Assembly: GCF_001306055.1 (NCBI RefSeq)
Contig: NZ_LGHJ01000008.1
Coordinates: 60,001-92,000 of the forward strand
Length of the DNA: 32,000 nucleotides
Source of the DNA: Bellilinea caldifistulae
GTDB lineage: Bacteria > Chloroflexota > Anaerolineae > Anaerolineales > Anaerolineaceae
Reading direction: 5' to 3'
The number at the start of each line of letters is the position of its first letter. Positions within the stretch are counted from its first letter, which is position 1. The translations under genes and the position numbers were made by a program. This document shows positions 1 to 32,000 of this stretch, piece by piece. Below the pieces are notes generated by a model. That model was not told where the DNA came from. It saw nothing but the letters and a program-made list of their open reading frames with translations, and searched no databases.

Positions 1-2
1 CC

Positions 3-431
3 GGTTATGAGGTTGTCGATGGCGAGATCCACTGCATCGAGCACGTGGAAATCTTGCCCGAGGCAATAACCGAGGTTCAGGCCAATGCCCAGCTCAGCCC
101 AGAAAGCCGCTACTGGATTTTGAACGACCTGACCAGCAAGTATTACGAAGCCTACATCCACCAGCCGCGCTTCAACCTGGTTCCGGAGATGGCTCAGATG
201 AGCAGCAGCTGCGGCGGGGATGGCGTCTGCACAGCCGAAACCCAGGTGCTCAATGTGCCCTTTGCCGATCCAGGCACTTTCAACCTGAGAATGTGGGTGT
301 ACACCGCTGGAACGTTCTTCAACTGGAACGGTGTGTCCATTCCCATCACACAGCCCAGGGTGCTCTTTACTGAGGACGCCATGCAGGTTTACGTCACCCT
401 GGTCACGTTGCTTCCGGCAGGCGCTCCATGA
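3..431 (+). CDS. hypothetical protein, 5' end upstream of window
   Basis: The frame is open from base 3 with no upstream stop, and the listed ORF 45..431 starts at an internal GTG. Its TGA overlaps the ATG of the next gene (ATGA at 428-431). No recognisable motif. Confidence 0.5.
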   Translation, partial: GYEVVDGEIHCIEHVEILPEAITEVQANAQLSPESRYWILNDLTSKYYEAYIHQPRFNLVPEMAQMSSSCGGDGVCTAETQVLNVPFADPGTFNLRMWVYTAGTFFNWNGVSIPITQPRVLFTEDAMQVYVTLVTLLPAGAP

Positions 432-1126
432 ACGAGCTGGACCGCATTAGTTTATTGCTGACCGATCTGCCGGTGTATTTGGCTAACGGCGTACTGGTCA
501 TCCTGTATTGGCTGGCTGCCCATATGCCTGCCCTGACCAGCCTGCTATGCGCCTTGCTGATGGCATGGCTGCCTGATGCTGAAATCCAGCAGCGCGCCGG
601 TTTTCGCCCGCGTCGCAGCGAGCGCGGTTCCTCCGGTGACTCGGGTGGGAAGATGCCGCGCACTGCCCAGGTGATGACGGGCATGGTGCTGGCAGCCTGG
701 ATCATCGCCCAGTGGGATATGGGAGCGCCGGTGCCCTGGATTGGCGCAGCCATGTGGGTGGCAGGATTGGCAGCCATTTTAGCCTTATCCGCCCAGCGTT
801 TCAACCTGTTGTGGTACGTCAAGGCTGGCATCGCCATGTATGCTCTGGCGGTCATCGGCAGCCGCATTTACCTGGGATACACCGCCGGCCTGACCCCGGA
901 GCAGTGGGCGGCACTGATCGGTTCTTCCGAGAGCGCCGCGGTGGTGATTGCCAACACTCGCAGCAACGTGACCACCATTCTGCTTTGGGCATTATGGCTT
1001 ATCGTGCCTCTCGGTTATTTTTCGATGTTGGTTCAACAGATCTTTATCAATCCAATGTCCATGGTCAACCCACTGGCCGGCGCGCAGGATATGCTGCGCG
1101 CCTTGCGAGTACGGGATTCGCGTTGA
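428..1126 (+). CDS. polytopic membrane protein (hypothetical)
   Basis: Several hydrophobic spans are present (LVILYWLAAHMPALTSLLCALLMAWL, MVLAAWIIAQW, WVAGLAAILALSA, IAMYALAVIGSRIYL, ILLWALWLIVPLGYF). The start overlaps the upstream stop. Confidence 0.6.
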   Translation: MNELDRISLLLTDLPVYLANGVLVILYWLAAHMPALTSLLCALLMAWLPDAEIQQRAGFRPRRSERGSSGDSGGKMPRTAQVMTGMVLAAWIIAQWDMGAPVPWIGAAMWVAGLAAILALSAQRFNLLWYVKAGIAMYALAVIGSRIYLGYTAGLTPEQWAALIGSSESAAVVIANTRSNVTTILLWALWLIVPLGYFSMLVQQIFINPMSMVNPLAGAQDMLRALRVRDSR

Positions 1127-1370
1127 CAGTAGGGGCGGGTCTGCTCATGGCAATCTCGTCACCACATCTACAGGTAGACCCGCCCTTACCTGCAGAGCGC
1201 CACATGCCAGGAACGGAGATCCTAATCCCTCATAAACCATTTCCGCTCCCAGGATGTGTTGCTCTGCGCGGCCTTCGGGCTGTCAAAGGCAACACCAACG
1301 TCGGCCAGGAAGTCGAACGTTGGAAACCAATCCCCACACGTTGGCTTTTTGTACTTACATGGAGGATTTT

Positions 1371-1595
1371 ATGGACCCTTACACGATTGGAAGACTGGCT
1401 CTACCGGTGGTGATCGGCATCATGGCTGTGGCTGCTATTCTGGCACTGGCGATGGGCATTTTCACGGCTGTGAAGACCATGACCAGCGTTCAGCGTTTCT
1501 TCCAGCATATGGAAGAGACACGGCGGCCTGCGGTCACGATCAACTTCTTCGGCGGCAGACGAACTTCCAAACCTCCCATGCGGGCAAAGGAATGA
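1371..1595 (+). CDS. small single-pass membrane protein (hypothetical)
   Basis: GGAGG at 1361-1365 lies 5 nt before ATG 1371 (alternative ATG at 1359). It has one TM segment (LALPVVIGIMAVAAILALAMGIF) and a basic tail. The N-terminal part of listed ORF 1254..1595 is Arg/Cys-rich and looks non-coding. Confidence 0.45.
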   Translation: MDPYTIGRLALPVVIGIMAVAAILALAMGIFTAVKTMTSVQRFFQHMEETRRPAVTINFFGGRRTSKPPMRAKE

Positions 1596-1725
1596 GCAAT
1601 AACTGGACACGATCAGGCGTGGCATGGGTACGCCTGAACTTCCTCCAGATTGGATTGTGGCTTGATATCTGTGGGTGTTCACCCCCAGATGTGAACCCAT
1701 AATCCAAAGATTGCCAGCTAAGGAC

Positions 1726-4700
1726 ATGAACGATCGATCATTTCTCCACTCTATCAAGAAAGTCAGCGACTGGCTGCCAAACTGGTCCAGTTGGCTTCAT
1801 CCGCCTCGCAACGGTACGCCAGCAATTCCCGCTGACCTGCAGGTGGAAAAATCCGGTGTGTGCTTTATCGATGGGCAAGACGAGTTGGACTATCTCTGGT
1901 ACCGGCTGCGAGAGATCGAGGGTGGGCGAGAGTATGCCGGTTTTCGGGTTGTTCGCCTGTTGCAGTTGAGTTTCTTGCCCCTGGAAGCCCGCTCTGACCC
2001 TGGGCTGCTGCAGAAGATGCGCACCGTCTTGCGCGGATTGTACGGGTCACAGGTTAGTTTTCTTTATCTGGCAGCCGGCATCTTCAACCACCAACAGGCT
2101 CCGGTTGGGATTATCCAGTGCTACGGCGTCTCGGCTTTTGCCGAAACCCTGGATGAAGCTTGCGCCCGGTCAAAGCGCAGCCTGGCGGCGCTGAAAGCCG
2201 CTATGAGCGGTACTTATCGCCAGATCCGCCTCGACCCCTTGAATGTCCGCCTGGCTGAATGGATTTTCCTGAGTTTCAACGATATGAAACACGTGCTGGT
2301 CACCGTCGGCCACACAGATCCGCGTGAGAACGCTCGCGGTGGAGGAAGCGGGTTGCTGCATAACCCCCTTACCGATGCCGGTCCGACCGCCCAGCAATAT
2401 ACCCTGCAGCAAAACGAAATCCTGTTTCGCGGCATGAGCGATCTGAAAGAAGAATTCCTGTTCCTGGTGCTCACCTCGCCGGTGCAGCTGGCGGATATCA
2501 CCGAGATGCTCACCGGCCTGGCAGAGAACACATCCACATGGGCTGCCTGGCAAAGCGGCGTGCGCGGCGTTTCATTTGGCGTCAGCCTGCCAGCGTTGCT
2601 CTCTGGATTGATGGCGCAGTCAGCCACCCAGGGATACAGCACCAGCCAGGGCGAAGCTCACAGTGAGGGCCAGGCGCACACCGACAGCCAGGCGCATACC
2701 GAAGGTCAGGCTCACACCCAGGGTTTTGCCGAGACGCAAGGCTGGTCGCATGTCGAAACAGACGCAGAGTCGCATTCATTTGGTATCGCCCATTCTCAGG
2801 GACAATCGCACACCGAAGGCCGGGCCGTCACCGAAGGGACGGCAGTTACGGAGAGCAGCGGTCACGTCAGCAGCCGCGGTTCCGGCAGCAGCCATGTGGA
2901 CAGCTTCAACTGGGGGTTGCGCGGCGGCATCCAACCAGCCGGGGTAGGCATCGGCGGCAATGTCGGCTGGGGGTCGGCGGATGGCGTCTCCAGTATGGTT
3001 TCAGAGAGCGACATGCAAGGCCATTCTGAGACAGAGAGCCATGCTGAAACGGAAAGCCAGGCGGATACCGTCAGCCAGGGTACCGTGGTCAGTGAAGTCT
3101 TGACGATCACCCATGCAGAGTCGAACGGTGTCTTTGGCAGCCACACACGTTCCCAGTCGGACACGGTCAGCCAGGCGGATACCGCCGGGCAAGCCGATAC
3201 CAAAAGCTCAGCCGACAGCCAGATGCAATCCCAAACTGCAGGTCAAGCGCTGGGCAGAGGGGTATCGGCTGGACTGACGGTGGGTATTGCCCCGTCTCTC
3301 TCTGCCTCGAACAGCTATCAATGGCAGTTCGATCCGGCTATCCTGGTGACCCAGATCTTGCGCCAGCAGCAAAATTTACTGAATCTGGCCAGCAAAGAAG
3401 GGGCGTACTACACCGATGTCTACGCCATGGCGCGCACCGAGCAGGGTAAGCAGGCTTTGATGGGCTTGATTCCTGAATCATTTCACGGGACGGAAGATGT
3501 GATTACCGGTGTGCAGACACGGGATTTAACCCTCGAAGAGAGCGATTACATCAGTCTGCATGCTCGTGCATTTACCCCATCGACCCGGGTTGAGACGATC
3601 CCGGAAGTGCTCAGTGGTTACATGGACTCCACCCTGCTGACCATGTTGCAATTGGCGGCCTACACCGCTCCCGGGATGTTCGAGCAGGGCACTGCGCTGA
3701 CGGTCCAAGAATCCACGCCTGATTTTGCCTTCCGCCCGGGTATGGCTGGCGATGTGATCATCGGCTGGCAGTGGAGCAGCGAGACCGGGCAGTTGACCCA
3801 CACGCCGCTGCGCCTGAGTTTTGACCGCCACTTCCATACCGCTTTCTGCGGGGATACCGGCTTTGGCAAGAGCGTCGCCGCTGAAAGGCTCGCCTATGAA
3901 ACCACGCGTCAATGGCACTTCCGCAGCGTGGTGCTGGATTTTGGTCAGGGCTGGCGGCGGGCTTTGAACTGGTCCGGGCTGGATGGACGCGTAGATATCC
4001 GCCAGCTCTATCCTGGCGCGCCGCGTCCACTGCGCTGGAACATATTGAAAGTCCCGCGGCGCCTGTACCCAGGGCGCTACCGCACGCTGGTCAGCGAGCT
4101 TTTCGCCAACGCCGGGCGTATGGGACCCCGTCAGCTAGGCTTCCTGCGCCGCGCTCTCACCCAGGTCTACACCAATTTGGGCATCCTGACCACCGACCCA
4201 GAAGTGATCAACCACCAGACCTGGGGGCATTTACAGGACAGCGTGGAAGTGGCTGTCATCCAGGAGTGGCGTGACCACAACCGAATCTCAGGATCGGTTT
4301 CTGTCGGGCACTCCATCTCTGATTTGCACCCAGGGGAGTTGCAGAACCTGGCAGTCTGGCGCAGCCAGCGAGCCGACGTGCGCATGTGGGTGGAACGACT
4401 GAAGAACTTCTACGCTATGCTGCCCAAGGGTGACCAGGCCAGCCGAGCCAGTTTGGAAGGCGTCTTGCTGCGTGTGGAGCAGTTCGCCGAAGGGCAGATG
4501 GCCTGGCAGTACGGTGCCGGTGCAGAAAGCGTTCCGGTAGAAGATTTGGGATTGCTGGGACCGGCAGAGGATCCCTGGGGATTGTTGATCGTTGAGGGCG
4601 GCGCGGAGATGGATGAATACCCCAAGGCTGCGTTGTTGGCGTTGCTCTCCAGCGTACTGTATTTCGATAGTGTCGTCCGCCGGCGAGAAAGCCTGGCTGG

Positions 4701-5178
4701 AGCGAAATTTCCACCCATGCAGATCTTCTTCGAGGAAGCCAACAAAGTCCTGACCGGCGTGAGCGGTGCAGCCGCAGATCAGAACGTTTCCGCCGGCAGT
4801 GCTGAGCAAGTCAGCGAAGTATTCCAGACTTTCTGGAGAGATGGCCGTAAATACCAGATCTTCCTGCATTTAATCGCCCAGACGGTCAGCGCCTTGCCTG
4901 CAGGTATTTTATCTTCCTGCAACAATGGCTTTTTCTTCCAGACCAAATTTCCCCACGACCGAGACTTGATCATGGCGCACATCGGGCGCAGCGAGAAGGG
5001 CGTGGTCAACACTGAATACAAGCGCTACCTGGCGCGCATCCCAAAGCGCATGTCCATCGCAAAGCTGGGTTACAGCGAGGATGTGGCCGAGTTGGAGCCG
5101 ATGCTGGTGAGTCCGTTGATGGTGCCTGGCAGCGAGCCATCCGACCAGGAAATCCTGGCGAGGCTCGGGCCTTATTAG
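1726..5178 (+). CDS. giant HerA/FtsK/VirB4-type P-loop ATPase with central hexad-repeat region
   Basis: Walker A is GDTGFGKS (3850-3873), followed by VVLDFGQGW. The Walker B-like motif is IFFEEAN (about 4723-4743). The first ATG in the ORF is at 1726 (MNDRSF). About 200 aa of period-6 low-complexity repeats lie between the N-terminal and ATPase domains. Confidence 0.8.
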   Translation: MNDRSFLHSIKKVSDWLPNWSSWLHPPRNGTPAIPADLQVEKSGVCFIDGQDELDYLWYRLREIEGGREYAGFRVVRLLQLSFLPLEARSDPGLLQKMRTVLRGLYGSQVSFLYLAAGIFNHQQAPVGIIQCYGVSAFAETLDEACARSKRSLAALKAAMSGTYRQIRLDPLNVRLAEWIFLSFNDMKHVLVTVGHTDPRENARGGGSGLLHNPLTDAGPTAQQYTLQQNEILFRGMSDLKEEFLFLVLTSPVQLADITEMLTGLAENTSTWAAWQSGVRGVSFGVSLPALLSGLMAQSATQGYSTSQGEAHSEGQAHTDSQAHTEGQAHTQGFAETQGWSHVETDAESHSFGIAHSQGQSHTEGRAVTEGTAVTESSGHVSSRGSGSSHVDSFNWGLRGGIQPAGVGIGGNVGWGSADGVSSMVSESDMQGHSETESHAETESQADTVSQGTVVSEVLTITHAESNGVFGSHTRSQSDTVSQADTAGQADTKSSADSQMQSQTAGQALGRGVSAGLTVGIAPSLSASNSYQWQFDPAILVTQILRQQQNLLNLASKEGAYYTDVYAMARTEQGKQALMGLIPESFHGTEDVITGVQTRDLTLEESDYISLHARAFTPSTRVETIPEVLSGYMDSTLLTMLQLAAYTAPGMFEQGTALTVQESTPDFAFRPGMAGDVIIGWQWSSETGQLTHTPLRLSFDRHFHTAFCGDTGFGKSVAAERLAYETTRQWHFRSVVLDFGQGWRRALNWSGLDGRVDIRQLYPGAPRPLRWNILKVPRRLYPGRYRTLVSELFANAGRMGPRQLGFLRRALTQVYTNLGILTTDPEVINHQTWGHLQDSVEVAVIQEWRDHNRISGSVSVGHSISDLHPGELQNLAVWRSQRADVRMWVERLKNFYAMLPKGDQASRASLEGVLLRVEQFAEGQMAWQYGAGAESVPVEDLGLLGPAEDPWGLLIVEGGAEMDEYPKAALLALLSSVLYFDSVVRRRESLAGAKFPPMQIFFEEANKVLTGVSGAAADQNVSAGSAEQVSEVFQTFWRDGRKYQIFLHLIAQTVSALPAGILSSCNNGFFFQTKFPHDRDLIMAHIGRSEKGVVNTEYKRYLARIPKRMSIAKLGYSEDVAELEPMLVSPLMVPGSEPSDQEILARLGPY

Positions 5179-5205
5179 ACAAATATCCACAAGGAGGTTT
5201 CTCAA

Positions 5206-6111
5206 ATGGAAAAACGACGTTCCCCCTGGATTGCAATCATTTTAGCCGTGGTCATCGGCTTGATGGTGATCGTGCTTCTCAACGGCGTGATCCGGCCGAC
5301 TACTGTCGTGGTGGCCAGGGTAGCCATTGCCCCCGGAACCCGCCTGACGGCAGATCTGCTCGAGCTGCGCACCATCCCGGCGCAAGCCCGGCCGAGAGAC
5401 GCCTTCGAGAGAATCGAAGACCTGCAGGATAAGGTGCTTGCAGTGGGTCGTGCACCAGGTGACTACATCGTCGCCTCCGCCCTGGGCGAAACCGCCCAGG
5501 CTGGCATCCCGGCTAACTTGCCAGCCGATCACCTGGCTGTGGCGGTAAAGGTGGATCTGGCTACCGGGATCGCCGGTCTGCTGCGGGAAGGTCAGACGGT
5601 TACCTTGATTGGAATGCTCTCCCCGGATGTACTGCAGAGCGTCGTATCTGCCCCGATACCGGTTAACTCATCTTTCCTGGCGCAGCCAACTTCAGAAGCA
5701 GTCGTTGCCGGGTTGCCCACCCCAACCCCCACGCCTACCCCGACTCCTGCCCCACCCATGGCTCCGTTGGCGCGCATTGCGATCAGCGGCTTGAAAGTGC
5801 TGATGGTGCCGCAATCGTTCCGCTATGAGGAGTTGCCTGGCGGTTCCACCCAGGAGCAGCTATTCGCCAGCGCCCGCACCGTATCAGCAGCCCAGGAAGG
5901 CAACGTGATCGTCCTGGATGTCCCCGCTACCCCAATCGAGATCGTACCCGGATTGCCGGTCAACCCCACCACGCTGATCGTCGCCTTGAGCAAGTACGGC
6001 AGCCTGTACCTGACCCTGGAGTCAGCCGAAGGTTTTCAGGCGCCCGACATCCTGACCCTCAACCTGGCAGATCTGTACGATGCCATGAATGAAGATCGTG
6101 GAGGCAAGTAA
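5206..6111 (+). CDS. cpaB: Flp pilus assembly protein CpaB/RcpC-like
   Basis: AAGGAGG lies upstream of the ATG. It has an N-terminal TM, a SAF-like segment (VVVARVAIAPGTRLTADLLELRTIP), a PTPTPTPTPTP linker, and sits directly before tadZ/cpaF. Confidence 0.75.
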   Translation: MEKRRSPWIAIILAVVIGLMVIVLLNGVIRPTTVVVARVAIAPGTRLTADLLELRTIPAQARPRDAFERIEDLQDKVLAVGRAPGDYIVASALGETAQAGIPANLPADHLAVAVKVDLATGIAGLLREGQTVTLIGMLSPDVLQSVVSAPIPVNSSFLAQPTSEAVVAGLPTPTPTPTPTPAPPMAPLARIAISGLKVLMVPQSFRYEELPGGSTQEQLFASARTVSAAQEGNVIVLDVPATPIEIVPGLPVNPTTLIVALSKYGSLYLTLESAEGFQAPDILTLNLADLYDAMNEDRGGK

Positions 6112-6115
6112 AGTC

Positions 6116-7426
6116 ATGGACAAAATGCCGATTGCCGAGCAAAAGGTGACCGTGATGCTGGCTGGACCGGGACATGAGACGGTCTTTTACCAGATGCAGC
6201 CGCCATTTCTCTCGGACACACGTTTCGTGATCAGCACACACGCCACGCAGTGGAGCAACTTTGAGCAAAGCCTGAGCCAGATGCGCCCCGACCTGGTTGT
6301 GGTGCAGGTAGAAGTTGCACCGGGTCCCGATGCGCTGATCCAGGTGCTGGCGGAAATACAGGTGTGGCGCGGCGTTGCCATTCTGATCTTGCCGCCCGCA
6401 ATCCGAGAGTTGCGAGCGCAGTTCGAGAATGCTGCCATTGTTCGTGGGGTCTACATTGCCCCTGTAAATTGGGGTGAGATCGCCCAAGCCGGTTACGCAG
6501 CTGTGATCACCGAGCGCGCCAAAGCCGCCGCCACCGCGCCGATGCAGCAGGCCTATCTGTCGCGCTCAGCTGGTGCAATCATTGGCACGCGTGTTGTCGC
6601 GTTTGTCTCAGCTACCGGCGGAACGGGTCGTTCAACCATCGCCGAAAGCCTGGCTTATGAATTGAGCGTGCGCATGAATGTACGTTCTTTGCTGATGTCT
6701 TTTGATTTACCCCCAACCGCTGCCCCGCACTTCAAAATGCGCTACGTCCCCAGCGCCATGGAGTATTTTGCCCGCCCAGGAGATGGCTTTGGGGCGTCGA
6801 TCCAATCTCGCGAGGGGATGGACGTGCTCCTGGCTCCTGAGAACTCGGTCGATTATCAGAAGGCGGCTGAATACTCGATCTCTCACAAGTCAGAAGCCGA
6901 CAGCATCTACTCCCTGGTGATGGCCTCCTGGACGCGTAATTATGCCGCGGTGCTGCTCGACCTTCCAGCAGGCGAACAACCCTGGAGCATGCAGGGGATA
7001 GCAGCTGCCAACACCGCCGTAATTGTCACCCGCTGCACTTTAGCGGATATGGTCGCTGCCCGCCACACACTGATCTTGCTTCTGGAGCGCCTGATTGGCG
7101 AGCACCGCATCCCACGCGAATCAATCTGCCTGGTGCTCAACCAGGTTACGGATAACTCGATGATCTCGGTACGAGGTTTTTATGATGAGTTGGTGAATGG
7201 TTACGGCTGGGCGCCTCCGGTGGTGGCTGTGATTCCCTACACCCCGGCGATCATCCACGCGCAGGACCAGCAAGTGCCGGCGGTCACACGCGTCGAGGAA
7301 CTGGCTAAAGGCATCCATAACCTGGCAGATTTCCTTTTCCCCGGCGCAGTCACATCGATCCTGGATAACCGCAATGGGCGTGGTCATAAAAGCAAGCTGC
7401 GCATCCCTCGTTTCCGGTTCACATAA
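6116..7426 (+). CDS. tadZ: TadZ/CpaE-like pilus localisation ATPase (pseudo-receiver plus ParA/MinD domain)
   Basis: A deviant Walker A region is present (VAFVSATGGTGRSTIAESLA). The N-terminal receiver-like fold lacks the phospho-Asp (DLVVVQVEV). GGAGG at 6100-6104 favours ATG 6116 over the listed 6089. Confidence 0.8.
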   Translation: MDKMPIAEQKVTVMLAGPGHETVFYQMQPPFLSDTRFVISTHATQWSNFEQSLSQMRPDLVVVQVEVAPGPDALIQVLAEIQVWRGVAILILPPAIRELRAQFENAAIVRGVYIAPVNWGEIAQAGYAAVITERAKAAATAPMQQAYLSRSAGAIIGTRVVAFVSATGGTGRSTIAESLAYELSVRMNVRSLLMSFDLPPTAAPHFKMRYVPSAMEYFARPGDGFGASIQSREGMDVLLAPENSVDYQKAAEYSISHKSEADSIYSLVMASWTRNYAAVLLDLPAGEQPWSMQGIAAANTAVIVTRCTLADMVAARHTLILLLERLIGEHRIPRESICLVLNQVTDNSMISVRGFYDELVNGYGWAPPVVAVIPYTPAIIHAQDQQVPAVTRVEELAKGIHNLADFLFPGAVTSILDNRNGRGHKSKLRIPRFRFT

Positions 7427-7446
7427 TCCACTGAGGAGTAGCTGGC

Positions 7447-8787
7447 ATGTTCAACGATGGTAACGGCAATGGAAAGGGATTGGCAGGTCTGTATGACCTC
7501 AGCCAGAGCGCCAGTCGCCCGGTCGATGAAGCCTTGAGAGAAGTGGTTGCTAACGAAGTGATTGACCAGATCAACCGGGAGTTCCCGGTGGAAACCTTGC
7601 GATCGCCCTCCGACGCTGACCGGCAGCGTATTCAAGAACGTATCAATGCCCTGGTAGGGGTGTCTTTCCGACGCAACAACACTTATTCCGGCTACCAGAC
7701 CGACAGCGCCCTGGCGGCTGAATTAGGCCGGCGCCTGATGGGTCTGGGTTTTCTGGATCTGCTGTTACCGCCAGCCCGAACCGACCTGTCAGAAATCTGC
7801 ATCTACTCCAGCGGGCTGGTGCAAGTGATGAAGAAGAACTCCGTCCGTTGGGAGACGCTGCCCGAGTTGAAACCTGATCCCGGCGAGATCAACCGGGTAC
7901 TGGATCGCATCCTGGGTCCGCAAAACAAGAGCCTGAATGAAGCCAATCCCACGGTCAACGCCAAGCTTCCCGCCACACCGCACAATCCCGGCGGCGGGCG
8001 AGTCAAGGCGCTGCATCCGGTCATCGCCCCACCTGGGCGCAATCCGAGCATCAACATCCGTCTGTTCGAGCAGAAGCCGGTTTTACCGGGGTGGATTCTG
8101 GACCGCCAGATGATGAGCGCCGAAATGATGGATCTGCTGCGAAGGGCTATCGAACAGGGCTACCGCATCCTGATCACCGGTGGGACGCGCACTGGCAAGA
8201 CCACCCTCCTCTCGGCGCTATGCAATTTTCTGCCCTCTGCCTGGCGCATCGTCAAGATCGAAGACCCGGAGGAGATCTGGATTGACCGTTCAACAGTGCA
8301 GACCATCGAAGCCCGCCCGGCTGCGCTCGGCACGGAAATCCAGCCCTATACGCTGGCGAATGGTGTGGATGACGCCCTGCGCATGTCACCGGACTACCTC
8401 ATCCTGGGCGAAGTGCGGGATGGTCACGCCGGATTGAGCCTGTTTCGGGCGATGATGACCGGGCACTCGGGTGCCTGCACCTTCCATGCCGATAACCCGC
8501 GCGAAGCCGTGCGACGCCTGACAACGGTTTTGGGGGCTGATGCCGGTGTTAGCCCATCGGACGCCTTGCAGTTGATCGCCGAGGCGATTGACCTGCTGGT
8601 GCAGATAGGCATTCGAGATGAGGTGCGTCGGGTGACGGTGATCGCCAATGTCGCCAAGGAACTCGTAAATGGCGATATCAGATTCGAGCCAATCTATCGC
8701 CTGGACGACCCATCGCCAGAAAGCCAGCCGCATTGGACAAAAGTTGGCAATCTTCGCCCGCGTATCCTGGCGGAGACGAGCCTGTAG
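7447..8787 (+). CDS. cpaF: CpaF/TadA secretion ATPase
   Basis: Walker A is GGTRTGKTTLL, the Asp box is VKIEDPEE, Walker B is LILGEVRDGHA and the His box is TGHSGACTFHA. Confidence 0.95.
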   Translation: MFNDGNGNGKGLAGLYDLSQSASRPVDEALREVVANEVIDQINREFPVETLRSPSDADRQRIQERINALVGVSFRRNNTYSGYQTDSALAAELGRRLMGLGFLDLLLPPARTDLSEICIYSSGLVQVMKKNSVRWETLPELKPDPGEINRVLDRILGPQNKSLNEANPTVNAKLPATPHNPGGGRVKALHPVIAPPGRNPSINIRLFEQKPVLPGWILDRQMMSAEMMDLLRRAIEQGYRILITGGTRTGKTTLLSALCNFLPSAWRIVKIEDPEEIWIDRSTVQTIEARPAALGTEIQPYTLANGVDDALRMSPDYLILGEVRDGHAGLSLFRAMMTGHSGACTFHADNPREAVRRLTTVLGADAGVSPSDALQLIAEAIDLLVQIGIRDEVRRVTVIANVAKELVNGDIRFEPIYRLDDPSPESQPHWTKVGNLRPRILAETSL

Positions 8788-8801
8788 GAGGTGAGAACAC
8801 G

Positions 8802-9686
8802 ATGATAACCCTGGTAGGTATTCTGGCAGGACTTTTGGTTTATGTTCTCTTTGCGCCGCGTCGTGTCCGGCGTGGCGAAGCCAGCCAGCGCATTGCTGAG
8901 CTGTATTCACTCGAAACAGCGCGTTCCTTGAGTGAGTTGAAGCCGGGATCGTTGGATTATAAGCTGCTCGCTGCCGGCGTGCGCATGCAGCCAGTCACCT
9001 TCCGGCTACTCACTATCGCCGTGGCGGTGGCTGCAGGGGTCATCACTTGGCCCTTTCTGCCAGGTTTGCCCGCCTTGATCATCGGCGTCGTCGCAGGGTA
9101 TTTACCATACGCCTGGCTGGATGACCGGGTCAAAAGCCGCGGCAGGGAAATCGATCGCTTGCTGCCAGTTGCCGTAGGTCGGATCACAGCCGGTTTGCTG
9201 GCGGGGAGTTCGGTGCCCGAGGTTCTGCAGAAGACCGGCGAGTCATTGGAAGTAGAAGGTCCCAACCCGTTGACTGCGGAGCTCATGCTGACCGCGGCAG
9301 AATTGCGCAGCAAAGAACGCCAGCAAGCCCTGCGCGGTCTGGCTGCTCGTTCGCCTTCTACCTCGCTCTCCAATCTGGCTTACCTGCTGGATGGTTACAG
9401 CGAAGCCGGCGGTAGTAAGTATGCTGAAGTCCTGCAGCAGATTTCTCAGCGCATCCAGCAAATCCTGGTGGCGCGCAACCGCGCCGTCGCTAAGGCTGGC
9501 GATGCATTGCTCTCCGCCCGCATCATTCCGGTTGTCCTGCTGATCGTCTTCCTGTTTCTCACCCGTGATCCGCTGATCCAGGAATCGCTCCTCTCCCTGC
9601 CCGTTCAGATAGTGATCTCGGCTGGAATCGGGATGATGGTGTTGGGTTATCTGCTGATTCGTTCCATTGTATCGGAGGCGGTATGA
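8802..9686 (+). CDS. tadB: TadB-like platform protein (T2SS-F domain)
   Basis: AGGAGGTG at 8786-8793 precedes ATG 8802 (MITLVGILAG), so the listed start 8733 is probably too long. It has an N-terminal TM, a cytoplasmic helical domain and C-terminal TMs, and follows cpaF. Confidence 0.8.
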   Translation: MITLVGILAGLLVYVLFAPRRVRRGEASQRIAELYSLETARSLSELKPGSLDYKLLAAGVRMQPVTFRLLTIAVAVAAGVITWPFLPGLPALIIGVVAGYLPYAWLDDRVKSRGREIDRLLPVAVGRITAGLLAGSSVPEVLQKTGESLEVEGPNPLTAELMLTAAELRSKERQQALRGLAARSPSTSLSNLAYLLDGYSEAGGSKYAEVLQQISQRIQQILVARNRAVAKAGDALLSARIIPVVLLIVFLFLTRDPLIQESLLSLPVQIVISAGIGMMVLGYLLIRSIVSEAV

Positions 9687-10540
9687 CGATTATTTACCTG
9701 CTTGGACTTGCGACCGCAACCTTGCTGATCGTCTTATGGGTCGAGTTTGTGCCTAGCCTTCCCTCGGGTAGAGCGGCGCGCTATCTTCGCGAGAGCGACC
9801 AGCCAGCAAATCCCGAGCTGCCCGGTTGGCGGAAGTGGCTGGCCTGGCTGGATCGCCCCACAGCGCGCTGGGCTCCCGGTTCGATTCTCAGGCGGACGAA
9901 AGCAGACCTCTATTTTGCCCAGCTTGCCGGTAAGTGGCAGGGCTGGGACGAAGTTCAGTTTACCTCCCTCAGGGTTGCCCTGGCTTTAGGCGCGCTCGTG
10001 TTTGGGTTGCTGGTCTATGACGACCTGATTCCGAGTGTAATCGCTGCCTTGTTGGGTTGGCAGGTGCCTGTGGTGCTATTGGGCGGCGTCGCTCGCCGGG
10101 TGCGCCGGCGTTTCCAGGCGCAGCTCCCTGAATTCATCCAGCTCGTGGCGGCCCAGATGGCTGTTGGCGTCTCTTTGGAAGAAGCTCTACGGCGAACCGC
10201 CCAGATGGACAGCCTGGCTGCGCAGTGGATGCGCCACGTGCTGAAGATGTCTCAGGGCCGCGTCATCTTCACCCAGTTGCAGAAGGAAGCCCAGGCTTCG
10301 AATATGCCTGACTTGATCGGGCTGGCAGTGCAGTTGGAATTCGTGCGCTTGGGAACCGCCCAGCAAGAGCTGATGGCGCAGATGGCCAATCGCATCGCTG
10401 CAGAATATACCGGCGGAGCGGAACAGCGCGCCGAGCGTGTCGGCGCGGAGCTGGTCATTCCCATGGTGGTTTTCTATTTCTTGCCCTTCATTGCCGTCAT
10501 CCTGGCTTTGATCGGCTGGCCGATATTGGCAACGTTGTAA
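9683..10540 (+). CDS. tadC: TadC-like platform protein (T2SS-F domain)
   Basis: It has an ATGA overlap with tadB and the same TM / helical domain / TM layout (LPEFIQLVAAQMAVGVSLEEALRRTA). Confidence 0.8.
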   Translation: MTIIYLLGLATATLLIVLWVEFVPSLPSGRAARYLRESDQPANPELPGWRKWLAWLDRPTARWAPGSILRRTKADLYFAQLAGKWQGWDEVQFTSLRVALALGALVFGLLVYDDLIPSVIAALLGWQVPVVLLGGVARRVRRRFQAQLPEFIQLVAAQMAVGVSLEEALRRTAQMDSLAAQWMRHVLKMSQGRVIFTQLQKEAQASNMPDLIGLAVQLEFVRLGTAQQELMAQMANRIAAEYTGGAEQRAERVGAELVIPMVVFYFLPFIAVILALIGWPILATL

Positions 10541-10554
10541 AGGATTGTGAGGGT

Positions 10555-10710
10555 ATGCCAATGACGATTACAGAATACTTCGCGGCGCGTGCCGTAGCGA
10601 TTGCGGGTTCCACCTTTGCCTTGGGACTTACCCTGGGGTGGTTTCTCGCCATCCTGCACTTCGGCGGCTCATCCAGCTCATCAAACAAGCGAGATCGAGA
10701 CGAGGATTGA
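10555..10710 (+). CDS. possible small membrane protein with Flp-like TEY N-terminus
   Basis: This ORF is not in the track. It translates as MPMTITEYFAARAVAIAGSTFALGLTLGWFLAILHFGGSSSSSNKRDRDED. AAGGA/GAGGG lie upstream, and the alternative ATG is at 10561. It fills an otherwise empty 175-nt gap in the operon. Confidence 0.3.
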   Translation: MPMTITEYFAARAVAIAGSTFALGLTLGWFLAILHFGGSSSSSNKRDRDED

Positions 10711-10714
10711 GCGG

Positions 10715-11275
10715 ATGAAAGACCGATTGGGGCTGGCTTTCTTCACCTTTGCGGCGGTTGTTTCGGCTTTGGCTGCCTGGGAACAGCCGACCATCCTGGC
10801 CTGGCTGGCAGCTATGCATAACGCCATCCTGGCAGCGCTCTACGCCCGGCGTAAACCGGCGAAGAGTTACGATCAGCGTGGCTTGTGGTTGGGGATACTG
10901 GCTGCTGTACTGCCGCTGGCAACCCTCTATCCGGCTCAGATGCCTGTGCCAATCTTAATCGTCGGTCTACTTGGGTACGGTTTGGTGCTCTGGTCTTTGC
11001 TTGCCTTGGGGGGCAGCTTTGGCATTGGGCCCGCTGACCGCGGTCTGGTCATTCAAGGACCTTATCGTTATATCCGCCACCCTATGTACCTGGGAGAGCT
11101 GATCTTACGGGCTGCCCTAGTAGTCTCTTCGCCTCAACTGCTGCTTGCTGCAACACTACTGTTTGCGCTGATGATTATTCAGGGTGCACGCGCCCTTCGG
11201 GAAGAGCGCATCATCAATGCCTATAACACTTATGCCAGCCAGGTGCGATACCGGCTGATCCCGGGAGTATGGTAA
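10715..11275 (+). CDS. ICMT/PEMT-family membrane methyltransferase
   Basis: It carries the signature GPYRYIRHPMYLGELI of the isoprenylcysteine carboxyl / phospholipid methyltransferase families and several TM helices. The start is trimmed to MKDRLG, with GAGGA 8 nt upstream. Confidence 0.8.
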   Translation: MKDRLGLAFFTFAAVVSALAAWEQPTILAWLAAMHNAILAALYARRKPAKSYDQRGLWLGILAAVLPLATLYPAQMPVPILIVGLLGYGLVLWSLLALGGSFGIGPADRGLVIQGPYRYIRHPMYLGELILRAALVVSSPQLLLAATLLFALMIIQGARALREERIINAYNTYASQVRYRLIPGVW

Positions 11276-12480
11276 TGGAGCTGCAACTGCTGCCCCTGAT
11301 CAGCTACTTCATAGCCGCGGCGTACTTAGCCGCCTGGTTATTCCACCAGTCGTGGGCGCTTGTGGGGCAGCTACGCGCCTGGATATTCCACCATAAGGCG
11401 GCCGGCAGAGTCCTGTCGTTGAGCGCACTGCGGGAAACCAACGATCGGTTTGGAATATTGCTCAAGATCCTTGCTGCAGCCATCGGTATTTTCATCGCGA
11501 ACCGGGCAGTGATCTGGATATCCAGAGAGTGGCTTATCCTGGTATTGGTGGCTGCTGCGGTTTTGAGTGAGGAATTTCGACCTTCGAGGATTGCAATAAA
11601 TCTGCTGGCGGTTACAGTTTTGATGGACCGAATCCACGTTTATACCGAATCGGGTAATGATCTATTCGAGGTGCTATCAAGGGCTGTTCAGGATCTGCCA
11701 GAGGGAGAAGTACAACAGGCGCTGCGAGAAGCCTTACACAGGCGGCGCAGTGGTCTTGCTGCCCAGGAATGTCTGGCATTATTGAGCGGGATCGATCCTC
11801 ATCTGGATGAGTTTGTGCTCACATTGAAACATATCAACTTGCAAACAGGACCTGTTCTGGTTCAGGTGGCTGATCGACTGCACCAGCGCGCGGGTCGAGG
11901 GTGGGATCGCGCCAGCCGGTTTATGCTGACGAAGGAGCATGTCTGGCCTTATCTGCGCATTCTCAGAGCAGCCATCGTAGCCGCTATCATCGTCTTAGAC
12001 TATAACGGCGTCTCCTTGCATTTTAATGCCTGGCCAAGCCACATTACGGCTTTGTGGCTCGGATTGGGACTGATCGCTGCCGGCTTGTTACTCTATTTCA
12101 TCCTCACCAGCAGTTGGCCAAGGCGGGTACTGGCAGTGTTCCTGCTGTTGCTTGTCTCATTCCCCGTTATGAACAGGATCGGTATCCAGAGCCCGTGGTG
12201 GCTCCAGCTAAAAACGGTTACCCATGTCTCGGAAAATCTCATGGCTTCAGAATCCATGGTTGGTGTATCGGTGTCGCAAGAGCAGGTGCAAACTGGGCAT
12301 AAGGGTTTCCCAGAGCAGGAACTTTTGTCTCGAAGCAATTTAAGCTCTGTTCTTCTTCCTGTCCCCACACCATCAATGACCATCACGAACACCGATACAA
12401 CAACTTATTCACTACCATCAAAGGTCTCAGAAGCAGATCTGGAGGAGTTGTGTTGCCATCGTATTTACCAGCCCAGATAA
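11269..12480 (+). CDS. membrane protein, possible third TadB/C-like (T2SS-F-like) paralogue with Ser/Thr-rich tail
   Basis: TM helices flank a helical segment (LFEVLSRAVQDLPEGEVQQALREALHRRRSGL...GPVLVQVADRLHQRAGR) that resembles the T2SS-F fold pattern. The start overlaps the upstream stop. Confidence 0.5.
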   Translation: MVMELQLLPLISYFIAAAYLAAWLFHQSWALVGQLRAWIFHHKAAGRVLSLSALRETNDRFGILLKILAAAIGIFIANRAVIWISREWLILVLVAAAVLSEEFRPSRIAINLLAVTVLMDRIHVYTESGNDLFEVLSRAVQDLPEGEVQQALREALHRRRSGLAAQECLALLSGIDPHLDEFVLTLKHINLQTGPVLVQVADRLHQRAGRGWDRASRFMLTKEHVWPYLRILRAAIVAAIIVLDYNGVSLHFNAWPSHITALWLGLGLIAAGLLLYFILTSSWPRRVLAVFLLLLVSFPVMNRIGIQSPWWLQLKTVTHVSENLMASESMVGVSVSQEQVQTGHKGFPEQELLSRSNLSSVLLPVPTPSMTITNTDTTTYSLPSKVSEADLEELCCHRIYQPR

Positions 12481-12989
12481 TCGCCTGGGCGCTTCTGCTG
12501 GCCTGGCTGGCGATATGCGTGATTTTCGACCTGCGCTCTCGGCAGGTGCCAGCCTTCCTGACCGTCTTGCCGCTAATCCTGGCTGCTGTATGGCAATTAA
12601 TCCAGGGCGGCTGGCAGCTTGTGGTTCTGGTGGCGCTCCTGGTCTTGATATCTGATCTGCCCCAGGCAAAATGGCGCATACCGGTCGCCTGTGCTTCCAC
12701 AGTCCTGGGTCTATGCATTGCAGGGTCGCCGAGCATCGTGTATGCCATGCTGGTTGTTTTTGCTGTCTGGGCGCTGTGGGAGATCGGTGCATCCGGCGGC
12801 GCAGACGCCAAGATCATCATTGCTTTGGTGTTGTTCTTCGCCGACGGATTGCTGTTTATCCCGATTGTCCTGGTGGGCGGCGTCCAGGGACTGGTAGGGT
12901 TGGTTGCCAGGCGGAAAACCATTCCCTATACCGTCGCGATTGCTGTGGGGACGGTCGCCTGGCTGTGGATGATCAGCTATTCCGGTTAA
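12450..12989 (+). CDS. tadV: A24-family prepilin peptidase (TadV/CpaA-like)
   Basis: Both catalytic Asp contexts are present (VIFDLRSRQVP and GGADAKIIIAL). It is all-TM, and GGAGGAG at 12441-12447 precedes the start. Confidence 0.8.
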   Translation: MLPSYLPAQIIAWALLLAWLAICVIFDLRSRQVPAFLTVLPLILAAVWQLIQGGWQLVVLVALLVLISDLPQAKWRIPVACASTVLGLCIAGSPSIVYAMLVVFAVWALWEIGASGGADAKIIIALVLFFADGLLFIPIVLVGGVQGLVGLVARRKTIPYTVAIAVGTVAWLWMISYSG

Positions 12990-13019
12990 CCAAACTCAAA
13001 GAAAGGAGGTGAACAAGTC

Positions 13020-13166
13020 ATGCGTTTCTTACGAGATCGTGCAGCCATTGAAACATCGGAAGTGGCAGTAATTATCGCCGTGGTCGTGCTGGTGGCTTAC
13101 GGAGCTTACCAGCTCCTGGGCGCCCGCATCGCCCAGGTCGTCCAGGATGTCGCTGGACGGTTATGA
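13020..13166 (+). CDS. flp: Flp-family pilin (48 aa)
   Basis: It is below the ORF-track size cut-off. AAGGAGGTG at 13003-13011 precedes the ATG. The translation is MRFLRDRAAIETSEVAVIIAVVVLVAYGAYQLLGARIAQVVQDVAGRL, with a short charged leader, an AIE motif and a hydrophobic helix. It lies between the peptidase and tadE. Confidence 0.7.
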   Translation: MRFLRDRAAIETSEVAVIIAVVVLVAYGAYQLLGARIAQVVQDVAGRL

Positions 13167-13173
13167 ACAACCT

Positions 13174-13210
13174 GCTGGCAAGGGTGGGGTATGGTTCTGC
13201 CCTTGCCAGC
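13174..13210 (+). terminator. stem-loop immediately after flp (attenuator-type, no U tract)
   Basis: GCTGGCAAGGG (13174-13184) pairs perfectly with CCCTTGCCAGC (13200-13210) around a 15-nt loop. Confidence 0.4.
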
Positions 13211-13238
13211 GCCTTACTTGATTATCAGGAGGTCGAAA

Positions 13239-13637
13239 ATGCGATTTCTATTCTCTAAACGTGCGATTGAGACATTGGAAGCTGCCATCACTTTCCCGAT
13301 CGCCATCCTGGTCATGCTTGCGACGGTTAACCTGGGGATGGTGGTGTATGGTCAGCAAGCGGTGCAAGCAGCCGCCCGGCATGGGGCCCGCATGGGTAGC
13401 GTGGCGCAGCAGTGCGGCGCTTGCTATGCCGCCAGCGCAGCCAGCAGCGCTATCGATAGCGACCCAATCGTCAAAGAACCCAGCGTGGCCATCCTTTCCC
13501 CAGGCGGAGTGGCCGGCAGTATCCTGAGCGTGCGGGTTTCGGGCACAATCCCCAGCTTCCTGGGCACCCTGGTTCCCGGATTGCCCGGCAATTTTCCAGT
13601 TTCGGCGGAAGCGACCTTCCGGCAGGAGGGATGGTAA
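13239..13637 (+). CDS. tadE: TadE-like pseudopilin
   Basis: AGGAGG precedes ATG 13239. The N-terminus MRFLFSKRAIETLEAAITFPIAILVMLATVNLG matches the TadE N-terminal pattern. Confidence 0.75.
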   Translation: MRFLFSKRAIETLEAAITFPIAILVMLATVNLGMVVYGQQAVQAAARHGARMGSVAQQCGACYAASAASSAIDSDPIVKEPSVAILSPGGVAGSILSVRVSGTIPSFLGTLVPGLPGNFPVSAEATFRQEGW

Positions 13638-14080
13638 TGATGCTCAAGCTGCTGCAAGATAAACGCGCTTACTCGTTGACCTTCTGGACAGTCTTCTTTG
13701 GCTTTGTCCTGATCCCGATCATGGCTTTAGGGATCGAGCTGGGCCGTTACTACTACGCCAGGGCGGAGATAGCCAAGGCAGCCGATGCCGCCGCCCTGGC
13801 TGCCGCTGCGGAAATAAGCCAAAGGGTGTTTGAGGAAACGGGGGACTTGCAGCCTACCAGTAAAACCTGGGCTAACGCCCAGGCCTTTGCCAGTATGAAT
13901 AACGGCTACCTGGCGCAGTATGGGGTAAATGCGGTCGTGACAGGGATAACGGTGGACGCAAAGGATGATACGGTATTGGTGCAGGTATCTGCGAATCTGG
14001 AAAGACTATTTCCAAGCGTGGTGCCGGGTGTGATTGTCACAGAGAGAGGCTTTGCCAAAATTCGCGCATTTACGCATTGA
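13631..14080 (+). CDS. tadG: TadG-like (Tad_N) pilus assembly protein
   Basis: TFWTVFFGFVLIPIMALGIELGRYYYARAEIAKAADAAALAAAAEI matches the TadE/G-like N-terminal pattern. ATG candidates are at 13631, 13637 and 13640. Confidence 0.7.
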   Translation: MVMMLKLLQDKRAYSLTFWTVFFGFVLIPIMALGIELGRYYYARAEIAKAADAAALAAAAEISQRVFEETGDLQPTSKTWANAQAFASMNNGYLAQYGVNAVVTGITVDAKDDTVLVQVSANLERLFPSVVPGVIVTERGFAKIRAFTH

Positions 14081-14227
14081 ATTCCTTATTGCTCTCTGTT
14101 TATAATCTTCGGACAAGAGAACGACTGAATAGGGGCACAAAGCTTGGCTGTGGTTAGAAATAGGGAAGAGAACACCTGGGGTCGCTTCTGGCGAAACTTG
14201 CCGTTAGTGGTGGAGCAGCTACACAAT

Positions 14228-14947
14228 TCAATCACCCGTTCGCCACGAGCTCACGTGATCGTTCAAAGCATAGAAACTGGAGCAATTCGGTCCACAGGAA
14301 TATGTCGGTCCGGTGTAATTGGTGAAGTCGAAAACCTCGAGCACGTTGCACCCTGAGTACGAACTACCTGAAGCAAATTTGTTATCCAGATTGCTAGGGA
14401 GTGATGTCTTCCCGTAACTGATCGAGGTTGAACAACCAGAAGGACCGTAATACTCTACCAGGAGAGATCCATAGTTCGTGTTATCGTAGAATTTAGCAAT
14501 CAGGTAGCTTGAGTCAAGCGAGATACCATTGATCGAATCAATCGGGCCGCTGGAGCAAACCGGTTCCGATTCCTTAGATTCTTGTTCGCCAGGTTGGATC
14601 GGCTCAAGGAAGAACACACAGCGGTACACTGATTCCTGGGACGGGCCAAAGACCACTTCGCTCTTTTCAGTTGGCTCGTATGGCATTATTTCCCAGCCTT
14701 CATCTCCTGGTTTGATGGGCTCGAGGAATTCAACCTGCGCTTCTGTGATGGGCTCACATCTCTGGTCACTGGTCGTCGAGCTCGAATCTCCTGTCTGGAT
14801 CGGCTCGAGGTTGACAACCTGAGCATAGCCAGGGGGACATTCCAGCTCTGCTCCGATGTTCTCAGCAGAGGCCCTATGGATCGCATATGCCATCAGGCCG
14901 CCCGCCAGGACGAGAATCCCAATAGCTAACAGTATTTTTCGCAGCAT
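14228..14947 (-). CDS. secreted protein with three LEPIxPG repeats and C-terminal beta/gamma-crystallin-like Greek-key motifs
   Basis: GGAGGTG lies upstream and the signal peptide is MLRKILLAIGILVLAGGLMAYA. The repeats are NLEPIQTGD, FLEPIKPGDE and FLEPIQPGEQ. Two motifs (FYDNTNYGS...; FDFTNYTGPTY...LNDHVSSWR) resemble Greek-key signatures. Confidence 0.6.
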   Translation of the reverse strand: MLRKILLAIGILVLAGGLMAYAIHRASAENIGAELECPPGYAQVVNLEPIQTGDSSSTTSDQRCEPITEAQVEFLEPIKPGDEGWEIMPYEPTEKSEVVFGPSQESVYRCVFFLEPIQPGEQESKESEPVCSSGPIDSINGISLDSSYLIAKFYDNTNYGSLLVEYYGPSGCSTSISYGKTSLPSNLDNKFASGSSYSGCNVLEVFDFTNYTGPTYSCGPNCSSFYALNDHVSSWRTGD

Positions 14948-15031
14948 ATTTGCACCTCCTGAAATAGATTTGATTTAGCTGCTCCACCGATTTCAGGATA
15001 GCAAATTAGGTGTCAAGTCTTTGTTAAGTGT

Positions 15032-16258
15032 TTATGAATTGGGGAAATCGCCCTTATCTGCGGGCAGCCAGATCGTAAAGATGCTGCCCACACCCGGTGT
15101 ACTTGTTACCTCAATATGACCGCGGTGTAACTGTATAATATGAGCTGCGATGGATAAGCCCAGTCCAGCTCCCCCCTTGTGCTGGTCACGTGATTTGTCC
15201 ACCCGGTAGAATCGCTCGAAAATGTGAGGAAGTTCTTCTGAAGGAATTCCGATTCCCGTATCTGAAACTCTGATCAGGATCCATCCTTCCCGTCGTTGGA
15301 CGGCGACCTTAACAGAACCACCAGAATGATTATAGCGGATTCCATTCTCTATCAGATTGCTTATTGCTCTAACCAGTAGAGGCCCGTTGGCCAGAAGCGT
15401 CTCTTCATGCACTGACTCTAGGTGTAAAGTCACCCCGCAGCTTTGCGCCAGAAGGCGGTTTTCTTCCAGGGTCTCCTCTATCAAGACACCCAGGTCGACG
15501 GGTTCCAGCCGCAACTCTTTTTCCCCACTGGTCAGCAAGAGGAGATCCTCCACCAATCTTTCCAATCTTGTTAAGGCTCGATCCTGGACGGCAGCGGCCT
15601 GTCGGTAGTCGGCCAGAGAAGCCTCAGAATCCTGTTGGAGCACTTCTAGGTTCATGCGCAGAGTTGCCAGTGGGGTGCGCAATTCGTGGGCTGCATCGGC
15701 CACAAATTGACTTTGTTGTTCGAAAGCCCGTTCCAGGCGCGCCAGCATGTCATCGAAAGCATCAGCCAGTTCTTTCACCTCATCTTGCGGCCCATCCAGG
15801 GAGAGCCGCCGATGAAGCGTGTCGGCTCGGATTTGTCGAACCAAGTCGCCAAGATTATGCACTGGGTGTAATGCTTGAAGGGTGATCCAATAAGCGCCCA
15901 AGGCTCCCAGCAGGGTGAAAATTCCTACCCCGATCAGTGAGATGATGCGCACTTCCCGGATGGCGATCTCCTGGACCTGTTCGGCAACCGGCGCTACCTC
16001 TGCAAATGGCACGAGCGTTTGAGTTTCTGAAGGAGCTGGCGAAGAGCGCGTGGGTACCAATTCAAAGGACTGCTCAGTCGGCGCCAGCAGCTCGACGCTA
16101 ACCGCCCGAGGCAACCTGGCGGCCGTCAGGCTGTTGATAAGCACGATCAGCCCCAGGCCCATCGCAAACAACAAACCGGCCGTCCAGAGCGTCAATCTCC
16201 GGTGCAGCGTAAAGGACCTGGCAAGAGTATGCCGTGTATTTCCTAAAAACACCCTCAT
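15032..16258 (-). CDS. sensor histidine kinase (TM-HAMP-HisKA-HATPase)
   Basis: The H-box is AAHELRTPLATL, the N-box is NLIENGIRYN, and G-boxes are DTGIGI and GGAGLGLSIA. It has a 4-nt overlap with the regulator gene. Confidence 0.9.
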   Translation of the reverse strand: MRVFLGNTRHTLARSFTLHRRLTLWTAGLLFAMGLGLIVLINSLTAARLPRAVSVELLAPTEQSFELVPTRSSPAPSETQTLVPFAEVAPVAEQVQEIAIREVRIISLIGVGIFTLLGALGAYWITLQALHPVHNLGDLVRQIRADTLHRRLSLDGPQDEVKELADAFDDMLARLERAFEQQSQFVADAAHELRTPLATLRMNLEVLQQDSEASLADYRQAAAVQDRALTRLERLVEDLLLLTSGEKELRLEPVDLGVLIEETLEENRLLAQSCGVTLHLESVHEETLLANGPLLVRAISNLIENGIRYNHSGGSVKVAVQRREGWILIRVSDTGIGIPSEELPHIFERFYRVDKSRDQHKGGAGLGLSIAAHIIQLHRGHIEVTSTPGVGSIFTIWLPADKGDFPNS

Positions 16259-16944
16259 GACAGATCCTCTTCTGGTACAAGGAGGCGATAACCCTGTCCG
16301 GTTACTGTTTCGATGAAGCGCGGCTTTTTAGCTGTATCTCCAAGTTTACGGCGCAGCGAATGGATGTGAGTCCGTACACTGGCGGTGAACAGGTTTACGT
16401 CCTCACTCCATACGTGCTCGATCAATTCCTCCTGGCTGACGACCTTGCCGGGATTGCGCATCAAATATTCCAGAATAGCCAGTTCCTTGCGAGTGAGCTC
16501 TAAACGTCGCTTCCCTTGCCAGGCTGTTCGGCTGGCTGGGTCTAATTTCAATTCACCAGCGCGTAAAATTGGTTCCCGCACCCGCAGATCACGCCTCATC
16601 AATGCCCGGATGCGGGCTACCAATTCTTCAAAATGGAAAGGCTTGATTAAATAATCATCCGCGCCCAGGTCTAAACCGGCCACTTTATCTTCAAGCCGGC
16701 TGCGAGCTGTCAACATCAAAATAAGTAGCTGTGGCTGTTTGGTGCGCAGTTGGCGGCAGATATCGAGTCCATCCATGCCAGGCAAATTGAGATCCAGGAT
16801 CAACAAGTCGTACTCATTGACCTCCGCCAGCTCCAGGCCCTGCTCGCCATCCGCGGCAAGATCCACCGCATAGCCAAGTTTTCGCAGGCCACGCGCCAGT
16901 GCATTTGCAAAGTCGACTTCATCTTCGATAATCAGGAGTTTCAT
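16255..16944 (-). CDS. OmpR/PhoB-family response regulator
   Basis: The receiver is MKLLIIEDE...DLLILDLNLPGMDG...LTAR, followed by a winged-helix C-terminus (LTRKELAILEYL...GQGYRL). Confidence 0.95.
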   Translation of the reverse strand: MKLLIIEDEVDFANALARGLRKLGYAVDLAADGEQGLELAEVNEYDLLILDLNLPGMDGLDICRQLRTKQPQLLILMLTARSRLEDKVAGLDLGADDYLIKPFHFEELVARIRALMRRDLRVREPILRAGELKLDPASRTAWQGKRRLELTRKELAILEYLMRNPGKVVSQEELIEHVWSEDVNLFTASVRTHIHSLRRKLGDTAKKPRFIETVTGQGYRLLVPEEDLS

Positions 16945-16955
16945 TGCTCAAATGG

Positions 16956-16964
16956 ATTATAGCA
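16956..16964 (-). promoter_or_regulatory. extended -10 (TGCTATAAT) for the regulator-kinase operon, very short leader
   Basis: On the - strand, TGCTATAAT ends 11 nt before ATG 16944. There is no Shine-Dalgarno in between, and the -35 is poor. Confidence 0.35.
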
Positions 16965-17134
16965 GCAATCAAACTACCGGTTGTGCATGCCTGCCACACC
17001 CCTTCACATGACCTTGCAATCATCATAACGGGCCAGGGGTTAAATTTCTGTTAAGCTTTGATGTGAAAGTGGAAAGGGTTTTGAGATGAGGAATCAACTC
17101 TTTCGAGAAATGGAACGGAAAAATTAGGCAGAAC

Positions 17135-17365
17135 GGAGACCCGACGCCCATCTGGACCAACGCCCAGGCCTTTGCCAGCATGAATAATAGTTACATGGCG
17201 CAATACGGTGTGCATGCCGTAGTGACAGGTATTATGGTAGATGCTAGTGAGGATACGGTGCTGGTGCAGGTGTCCGCAAATTTAGAGAGGTTGTTTCCAA
17301 GCGTGGTGCTGGAGGTGGTTGTTACCGAAAACGGATTTGCTAAAATAAGAGCATTTACCAGATAG
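17135..17365 (+). pseudogene. orphan diverged copy of the tadG 3' end
   Basis: It translates as ..NGDPTPIWTNAQAFASMNNSYMAQYGVHAVVTGIMVDASEDTVLVQVSANLERLFPSVVLEVVVTENGFAKIRAFTR, against residues GDLQPTSKTWANAQAFASMNNGYLAQYGVNAVV...RAFTH of 13631..14080. It has no N-terminal domain and no RBS. Weaker similarity may reach back to about 17075. Confidence 0.65.
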
Positions 17366-17408
17366 GTGATCAGGATAAAATATCATAATGAAACTTTAGT
17401 AAATACTA

Positions 17409-17438
17409 TTGACAAACTATGTAAACTAATGCTATAAT
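17409..17438 (+). promoter_or_regulatory. sigma70-type promoter (TTGACA-N18-TGcTATAAT)
   Basis: TTGACA lies at 17409-17414 and TATAAT at 17433-17438, preceded by TG (extended -10). It sits in an AT-rich gap about 100 nt upstream of the first gene of the + strand module. Confidence 0.55.
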
Positions 17439-17472
17439 CTCAGCAATCGAATAATTCAGTCACATACACGTT

Positions 17473-17517
17473 GGCCGGGACACTCCTGCTGGAGATACGT
17501 TCCGGCCGTTTTTGTTT
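17473..17517 (+). terminator. terminator-like hairpin plus U tract inside the 5' leader (attenuator or short RNA)
   Basis: GGCCGG at 17473-17478 pairs with CCGGCC at 17502-17507, with further inner pairs. GTTTTTGTTT follows at 17508-17517. The element lies between the promoter and the RBS (AGGAGG) of ATG 17539. Confidence 0.45.
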
Positions 17518-17538
17518 AACCACTTTTAGGAGGCTACC

Positions 17539-17931
17539 ATGATCAACGAAGTCGTTCTCGAAGGGATTGTCGTCAAGACCTGGAAGTATGCCGAAGACCT
17601 GCTCTTCCGCATTGCCTGCTACCGCGATCCGGATCTGCCTTCCAAGTCGCTGAACGATGTACCGGATGCGGCTGATTTCGTCACCATCCGCGTACTCAAG
17701 GGCAACCTGGGCGCGCCAGTGGTAGTCGAGAAAGGTTACCACGTGCGGGTGCACGGTTTCTTGCAGAGCCGGGATTACGAAGAGAGCCTGGCGGACTTCC
17801 TGAAGGATGCCCGTGGGGCGGAGCTGCCGGTTCCGGAAAACCTGGATCCGAATGAGTTGCGCGCTCCGCGCGGTACGACCGAAGTCATTGCCCGGCGCAT
17901 CATGAGCCAGCGCAACGGATCGAAAAGGTGA
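17539..17931 (+). CDS. OB-fold ssDNA-binding-like protein without acidic tail
   Basis: AGGAGG lies upstream. NEVVLEGIVVK...FRIACYR...DFVTIRV...GYHVRVHGFLQSRDYEE resembles the SSB/PriB beta-barrel pattern. The assignment is by pattern only. Confidence 0.5.
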   Translation: MINEVVLEGIVVKTWKYAEDLLFRIACYRDPDLPSKSLNDVPDAADFVTIRVLKGNLGAPVVVEKGYHVRVHGFLQSRDYEESLADFLKDARGAELPVPENLDPNELRAPRGTTEVIARRIMSQRNGSKR

Positions 17932-18508
17932 CTCGTTTGACTGAATAGCCGTTTTCTACTGACGGCGATTCGCAATCATTCGCTTTATCCATCAGGGGGA
18001 TATCGCAGAACAACCGAATAGTTCAGTTGATTATACGTAGGCCGGTGTGCTTCCCCCAGGAGGGTTGTACACCGGCCTTGCTGCTTTAAGAGCAGCCTGC
18101 ACCTTGAAAAACAGCCTCTTTGTGTAAACGTTCTGCCCTGGCAGGCGGTGGCCGCTGCCCCTTACTCCGGGGGCGGGTGTCATTCCCAGAACATGGGAGT
18201 GCCGTGAGAAGCGCTGGAAGTCGTCCGCAAAGGCCAGGCTCATAAGATGCCAAATACTGAATGTATTGGCTGCCCGGTTGGCATACCACCGGCCGGGCAG
18301 CCTCTAATGGAACAGAGCAGCAAACTTTGTCCGCTGAGCCTCCGCTTGGCAGTCAAGGTTTGCTGCCCTGACGTGCCCTGAAGTTATGGAAGGGAAACAA
18401 GGGACAGTAAAGCGTTAGTTGGTGCGCCATCATATCTGGCGCAGTAACGTCGGAAACCAATCCCCAAACGTTTTTCTTCTGACACGAAAGGAGCGTAATG
18501 CATAAACG

Positions 18509-19654
18509 ATGACTACCGCACCCCCCATCCTGGAAAACCAATTCCAACATGAGCGCATGGCCCGGGCACAGGCTGCTCTACAGAATGGCGACATGCAGGT
18601 GATGGTCTTGACCGACTTCGCCTGGATAGTTGCCAGCAAGCGCAGCCATTACACCGTCTCGCTAGATGGCGACGCCTGGACCTGCACCTGCCCGGATTTC
18701 ACCGGACGCTGTCAGCGTTTTGGCTTGCGCTGCAAGCACATCGAAGCGGTCCGTCTCATTGAGACTGAGAAGATCGCCGAATCCGGGCAGGTAAGCCAGT
18801 ACACGTATCCACAGTTCTCAACCACTCACACGGAGGAACAAATGACCCAATCTGTACCAACACACGATCCACCTACGCTCGACTCATCTAGCGAGCAGAT
18901 CCTTTGGCGGCTGCGACAACCGCTGGATATGAACCGCGTCAAGCGCCGCCAGGCTCCCGGGCAAGGAACAGTCCCTTACCTGGAAGGTTACGATGTGATC
19001 GAAACCGCCAACGACCTGTTTCTGTTCCACTGGTCGTTCGACCTGCTCAGCGAGCCGCACATCATGCGCTGGGACAAGGTGATCACCTTCTACGATCAGC
19101 GTTCCAGGAAGAAGGTGCCGGTTCTGGGCGAAGATGGCAAACCAACCACGGAGATCGCCGGCATCGCTTACATCACCGGCCGGATCACGGTCGAACTGGA
19201 CGGCAAAGCCTACAATCATGCCGATGCCGGGCGCTGCATCTTCACTGGCGATACGCCCGAAGCCCTGGATATGGCCATCGCCGGCGCGGTCACTGACTGC
19301 CTGAAACGCTGCTTCCGCCAGCTGGGCGAGCAGTTTGGCAATAGCCTGTATGACAAGGAGATCGCAAGGACTGCCGGGCTGGAGAACGGTTCTTCGAATG
19401 GTCACGGATCGAACGGCAACGGGCAATCCGAAAAATCGACCAGTCAATCGGCATCGCCTAACTCGCCAGTGGCATCCAATTCGCCCGCATCCCAGGCGGA
19501 GGCGCTGCAATACCGGGATGGCGTAGCGGTGGACACAAGCAACGCTGCGGAATTGGAGGCTTTCAATGCCTTCAAGTCCGCCCATCAGGAGCTGGCTCCC
19601 GCCTCGCGCGAAGTGTTGCGCGCCTGGGTCGCCAGCCGCAACGGTAAGAAGTAA
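18509..19654 (+). CDS. SWIM zinc finger fused to Rad52/22-family single-strand annealing protein
   Basis: The SWIM motif CxCx(n)CxH is WTCTCPDFTGRCQRFGLRCKHIEAV. The Rad52-like core is VKRRQAPGQGTVPYLEGYDVIETANDLFLFHWSFDL...CLKRCFRQLGEQFGNSLYD, followed by a Ser/Asn-rich tail. Confidence 0.8.
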   Translation: MTTAPPILENQFQHERMARAQAALQNGDMQVMVLTDFAWIVASKRSHYTVSLDGDAWTCTCPDFTGRCQRFGLRCKHIEAVRLIETEKIAESGQVSQYTYPQFSTTHTEEQMTQSVPTHDPPTLDSSSEQILWRLRQPLDMNRVKRRQAPGQGTVPYLEGYDVIETANDLFLFHWSFDLLSEPHIMRWDKVITFYDQRSRKKVPVLGEDGKPTTEIAGIAYITGRITVELDGKAYNHADAGRCIFTGDTPEALDMAIAGAVTDCLKRCFRQLGEQFGNSLYDKEIARTAGLENGSSNGHGSNGNGQSEKSTSQSASPNSPVASNSPASQAEALQYRDGVAVDTSNAAELEAFNAFKSAHQELAPASREVLRAWVASRNGKK

Positions 19655-19684
19655 TCCCATATTTGAGAGACGGAGGAAAATCCC

Positions 19685-20104
19685 ATGTCATTCCAAACGA
19701 TCATCATCACCGGTCATCTCGGCCGCGACCCGGAGATGCGCTACACCCCTGCCGGGCAGGCTGTGACTAACTTCAACCTGGCTGCCAATAGGCAGTACAC
19801 TGACTCGAGCGGCCAGGTGGTGAAGGAAACCACCTGGTTCCGGGTTTCTGCCTGGGGCAAGACTGCGGAAAACTGTAACCAGTACCTGCACAAAGGCAGC
19901 CTGGTGCTGGTGGAAGGCCGGCTGGTGTGCGACCCGGAGACGGGCGGACCACGGCTCTATACCCGCCAGGATGGCTCGCCCGCCTCATCCTTCGAAGTGA
20001 GCGCCAGTACGGTGCGCTTCCTGTCGGGGCGTGAAGGGGAAAGCGAACCCGAACCTGCCGGGAATGGCTCGGCTGCACCCCAGCACGATGCCATTCCGTT
20101 CTGA
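19685..20104 (+). CDS. ssb: single-stranded DNA-binding protein
   Basis: The OB fold is IIITGHLGRDPEMRYTPAGQAVTNFNLAANR...WFRVSAWGKTAENCNQYLHKGSLVLVEGRL, followed by a Gly/Glu-rich linker and a terminal DAIPF tip. Confidence 0.95.
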   Translation: MSFQTIIITGHLGRDPEMRYTPAGQAVTNFNLAANRQYTDSSGQVVKETTWFRVSAWGKTAENCNQYLHKGSLVLVEGRLVCDPETGGPRLYTRQDGSPASSFEVSASTVRFLSGREGESEPEPAGNGSAAPQHDAIPF

Positions 20105-20168
20105 TCCACACGAGATTGCCCTGGGTACGCCTGGGGCAATCTTCTGAATTCCCCACACGGAGGCAAAC

Positions 20169-20516
20169 ATGATCAAGAAGATTTACCGCGGCGAACCGGG
20201 CGGGTTAGTGAAAGTGATCCTGCCATCCGGCAAGTCGCGGCCCTTGCGACACGTGGTGCTGCATAGCCCAACCGGTTTCGGTTGGGGTTATGGCGGCTCT
20301 GGACCGGCAGACCTGGCACTGAGCATCTTGTGCGACGTACTGGGCGAGCGACCGTCTGAGAAGCAGGTCTACCACGGACGGTTCAAAGCCTACCCACACC
20401 ACCAGGATTTTAAGCGTGAGTTTGTCGCCCGATGGGAGTATGGCAGCGGGTTCGAGATCGCCCCGGATACCATCGCCGGTTGGCTGCGCAAGCGAGGCGT
20501 GGAGGTGCAGCCATGA
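20169..20516 (+). CDS. conserved hypothetical (HSPTGFGWGYGGSGPADLA motif)
   Basis: ACGGAGG precedes the ATG. I recall this motif from a phage/plasmid-borne family of unknown function, but I do not assert a family name. Confidence 0.6.
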   Translation: MIKKIYRGEPGGLVKVILPSGKSRPLRHVVLHSPTGFGWGYGGSGPADLALSILCDVLGERPSEKQVYHGRFKAYPHHQDFKREFVARWEYGSGFEIAPDTIAGWLRKRGVEVQP

Positions 20517-20806
20517 CCGATGAGTACATCCTTGTACTGAGCGAAGCGAACGTATCTGATGACGGTCCCGGCTCCGACCTGTTCGATCCCTACGAGACCG
20601 GCTGGTGGAAATCTGTCTCCAGCGATGAATCTGCACCTGCAGATCAGCCATGCCCGAATTGCAATGGCGAAGGTTACGTTGTCGTCCGGGTCTATCCCTG
20701 GGACGGCTGTTCGTATGATGAAGAGCCATGCAAGTTCTGTAATCCGAGGAAGGATTACACAGAGCTGGATGACGAGTTCCTAGAGGATGTGGATATCCCC
20801 TTCTAA
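20513..20806 (+). CDS. acidic small zinc-ribbon protein with SSB-like C-terminal tip
   Basis: The start has an ATGA overlap with the upstream stop (the listed start 20432 is too long). It has CPNCNGEG (CxxCxGxG) plus CKFC, and ends ...DDEFLEDVDIPF. Confidence 0.6.
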   Translation: MTDEYILVLSEANVSDDGPGSDLFDPYETGWWKSVSSDESAPADQPCPNCNGEGYVVVRVYPWDGCSYDEEPCKFCNPRKDYTELDDEFLEDVDIPF

Positions 20807-20858
20807 TCGCTTCTCACCGTTGGCATTTCAATTCCCACACGTCCTGGAGGTACACAGC

Positions 20859-21284
20859 ATGCAAGATATCCTGAACCAAAAGGCGGGGATCGATCTGGCA
20901 GACAGGCCCACCCGCATCCGTGTGATCGGGCACACCTACCTGGTCGATTTCGGTCCTTCGACCCAACCCCGTTTTCACACCGTCAACAAGCAGCGCAGCT
21001 GCTCATGTCAGTTGAAGGAAAACTGCCCGGCCATCGAGGCTGTGGCGGAGTACCTGCGCAACGGCGGGCAGCGCGCTCCCGACCCGATGCCGCCCTGCCC
21101 GATTTGCGGCGCGGAGATTGTCCGTGACCGCAAGTGGGATGGCAAGTACACCAAGGAGCTCGGCTGGCGCTGTACGGTAGGAGGTCTTCGACACTTCCTG
21201 GACGCCAAAGCCGAACGCATAAAAGAGGCGCTTCGCCGCAATCAAACAGCGGTCAGCGAACACGAAAGTGCAGCTGGCCGCTGA
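20859..21284 (+). CDS. hypothetical zinc-finger protein (degenerate SWIM-like plus zinc ribbon)
   Basis: GGAGG precedes ATG 20859 (MQDILNQ). CSCQLKENCPAIEAV parallels the SWIM of 18509..19654 but lacks the His. CPICG...WRC forms the ribbon. Confidence 0.6.
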   Translation: MQDILNQKAGIDLADRPTRIRVIGHTYLVDFGPSTQPRFHTVNKQRSCSCQLKENCPAIEAVAEYLRNGGQRAPDPMPPCPICGAEIVRDRKWDGKYTKELGWRCTVGGLRHFLDAKAERIKEALRRNQTAVSEHESAAGR

Positions 21285-21301
21285 TTTTTTAATTGGAGGA
21301 A

Positions 21302-21766
21302 ATGATGCAAGTACACACGTTAACCCACATGGAATTAGAACCCACGCCAGTGCAGATCGGCGAGCCGTTCCGCTGCTGGGAATGTGGTTCGCCTGACCAG
21401 GGCGGTATGTTCCTGATCATCGACCACTCCCCGCTGGAAGCCTACACCGATCATGTCTACTACATGCGCCTGGCCTGCGGACACAACCCGCGCTGTGTGC
21501 GCCTGGGCGATGCCATTGCCCCGCTGCGCCCGCTGGACCGCTCGATTGATGAGAACCTGGCGAGTGTGCGTGAAGGATTGGCGCACCTGGCCAAAGCCGT
21601 ACCGCCCGATCAGCAGAACCAGGAGCCGGTCTCCAAGATCGTCTACCTGCTGGTCGCCGGGCGCATCTCGCCCCAGACAGCGATCAACCAGCTGCGCGGC
21701 CTGGTACGTACGAACGAGCCGTTCCTGCCTGCCCGGCTGCCTGTCATCGAACAAACCTGGCGGTAA
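21302..21766 (+). CDS. hypothetical protein (Cys/His-containing)
   Basis: GGAGGA at 21295-21300 precedes ATG 21302/21305. It contains CWECG...ACGHNPRC. A hairpin terminator follows. Confidence 0.55.
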   Translation: MMQVHTLTHMELEPTPVQIGEPFRCWECGSPDQGGMFLIIDHSPLEAYTDHVYYMRLACGHNPRCVRLGDAIAPLRPLDRSIDENLASVREGLAHLAKAVPPDQQNQEPVSKIVYLLVAGRISPQTAINQLRGLVRTNEPFLPARLPVIEQTWR

Positions 21767-21788
21767 TACCGCTACAACCAATTCACAC

Positions 21789-21828
21789 GCCGCCCGCTCT
21801 GGAACCCTCCAGGGCGGGCGATTTCTTT
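21789..21828 (+). terminator. rho-independent terminator
   Basis: CGCCCGCTCTGGA (21791-21803) pairs with TCCAGGGCGGGCG (21808-21820), with one G-T pair, around an ACCC loop. ATTTCTTT follows. Confidence 0.6.
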
Positions 21829-21842
21829 ACACGGAGGAAAAC

Positions 21843-23009
21843 ATGTGCCAGTTGCTTTTACTGCCGGATAAGCCCGGCAACACGAAATACACCCCTAAGC
21901 ACAAGCTGCTCCCATTGCGGGAGCGCCCGGTCGAACGTGTCAGCGCTCGTGCGGATGCCTGCACGATCATAGAGCTGTTGGCTGCCTTGCTGGGCGGGCC
22001 GCAGCCAATTGAAACTGCCGATGCCCTGCTGGCGCACTTCAACGGCCGGCTATCTGACCTTCGCCGCGCGCCGGCGCACGAGATTGCTGATATCCCCGGC
22101 ATTGGGCAGCAGAATGCCGCCCGTATCAAAGCGGCGGTAGAGCTGGGGCTGCGCCTGACTCTCAATACTGAGGAAGATCGCCCAACCATCCACAGCCCAG
22201 CCGATGCGGCTGCTATGTTGCAGCACGAGATGAGCGCCCTGGAACAGGAGCACCTGCGCGTGATCCTGCTGGACACGCGCAACCGGGTGATCGACATCGT
22301 GGAGATCTACCAAGGCAGCCTGAACTCCGCTCAGGTGCGGGTGGCCGAGCTGTTCAAGCCCGCCATCCAGCGCATGTCGGCGGCGATCATCCTGGTGCAT
22401 AACCACCCCTCGGGTGACCCGACGCCCAGCCCGGACGATGTAGCTGTAACCCGCGCAGTTGTTCAAGCGGGCAAGCTCTTGGATATCGACACGCTGGATC
22501 ACCTGGTCATTGGTCGTGGGCGTTTCGTTTCGCTCAAAGAGCGTGGCCTGGGTTTTGACGGTCGCGTTTCTGAGACAAGACCTGGTTATCACCTGCGATC
22601 AGCCAGATATTCCATCCATGAAGATGACGATATGATTTACGCTTACACTCGCTCCCAGGCGTTAGAAGATGGCGTTCTTGTCGATGTCTCTGAAATGGCA
22701 TCGGAAGCCGGCTTTCGCTATCCAACCGCCATCACCGCCGACTTGCATGCCCGCATCACACCGAACGAGCGGGAGAAAGCGTTTGGTCAGAGCTATGAAG
22801 GCCGGCTGTGGGATGTGATATTTCTAGCGTCCTTCGCCGCTCGCCGATCAGATACACAAGATCGATGCAGCTTCGAGGTCGGTCTTTTCGAAGCTGACGA
22901 GGCTTTTCCACATCGCACCCACCGCTACACGCTCTCGTTATGGATGGTCGTCGGTCCTGGCGATCAGGGCGAGCCGGTTATCACGATCGGTTTTCCCGAG
23001 GATTTTTAG
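21843..23009 (+). CDS. radC: RadC-like JAB/MPN protein fused to a C-terminal domain of unknown function
   Basis: ACGGAGG precedes ATG 21843, and the listed ORF start 21453 overlaps the previous gene. It has an HhH region (IADIPGIGQQNAARI) and the JAMM motif HNHPSGDPTPSPDD. The RadC part ends near 22556 (KERGLGF), and about 150 further residues follow (MIYAYTRSQALEDGVLVDVSE...). Confidence 0.85.
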   Translation: MCQLLLLPDKPGNTKYTPKHKLLPLRERPVERVSARADACTIIELLAALLGGPQPIETADALLAHFNGRLSDLRRAPAHEIADIPGIGQQNAARIKAAVELGLRLTLNTEEDRPTIHSPADAAAMLQHEMSALEQEHLRVILLDTRNRVIDIVEIYQGSLNSAQVRVAELFKPAIQRMSAAIILVHNHPSGDPTPSPDDVAVTRAVVQAGKLLDIDTLDHLVIGRGRFVSLKERGLGFDGRVSETRPGYHLRSARYSIHEDDDMIYAYTRSQALEDGVLVDVSEMASEAGFRYPTAITADLHARITPNEREKAFGQSYEGRLWDVIFLASFAARRSDTQDRCSFEVGLFEADEAFPHRTHRYTLSLWMVVGPGDQGEPVITIGFPEDF

Positions 23010-23019
23010 GGAGGCGGCC

Positions 23020-24129
23020 ATGACTGGAAAAACTAACCCAGCCCTGCCTGCCCCCTTCGAGAACACCTACTTCCGGGAACGCGCCATCAAAGCTGCCAAC
23101 CGGCAAAAGCAGGGACACATCCTGGTTTCTGGTTCCAAACCGGACAACGGTCAAGGCTTGCCCTTGCCGTACATCCACGATGTTCCCGGCCTGCGGCGCG
23201 GCAGCTATCCCTACGACTACGAATGCGAATGGGGACGCTTCAAGTACGAATATGAATTGAGCGCCTATCTCTTCACACCCCACAACAGCCAGGTTCCACC
23301 CGGCTGGGAGCATTACGACCTGCTAACACCCATCCAGTCGGTGACTGCCATGATCGACCGGGCGCGTCGCCTGGCGACCATCAAGACCCCGGACCACGAG
23401 ATCGTCCTGCGGGATGTACCGGTGGGCGATAGCCCTTACAACCTGCTTCAGCAGGTCAACGCTGCCCTGGCGCAAAGCTGTCAGCCCTTCGTGGCCTGGC
23501 GGCTGGAGTGGGTCAGCGGCGAGGTTGACCAGCTGTGGCTGGAAGGCGTCCCGCAGGTCCGTAATGAACACTGCTCGGCCTATGTCACCGGCTACGCCCA
23601 TGATGAAGCCGGCAACCTGGTCTACCTGGGCATGGTCGGGCACAAAACGGTGCTGGAGTCGATCCGGGCCACCGTCCAGGCCCGCCAGCGCAAGAGGCTG
23701 TTCCTGCAAGGCCGGCCGGTTTACCCACTGCCCACCCACTACTGCCAGACCTGGCAGCACTTGCCAGACTATGGTGTTTACCACGCGACTCTGATCGCCG
23801 ATCCCGCCCTGCCGGGCAAGTGGCAGCCGGGGGAGGAGGTAATTTATTTACTCGTTTTCGAGGGTGAACTGCCGGATGGATCGTTGCCGGAAACTCAGGC
23901 TCGACGCGTTCTCGCTTCTCGCCTGTCAGAAACATTACCAATCCCGATTCTGGACGAATGGCATGAATCTCTCTGGGAGGCGAGGCAGCGGGAGAACCTG
24001 ATCGTTGGGCTGGAAACCGGCGGCGATTGTCAGGAAGGATACCTGGTGCAGTTGACCGAGACGATATGGAAGGAGGTGATTACCAGATTATTGATGGAAC
24101 GAAAGATTCGGATTTCCAGCGGTCAATGA
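23020..24129 (+). CDS. hypothetical protein (369 aa)
   Basis: GGGAGG lies upstream. It is co-directional and tightly spaced after radC. No motif recognised. Confidence 0.6.
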   Translation: MTGKTNPALPAPFENTYFRERAIKAANRQKQGHILVSGSKPDNGQGLPLPYIHDVPGLRRGSYPYDYECEWGRFKYEYELSAYLFTPHNSQVPPGWEHYDLLTPIQSVTAMIDRARRLATIKTPDHEIVLRDVPVGDSPYNLLQQVNAALAQSCQPFVAWRLEWVSGEVDQLWLEGVPQVRNEHCSAYVTGYAHDEAGNLVYLGMVGHKTVLESIRATVQARQRKRLFLQGRPVYPLPTHYCQTWQHLPDYGVYHATLIADPALPGKWQPGEEVIYLLVFEGELPDGSLPETQARRVLASRLSETLPIPILDEWHESLWEARQRENLIVGLETGGDCQEGYLVQLTETIWKEVITRLLMERKIRISSGQ

Positions 24130-24134
24130 TAAAA

Positions 24135-24177
24135 GCCATAACAGGAAGGGATCAACTGGTTCCCCTCCTGTTATGGC
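24135..24177 (-). terminator. strong hairpin, U tract on the - strand (end of ABC operon; may also stop + strand transcription)
   Basis: GCCATAACAGGA(A)GGG pairs with CCCTCCTGTTATGGC (about 15 bp). On the - strand it is followed by TTTTAT. Confidence 0.55.
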
Positions 24178-24301
24178 CTACTCGATTAGCTCAGATTTGG
24201 GACTTTAGTAAAAGGTCTCATCGCTCTTATGATCATTTGATCATTTTCCGGAAACAATTCGCGGTTAGGAAAGTAATGCAGACATTTCCCAAGGGGCAAG
24301 T

Positions 24302-25030
24302 TTAGAAACGAGCTGGCGAAATATGGATAGAGCTCAAGCGTCCATTCCCCATCACAAATTCTGCATCACAAAGTTCATCGATCTCCTCTCGGCTATGGCT
24401 GGTCAACAGGATTGTAACCCCATCAGCTCTCAGTTCTTTCAACAGTCGATGCACATCCTTTATCCCTTCCCGGTCCAAACCGTTTGTGGGTTCGTCAAGA
24501 AGTAAGAGCCTGGGGTTCTCCATGATTGCCTGGGCAATTCCAAGACGCTGGCGCATTCCGGTCGAATAAGTGCGCACCGGCTTGGGTTCGTACGGATCCA
24601 GTCCAACCAGACGTATCGTGTTTACAATATCTTCGCGGGAAATCCTGTTTCGTATCATTGCCAATAACTGCAAATTTCGGAAACCGCTGTAGTGTGGCAA
24701 AAAACCCGGTGTCTCGATCAGGACACCTGTTTCGCCAGGAAATTCCACGTCTTTCCCTATTTCCCTCCCAAATATCCAGACCCGCCCCCGAGTTGGATGT
24801 ACCAGCCCACAAATAACGCGTAATAACATGCTTTTCCCCGATCCATTTGGACCGCTAATGCCGTAAATCTTGCCAGGGGGGACGTTCAAGTTGATGCCAT
24901 CCAGGATGAGGCGATCTCCAATTTGTTTGGACACCCCTTCTATGGCAATGGCTAACTCTGCCTCCCGTGTGGGTTTCTCGATATTTTCAGACTCCATTTT
25001 TATCATTACTCCATCTTTCCTTCCTAACAT
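24302..25030 (-). CDS. ABC transporter ATP-binding protein
   Basis: Walker A is GPNGSGKS, the signature is YSTGMRQRL and Walker B is LLLLDEPTNGLD. The ATG overlaps the upstream TGA. Confidence 0.9.
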   Translation of the reverse strand: MLGRKDGVMIKMESENIEKPTREAELAIAIEGVSKQIGDRLILDGINLNVPPGKIYGISGPNGSGKSMLLRVICGLVHPTRGRVWIFGREIGKDVEFPGETGVLIETPGFLPHYSGFRNLQLLAMIRNRISREDIVNTIRLVGLDPYEPKPVRTYSTGMRQRLGIAQAIMENPRLLLLDEPTNGLDREGIKDVHRLLKELRADGVTILLTSHSREEIDELCDAEFVMGNGRLSSIHISPARF

Positions 25031-25890
25031 CAAGTCGCAGGGCCATAGATGTCCATTCGTCGCACGTACCAGGTGCCCACGCCGAACACAATTAGAAACA
25101 ATGTGATGTTATAGATGAGCGACCATTCCATTGAAAATCCGGGCACATTCGGATCAAAGAACGTGTGTCGTAACAGCATTGATTGAGATCCAGGTAGCCA
25201 ACGACTCAAATACGGGTTGTCGATTCCCAAAAGCCAGGAAATAATCGTCACAACCGAGATCGCGCTAAAGCCATAGAAAGAGCGTCTGCTGATAAGTGAT
25301 AAGGTCAACTGCATAGAAGCCAGCGCGTATAGAGTGCTACTGAACAAGATGAAAATCCACCCCAGAAGTGCACCAATTTCCATACCCATTGGCATAACCC
25401 ACATATCACCAGAAATCATCAGTTTGCTTGGTTGCCAGGACCAGGGCAATACGATTGATCCCCCGGCTAAGACTGCAAAAACAATCACCAATACATATCC
25501 GATCGCAAAGATCCATAAGGCAACTGCTTTTCCAAACCACCAGCGAAGTCGAGAACCAACCAATGGGACAACCGCATATCCCCTATACAGCAATTCGCCA
25601 ATGGCAATGTCACCGAACAGATAGAAGAAAAGGATATGGGATATTAGCCAGGGCAATGCCTGTAGCAAAGAATAACCCCAAACGCCCGGCCCGGAAAATG
25701 AAACGAAGAAGGCATCCCAAAGATTAACTGTCATTGCACCCTGGGAGGAACTTAACCGCTCGACAACTTGTATTGCACTGCGCCAACCTATGAATCCAAA
25801 GAGAACAAATACTCCGGCGAGGGAATGCCATCGCAGCGAAGTTCGCAGGTTCCAGCATATCGTGGTGAATAATGGAGCACTGCTCATCAT
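25030..25890 (-). CDS. ABC-associated polytopic membrane protein (paralogue of next gene)
   Basis: It has about six TM segments. NLWDAFFVSFSGPG...VGSRLRWWFGK parallels NSWDALFSVFGNGN...VGSRRRWWLSK in 25887..26747. The stop and start overlap by 4 nt. Confidence 0.7.
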   Translation of the reverse strand: MMSSAPLFTTICWNLRTSLRWHSLAGVFVLFGFIGWRSAIQVVERLSSSQGAMTVNLWDAFFVSFSGPGVWGYSLLQALPWLISHILFFYLFGDIAIGELLYRGYAVVPLVGSRLRWWFGKAVALWIFAIGYVLVIVFAVLAGGSIVLPWSWQPSKLMISGDMWVMPMGMEIGALLGWIFILFSSTLYALASMQLTLSLISRRSFYGFSAISVVTIISWLLGIDNPYLSRWLPGSQSMLLRHTFFDPNVPGFSMEWSLIYNITLFLIVFGVGTWYVRRMDIYGPAT

Positions 25891-26747
25891 TGCTCTCTAT
25901 GTATAAAATCTTGTTTGTGGGCAAACTTGAATCCAACGATCAGTAAAATGGAACACCATAAAACCCAGTAATATATTGAAGTCGGTAGTGATGGATACGG
26001 TGTTATTACGTCACCAAAAGAGTGGAGGTTAAATAACAGGTGTTGATGGATAGACAGGTAAGCATAAGGAAGGGGTAAGTTCGCCCTCAAAGCGACCAGC
26101 CCGCTAAAGTTAGCAATGACGCCGGCGGTAAACCCAACCAGATAGTGATTAGAAAGCAGGGTGAAGCACATGACCAACAGTCCCATGCTAAACCATCCAA
26201 GCGATAGTAGAAGAAGAAGCCATCGAATAGCAGATGTGGATGAAATGGTTAATGCTTCTGGATTAAGATTAAATTCCTGTGGATATTGTAGAACTGCTTG
26301 GCTCCAGGAATTATCCCAGGGAAGGACAAACGTGGCTGTCATTGCAACAATCCCAACGTTCAAACCAGTATAACAAAACACCGCTAATCCTAAAATCAGG
26401 ACTTTACTCAACCACCAACGTCTTCGCGAGCCCACGCGTAACAAGGCGAGTTGACCAATCCCCGACTCGAGAAACATGTCGCTGACCAGGTAGAGATAAA
26501 GCGGATTAAGCACAAAAAATATCAGATTGCCATTGCCGAAAACGCTAAATAAGGCATCCCATGAATTGCTGCTCAACCCGTAATTTCTGGCACGAACCAG
26601 CACCCCCCCAATAACAATATACGAAATAAACAGAATTGTAGGGATCGGCAATAACCAGCGCATGCGCAGTAATTTTTGCTCGATTTGGAAGTACAGGTAG
26701 CGCACAGGGATTATCCTCTGTCGTTGCTTCTTTGTTAATTTTCTCAA
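25887..26747 (-). CDS. ABC-associated polytopic membrane protein
   Basis: It is a paralogue of 25030..25890 and has 4-nt overlaps on both sides. Confidence 0.7.
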   Translation of the reverse strand: MRKLTKKQRQRIIPVRYLYFQIEQKLLRMRWLLPIPTILFISYIVIGGVLVRARNYGLSSNSWDALFSVFGNGNLIFFVLNPLYLYLVSDMFLESGIGQLALLRVGSRRRWWLSKVLILGLAVFCYTGLNVGIVAMTATFVLPWDNSWSQAVLQYPQEFNLNPEALTISSTSAIRWLLLLLSLGWFSMGLLVMCFTLLSNHYLVGFTAGVIANFSGLVALRANLPLPYAYLSIHQHLLFNLHSFGDVITPYPSLPTSIYYWVLWCSILLIVGFKFAHKQDFIHREQ

Positions 26748-27547
26748 ATTCTACTTTTCACCTTGTGTGCCATAACGAAGTACAGCACGGTGCTGATGAG
26801 AAATACGCCTCCTAAATTGGTTAACACGTTCAGCCACGTAATATGATTCAACCAGTGGGGGACAAAAGCTGAAACAGGCGACCAGGCCGGTATCCCTAGA
26901 ATCGCCAAACCGTAATGGACTATATTGTAAAGGACGAAAGGCGTTGCCAGGACGATGTAGCGATTGTCCGTGAGCGCAGAAAGCGATAATCCAAAAATCG
27001 CGTAAGTTGCCCCAAACAAAAAACTTAATGCGATCAGGGACAAGATATATAGATCAGGCGCTGATTTGTACAAAGCGCCAAACGGTCCGAGAGCCTCCGG
27101 CATAGATAGTACACGCTGCTCAAACGGATCTGGATTTAAACCTCTGGGTAGAACAAGATTCGTGAAGGCAAAGTATAACAGCATCGGTAAAGACACGGCC
27201 AGGCCGCCGGATAAGAAAGAGATCGCGTATTTCGCCGAGAGGTAGCAGCGATAGGTAGTCCTGCTCAGAACGAGACGTAAATAGCCCAACCCGCGATCGT
27301 GAGCGAATGAGTCTGCGAAAGGTAAAACCGCAATGAGAGGGACAATGAGTCCGATGAGCCCCTTTTGGGCCCAGATCACGGCATCATAGGCATTGTTGTA
27401 AAAAGGAGGCAGTCTGGCAAGATACTCAGGGTCTGAAGGGCCCGACATGTAATCTACATAACCATAGGCCAGGGCGAGAAGTCCTAAAACGACTGCAAAA
27501 AAGAAAGAACGGCTGAGAAAGGCTCGGTTTATCTCTTCACGTAGCAT
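26744..27547 (-). CDS. ABC-2-type permease-like membrane protein
   Basis: It is the first gene of a four-gene translationally coupled operon. It has six hydrophobic spans with a long first external loop. Confidence 0.7.
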   Translation of the reverse strand: MLREEINRAFLSRSFFFAVVLGLLALAYGYVDYMSGPSDPEYLARLPPFYNNAYDAVIWAQKGLIGLIVPLIAVLPFADSFAHDRGLGYLRLVLSRTTYRCYLSAKYAISFLSGGLAVSLPMLLYFAFTNLVLPRGLNPDPFEQRVLSMPEALGPFGALYKSAPDLYILSLIALSFLFGATYAIFGLSLSALTDNRYIVLATPFVLYNIVHYGLAILGIPAWSPVSAFVPHWLNHITWLNVLTNLGGVFLISTVLYFVMAHKVKSRI

Positions 27548-27597
27548 GGCATTTTGTCATTTATTCACAGTTTTGGCTCGACCATTAATTATACGGG

Positions 27598-27638
27598 CAA
27601 CTGCGCGGACGGAGGGAATCGCACTGTCCGCGCAGTTG
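27598..27638 (-). terminator. perfect 13-bp hairpin between secreted-protein gene and ABC operon
   Basis: CAACTGCGCGGAC (27598-27610) pairs with GTCCGCGCAGTTG (27626-27638) around a 15-nt loop. There is no clear U tract. Confidence 0.4.
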
Positions 27639-27665
27639 AGGTGCGTCTCGGGTTAGTGAAGTATT

Positions 27666-28100
27666 TTAGAATCCACAAGATCCAGGATTGTCTGGGCTCC
27701 ACTTCCCAATTGCCTGCACATCAACAGGCGTGGTTATATAAGTGGCGATGCGAGCATGGTATTGCTGGTCCGCTGTAGAAGGATTCAAAGTGTATTCCCT
27801 ACGTTGATTGTCACTAATCGATTGATAACCCGCAGCCACGTTATTGTTAAGGAGCTCGATCCTTGCTCGCAGTGTGTAATCACCCCCTACAGCCTGGCTA
27901 CAAACGACTGCTTTATCGGTTGAGCTCACTTTCGTCTGGTTGTTTGTTGACGTTGAACCACCAAACTTGGGCACAGTGACATTGTAGTTATAAAACGAAC
28001 CTGCCGCAAGGGCTTCTCCTACAACAAAAATGCTGAGGGGCGTTACGAGAAAGACCGAAAGGATCAGACGGGCTTTCTCCAAAACTTTTCTGCGAATCAA
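27666..28100 (-). CDS. secreted hypothetical protein (144 aa)
   Basis: It has a signal-peptide-like N-terminus (LILSVFLVTPLSIFVVGEALAAG) and a beta-rich polar body. The TTG start is uncertain and no SD is visible. Confidence 0.5.
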   Translation of the reverse strand: MIRRKVLEKARLILSVFLVTPLSIFVVGEALAAGSFYNYNVTVPKFGGSTSTNNQTKVSSTDKAVVCSQAVGGDYTLRARIELLNNNVAAGYQSISDNQRREYTLNPSTADQQYHARIATYITTPVDVQAIGKWSPDNPGSCGF

Positions 28101-28223
28101 GCAAATGGATATGTTCGATTGTATATGACATTATGCTTTTTACCAGTTCATCTCCTTTCTACCCTTCACGGGCTTCAGGGTTTTTCCTTTTCTCATCAGA
28201 CATACATTTGTTATTTTTTAGAA

Positions 28224-28616
28224 TCATGGCAACCGTGCAATGGCAAGTAAGCCAGCTAAAAAAATTAACCCTGCGGAAGGAAGCAACAAAGGTCCCATAC
28301 TGAACCGCGCTAGGTAAACACCGAGGGTGAGAATTCCACCGATCACCAGCCATGCGACACTGGTTAGGGCGAGGGTCCCGCTTTTTTTGATCGCTAACCA
28401 GATCGAAGTAAGACAGAGACACAGCAGAAGAGCTAAAATTGGTAAGGCGTTTCCACCGATACTGAAAGCTAAACTAATGCTCATTTCACCTCGTAGGACA
28501 GCTCCCAGATCCAACTGGTGAAATGTTACGCCGATGGCGAGGATTCCTCCCCATACCCCTCCTAGGAGCCCTAGAACTCGCCCGATTCGGCTGACCGCTA
28601 TCTTATTTCCAGACAC
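28224..28616 (-). CDS. four-TM membrane protein, paralogue of the LuxR regulator's membrane domain
   Basis: GTG 28616 is the probable start, because the listed start 28679 overlaps the upstream ORF by 77 nt. WLVIGGILTLGVYLARFSMGPLLLP parallels WAVIGFLQAYFVYLGRFTIGLFLLP in 29509..30123. Confidence 0.55.
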   Translation of the reverse strand: MSGNKIAVSRIGRVLGLLGGVWGGILAIGVTFHQLDLGAVLRGEMSISLAFSIGGNALPILALLLCLCLTSIWLAIKKSGTLALTSVAWLVIGGILTLGVYLARFSMGPLLLPSAGLIFLAGLLAIARLP

Positions 28617-28938
28617 GGTAGCGCACCCTTCCGGCCGGCACAACGCTTCCTGAGTAAGTTCCATAACCCCCACATCCACCCTGGTAATCTACTGTCATAT
28701 CGTTATAAAGGGTAATGTTGTAGGATGGCTGGCCTCCACAAAATGGCCCGCCCTGACAATAGAAACTGGCATCCCCTCTCGCCCAGGCAACTTGAGAACT
28801 CGTGTAACCTTTGGTTGCGTGAGGGCCACTGCTTCTGTACCACCAAGGATAATAAGTGGTTGCTGTGGTAGAACCTCCAGAGAGAGTAACCTTTACATTG
28901 TCCCAAGAGTAAGTTTGATCGGTCTGAATAGCGATCAT
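28603..28938 (-). CDS. Cys/Gly/Tyr-rich polypeptide, in frame with the upstream secreted ORF
   Basis: It has no signal peptide or good RBS of its own. It lies in the same frame as 28978..29364, separated by a single TGA and 13 sense codons. Confidence 0.45.
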   Translation of the reverse strand: MIAIQTDQTYSWDNVKVTLSGGSTTATTYYPWWYRSSGPHATKGYTSSQVAWARGDASFYCQGGPFCGGQPSYNITLYNDMTVDYQGGCGGYGTYSGSVVPAGRVRYRVWK

Positions 28939-28977
28939 GTCTAAATAAATGACATCCTCTTCAAAAGTTCTCAGCTG

Positions 28978-29364
28978 TCAGGTATCCACAGTCAGGATCG
29001 AATCCCCCACCCTCAAGTCGTTATTTTGGGTATTCGGTTGATCGGATGCAGGAACTTCTACCGCTTCGACTGTCTTTTCGTCTACCGGTTGCTGGGAAGG
29101 ATTGGTTACCCAGGTCGGAACCGATGTCAGTCTGGTTTCACTGACTAGAACTGGGTTGCAGTTCTCGTCGAACTCGTAAGCAGCTTCTGCAAATACCACC
29201 CCATCCTTTCCCCCAACGTAAAGCGGCGGAAACTTCCAGGTGCCAGTGCAAACCTTTTGATCGTTTTTGCGAGGATCCAATCTCCCGCTCGCGATAGCTG
29301 GAGTTCCTTGAAACAAGTTCAAGCCGAACAGCAGAGCAGTCAGCAAAGCAAAAAATTGTTTCAT
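28978..29364 (-). CDS. secreted hypothetical protein (N-terminal part of a possibly longer product)
   Basis: GGAGG lies upstream and the signal peptide is MKQFFALLTALLFGLNLFQGTPAIASG. It ends at an in-frame TGA. Confidence 0.6.
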   Translation of the reverse strand: MKQFFALLTALLFGLNLFQGTPAIASGRLDPRKNDQKVCTGTWKFPPLYVGGKDGVVFAEAAYEFDENCNPVLVSETRLTSVPTWVTNPSQQPVDEKTVEAVEVPASDQPNTQNNDLRVGDSILTVDT

Positions 29365-29423
29365 GGCAGGCCTCCGTGGTACACCGTAAGCAAAAACGAA
29401 AAAGGGAACAAACTTTTGCTTTC

Positions 29424-29452
29424 AGTCTACGGATGGAGACCCATCTCGTCAA
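29424..29452 (-). promoter_or_regulatory. candidate promoter TTGACG-N17-TAGACT for the secreted-protein gene
   Basis: On the - strand, TTGACG is at 29452-29447 and TAGACT at 29429-24. A leader of about 55 nt follows, ending in GGAGG. Confidence 0.4.
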
Positions 29453-29472
29453 TGACTCTAAGAGATTAATTA

Positions 29473-29505
29473 TGGATTAATGTTGGATTATTCCCAATTA
29501 ATCCA
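29473..29505. promoter_or_regulatory. 9-bp perfect inverted repeat TGGATTAAT-N15-ATTAATCCA (candidate operator)
   Basis: The arms lie at 29473-29481 and 29497-29505, just upstream of the candidate -35 and just downstream of the LuxR gene stop. Confidence 0.4.
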
Positions 29506-29508
29506 TGG

Positions 29509-30123
29509 CTATGATCGGGGTAAATCGTTTGGACGTAAGCCTGCTTTTATTGCAAGTGCTGACGCTTCACCGCGAGAGGAACAATTAAGCTTCTTTAGAA
29601 TCTGATGAACATGATGACGAACGGTATTTTGACTGACGACTAAAAACTTAGCGATATCCTTATTACTCTTTCCTTGCGTGATCAAAATTAATACCTGACG
29701 TTCCCGAGAAGTCAGTGTGGAAAGGATTTCTTCTTCTCCATTTAGCTGCTTAGTTAGTGGGGGATCAATATAAGTTGCTTCCTTTACTGGCCGATCCTTT
29801 TTATTGTAGATTATTCCCCAAAAAGCGGCTACAAGGAGCAGCAGAACTTGCGGAAGCAAAAAAAGGCCGATAGTGAAACGGCCCAGATAGACAAAATAAG
29901 CCTGTAAAAAGCCGATAACAGCCCAGATGAGAACAGAATTCGGAATCTTAAAGGGTTTCAGGGCAGAAATGACCACCAATAAATTGCCAATGGCCAGGAG
30001 GATAATGAAAGGCGAAGCGTTCCAATCCTGGTTGATAACGATGTTGAAAAGAACTGTCGTTGCGACGCCTAGTCCCAGTAATCCGCCCAGGAAAGCAATG
30101 ATTCGCGGCAGATTATCAGACAT
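29509..30123 (-). CDS. membrane-anchored LuxR/FixJ-type HTH regulator (no receiver domain)
   Basis: GGAGG lies upstream. It has four N-terminal TM segments and a C-terminal HTH (LTSRERQVLILITQGKSNKDIAKFLVVSQNTVRHHVHQILKKL). Confidence 0.85.
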   Translation of the reverse strand: MSDNLPRIIAFLGGLLGLGVATTVLFNIVINQDWNASPFIILLAIGNLLVVISALKPFKIPNSVLIWAVIGFLQAYFVYLGRFTIGLFLLPQVLLLLVAAFWGIIYNKKDRPVKEATYIDPPLTKQLNGEEEILSTLTSRERQVLILITQGKSNKDIAKFLVVSQNTVRHHVHQILKKLNCSSRGEASALAIKAGLRPNDLPRS

Positions 30124-30646
30124 TTTAAACCTCCATCATTATGTTAGTCTCCCTTTCAATCGTTAGTAGCCTTCTCGCTAATTAATATACGCGTGAAACT
30201 TATATCAGTTTATCATGTGCAACCTGTCCAACATCGTTATTGCTACAGATATAAACTCCTGTTGATAGGCACCTATATTTTCGTATTGTAAATCGAGAAC
30301 TACCCCAACGAAGACGGAAATCAAGTTTAGATCGATATTGGGAAGGTATTCTGTGGTCTGCTGGGTTTGTTACTCCAAAGCATCTCCAATTCTTAATGGC
30401 AGGCCTCAATCCCAATTGATTCTCTGGAATTATTTCCATGCGAATCGGTTTTTACAAAAGCGTGGAATTCTAACGTCGGCGAATAAAAAGTAATAGGAAT
30501 TTTAGTCAGGAGGTGTAACCCAACTAAGTCTTCGATCAGGACCATTGTTCACAAAAGCTAATGAATATTTTACCCCCCAAGGGGACCCATTGCCCCTCAG
30601 GGGCAACGCGTCTTCCAGGGGGTAATACACAATGGAGGATACACAC

Positions 30647-32000
30647 ATGAGACTTGCAGGCATTGAAAAGGGAGGGTTTTATCCCTACCCAAACCACATG
30701 GCGGAAGCTACGGCTTCCTGGTTCATCCCGCCACCAGCGGGAACACGCGGGCGACTGCTCGATCCCTGCGCCGGTGAGGGCGAAATCGCCAGCCTCCTGG
30801 GCAGGCTGCTCAACTGCGAAACCTGGGGCTGCGAGCTGTTCCCCTATCGCGCCGAGAAAGCCGCCGCCCGCATGGACAAGTGCCACAACGCCGCCTGGGA
30901 GAGCTGTTCCCTGACCGACGAGTCGGTCACACTCTTATGGCTCAACCCGCCTTATGATGACGACCGGCACGGTAACGAGAAGCGGCTCGAGCTGGCTTTC
31001 CTGAAATCCACCACGCCCAAGTTGGTGCACGGCGGTGTGCTGGCGTTCGTCATCCCACAGCGCATCTTGCGACTGGTGGAGATCGCCCGCTACCTGGCGA
31101 GCCAGTACGAATGTCTCACCATCTTGCGTTTTACGGACGGCGAGTATGAGCGCTTCAAGCAAATTTTGCTTCTAGCGACACGGCGAGATAAGTACAACAT
31201 TCCCCACATCGAAGAGATCGAAGCCATCCAGCGCCTGGCGGAGAGTGATCTAGCGCCGTTAGGATTTGCCCCAGAGCCGATCTATCCGCTGTTGCCTGCC
31301 CCGCTGAAAGGCGCCGGCGGCAGGGCGATCACCTTTCGCCGGCTGGATTGGGCTCCTGACGACCTGGTGGAAGCCAGCCGCTGGGCGGGTGTGCGCAAGA
31401 CCCGCGCCTGGCAGGATCTGGTTCATCCGGTCAACAGCGAGGTTGCTTTCACCCCCACCATGCCGCTCAAGAAAGGTCACCTGGCGATGTTGATGGCTTC
31501 CGGCTTGATGGGAACCTTGAACCTGACGGACGATGAGGGTCACCTCATGCTGGTCAAAGGCAGAGTGATCAAGGTGGTGGATAAAACCACTCACCGCGAC
31601 GATCACGACCCCGACACCCTGGTCGAGCGTTTCCGTGACCGCTACGTGACCACGGTGGCTACGCTGAGAGCCGCCCACGGCCTGGAGATCATCGAGGACA
31701 CGGAGCGCCTGACCGACTTCATGAAGGCGCACGGCGACAAGATCGCCGCCCACACCCTGGCAGCCTACCGTCCGCTTTATGACCTGAAGCCCAGCGAAGA
31801 AGAGTTAGCAATCCTTGATCGTCTGGGCAAGCAGCGCAAGCCATTGCCCGGTCAGTCCGCTCCTGGCCTGCTCCCTACCCAGAAGCACGCCGCCATCGCC
31901 GCCGCACGGGCAATCCAGATTCACCGGACGGCCAACATTCAGGGGGAGATGGGGTCCGGCAAGAGCTCAATTGGCCTGGCTGTCATTGAGCTGCTCGACG
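30647..32000 (+). CDS. N6-adenine-type methyltransferase fused to a P-loop helicase, 3' end beyond window
   Basis: It is absent from the ORF track because no stop is reached. GGAGGA at 30634-30639 precedes the ATG. The N-terminus is MRLAGIEKGGFYPYP, motif I-like is LLDPCAGEGE, motif IV is LWLNPPYDD, and GEMGSGKS lies near 31945-31968. Confidence 0.8.
   Translation, partial: MRLAGIEKGGFYPYPNHMAEATASWFIPPPAGTRGRLLDPCAGEGEIASLLGRLLNCETWGCELFPYRAEKAAARMDKCHNAAWESCSLTDESVTLLWLNPPYDDDRHGNEKRLELAFLKSTTPKLVHGGVLAFVIPQRILRLVEIARYLASQYECLTILRFTDGEYERFKQILLLATRRDKYNIPHIEEIEAIQRLAESDLAPLGFAPEPIYPLLPAPLKGAGGRAITFRRLDWAPDDLVEASRWAGVRKTRAWQDLVHPVNSEVAFTPTMPLKKGHLAMLMASGLMGTLNLTDDEGHLMLVKGRVIKVVDKTTHRDDHDPDTLVERFRDRYVTTVATLRAAHGLEIIEDTERLTDFMKAHGDKIAAHTLAAYRPLYDLKPSEEELAILDRLGKQRKPLPGQSAPGLLPTQKHAAIAAARAIQIHRTANIQGEMGSGKSSIGLAVIELLD

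Follow-up and report, generated by a model that had tools for sequence, protein, structure and literature searches.

What does a pilus operon do when it is encoded in one string with a giant ATPase that resembles DNA pumps? The question is raised by a stretch of 32,000 nt, hereafter the window, from the monoderm Bellilinea caldifistulae (Anaerolineae), in which positions 3-14080 form a single co-directional string on the + strand: a secreted protein, a polytopic membrane protein, a 74-aa TM protein and a 1150-aa ATPase, followed by a secretin-less Tad/Flp operon. A previous sequence-only reading had seen here a VirB3/VirB4-like pair heading a Tad operon, and a candidate pilus and DNA-translocation machine of a mobile element. 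Our analysis shows that the string is a conserved module for an envelope machine, carried by an integrated mobile element at least 58 kb long, and that it is composed of two blocks, a fixed upstream set including the ATPase and a monoderm-type Tad/Flp operon.

The upstream set and its ATPase

All ORFs named in the sequence-only reading were recovered at their coordinates on the + strand, and the ORFs of the string agree with independent gene calls on DF967971.1 (the source record, GCA_001050215.2). Its account of overlapping or closely spaced genes also holds, the junctions being overlaps or gaps of at most 30 bp, save for gaps of 244 bp (1127-1370) and 130 bp (1596-1725). The string starts 5' of the window: its first gene encodes a bitopic protein of 198 aa (u198) and precedes that of a 452-aa secreted protein (u452). 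TM segments, here and below, are our own hydropathy-window estimates.

3-431, +: 3' end of u452 (452 aa, start upstream of the window), secreted, Cys-rich, with signal peptide and Pro-rich linker
428-1126, +: m232, polytopic membrane protein, at least 4 predicted TM segments
1371-1595, +: s74, 74-aa single-TM protein just 5' of the ATPase gene
1726-5178, +: 1150-aa HerA-clade P-loop ATPase (NCBIfam NF033849), no predicted TM segment
3850-3873, +: GDTGFGKS, Walker A (residues 709-716)
3928-3954, +: VVLDFGQGW (residues 735-743)
4726-4743, +: FFEEAN, Walker B (residues 1001-1006)

Among related loci with at least 5 kb of upstream sequence, m232 is a constant partner of the ATPase (50/50) and u452 has a homologue in 48/50; as the surveyed loci are phylogenetically related, these and the following counts overstate the number of independent observations. 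Relatives of m232 are 37-72% identical to it, with a mean column identity of 57%, and hhalign reveals a weak similarity (E ~8e-4, probability ~25%) between m232 and the membrane protein encoded immediately 5' of remote ATPases. Neither u452 nor m232 has a Pfam or PDB match. For s74, no VirB3 or other family match was obtained with Pfam and NCBIfam models; its position holds a small ORF in related and remote loci, too (67-75 aa in L177-L179).

The ATPase matches NF033849, an NCBIfam 'serine-rich protein' without assigned function, at 1328 bits (cut-off 650), and the three motifs listed above, all claimed before, are present in its translation. The AF2 model (pLDDT 75.6, pTM 0.70) is confident over residues 30-280 (window 1813-2565) and 531-1150 (window 3316-5175). 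The intervening residues 281-530 (window 2566-3315) constitute a Ser/Thr/Gly-rich insert of 250 residues with period-2 alternation, modelled at pLDDT <50, for which we know of no counterpart in DNA translocases.

By sequence and modelled fold, HerA is the nearest relative of the ATPase and VirB4 the next. HerA DUF87 is matched by 13 and HerA_C by 4 of 39 diverse members of the family, as against 3 for AAA_10, and a PDB search with the ATPase profile matches HerA/DUF87 chains. With the AF2 model as query, Foldseek places the HerA DNA translocases 4d2i and 9x1m together with Sir2-HerA between 6e-12 and 4e-11, of which HerA itself covers 6e-12 to 1e-11, and ranks VirB4 from R388 and Thermoanaerobacter behind them (2.5e-10, 1e-8). 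Thus, the VirB4 label gives way to HerA, although VirB4 is still a clear fold match (C-terminal domain 4ag5_B, TMt 0.67; R388 TrwK). Walker A, Walker B and a C-terminal motif are conserved with HerA of HerA-NurA and of the Sir2-HerA, DUF4297-HerA and TdpAB defence complexes. In contrast to HerA, the window ATPase is twice as long, with an extra N-terminal region of ~250 residues besides the Ser-rich insert, and its gene lies among those for membrane proteins and a pilus, without a NurA, Sir2 or DUF4297 partner.

The arrangement recalls VirB4/TraC with VirB3 and VirB6 of the monoderm mate-pair-formation types, where a mobile element likewise encodes a small TM and a polytopic protein next to a large ATPase of the FtsK-HerA superfamily. 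The term 'VirB3/VirB4-like pair' nevertheless has to be given up, as the window proteins match no VirB3, VirB4 or VirB6 model (Pfam, NCBIfam). Nor was a VirD4, relaxase, VirB8-like protein or hydrolase recognised in the part of the element seen, and the filament genes are Tad, not VirB2-type. Contact of the ATPase with m232 and s74 we infer from gene order. Those FtsK-HerA superfamily proteins that have been characterised either move DNA (HerA, FtsK, A32-like packaging ATPases) or drive conjugation (VirB4, VirD4).

The Tad/Flp operon and its linkage to the ATPase

The second block consists of the following genes:

5206-6111, +: CpaB/RcpC-like protein, N-terminal TM, SAF 6e-7, RcpC 1.5e-5, TIGR03177 2e-16 (below cut-off)
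6089-7426, +: TadZ-like ParA/MinD-type ATPase, by position and weak AAA_31, ParA, MinD and CpaE_hom_Actino matches
7447-8787, +: CpaF/TadA pilus motor ATPase, PF00437 (T2SSE) 1e-28
8802-9686, +: TadB, inner-membrane platform, T2SSF 4e-4, 4 TM segments, syntenic plasmid gene T2SSF
9683-10540, +: TadC, inner-membrane platform, T2SSF 0.014 over the whole profile, 4 TM segments, syntenic plasmid gene T2SSF
10561-10710, +: 49-aa TM protein, extra inside the pilus operon
10715-11275, +: PEMT/ICMT-type membrane methyltransferase, PEMT 9e-8, ICMT 2e-6, extra inside the operon
11275-12480, +: 401-aa polytopic protein, extra inside the operon
12450-12989, +: TadV-like prepilin peptidase, 6 predicted TM, Peptidase_A24 3.7e-4 (below cut-off), DLRSRQVP and GGADAK seen by eye
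13020-13166, +: Flp-type pilin candidate, 48 aa (MRFLRDRAAIETSEVAVIIAVVV...), Flp1_like 0.05
13239-13637, +: TadE, minor pilin, TadE 4e-10
13637-14080, +: TadG, minor pilin, Tad 2e-10

CpaF, TadE, Tad/TadG and the SAF domain of CpaB lie above the Pfam thresholds, while the matches of TadZ, TadB, TadC, TadV and Flp are weak, under the gathering score, and are backed by size, estimated TM segments and gene order. Syntenic plasmid clusters carry RefSeq annotations as CpaF, two T2SSF proteins, Flp pilin, A24 peptidase and TadE/TadG. The Flp candidate and TadE have the leader motif R-A-(A)-IET-x-E in common, and remote loci contain Pfam Flp_Fap genes in the cluster corresponding to that of the candidate. 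Among the scanned ORFs, neither a secretin nor TadD was seen. The proposed set from cpaB to tadG, without rcpA and tadD, is thus borne out, except that the three conserved genes at 10561-12480 were missing from it. The methyltransferase occurs in 29/46 loci with a full downstream flank, and the 401-aa protein is kept only among close relatives.

The closest known systems are the monoderm Tad/Flp (type IVc) loci, e.g., of Micrococcus luteus and of Cutibacterium acnes plasmids, which have the same CpaF, TadB/TadC, TadZ, CpaB, A24 peptidase, short Flp and TadE/TadG, lack a secretin and likewise often reside on horizontally mobile DNA. In contrast to known Tad systems, most window components are too diverged for Pfam thresholds, and we know of no described system with a HerA-clade ATPase, the m232/u198/u452 set or an embedded PEMT-type methyltransferase. 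That a secretin is absent, which had been taken as remarkable, is normal in Tad systems of monoderms (PMC6668835), and a preprint describes the Chloroflexota as increasingly viewed as monoderm (bioRxiv 10.1101/2025.08.19.671072).

Co-occurrence of the ATPase family with Tad loci, a prediction of the sequence-only reading, is tight and wide. In 46 of 49 related loci, cpaB-tadZ-cpaF lies directly 3' of the ATPase. One subclade (L048-L053, L055, L073, L075) has the upstream set and the ATPase and no Tad genes alongside. Next to remote ATPase members (20-27% identity, GC 38-63%), Flp/TadE/TadG adjoin in L178 and L179 and SSB in L178, and giant PKD/Big-domain surface proteins lie between pilins and ATPase in remote loci. 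The Clostridia megaplasmids pRUMAL01 and pB6464 contain SSB, ATPase and the full Tad operon in the same order (SSB-x-x-x-ATPase-CpaB-TadZ-CpaF-TadB-TadC-Flp-TadV-TadE), the ATPase being homologous over its full length (hhalign E 4e-151). The composite module recurs on many Anaerolineae elements and these two megaplasmids, always near an SSB gene, and 11 assemblies have 2-3 diverged copies.

The mobile element

The left end of the element lies beyond the part seen. Its backbone is composed of an SSB, a nuclease-like protein (wHTH and PD-(D/E)XK-like), the ATPase-Tad module, Rad52-SSB-RadC, an orphan methylase-helicase and a large serine recombinase 164 bp from tRNA-Ser; a group II intron and an IS are also present. 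Downstream of the pilus genes, the window contains:

14228-16944, -: variable cargo slot with a 239-aa exported protein, a histidine kinase and an OmpR-type response regulator
17409-17438, +: perfect sigma-70 consensus preceding the ssDNA module, TTGACA, 18 nt, TATAAT, TG extension (12/12 matches; a consensus match only)
18509-24129, +: conserved ssDNA/establishment backbone, comprising the next six lines
18509-19654, +: SWIM-Rad52 annealing protein
19685-20104, +: SSB
20169-20516, +: DUF6166
20513-21766, +: three small proteins
21843-23009, +: RadC-DUF6573
23020-24129, +: 369-aa protein (x369)
24302-30123, -: low-GC (45-49%) cargo with an ABC transporter ATPase, permease-like genes, small proteins and a sigma-70/GerE-type regulator
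30647-32000, +: 5' part of a DUF6094 N6-methylase (NPPY motif), continuing past the window

Past the window, the DUF6094 gene is followed by the group II intron, genes for a Helicase_C protein and a 72-aa protein, that of the large serine recombinase, and tRNA-Ser. Two clades (Rad52 identity ~85-90% and ~48%) keep the order TadV-TadE-TadG-[cargo]-Rad52-SSB-...-RadC-[cargo]-x369-DUF6094, and the slot between TadG and Rad52 varies in content and length among related elements. Flanking slots vary as well (BREX types, HEPN/TPR, two-component system, ABC transporter), whereas the ATPase-Tad and ssDNA modules stay put. The ATPase-Tad module behaves as backbone, not as cargo.

The large serine recombinase and the ssDNA genes confirm the postulated mobile-element setting with leading-region-type genes. 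Of the features sought in the flanks, the integrase was found in the form of this recombinase, and a relaxase and oriT were not identified in the part of the Anaerolineae element seen. Over ~70 kb inspected with Pfam, NCBIfam and PHROGs, short of the left end, no relaxase, coupling protein, VirD4, VirB4, T4SS or phage structural gene was recognised. A canonical transfer system may lie further left; in a close relative, only a UvrD-like helicase follows past the BREX genes before the contig end. The MOB-suite types in PLSDB, 'mobilizable, MOBP' for pRUMAL01 and 'non-mobilizable' for pB6464, are read as no mate-pair-formation system having been detected. Given the strong Tad linkage and the mobile-element setting, neither of the outcomes named beforehand as telling against the idea, an ATPase family unlinked to Tad loci or a conserved chromosomal core locus, was found.

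Possible functions of the module

As our best explanation, tentative and a little short of an even chance, we infer that the module would be the element's apparatus for cell-to-cell DNA transfer. CpaF-driven Flp pili would make and tighten contacts between cells or filaments. The HerA-like ATPase would drive the element's DNA through the single membrane, presumably as a hexamer that sits on m232 and the small TM protein. Incoming single-stranded DNA would be protected and established by two SSBs, RadC, the methylase and the annealing protein of Rad52 type, and integrated by the serine recombinase. The DNA may be exported, as in conjugation, or imported, as by archaeal Ced. Streptomyces TraB (FtsK-like) is a precedent for single-ATPase DNA transfer in monoderms, although it is membrane-anchored and pilus-free and moves dsDNA; the type IVb 'thin' pili of R64 and PAPI-1 are precedents for type IV pili aiding conjugation, although their role is confined to helping a full T4SS. 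Conjugative leading regions are typified by SSB and orphan methyltransferases (PMC11541004), and Flp pili are able to serve DNA uptake in a monoderm, being required for it in M. luteus (PMC4322843). Counting against transfer are the ATPase without TM segment, its Ser-rich insert, the Tad-less subclade, the absence of relaxase and oriT from the part seen, and the fact that Tad loci travel on plasmids and islands purely as adhesins, e.g., on C. acnes plasmids (PMC5696575).

Less probable, but a serious alternative, is an adhesion or aggregation pilus on mobile elements, whose upstream set and ATPase would be a monoderm accessory for pilus assembly, anchoring or u452 secretion, with no DNA moved. 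Tad loci are often horizontally transferred and include plasmid-borne adhesins (PMC6668835, PMC5696575). The giant surface proteins of the remote loci, the unusual non-enzymatic insert and the lack of a relaxase in the part seen would suit such a role. However, the module is conserved backbone instead of variable cargo, SSB is a constant neighbour across two phyla, and the elements and plasmids have no other recognisable transfer machinery. To our knowledge, no HerA-clade ATPase is a component of a type IV filament. None is found among the filament components summarised in PMC6668835.

A bacterial analogue of archaeal Ups and Ced, in which the pilus aggregates cells, the membrane proteins and ATPase pull DNA in and Rad52-SSB recombines it, appears unlikely. 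Ced (with Ups) of the Sulfolobales and the related Ted also combine polytopic and small TM proteins (CedA, CedA1/A2), a HerA/VirB4-type ATPase (CedB) and a type IV pilus (PMC9905601, PMC11868833), a likeness of arrangement. Tad systems derive from archaeal Epd-like pili (PMC6668835), M. luteus transformation needs Flp pili (PMC4322843), and annealing protein and SSB are encoded alongside. Ced, however, is archaeal, chromosomal and not fused to a pilus operon, takes in host DNA, and its CedA1 itself forms a conjugative-type pilus. The location of the machine on self-integrating elements and megaplasmids favours self-transfer over Ced-like import.

We consider it very improbable that the ATPase is an FtsK/HerA (A32/PRD1-like) genome-packaging motor of an element that is a cryptic provirus or forms particles or vesicles. 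Weak PHROG matches (a terminase family, 3e-6; an unknown phage family, 5e-8), BFVD fold matches to a 913-aa Bacillus phage JL protein (full-length alignment, 7e-15) and to A32-like packaging ATPases (1e-4 to 1e-2), and the occurrence of Rad52, SSB and RadC in phages point that way; yet the part seen contains no recognisable gene for capsid, portal, tail or lysis, no relative was found in IMG/VR or in 50,697 phage genomes, and the genes tied to the ATPase in its operon encode membrane proteins and a pilus instead of virus structures. Least credible of all is HerA-based anti-phage defence carried as cargo, like Sir2-HerA or DUF4297-HerA: defence HerA complexes are among the best fold matches and the elements hold many defence genes (BREX, GmrSD, HEPN), but the score with NCBIfam HerA_antiphage is only 14 bits (cut-off 800), the adjacent genes include no Sir2, DUF4297 or nuclease effector, and the ATPase position is fixed within the pilus operon while true defence slots vary.

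No description of the module was found in the literature searched. Here, a pilus operon is permanently joined to a giant DNA-pump-like ATPase on mobile elements without recognisable conjugation machinery, and this joining may represent an undescribed route of DNA passage between single-membrane bacteria.

The gene string and its Tad/Flp operon

The open reading frames called in the sequence-only reading were all confirmed in position on the forward strand, and they agree with the independent gene calls of the source record DF967971.1 (3.70 Mb, assembly GCA_001050215.2). The string starts upstream of the window with u198, a bitopic protein of 198 aa, and u452, a secreted Cys-rich protein of 452 aa, and runs through the ATPase into the pilus operon, which ends at 14080. 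Its genes overlap or are separated by short gaps; longer gaps precede only the 74-aa gene (244 bp) and the ATPase (130 bp).

Genes at the head of the string and additional genes inside the pilus operon (window coordinates)
3-431 (+): end of u452
428-1126 (+): m232, polytopic membrane protein of 232 aa
1371-1595 (+): s74, membrane protein of 74 aa
1726-5178 (+): HerA-clade ATPase
inside the pilus operon: 49-aa TM protein
10715-11275, inside the pilus operon: PEMT/ICMT-type membrane methyltransferase (PEMT, 9e-8)
inside the pilus operon: 401-aa polytopic protein

The Tad set proposed from the sequence is secure in one part and rests on sub-threshold matches in the other. The CpaF/TadA motor (PF00437 T2SSE, 1e-28, 100.5 bits against a cut-off of 24.9), TadE (4e-10), TadG (Tad, 2e-10) and the SAF domain of CpaB all exceed their Pfam thresholds. 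TadZ reveals weak ParA/MinD-type matches in Pfam and NCBIfam, below threshold. TadB and TadC, which do not detectably match each other, score 3.7e-4 and 0.014 with T2SSF, both below the gathering score, and have four predicted TM segments apiece (hydropathy-window estimate). TadV matches Peptidase_A24 below the cut-off (3.7e-4), with both Asp motifs visible by eye, and the Flp candidate is a 48-aa ORF with a charged leader and a hydrophobic core (Flp1_like 0.05, sub-threshold). For all five of these weaker members, size, hydropathy-window TM estimates and gene order fit. The syntenic genes of two plasmids are annotated in RefSeq as CpaF, two T2SSF proteins, Flp pilin, A24 peptidase and TadE/TadG. 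Between flp and tadE, a 31-aa ORF called at 13163-13258 overlaps the longer of two candidate tadE frames, which start at 13191 and 13239, respectively.

The membrane methyltransferase is kept within the pilus operon in 29 of 46 related loci and may modify a pilin or a lipid; we know of no PEMT/ICMT-type gene in described Tad loci.

No match to the secretin RcpA or to the lipoprotein TadD was found with Pfam among the scanned ORFs, in agreement with the label secretin-less. As a remarkable trait, this does not stand. Monoderm Tad systems without a secretin are known, and several adaptations to monoderms took place through secretin loss (PMC6668835); absence of RcpA and TadD therefore does not exclude Tad membership. 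Since Chloroflexota are increasingly viewed as monoderm, according to a recent preprint (bioRxiv 10.1101/2025.08.19.671072), the trait is an ordinary one. Taken as a whole, the pilus part represents a monoderm Tad system that has diverged.

The ATPase family and its membrane partners

The ATPase carries the three motifs reported for it, GDTGFGKS (residues 709-716), VVLDFGQGW (735-743) and FFEEAN (1001-1006). As a single sequence, it gives no Pfam match at E up to 0.01, and it is a clear member of NCBIfam NF033849 (ser_rich_anae_1, "serine-rich protein"), a model that bears no functional name; it scores 1327.9 bits (cut-off 650), the highest-scoring segment spanning residues 404-1163 in the 1167-aa translation of the ORF. 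The family is large. A word-indexed search yielded 272 clusters at 90% identity, and an exhaustive search 294, 478 and 708 clusters at 50% identity for E up to 1e-30, 1e-10 and 1e-3, respectively, full-length members having approximately 1100-1760 aa.

A Pfam scan of 39 diverse members at E up to 0.01 detected DUF87, the central domain of HerA, in 13 (best E 1.5e-14), HerA_C in four, AAA_10 and P-loop_TraG in three each, and FtsK_SpoIIIE in two; CagE_TrbE_VirB is not among the 10 Pfam families matched. The family profile matches HerA/DUF87 chains in the PDB (6.7e-6). A first AF2 model, built on 26 close homologues, was poor (pLDDT 50.6). The second, built on 59 diverse homologues, reaches a mean pLDDT of 75.6 and a pTM of 0.70, residues 30-280 and 531-1150 being mostly above 90. 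Its top Foldseek matches in the PDB are all HerA: Sir2-HerA (8sub, 5.8e-12), DUF87 (8yhx), the S. solfataricus HerA translocase (4d2i, 1.3e-11) and HerA-NurA (9x1m). R388 TrwK (8rtd, 2.5e-10) and Thermoanaerobacter VirB4 (4ag5_B, 9.8e-9, TMt 0.67) follow close behind. Because HerA ranks first with VirB4 close behind, we place the ATPase on the HerA/VirB4 side of the FtsK-HerA superfamily, nearest HerA; this membership at the level of superfamily and clade is clear, unlike orthology. The fold similarity to VirB4 is real but second to that of HerA, and the label VirB4-like, which the sequence-only reading had attached, is not supported, as the window protein matches no VirB4 family model and AAA_10 occurs in only three of the 39 relatives.

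The confident fold is interrupted between two of its strands by an insert of 250 residues (281-530, window 2566-3315) with a pLDDT below 50. Small (S/T/A/G) and polar residues alternate with period 2 throughout the insert, with an autocorrelation of about +/-0.5 out to lag 13. In 25 aligned family members the insert has a conserved length of 194-262 residues; the homologue on the Ruminococcus albus plasmid has a much longer one. The periodic, Ser-rich insert may form a beta-structured conduit or gate. Long beta-hairpins resembling the stem of pore-forming toxins were seen in the insert in the poor first model and were rejected, given the low pLDDT of this region in the better one; the weak matches of the first model, to pore-forming toxins and to phage tail knobs, are likewise unreliable.

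In hydropathy-window estimates, the ATPase has no TM segment, m232 has at least four, s74 has one, and u198 has a single N-terminal one, as have x157 and x171, two proteins of the conserved block upstream. u452 carries a signal peptide. None of m232, s74, u198, u452, x157 and x171 has a match in Pfam, NCBIfam or PDB-profile searches, which holds for s74 against VirB3 and m232 against VirB6 as well, and PDB profile searches with alignments of u198, u452, m232 and the backbone protein x369 returned nothing. To the eye, u198 looks NTF2/VirB8-like. By hhalign, the profile of m232 is weakly similar to that of the membrane protein directly preceding the ATPase in remote loci (E ~8e-4, probability ~25%), and no similarity was detected between u452 or u198 and the proteins at corresponding positions there.

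Linkage to Tad genes and the mobile-element backbone

Scanning one genome per species, we found 139 places encoding homologues, of which 80 loci were retained. With the exception of one contig from a MAG labelled Desulfuromonas, these belong to Anaerolineae or other Chloroflexota. In tblastn searches with the window proteins, cpaB-tadZ-cpaF lie directly downstream of the ATPase in 46 of the 49 loci with enough flank; upstream, m232 is present in 50/50, u452 in 48/50 and u198 in 46/50 loci. The exceptions form one subclade (loci L048-L053, L055, L073 and L075; ~53% identity) without Tad genes downstream, in which u198-u452-m232 and the ATPase are present with extra genes between them. Eleven assemblies carry the ATPase locus in two or three copies that have diverged.

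Members of only 20-27% identity, on contigs of 38-63% GC, are still located beside Tad pilin genes. One remote locus reads SSB-Flp-Flp-TadE-TadG-...-ATPase-ParM-like, and a second TadE-TadG-...-ATPase, beyond which lie a cell-wall hydrolase and a Dam-type methylase. Just two matches were obtained in the plasmid collection, both on megaplasmids of Clostridia, pRUMAL01 of Ruminococcus albus 7 and pB6464 of Alkaliphilus sp. B6464. They share the order SSB, two or three unknown proteins, small membrane protein, "serine-rich protein" and complete Tad operon, near dnaE and primase genes, and the R. albus homologue can be aligned with the family from end to end (hhalign E 4e-151). As Tad genes adjoin the ATPase in close, remote and plasmid loci, the objection that the two lack phylogenomic linkage fails decisively.

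On the upstream side, clustering of ORFs from 81 loci reveals that the conserved block runs on through SSB, x171, x419, a variable slot, x157 and u198. The backbone protein x419 (L087 11726-12985, upstream of the window and next to the SSB) combines a coiled coil with a PadR-like winged helix (PDB profile 1e-4) and has a PD-(D/E)XK-like motif at its C-terminus (PDLVA...VEVETD..K; weak VRR_NUC). From these sequence features it is a candidate for an atypical relaxase or for a nuclease or other DNA-processing enzyme. In the L001 copy only, an IS-type transposase (HTH_29/HTH_28/HTH_32 and weak rve; L001 5134-6462 (-), about 2 kb upstream of window position 1) sits between x157 and u198. Further left lies a block 133-176-377-PAP2 and, on the opposite strand, a cargo slot with BREX-type defence genes that differ between relatives. 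The slot holds brxA, brxB, brxC, pglX, a GmrSD-like gene, pglZ and brxL of BREX type 1 together with an HTH_17 gene; other relatives have different BREX-like or restriction sets. In L175, a 714-aa UvrD-like helicase follows, and the contigs of the relatives end beyond BREX and this helicase. The 201-aa PAP2 gene was considered as chromosomal flank, i.e., as left end, and rejected, since other contigs carry the block 133-176-377-PAP2-SSB together with the element.

Features of the element beyond the window (L087, L175 and L082 are labelled loci, from the flanks of the source genome or from relatives carrying homologues)
L087 1-7565 and L175 4763-22741, left of the window: BREX type 1 set
L082 1083-1171 (source record 1286843-1286931), 164 bp beyond the serine recombinase: tRNA-Ser(CGA)

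On the downstream side, metagenomes scanned around the Rad52-like protein show the order TadV-TadE-TadG-[variable slot]-Rad52-SSB-(DUF6166)-x97-x141-x154-RadC, continued by [variable slot]-x369-DUF6094 methylase-helicase-x72-serine recombinase. Two clades share it, their Rad52 proteins being of ~85-90% and ~48% identity. TadE/TadG were found in 20 of 26 Rad52 loci with at least 8 kb upstream, and SSB and RadC in all 19 with at least 9 kb downstream. The module is composed of a Tad operon, the HerA-clade ATPase and its upstream genes; it is conserved as mobile-element backbone in two phyla and constantly associated with SSB.

Three further observations concern this side. A perfect extended sigma-70 consensus (TTGACA, 18 nt, TG, TATAAT; window 17409-17438 (+)), the sole 12/12 match in 18.6 kb and a match to the consensus only, precedes a 130-aa ORF and the Rad52-SSB module. 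A low-GC block in a variable slot (window 24302-30123 (-); 45-49% versus ~58-60% elsewhere) encodes an ABC transporter ATPase, three permease-like genes, small proteins and a sigma-70/GerE-type regulator. In the source genome, a group II intron (RVT_1, GIIM, HNH; L082 5136-6410, source record ~1281604-1282878, 3' of the window) splits the methylase-helicase into a DUF6094 methylase part and a Helicase_C part.

After the split gene, a large serine recombinase of 553 aa (Resolvase, Recombinase, Zn_ribbon_recom) ends 164 bp from tRNA-Ser(CGA), which probably marks the right end of the element. No repeat or copy of the tRNA-Ser 3' end occurs in the DNA examined, a stretch short of the left end. 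Inspection of the flanks, proposed along with the idea of a transfer system, delivered an integrase-type gene, but no relaxase was recognised in ~70 kb of backbone and close relatives, again short of the left end, and neither was a coupling protein, VirB4, T4SS component or phage structural protein. The MOB-suite typing listed in PLSDB gives pRUMAL01 as "mobilizable, MOBP" and pB6464 as "non-mobilizable", which reads as no mating-pair-formation system having been detected on either.

Possible roles of the module and their significance

The module joins a Tad system to a fixed HerA-clade gene set and is carried on mobile elements. Its non-pilus half is similar to VirB3/4/6 in layout, and its ATPase to HerA in sequence and fold; to Ced, the likeness is one of gene arrangement only. 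This half could not be assigned to any of the three. Full-text searches, which took in ICEs of Chloroflexota and pRUMAL01, retrieved no description of a Tad-HerA association, of a function of NF033849 or of these elements.

We suggest, at slightly short of even chances, that the module is the DNA-transfer apparatus of the element, combining pilus contact, ATPase-driven DNA movement and establishment. The Flp pilus would draw cells together, and the ATPase would move element DNA across the single membrane, presumably by forming a ring that docks onto m232 and s74. Protection and establishment of the DNA would fall to the SSBs, the Rad52-type annealing protein, RadC and the orphan methylase; SSB and methylases play this part in the leading regions of plasmids (PMC11541004). 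The serine recombinase would integrate the DNA, and x419 is a candidate for its processing. Going further, a Tad/Flp pilus with a HerA-clade translocase on its own membrane platform might constitute an unrecognised class of conjugation-like machines of monoderms that replaces the T4SS and has spread on integrative elements of Chloroflexota and megaplasmids of Clostridia, a proposal we make tentatively and with considerable doubt. To our knowledge, all characterised bacterial conjugation employs a T4SS or, in actinomycetes, the FtsK-like TraB.

Alternatively, the pilus might serve adhesion and the attached genes form an accessory module unrelated to DNA, which we consider unlikely, though a serious competitor. 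Import of DNA in the manner of Ced, whose gene arrangement is similar, appears improbable. Still less credible is a virus-like packaging motor: a 913-aa protein of Bacillus phage JL (BFVD S5MSQ0, annotated as "lipid A export protein Msb") gives a fold match to the entire ATPase model, N-terminal region included (E 7e-15), and weak BFVD matches to A32-like ATPases occur, but no structural genes were found, and no relative is present in IMG/VR or, by tblastn, in the phage genome collection. HerA-based defence is very improbable, as the NCBIfam model HerA_antiphage stays far below its cut-off (14 bits versus 800) and neither an effector nor a partner nuclease (NurA, Sir2, DUF4297) adjoins the ATPase, whose neighbours are membrane proteins and Tad genes.

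Chloroflexota are dominant filamentous bacteria of anaerobic digesters and sediments, and the literature searched contained nothing on how mobile elements move in this phylum. Tad pilus genes and SSB are now connected, on mobile elements in two phyla, with an ATPase family that is large (at least 294 clusters at 50% identity) and unstudied. Should the module move DNA, it would represent a new mechanism of horizontal gene transfer and a bacterial counterpart of the archaeal Ups/Ced system, and would provide a function for a widespread "hypothetical" family; it would also suggest that current ICE and plasmid typing tools misclassify such elements as non-conjugative. If it does not, the Tad pili of monoderms have still gained a newly defined accessory module.

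Follow-up and report, generated by a model that had tools for sequence, protein, structure and literature searches.

Among the closest described counterparts of the locus analyzed here are the leading, or establishment, regions known from conjugative plasmids and ICEs, such as F, pESBL and pLS20 (PMC11541004). These regions are enriched in SSBs and orphan methyltransferases (Samuel & Burstein, PMC11541004), and, like the locus, they consist of co-oriented genes headed by a strong promoter, with ssb, an orphan DNA methyltransferase gene and numerous small genes that are uncharacterised. RadC and DUF6573, which are fused here, are separate adjacent genes on plasmids carrying conjugation genes. 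Phage recombination modules with a Rad52/Sak-type annealase and an SSB are similar in that the SSB gene adjoins the gene for a Rad52-family annealing protein, and in having an Xre/ImmA-type switch and a serine integrase within one element. Transfer of the Thermus ICETh1 TdtA type and the Streptomyces TraB type depends on a HerA/FtsK-superfamily hexameric ATPase and not on the classical relaxase/T4SS set; the integrated element described here also encodes an ATPase of this superfamily. Large structured ncRNAs of bacteria (ROOL, GOLLD, OLE, HEARO, raiA) resemble an RNA candidate of the locus: they exceed 500 nt, contain numerous conserved helices that covary, have peripheral hairpins that can be swapped, and are linked to mobile DNA, with ROOL and GOLLD located in prophages. 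Processive antitermination and attenuator systems of mobile-element operons (lambda N-nut, HK022 put, pLS20 conAn) also have a conserved terminator-like hairpin directly after a strong promoter; similar hairpins recur further into an operon that is long and runs in one direction, and the early part of the transcript includes an RNA element.

The window, a stretch of 32,000 nucleotides, is located in the Bellilinea caldifistulae chromosome within a ~50-kb integrative element. The element has a large serine recombinase at its right terminus and an Xre/ImmA-like (Xre/M78) switch pair at its left, and is found in many Anaerolineae metagenome contigs, where the chromosomal sites and flanking genes vary between genomes. 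The gene array studied here is assigned to a mobile element because of the terminal recombinase, the Xre/ImmA-like pair and the variable flanking genes. Judging from these comparisons of sequence, the element is an integrated, mobile family of Anaerolineae. The backbone genes share a single orientation with no exceptions, and their order is common to two clades, the proteins of which are ~45% identical between clade 1 and clade 2; cargo is confined to fixed hotspots. The features of the window on either side of the array are as follows.

1316-1348, + strand: ~33-nt box (AACGTTGGAAACCAATCCCCACACGTT) in the leader of the 74-aa/HerA-like/Tad operon
1675-14080, + strand: upstream backbone, HerA-like ATPase and then a Tad-type pilus block (Pfam)
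1675-5178, + strand: serine-rich HerA-like P-loop ATPase (NF033849, 1328 bits)
13631-14080, + strand: TadG-like gene of the Tad-type block
14228-16944, - strand: cargo hotspot 1, with a 239-aa unknown protein, a histidine kinase and an OmpR-type regulator (Pfam)
17180-17365, + strand: 61-aa ORF, duplicate of the 3' part of the TadG-like gene
24302-30123, - strand: cargo hotspot 2, AT-rich island encoding an ABC transporter and a LuxR-type regulator (Pfam)
30647-32000, + strand: start of a DUF6094 methyltransferase-SNF2-like helicase gene, which continues past the window end (locus L004)

The largest block of the element is the Tad-type pilus locus, which encodes CpaB, a CpaE-like protein, CpaF, TadB, TadC, a PEMT-like protein, an A24 peptidase, TadE and TadG. 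The profile of the HerA-like ATPase matches HerA/DUF87 in the PDB (E 2e-10). Its long Ser/Thr/His-rich linker and the complete Tad-type locus that follows it set the predicted machinery apart from the ICETh1 TdtA and TraB types. Two Firmicutes megaplasmids share the HerA/Tad gene order, and in these DnaE, primase and SSB adjoin the homologous block. The hotspot 1 cargo is missing or swapped in relatives, in which TadG abuts the array, and the hotspot 2 cargo is swapped for other genes in L014, L012 and clade 2. The GC content is 0.42-0.49 in the AT-rich island compared to ~0.58-0.61 in the array. The 61-aa ORF was rejected as an independent gene since it matches the TadG C-terminus at 53-85% identity in every related locus (tblastn). 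A second copy of the TadG end is present only in loci with inserted cargo; therefore, this ORF lies at the boundary of the inserted two-component-system cargo.

The array has the HerA-like ATPase/Tad-type block on one side and the methyltransferase-helicase on the other, and contains the following features.

17409-17438, + strand: consensus sigma-70 promoter (TTGACA-18-TGCTATAAT, 12/12 match plus TG extension)
17466-17518, + strand: conserved leader composed of ACACG box, long hairpin (17473-17507) and U-run (GTTTTTGTTT), from terminator scan and fold
17539-17931, + strand: 130-aa OB protein of the SSB fold, lacking an acidic tail (AF2/Foldseek and profile match)
17932-18508, + strand: candidate conserved structured non-coding RNA of ~575 nt (core ~17990-18480) in an ORF-free stretch of 577 nt
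18509-19654, + strand: 381-aa single-strand annealing protein with a SWIM zinc finger (PF04434, E 1.7e-6) and a Rad52/Rad22-family domain (PF04098, E 3.4e-17)
19685-20104, + strand: canonical SSB, 139 aa (PF00436, E 1.6e-29; TIGR00621 above its cut-off)
20169-20516, + strand: DUF6166 protein, 115 aa (PF19663, E 1.8e-19), clade 1 only
20513-20806, + strand: 97-aa CxxC...CxxC zinc-ribbon protein (from the translation), clade 1 only
20859-21284, + strand: 141-aa Cys-rich protein, tblastn identity 55-91% in clades 1 and 2
21302-21766, + strand: 154-aa Cys-rich protein, clade 1 only (79-94% identity) and absent from clade 2
21784-21828, + strand: second conserved hairpin element (CACACG, 13-bp hairpin, T-rich) between the 154-aa gene and RadC (terminator scan)
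21843-23009, + strand: RadC (HhH and JAB) fused in frame to DUF6573, 388 aa (PF04002, E 1e-40; PF20213, E 1e-19)
23020-24129, + strand: 369-aa orphan, between RadC and the methyltransferase-helicase in every case

The first-pass annotation had read this stretch as a one-orientation array in which a strong promoter is followed by an SSB-like protein, an annealing protein, an SSB, four small Cys-rich or acidic unknowns, RadC, a 369-aa unknown and, beyond the AT-rich island, a methyltransferase-helicase. All array genes (17539-24129) are indeed on the + strand, and most of these assignments hold, with the methyltransferase-helicase starting at 30647. Two of them are refined: the RadC domain is present (NF000642 above its cut-off) as a fusion and not as a plain RadC, and the gene at 20169 among the four small ones belongs to the DUF6166 family, the other three encoding Zn/Cys proteins. 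Identity of the array proteins among close relatives is 76-98%. By this conservation the array is backbone and not a variable island; the variable cargo adjoins it on the opposite strand. In related elements the array also includes genes for a beta-clamp (DnaN) and a 3'-5' exonuclease, therefore it reads as a replication/recombination module. The stretch is probably a conserved DNA-processing operon of the ~50-kb Anaerolineae element, a judgment that includes the roles proposed below for its products.

The promoter is the sole 12/12 match to TTGACA-18-TATAAT with TG in the window, and no such match occurred in 100 shuffles. The TTGACA-N17/18-TAnAAT pattern is retained in most clade-1 relatives regardless of the upstream sequence. 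The leader element is retained in both clades at the same position, between the promoter and the first gene. Its location suggests a promoter-proximal, terminator-like gate that would need read-through; unlike in the known antitermination systems, no homologue of known antiterminator proteins or RNAs was found here, and the terminator role is a prediction. The hairpin and U-run could instead be a DNA site, either an oriT or a single-strand origin. The second hairpin is conserved in clade 1 and its stem shows a compensatory C-G to T-A change. The hairpins at 17473-17518 and 21784-21828 and the 577-nt ORF-free stretch did not appear in the first-pass annotation.

The 130-aa protein has no match in Pfam, PHROG or NCBIfam. 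Its AF2 model (pLDDT 86) matches bacterial SSBs in Foldseek (best E 9e-6, prob 1.0), with the top 20 hits all being SSB or PriB, and its sequence profile matches PDB SSBs (S. aureus) with an E of 0.0025. A profile-profile comparison with the true SSB of the array was not significant. The fold and the weak PDB profile match therefore suggest a putative SSB-fold protein. It is among the three most conserved array proteins (85-98% identity in clade 1) and its family comprises 233 clusters at 50% identity. The best fold matches of this tail-less protein are SsbB, and the competence regulon of Firmicutes includes radC and ssbB, while transformation of Micrococcus is mediated by Tad pili. Thus a host competence-type regulon might be considered in place of a mobile-element function, with a Tad pilus for DNA uptake and SsbB-like, RadC and annealing proteins to process incoming DNA. 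This is highly improbable, since the block is flanked by a recombinase and an Xre/ImmA pair at loci that differ between genomes, the GC and cargo patterns suit an island, and ComEC, ComEA and DprA were not found.

In the DNA-processing operon favored here, the SSB-fold protein, the SSB and the Rad52-type protein would coat and anneal single-stranded or linear element DNA. The annealase matches TIGR00607 (rad52) with an E of 7.8e-13 and 48.3 bits, which does not reach the curated cut-off of 224.8 bits. The C-terminal tip of the SSB, ..D(D/A)IPF (here ..AIPF), is conserved in all relatives. The 97-aa zinc-ribbon protein has an acidic end, ..E(E/D)(M/V)DIPF, that is kept in most clade-1 homologues; this ..DIPF tail is a predicted mimic of the SSB C-terminal tip. 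Together, the SSB and the DIPF-tailed protein may bind, or draw away, host proteins whose docking site is the SSB tail. This tail mimic is a further feature not mentioned in the earlier annotation. Against Pfam the 97-aa protein shows a weak DnaJ_CXXCXGXG similarity and nothing else. The 141-aa and 154-aa proteins have no family match in Pfam, PHROG, NCBIfam or PADLOC. The DUF6166 protein has no PDB sequence match, and a tblastn search of the clade-2 loci with its gene gave no match.

In clade 2, RadC occurs alone without the DUF6573 fusion. The 369-aa ORF has homologues without a Pfam domain of their own; the best 120 of 150 are all at least 50% identical, and the named sources are all Anaerolineales. 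The triad of RadC, the 369-aa protein and DUF6094 is retained in a 50%-identical relative. The AF2 model of the 369-aa protein (pLDDT 68, N-domain ~90) has no significant fold match among PDB or viral structures, and the C-terminal region is possibly winged-helix-like. The DUF6094 gene of B. caldifistulae is interrupted by a group II intron, while the L014 version is intact (1156 aa). Its protein gives generic methylase and helicase matches only in PADLOC and NCBIfam, and the gene is followed by a 72-aa gene and then the large serine recombinase. With RadC-DUF6573, the orphan and the methyltransferase-helicase, the array proteins may contribute to protection and establishment of the element. 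From the gene content, the operon would be expected to turn on during excision or replication of the element, or upon its entry into a new cell.

The first-pass annotation had interpreted the array as a conjugative leading region. In this interpretation the + strand genes enter the recipient first and the small unknowns form an anti-defence reservoir; applied to the element, it would place an oriT just upstream (e.g. hairpin 17473-17507) and would have the HerA-like ATPase and Tad pilus replace a classical T4SS. The mobile element, the single orientation, the two SSB-type proteins, the orphan methylase-helicase and a RadC/DUF6573 association as on conjugative plasmids all agree with it. It would also account for an inverted repeat with a 5' box, conserved in both clades exactly at the array head, for a HerA/FtsK-superfamily ATPase that adjoins a pilus machine, and for the DUF6166, 97-aa and 154-aa genes, which are clade-specific accessories. 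However, no relaxase, oriT, VirB4, T4SS or coupling protein was recognised across the ~50 kb examined; therefore, entry polarity, the defining feature of a leading region, cannot be set. The hairpins have no Frpo-like -35/-10 motif, the array is mostly strongly conserved, and the DnaN and exonuclease of relatives, which also have a Rad52 annealase, point toward replication. Among PLSDB plasmids no relative of the 130-aa protein was found, there is no psiB, ardA or klcA-type gene, and the place of a short Frpo hairpin is taken by a long RNA candidate. Searches of the array proteins against the phage families of PHROG (including anti-restriction families) and the defence families of PADLOC gave only generic recombinase, SSB and RadC matches; the small unknowns matched none of these families, which does not favor an anti-defence reservoir. 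A true leading region is therefore doubtful, although a conceivable reading.

Alternatively, the array could serve a temperate virus-like element as its recombination/replication module. A methylase and an SSB with a Rad52-type annealase, accompanied by an Xre/ImmA switch and a large serine recombinase, are typical of a prophage early region and layout, and the DnaN and exonuclease of relatives fit as well. The annealase matches in the phage collection are limited to distant Rad52-like recombinases, and the PHROG matches of the array are to recombinase, SSB and RadC families. The first-pass annotation had named nearby capsid and terminase genes as the mark of such a module. The ~50 kb showed no family for capsid, portal, tail or lysis functions, and the sole terminase-like signal is a weak PHROG terminase-large-subunit match (E 3.5e-6) to the HerA-like ATPase motif. 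In IMG/VR neither the 369-aa protein nor the RNA motif has a counterpart, and the largest block of the element is a pilus locus. In addition, the module differs from those of phages in the N-terminal SWIM finger of the annealase, the additional tail-less SSB-fold protein, and its position between a pilus locus and a methylase-helicase. A viral origin is thus unlikely.

The DNA-processing operon also appears to contain a structured RNA between its first two genes. The 17932-18508 stretch has no conserved ORF and its indel lengths are not multiples of 3, while nucleotide identity is 70-89% across >30 loci. The fold z-score is -6.8 on the + strand versus -4.5 on the - strand. The consensus has 115 pairs (97.5% paired), with 13 compensatory pairs compared to 3.9 +/- 1.5 in shuffled alignments (0/500) and 2-4 with partners slid. 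Of the clade-2 loci, 29 have the gap, and a covariance model built on clade 1 alone located the syntenic site on the + strand in 27 of them; between the clades, 13 of 35 pairs are compensatory. The stretch has no sequence or structure match to the Rfam 15 models. It is a candidate for a previously unnoticed conserved structured RNA that matches no known RNA family, a proposal based on sequence comparison. The large ncRNAs named above differ in that this RNA is intra-operonic, between the SSB-fold and Rad52 genes, and has been seen so far only in the Anaerolineae element family. Its 3' end contains the Rad52 ribosome-binding site. The RNA would be part of the operon transcript, most likely with a regulatory or scaffolding role for the operon, and may be bound by the adjacent SSB-fold protein.

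The 577-nt stretch might instead act as ssDNA, either as a single-strand origin or as an ssDNA promoter of the Frpo type, from which complementary-strand synthesis or early transcription would be primed. Its position between an SSB-type gene and the ssb/annealase genes is comparable to that of Frpo near the ssb genes of F-like plasmids (PMC11541004), the folding is strongly strand-specific, and the element encodes several ssDNA-binding proteins. However, G-U accounts for 315 of the paired cells on the + strand (13%) versus 18 for A-C, and is the commonest pair at 14 pairs, a pattern typical of RNA. The stems have no -35/-10 motif, the stretch lies within an operon 3' of a strong dsDNA promoter, and it is ~2x the length of known ssi/Frpo elements (50-350 bp; PMC11541004). 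A function as ssDNA is therefore decidedly unlikely.

Two further observations concern the RNA candidate. In the relative L032 a reverse-strand gene is inserted inside it, thus the RNA may be modular, with domains that function separately, or may not be required. The ~33-nt box at 1316-1348 recurs almost unchanged at the 3' end of the RNA candidate (18446-18478), and nhmmer matches for this box were obtained in L002, L003, L015, L016, L017 and L019.

The window is located at approximately 1,247,891-1,279,890 of the 3.7-Mb sequence DF967971.1 (GCA_001050215.2), as placed by exact-protein look-ups; therefore, the region is chromosomal and not a plasmid. The array at 17409-24129 is a genuine operon that is conserved as part of an integrative mobile element, and it probably handles single-stranded or linear DNA. 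To the right of the array, the methylase-helicase gene is followed by a 72-aa gene, a large serine recombinase (Resolvase, Recombinase and Zn_ribbon_recom domains) at the right end of the element, and an unrelated DUF389 gene. In the relatives the left end has an Xre-type HTH gene and an ImmA/M78-like gene beside unrelated flanking genes. These two ends with their unrelated flanks result in a size of about 50 kb. The backbone genes of the element are all on the same strand, and the insertion site varies between genomes. A recombinase sited at the end and flanking genes that vary by locus are what is expected of an integrative element. The gene coordinates and the shared + strand orientation of the array in the first-pass annotation match the gene calls. 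The features of the region are as follows:

1316-1348 and 18446-18478: near-identical copies of a ~33-nt box, AACGTYGGAAACCAATCCCCAMACGTT, the first in the HerA/Tad operon leader and the second in the Rad52 leader, where it lies at the 3' end of the RNA
1675-14080: HerA-like, serine-rich ATPase and, after it, a Tad-type pilus locus (complete by Pfam)
14228-16944, - strand: two-component system, cargo at a fixed hotspot
17180-17365: 61-aa ORF, a duplicated 3' end of the TadG-like gene (13631-14080), beside the first hotspot
17409-17438, + strand: promoter TTGACA-18-TATAAT with a TG extension
17473-17507, + strand: hairpin with U-run GTTTTTGTTT (through 17518) and an ACACG box 5' of the hairpin (terminator scan)
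17539-17931, + strand: 130-aa OB protein with a predicted SSB fold and without an acidic tail (AlphaFold and Foldseek)
17932-18508, + strand: candidate ~575-nt structured RNA (577 nt here), separating the SSB-fold and Rad52 genes
18509-19654, + strand: annealing protein with SWIM and Rad52_Rad22 domains (Pfam)
19685-20104, + strand: SSB (Pfam PF00436) with an ..AIPF tail
20169-20516, + strand: DUF6166 protein (Pfam)
20513-20806, + strand: 97-aa Zn-ribbon protein with a conserved acidic ..DIPF tail
21784-21828: 'CACACG - 13-bp hairpin - T-rich' element before RadC (hairpin 21791-21820, then ATTTCTTT)
21843-23009, + strand: RadC and DUF6573 in one 388-aa frame (Pfam)
24302-30123, - strand: AT-rich ABC/LuxR island (GC 0.42-0.49), cargo at a fixed hotspot
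30647 to past the window edge: methyltransferase-helicase

The annealing protein and the SSB named in the first-pass annotation are both supported by domain searches. The former matches Rad52/Rad22 (PF04098) with 63.2 bits against a gathering cut-off of 20.3. The latter has the PF00436 OB-fold (102 bits, cut-off 26) and the acidic C-terminal IPF tip. RadC is also present (PF04002 (JAB) with 138.9 bits against 22.1; NF000642 equivalog with 196 bits against 180), fused in frame to DUF6573. On plasmids of Paenibacillus, Thioflavicoccus and Synechocystis, RadC and DUF6573 are encoded by two adjacent genes, and their fusion here argues for a joint function. The pairs lie near conjugation genes in both plasmid neighbourhoods examined (Paenibacillus and Thioflavicoccus). 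Searches of PDB sequences with the DUF6166 protein and the DUF6573 domain gave no match. The methyltransferase-helicase expected beyond the AT-rich island is found there, and the flanking locus contains DUF6094, a group II intron reverse transcriptase and Helicase_C in that order. One relative has an uninterrupted methylase-helicase of 1156 aa. The group II intron (RVT_1, GIIM, HNH) that interrupts the gene is at 5136-6910 of L004, a locus that flanks the window in the same genome (~33200-35000, past the window). Another relative, L048, has intron-type reverse transcriptases within its Rad52 and RadC genes.

The first gene of the array had been called SSB-like. This holds for the fold but not for the sequence family. 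The 130-aa protein has no match in Pfam or any other sequence family, and its profile-profile alignment (hhalign) with true SSBs is not significant, so membership of the SSB family (PF00436) by sequence was rejected. A broader profile weakly matches S. aureus SSBs in the PDB (E 0.0025). The AlphaFold model (pLDDT 86) matches bacterial SsbB/SsbA in Foldseek with a probability of 1.0 and E down to 9e-6. The protein is SSB-like in its predicted fold and not an SSB by sequence. Its distant homologues are on contigs too short to show context. Several proteins of 250-294 aa are tandem duplications of the same fold.

Four small Cys-rich or acidic unknowns had been listed after the SSB. Three of them, the 97-, 141- and 154-aa proteins, are Cys-rich and, like the 369-aa protein, have no family match in Pfam, PHROG, NCBIfam or PADLOC; the fourth is the DUF6166 protein and thus belongs to a Pfam family. 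In most clade-1 relatives the C-terminus of the 97-aa Zn-ribbon protein is ..E(E/D)(M/V)DIPF, and the SSB of the element has the same tip. Many host repair and replication proteins dock on the SSB tip. The shared C-terminus suggests that the 97-aa protein may mimic the SSB tip and either compete for its partners or recruit them. For the 369-aa orphan, 150 relatives were scored; the best 120 of these are all at least 50% identical, and every source-named one among these 120 is from the Anaerolineales. The AF2 model of the orphan is confident in the N-terminal domain only, and Foldseek found no significant fold match in the PDB or BFVD.

Scanning metagenomes with the Rad52 protein gave 80 loci, which fall into two clades (Rad52 identity of at least 72% or about 48%). 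Both clades have the gene order TadE, TadG, cargo, 130-aa gene, ~575-nt gap, Rad52, SSB, 141-aa gene, RadC, further genes, 369-aa gene, cargo and DUF6094 methylase-helicase. The array is thus core backbone of a replication/recombination flavour, and the variable cargo on either side of it is on the other strand. Identity to the window within clade 1 is 85-98% for the 130-aa protein, 91-97% for the SSB, 84-98% for RadC-DUF6573, 67-84% for the 97-aa protein and 77-85% for the 369-aa protein. The DUF6166, 97-aa and 154-aa genes are found in clade 1 only. In clade 2, the interval from RadC to the 369-aa gene instead contains a 3'-5' exonuclease, small orphans and a beta-clamp (DnaN). One 50%-identical relative has Toprim, SSB, DUF2958, DnaN, RadC, the 369-aa orphan and the methylase-helicase.

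The second TadG copy, the 61-aa ORF, is present only where cargo separates TadG from the array and so looks like an insertion scar. The cargo island at 24302-30123 encodes an ABC ATPase, three membrane-type proteins of ~270-285 aa, small orphans and a LuxR/GerE regulator, and looks like a bacteriocin-immunity or export cassette. Two clade-2 loci (L090 16685-17749 and L077 15017-16039) have a reverse-strand PD-(D/E)XK 'REase-ARP' nuclease, a restriction endonuclease, as cargo beside the 369-aa gene.

The left part of the window encodes a 1167-aa serine-rich protein with Walker motifs in its C-terminal half, and its profile matches HerA/DUF87 ATPases in the PDB. Farther left of this ATPase are a further, weakly matching SSB, several orphans and a transposase. 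The transposase (an IS630-like HTH protein) and two reverse-strand orphans break the left part of the backbone at 6432-7760 of L002 in this genome, but not in L015. The block of SSB, orphans, serine-rich ATPase, CpaB, ATPase, CpaF, TadB, TadC, pilin, A24 and TadE is also found on two Firmicutes megaplasmids, Ruminococcus albus pRUMAL01 (L010) and Alkaliphilus pB6464 (L011), where it adjoins DnaE and primase genes. The HerA-like ATPase and Tad pilus may be an unclassified DNA-transfer or secretion module. A literature search found nothing relevant on a Tad and HerA element or on the DUF families.

The array had been proposed to be a conjugative leading region and a reservoir of anti-defence genes. 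The single orientation, the two SSB-type genes and the DUF6094 methylase-helicase downstream agree with the first part of this proposal, and the gene content overlaps that of the leading/establishment regions of conjugative plasmids (PMC11541004). However, no recognised relaxase, VirB4 or coupling protein was found among the backbone proteins with Pfam, NCBIfam and PHROG, only the HerA-like ATPase and the Tad-type pilus; a search of both flanks and of relatives likewise gave no relaxase, T4SS or phage structural genes. What defines a leading region is its place and polarity with respect to the oriT of a conjugative element, and neither an oriT nor a nick site was recognised here. The gene content also overlaps that of phage recombination modules, and nearby capsid and terminase genes would have been expected for a prophage. 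No Pfam or PHROG family match to capsid, portal, terminase, tail or lysis genes was found in the element, except for a weak match (E 3.5e-6) between a PHROG terminase large subunit and the ATPase motif (P-loop) of the HerA-like protein. The 369-aa protein has no match in IMG/VR. As for anti-defence, the array has no match to anti-restriction, anti-CRISPR or SOS-inhibitor families in Pfam, PHROG, NCBIfam or PADLOC, and its matches in PADLOC and PHROG are generic. The reservoir reading is an analogy with known leading regions; the best candidates for such a role would be the protein with the DIPF tail and those small genes that are specific to one clade.

The structured RNA and, with it, the unusual HerA/Tad-bearing element are the most notable result. 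A hidden gene in the 577-nt gap was rejected, since there is no conserved or convincing ORF and the loci differ in length by amounts that are not multiples of three. Identity across more than 30 loci is 70-89%. The stretch folds far better than shuffled sequence on the + strand (z = -6.8) and to a lesser degree on the - strand (z = -4.5). An alignment of 21 sequences results in a consensus of 115 pairs with 97.5% of cells paired. Compensatory change is seen in 13 pairs, compared with 3.9 +/- 1.5 in shuffles (none of 500 reaches 13) and 2-4 with slid partners, and peripheral hairpins are replaced by unrelated hairpins at the same positions. There are 315 G-U cells against 18 A-C cells, and G-U is the commonest form in 14 pairs; this excess points to an RNA transcribed from the + strand. 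With a two-helix covariance model derived from clade-1 sequences alone, the syntenic + strand site is detected in one intermediate locus (E 3e-11) and, among the 29 clade-2 loci in which the gap is present, in 27 (E 0.001-0.05 each). Reverse-strand matches were set aside as by-products of palindromic helices. When the consensuses of the two clades are compared, compensatory change is seen in 13 of 35 pairs, in an alignment that was fitted to the model and leans towards structure.

The whole window has no Rfam 15 match at the gathering score, and 17350-18560 has only hairpin matches at chance level at E up to 10. Neither a tRNA nor a tmRNA was found, IMG/VR has no match to the motif, and no description of the RNA was found in the literature. 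A single-strand promoter of the Frpo/ssi type, which is a hairpin of 50-350 nt with -35 and -10 hexamers, was also considered. The stretch does not have this form: the promoter scan found no promoter-like hexamers within 17932-18508, the length is 577 nt and the G-U pairing is of the RNA type.

The strong promoter reported at the head of the array is confirmed as the only perfect match in the 32 kb, and 100 shuffles gave none. The hairpin and U-run (17473-17518) lie between this promoter and the first start codon and are kept in both clades. The stem of the element before RadC shows compensatory change. Both hairpins are G+C-rich and are directly followed by a U-run on the transcribed strand, which is the predicted form of an intrinsic terminator. 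The 'CACACG-hairpin' pattern is not enriched across the window. There is also similarity between the leader and the 5' part of the RNA (18033-18090), and the ~33-nt box is conserved in relatives. The shorter box AACGTYGG was rejected as a general operator, as its 5 copies against 1.8 expected are barely over chance; the copy at 30472 is unlike the others, and the extended box alone was retained. Together, the hairpins and the ~33-nt box probably serve the backbone operons as gates of the terminator type and as leader signals that these operons share. They may instead act at the DNA level, as an oriT or single-strand origin; the hairpin at 17473-17507 is no more than a candidate oriT.

It is conceivable, but we consider it unlikely, that the element is of an undescribed kind in which a Tad-type pilus and a HerA-type translocase replace the relaxase and T4SS for DNA transfer, and in which a new class of ~575-nt structured RNA either controls the first-acting operon or is the means by which it works, teamed with the SSB-fold protein that lacks a tail and the annealase of the Rad52 type. 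These three could form an RNA-protein complex to gate transcriptional read-through in the operon; alternatively, the complex could guide processing of the single-stranded DNA of the element. 

Structured bacterial RNAs of more than 500 nt are rare and mostly unexplained. If the reading of the region holds, this one has a defined setting, with an SSB-fold gene 5', a Rad52 annealase 3', a consensus promoter and a terminator-type gate, and its function is therefore directly testable in cultured Bellilinea caldifistulae. A Tad pilus and HerA-like ATPase without a recognisable relaxase or T4SS would also bear on DNA movement among monoderm-type anaerobes, which are poorly covered by current conjugation classifiers. 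The DIPF-tailed Zn-ribbon, the RadC-DUF6573 fusion and the conserved triad of RadC, orphan and methylase/helicase would then be targets for work on host takeover and anti-defence.

In the representative library, a 1037-aa protein (P0393) matches residues ~66-112 of the 130-aa protein in 16 separate places. In the relative L032, a reverse-strand 278-aa gene (8900-9736) is inserted within the RNA between consensus positions ~373 and 388, which is either a third cargo site or a sign that the RNA is modular.

What the first reader, a model, noticed from the sequence alone, without database searches (positions are those of the whole stretch)
20513..20806. Acidic DnaJ-type zinc-ribbon protein ending in DVDIPF: possible mimic of the SSB C-terminal tip
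The canonical SSB encoded one ORF upstream ends ...HDAIPF. This 97-aa, strongly acidic protein ends ...DDEFLEDVDIPF. That is the acidic-plus-IPF signature through which bacterial SSBs dock partners such as RecQ, ExoI, PriA and Ung. A non-OB-fold protein carrying this tip could compete with SSB for host partners, acting as a decoy. It could also recruit them to the CxxCxGxG zinc module. Either would be an interesting entry or anti-host function.
Basis: inference. Interest (0 to 1): 0.65.

Follow-up and report, generated by a model that had tools for sequence, protein, structure and literature searches.

The report
Zinc-ribbon protein with SSB-like tail
A small, very acidic zinc-binding protein in a mobile-element DNA-recombination operon of Anaerolineae bacteria ends in the same four residues (D-I-P-F) that bacterial single-strand-DNA-binding proteins use to dock their partners, and that ending is kept by selection in its close relatives but not in the whole family, so partner mimicry is plausible but unproven.

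Summary
Window 20513-20806 (+) encodes a 97-aa protein with pI 4.05 and 24 D/E against 5 K/R. It has one CxxCxGxG plus one CxxC half-site and ends in DVDIPF. A genuine SSB, two genes upstream, ends in HDAIPF.

The gene sits in a strictly syntenic operon found in about 35 Anaerolineae loci: unknown 130-aa protein, structured 577-nt gap, Rad52/SWIM annealase, SSB, DUF6166, this protein, two unknowns, RadC-JAB+DUF6573. The operon lies inside a larger island with variable cargo slots.

The family is tiny: 9 representatives below E 1e-10 among 1.84 billion proteins. Its 35-aa zinc-ribbon core is nearly invariant, while the tail is swapped often.

- 23 of 82 unique sequences end in [DE]-[IF]-P-[FY].
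- Half end in an aromatic residue, against 8% of background ORFs.
- 92% of tails are acidic.
- In 12 loci the DIPF codons show only synonymous change, while the linker shows 22 non-synonymous changes.
- Codon choice differs from that of the SSB tip, so the tip is not a recent copy.
- The SSB tip stays DIPF even where this protein's tail is DFEFDY, ..ED or EVIPSP, so the two do not co-vary.

Verdict: a real, selected C-terminal motif in one clade. SSB-tip mimicry is the best hypothesis, at about 0.35, and it is untested.

The parts
20513..20806 (+). Gene for the 97-aa acidic zinc-ribbon protein (stop included)
   Evidence: 62 homologues. The start is shared with homologues. GGAGG lies at 20501-20505. 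The ATG overlaps the upstream stop (ATGA).
20531..20554 (+). 24-nt (8-aa, LVLSEANV) insertion polymorphism in the N-terminal region. It is absent from most homologues and tandemly duplicated in L023/P0002.
20642..20746 (+). Zinc-ribbon core, residues 44-78 (DQPCPNCNGEGYVVVRVYPWDGCSYDEEPCKFCNP). C47, C50, C73, C76, G52, G54, Y61, P62, W63 and G65 are invariant. C66 is nearly invariant.
   Evidence: (mostly synonymous change)
20747..20791 (+). Acidic linker of the tail, residues 79-93 (RKDYTELDDEFLEDV). It evolves fast and is predicted to be coil.
   Evidence: 22 non-synonymous and 13 synonymous variants across codons 33-47 of the core-to-stop alignment; pLDDT below 50
20792..20803 (+). C-terminal tip D-I-P-F, identical to the last four residues of bacterial SSB tails
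   Evidence: 4 synonymous, 0 non-synonymous; no background ORF with this ending; codons differ from the SSB tip
19685..20104 (+). Element-encoded SSB (139 aa) ending in HDAIPF. The tip is DIPF in 27 of 30 related loci.
20169..20516 (+). DUF6166 protein (115 aa). It is translationally coupled to the zinc-ribbon gene and precedes it in nearly every locus that carries the operon.
18509..19654 (+). SWIM zinc finger plus Rad52/Rad22-type single-strand annealing protein
20859..21284 (+). Cys-rich 141-aa protein of unknown function, the next gene. It is fused in frame to the zinc-ribbon protein in L028/L035 and to the zinc-ribbon protein's N-terminal region in P0061/P0062.
   Evidence: GGAGG precedes ATG 20859.
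17409..17438 (+). Perfect sigma-70 consensus TTGACA-18-TATAAT (with TG) ahead of the first gene of the operon

Best explanation
This is a small accessory protein of a single-strand-DNA recombination or establishment operon carried by an integrated mobile island of Anaerolineae.

Anatomy. A variable N-terminal segment is followed by an almost invariant 35-residue, four-Cys zinc ribbon, which is the folded partner-binding unit. A disordered acidic tail follows, ending in hydrophobic-acidic-hydrophobic-x-aromatic-COOH.

Proposed mechanism. In this window and its close relatives that ending has become D-I-P-F, the tip through which bacterial SSBs plug into their partners. The tip most likely docks in the same tip-binding pockets. 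Those pockets could be on host SSB-interacting enzymes or on the element's own Rad52-type annealase. The protein would then either compete with SSB for those partners or tether the zinc ribbon and whatever it holds to them. The likeliest cargo is its fused or coupled neighbours, DUF6166 and the 20859 protein.

Shown:
- The gene is real and under purifying selection.
- The tip is selectively kept in one clade.
- The tip is not a recent copy of the SSB tail.
- The operon context is conserved.

Inferred:
- Any binding.
- The identity of the partner.
- Whether the effect is as a decoy or as an adaptor.
For: Sequence identity:
- The tip matches the SSB-Ct consensus D-D-D-I-P-F, quoted in the abstract of PMC5872125 (listed). 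It sits at the free C-terminus after an acidic, low-confidence (coil) linker.

Selection and independence:
- Change at the four tip codons is synonymous only, against 22 non-synonymous variants in the linker.
- Conservative I/F and F/Y swaps occur in more distant members that have a different linker.
- The IP[FY] ending occurs on both the 21-aa and the 11-aa tail forms.
- Codon usage differs from the SSB tip.
- No background ORF carries this ending.

Context:
- The gene sits in a fixed operon with an SSB and a Rad52-type annealase.
- Phage annealases are known to work through the SSB tail. Abstracts seen support this: PMC6393309 (Red-beta C-terminal domain and E. coli SSB), PMC5928155 (Sak4 and its cognate SSB) and PMC13490951 (SSB-Ct used to find RecET systems).

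Precedent:
- T7 gp2.5 has an acidic tail ending in an essential Phe that contacts the polymerase (PMC12339929). From my own knowledge, the T7 gp4 helicase tail is likewise acidic with a terminal Phe.
Against: - Only 23 of 82 unique members carry the tip. 14 of 30 loci with both genes have it, while the SSB tip is constant. If the target were the universal SSB-tip pocket, loss or replacement of the tip would be unexpected.
- The tail is a recombination and insertion hot spot. DNA alignments break right after the CNP codons, and 1-1.8 kb inserts follow in five loci. Some tails may therefore be accidents.
- The closest out-of-family relative, P0063, has the core but no such tail.
- The sample for the codon test is small and phylogenetically related (12 loci, p about 0.03).
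- There is no structural model (pLDDT 50-55) and no experimental data.
- The host's own SSB tail was not examined.
Confidence: 0.35

Rival explanations
1. The tail is a family-specific C-terminal docking motif (hydrophobic-acidic-hydrophobic-x-aromatic) for a partner encoded in the same operon. Candidates are the 20859 Cys-rich protein, DUF6166 or RadC-DUF6573.
For: - 30 of 82 unique tails fit hyd-[DE]-hyd-x-[FYW]-COOH, against 3 of 3091 background ORFs. 12 more carry the motif internally.
- The 11-aa tails (NPxxDDFEFDY, NPSIEEDEIPY) and the last 11 residues of the 21-aa tail align position by position.
- The protein is fused in frame to the 20859 protein in L028/L035.
- It is translationally coupled to DUF6166.
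- The SSB tip does not co-vary with it.
Against: - An exact D-I-P-F with Pro at -1 is a very specific state, and it is kept by selection.
- Outside this family DUF6166 is not followed by a gene of this size or position. The small proteins in those loci were not compared with the zinc-ribbon protein.
- The operon neighbours are nearly identical across loci while the tails differ.
Confidence: 0.27
2. Only the zinc ribbon is functional. The tail is an evolutionarily labile, largely neutral acidic appendage created by frequent recombination and insertion at the 3' end. DIPF persists in one clade through shared recent ancestry.
For: - DNA homology breaks right after the CNP codons in many loci.
- There are at least 10 different tail endings.
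- Inserts sit immediately downstream.
- The core-only relative P0063 exists.
- The exhaustive search shows a young, narrow family.
Against: - 92% of tails are net acidic and 50% end in F, Y or W, against 8.4% of background ORFs. Neutral junk would not show this.
- Tip codons show only synonymous change while the adjacent linker changes freely.
Confidence: 0.18
3. The acidic tail acts on single-strand-binding proteins themselves. Like the SSB, gp2.5 or gp32 tails that fold back on their own OB-fold DNA-binding groove, it binds the basic groove of the element or host SSB in trans and tunes ssDNA binding or hand-over to the annealase.
For: - The protein is strongly acidic, at -19.5 net, and lies in an operon with an SSB and an annealase.
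- The gp2.5 tail is known to regulate ssDNA binding (titles and abstracts of PMC10359462 and PMC2553585).
Against: There is no direct evidence. General acidity would suffice for this role, so it does not explain selection for the exact I-P-F ending.
Confidence: 0.1
4. It is a DNA-mimic anti-restriction or anti-nuclease protein (Ocr, ArdA or gp5.9 style) of an element's early region.
For: - It is small and very acidic.
- The island also carries a methyltransferase (NPPY) fused to an SNF2-type helicase (my reading of motifs in the translation, not a profile hit), RadC and cargo defence genes.
Against: - There is no match in Pfam, PHROGs, PADLOC or NCBIfam.
- A 35-residue zinc ribbon with disordered flanks is too small to imitate a stretch of duplex DNA.
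- Far-clade N-termini are basic.
Confidence: 0.07

Closest known systems
C-terminal tip of bacterial SSB (SSB-Ct, ...D-D-D-I-P-F)
   Same: The last four residues, D-I-P-F, are identical and sit at the free C-terminus. Acidic residues and a flexible linker precede them. The element's own SSB two genes upstream carries the same tip.
   Different: The carrier is a 35-residue zinc ribbon with no OB fold (no Pfam SSB hit). The linker is 15 acidic residues rather than a long Gly/Pro/Gln-rich one. The tip is kept in only part of the family.
Acidic C-terminal tails of phage T7 gp2.5 (SSB) and gp4 (helicase-primase)
   Same: A replication protein that is not an SSB (gp4) carries an acidic tail ending in Phe like that of the phage SSB. 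Both dock on the same basic patches of the polymerase. This is a precedent for sharing a tail between an SSB and a non-SSB protein (gp2.5: PMC12339929; gp4: own knowledge).
   Different: There is no sequence relationship. The T7 tails end in D-x-D-F, not I-P-F. The T7 proteins are large enzymes, not a 97-aa zinc ribbon.
Anti-TRAP (RtpA) of Bacillus, a 53-aa DnaJ-like zinc-ribbon protein that inhibits TRAP by binding it
   Same: It is a small stand-alone protein built on CxxCxGxG zinc-binding motifs and acts purely through protein-protein binding. It is the top PDB profile hit, though not a significant one (3lcz, E 0.05).
   Different: The match covers the CxxCxGxG motif only. Anti-TRAP has two such motifs, no YPWDGCSYDE segment and no acidic tail. 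Its biology is unrelated.
DnaJ cysteine-rich (CR) zinc-finger domain, PF00684
   Same: It shares the CxxCxGxG motif followed by a beta-hairpin. More distant small relatives (P0070, P0071, P0073, P0079) have two full CxxCxGxG motifs, like one DnaJ zinc centre.
   Different: The score is below the Pfam cut-off (19.4 against 32.7 bits). Only one full motif is present, and there is no J domain and no C-terminal DnaJ domains.

Membership tests
DnaJ CR-type zinc finger (PF00684) | Profile match at or above the Pfam gathering score | tested here: not met
   19.4 bits against a 32.7 cut-off, E 0.0013. PDB 1exk DnaJ scores E 0.17.
DnaJ CR-type zinc finger (PF00684) | Paired CxxCxGxG motifs forming each zinc centre | tested here: not met
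   One full motif (C47-G54). The second half-site is CKFCNP, without GxG.
DnaJ/Hsp40 chaperone | J domain | tested here: not met
   No J-domain hit in Pfam or NCBIfam.
Bacterial SSB (PF00436 / TIGR00621) | OB-fold ssDNA-binding domain | tested here: not met
   The 97-aa protein has no SSB hit, while the neighbour at 19685-20104 scores 1.6e-29 and 116.9 bits.
SSB-Ct type C-terminal short linear motif | Terminal Phe with a free carboxylate, preceded by Pro and a hydrophobic residue | tested here: met
   ...D-V-D-I-P-F followed by a stop. The same holds in 23 of 82 unique homologues.
SSB-Ct type C-terminal short linear motif | Acidic residues directly upstream, on a flexible segment | tested here: met
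   8 D/E in the last 21 residues. pLDDT is below 50 and no secondary structure is predicted. The models are low in confidence overall.
SSB-Ct type C-terminal short linear motif | Conservation of the tip relative to the linker | tested here: inconclusive
   Met within the nearest clade, with 0 non-synonymous tip variants against 22 in the linker. Not met across the family.
SSB-Ct type C-terminal short linear motif | Binding to the hydrophobic pocket and basic ridge of SSB-interacting proteins | not testable with these tools
   This needs binding assays or multimer structure prediction.
Anti-TRAP (RtpA) | Significant sequence or fold similarity | tested here: inconclusive
   Profile against PDB gives E 0.05, covering the CxxCxGxG motif only. 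No confident model was available for a fold search.
Known anti-phage defence or phage protein families | Profile match in PADLOC or PHROGs | tested here: not met
   No hits.

The most novel reading that the evidence does not exclude
A mobile element encodes a natural SSB-tip mimic on a scaffold that is not an SSB. The zinc ribbon's D-I-P-F tail would occupy the SSB-tail pockets of host genome-maintenance enzymes. It would work either as a decoy that blunts host processing of incoming single-stranded DNA, or as an adaptor that brings those enzymes to the element's annealase complex. The other tail classes (DFEFDY, ELDF and so on) would be retargeted versions of the same device.
Probability: 0.25. 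Interest if true: 0.7.

Novelty: new variant of a known kind. Interest (0 to 1): 0.45.

Why it matters
The SSB C-terminal tip is the hub through which more than a dozen replication, repair and recombination enzymes find single-stranded DNA, and it is a drug target. In the five literature searches made here, every natural carrier of the tip that turned up was an OB-fold SSB or an SSB-like protein, including phage-encoded ones (for example bioRxiv 10.64898/2026.04.29.721553).

A free-standing, non-DNA-binding carrier encoded by a mobile element would be a natural competitor or adaptor for that hub. It would show how elements manipulate host ssDNA processing at entry or during recombination. It would also be a ready-made genetic tool: E. 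coli enzymes recognise DIPF, so tail-dependent toxicity or recombineering effects could be tested directly.

The caveats are substantial. The family is confined to one bacterial class. The tip is present in only part of the family. Everything about binding is inferred.

Tried and rejected
- AlphaFold2, full length with 44 sequences, gave pLDDT 50.5. Core plus tail with 49 sequences gave pLDDT 55.3. Both are too poor for a fold search, so none was run.
- Co-variation between the zinc-ribbon tail and the neighbouring SSB tail: there is none, because the SSB tip is constant.
- Recent copy or gene conversion from the SSB tail: rejected on codon usage.
- The apparent double frameshift in P0010/L046, which restores DIPF, was considered as evidence of selection. 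It was discounted because the SSB gene on that contig is also frameshifted, which points to assembly errors.
- Obligate DUF6166 plus zinc-ribbon pairing outside this family: not found in four distant DUF6166 loci, which are phage-like arrays of small ORFs, judged from the gene tables.
- PHROGs, PADLOC and NCBIfam gave no hit for the protein. Rfam gave no family in the window.
- The viral contig scan gave one weak fragment only, so there is no evidence that this is a phage gene.
- Literature searches for a described SSB-tip mimic that is not an SSB found none. They returned small-molecule or peptide mimetics and OB-fold SSB-like phage proteins.
- PDB sequence searches of three neighbours (o17539, DUF6573 domain, o23020) found nothing useful.

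Full report
**1. Observation**

Window 20513-20806 (+) is an ORF of 97 codons plus TAA. GGAGG lies at 20501-20505, 7 nt upstream of the ATG. The ATG overlaps the TGA of the preceding gene (ATGA), and homologues begin at the same Met.

The protein has 24 D/E against 5 K/R, pI 4.05 and net charge about -19.5. Residues 47-54, C-P-N-C-N-G-E-G, match CxxCxGxG. Residues 73-78 are C-K-F-C-N-P, a plain CxxC. The last six residues are D-V-D-I-P-F.

The SSB at 19685-20104 is genuine (Pfam 1.6e-29; TIGR00621 116.9 bits against a 53.95 cut-off) and ends in H-D-A-I-P-F. It lies two genes upstream, not one, because a DUF6166 gene (20169-20516) sits between.

I tested chance with the 3127 stop-terminated six-frame ORFs of at least 60 aa in the window and 45 related loci. 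All 47 that end in [DE][ILVMF]P[FY] are either the SSB or this protein.

**2. Family**

A word-indexed search of 5.8 billion proteins found 62 relatives. All are metagenomic or from Anaerolineae MAGs, and none is named or assigned to a family. An exhaustive profile search of 1.84 billion cluster representatives found only 9 with E below 1e-10, so the family is very narrow.

The alignment has three parts:
- a variable N-terminal part;
- an almost invariant core, DQPCPxCNGEGYIVVRVYPWDGCSYDEKPCDLCNP, with four invariant Cys plus a nearly invariant fifth;
- a variable tail.

Weak, more distant small proteins carry two full CxxCxGxG motifs around a short hairpin (P0070, P0071, P0073, P0079). This supports a single DnaJ-CR-like zinc centre as the fold class.

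Membership of the DnaJ family fails, however. Pfam scores 19.4 bits against a 32.7 cut-off. The best PDB profile hits are not significant: anti-TRAP 3lcz at E 0.05 and DnaJ 1exk at E 0.17, both over the motif only. Two AlphaFold2 runs gave pLDDT 50-55, with a hairpin between the Cys pairs and a coil tail. I did not run a fold search on models that poor. PHROGs, PADLOC and NCBIfam have no match.

**3. Context**

The window is part of a 3.70-Mb scaffold of NCBI assembly GCA_001050215.2. Related loci come from Levilinea, Leptolinea, Bellilinea and other Anaerolineae MAGs.

In about 35 loci the gene lies in the same co-directional array. In order, the array is:
- a 130-aa unknown protein (17539-17931);
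- a 577-nt non-coding gap;
- a SWIM plus Rad52/Rad22 annealase (18509-19654);
- the SSB;
- DUF6166;
- the zinc-ribbon protein;
- a Cys-rich 141-aa protein (20859-21284);
- a 157-aa unknown protein;
- RadC-JAB fused to DUF6573;
- a 369-aa unknown protein.

A perfect TTGACA-18-TATAAT promoter lies at 17409-17438.

blastn shows that the array (17150-24180), a Tad-pilus cluster (10057-14099) and a gene starting near 30550 are conserved among genera at 75-91% DNA identity. In L003 that last gene encodes a 1160-aa protein carrying an NPPY methyltransferase motif and a DExH/SNF2-like helicase motif (my reading of the translation; I did not run a profile search on it). By contrast, 14100-17150 and 24180-30550 are variable cargo slots. 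Here they hold a two-component system and an ABC transporter, and in L046 the first slot holds CBASS.

This pattern points to a horizontally moving island. I did not identify a relaxase, a T4SS, an integrase or phage structural genes. 'Leading region' therefore remains an analogy to what is described for plasmids (PMC11541004), which does not mention these families.

The closest relative outside the family, P0063, has the same YPWDG.SYDEKPC core. It sits in an unrelated, GC-poor array of small same-strand ORFs with two SSBs, and it has no SSB-like tail. The zinc-ribbon core is therefore older than the tip, and again it keeps company with SSB genes.

**4. The tail**

Among 82 unique sequences:
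- 23 end in [DE]-[IF]-P-[FY], as DIPF, EIPF, DFPF, DFPY or EIPY;
- about 16 end in D-F-[DE]-F-[DE]-Y or similar;
- 3 end in E-[IL]-D-F;
- 12 carry DFDFDD followed by SGGxNAR;
- about 8 end in ..ED;
- 5 end in EVIPSP-like sequences;
- the rest are truncated or odd.

Half end in F, Y or W, against 8.4% of background ORFs. 30 fit hydrophobic-[DE]-hydrophobic-x-[FYW]-COOH, against 3 of 3091 background ORFs. 92% of tails are net acidic, with a mean charge of -3.75.

The 11-residue tails and the last 11 residues of the 21-residue tail align position by position: NP-S-I-E-E-D-E-I-P-Y, NP-N-N-D-D-F-E-F-D-Y, ...S-L-E-E-M-D-I-P-F. The family therefore has one ancestral acidic-aromatic C-terminal motif, and D-I-P-F is one of its states.

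Within 12 loci that have the 21-residue tail, the four tip codons show only synonymous variants: GAT/GAC, ATC/ATT, CCC/CCT, TTC/TTT. The 15 linker codons show 13 synonymous and 22 non-synonymous variants. A hand-computed one-sided Fisher test gives about 0.03. The sequences are related, so this is suggestive rather than strong.

The zinc-ribbon tip uses GAT ATC CCC/T TTC TAA/TAG. The SSB tip uses GAC ATT CCG TTC TGA. The tip is therefore not a recent copy of the SSB tail.

Three findings weigh against strict mimicry:
- The SSB tip is DIPF in 27 of 30 loci, while the zinc-ribbon tail is tip-like in 14, otherwise aromatic in 9 and different in 7.
- DNA homology between loci often stops just after the CNP codons. 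In five loci inserts of roughly 1-1.8 kb follow the gene: a 279-284-aa reverse-strand gene in L022/L029, an ECF sigma/anti-sigma pair in L006, and L021/L031 inferred from alignment gaps only.
- In L028/L035 the protein reads through into the next gene, and in P0061/P0062 its N-terminal part is fused to that gene.

**5. Mechanism**

I commit, at about 0.35, to the following reading.

The zinc ribbon is the folded binding unit. The disordered acidic tail presents a C-terminal anchor. In the window's clade that anchor is an SSB-tip look-alike, and it docks in SSB-tip pockets. Those pockets may be on host SSB-interacting enzymes or on the element's Rad52-type annealase. Annealase-SSB-tail dependence is documented for phage systems (abstracts of PMC6393309, PMC5928155 and PMC13490951). 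The result would be either competition with SSB or tethering of the ribbon's own partner.

Shown are the gene's reality, the conservation pattern, selection on the tip, the tip's independence from the SSB gene, and the operon context. All binding is inferred.

The rivals are:
- a family-specific docking motif for an operon partner, with DIPF as a coincidental state (0.27);
- a largely neutral, recombination-generated tail (0.18);
- trans-regulation of the OB-fold groove by the acidic tail (0.10);
- DNA mimicry (0.07).

**6. Comparison with known systems**

The tail works like an SSB-Ct motif, and the sequence-level features of that motif are met in this window. The protein is not an SSB, because it has no OB fold. 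It is not a DnaJ, because it scores below the cut-off, has one motif and has no J domain.

The nearest functional precedents are two. One is the shared acidic, Phe-terminated tails of T7 gp2.5 and gp4 (gp2.5: PMC12339929; gp4 from my own knowledge). The other is anti-TRAP, a free-standing DnaJ-motif zinc ribbon that acts by protein binding.

The literature searches turned up SSB-tip peptides and small molecules, and OB-fold SSB-like phage proteins carrying FDDDIPF. They turned up no carrier that is not an SSB.

**7. Verdict**

The finding is real, non-random and partly conserved. The family is narrow and the tip is clade-specific. I rate novelty as a new variant of a known kind: the SSB-Ct motif on a new scaffold. 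Interest is 0.45.

Noticed in passing
window 17932-18508 (+): This is a 577-nt non-coding gap between the first operon gene and the annealase gene. It is conserved at DNA level across about 25 loci. As a single strand it folds far better than shuffles do (z = -4.9, several long near-perfect hairpins). Rfam has no family for it. It could be an ncRNA, a single-strand initiation or promoter element, or an origin of transfer.
   Followed up: partly
window 17409-17438 (+): A perfect sigma-70 consensus promoter (TTGACA, 18 nt, TG-TATAAT, 12 of 12 matches) lies about 100 nt ahead of the first gene of the recombination operon.
   Followed up: no
window 13865-14075 and 17150-17360 (+): This is a direct repeat of about 200 bp at about 80% identity. 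It consists of the 3' end of the Tad/TadE-like gene and a truncated second copy. The two copies bracket a variable cargo slot, which holds a two-component system here and CBASS SMODS+SAVED in L046.
   Followed up: partly
window 20531-20554; L023 7879-8208: A 24-nt in-frame insertion (LVLSEANV) sits after codon 6 of the zinc-ribbon gene. It is absent from most homologues and present twice in tandem in L023/P0002.
   Followed up: no
just after window 20746; L022 1152-2300, L029 6357-7500, L006 10241-11965: The position right after the zinc-ribbon core is an insertion and recombination hot spot. Inserts of about 1.2-1.8 kb were seen there. L022 and L029 carry a 279-284-aa reverse-strand gene, and L006 carries an ECF sigma/anti-sigma pair. 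The tail changes with each insert.
   Followed up: partly
L028 5496-6320, L035 1-663; P0061, P0062: Two kinds of in-frame fusion occur. The whole zinc-ribbon protein, or only its N-terminal 25 residues, is fused to the downstream Cys-rich protein (homologue of window 20859-21284). This hints that the two act together.
   Followed up: no
window ~30550-32000 (+); L003 15665-19147: A conserved 1160-aa protein combines an NPPY N6-adenine-methyltransferase-like N-terminus with a DExH/SNF2-type helicase-like region. That reading comes from motifs in the translation, not from a profile search. The gene sits at what looks like the right end of the island, and unrelated genes follow it in L003.
   Followed up: no
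window 21900-23009 (+): RadC-like JAB domain is fused to DUF6573. The fusion ends in an invariant ...ITIGFPEDF in nearly all loci, which is another acidic, Phe-terminated C-terminus in the same operon.
   Followed up: no
window 24000-31000: G+C drops from about 0.60 to 0.45-0.49 across a cargo block on the minus strand that holds an ABC transporter and a LuxR-type regulator. The block is absent from most related loci.
   Followed up: no
L053 3109-3468 and 9379-9759: An unrelated, GC-0.44 array of small ORFs carries the closest out-of-family zinc-ribbon relative. It encodes two SSBs with different tips (…VDEIPF and …EAVLEF).
   Followed up: no
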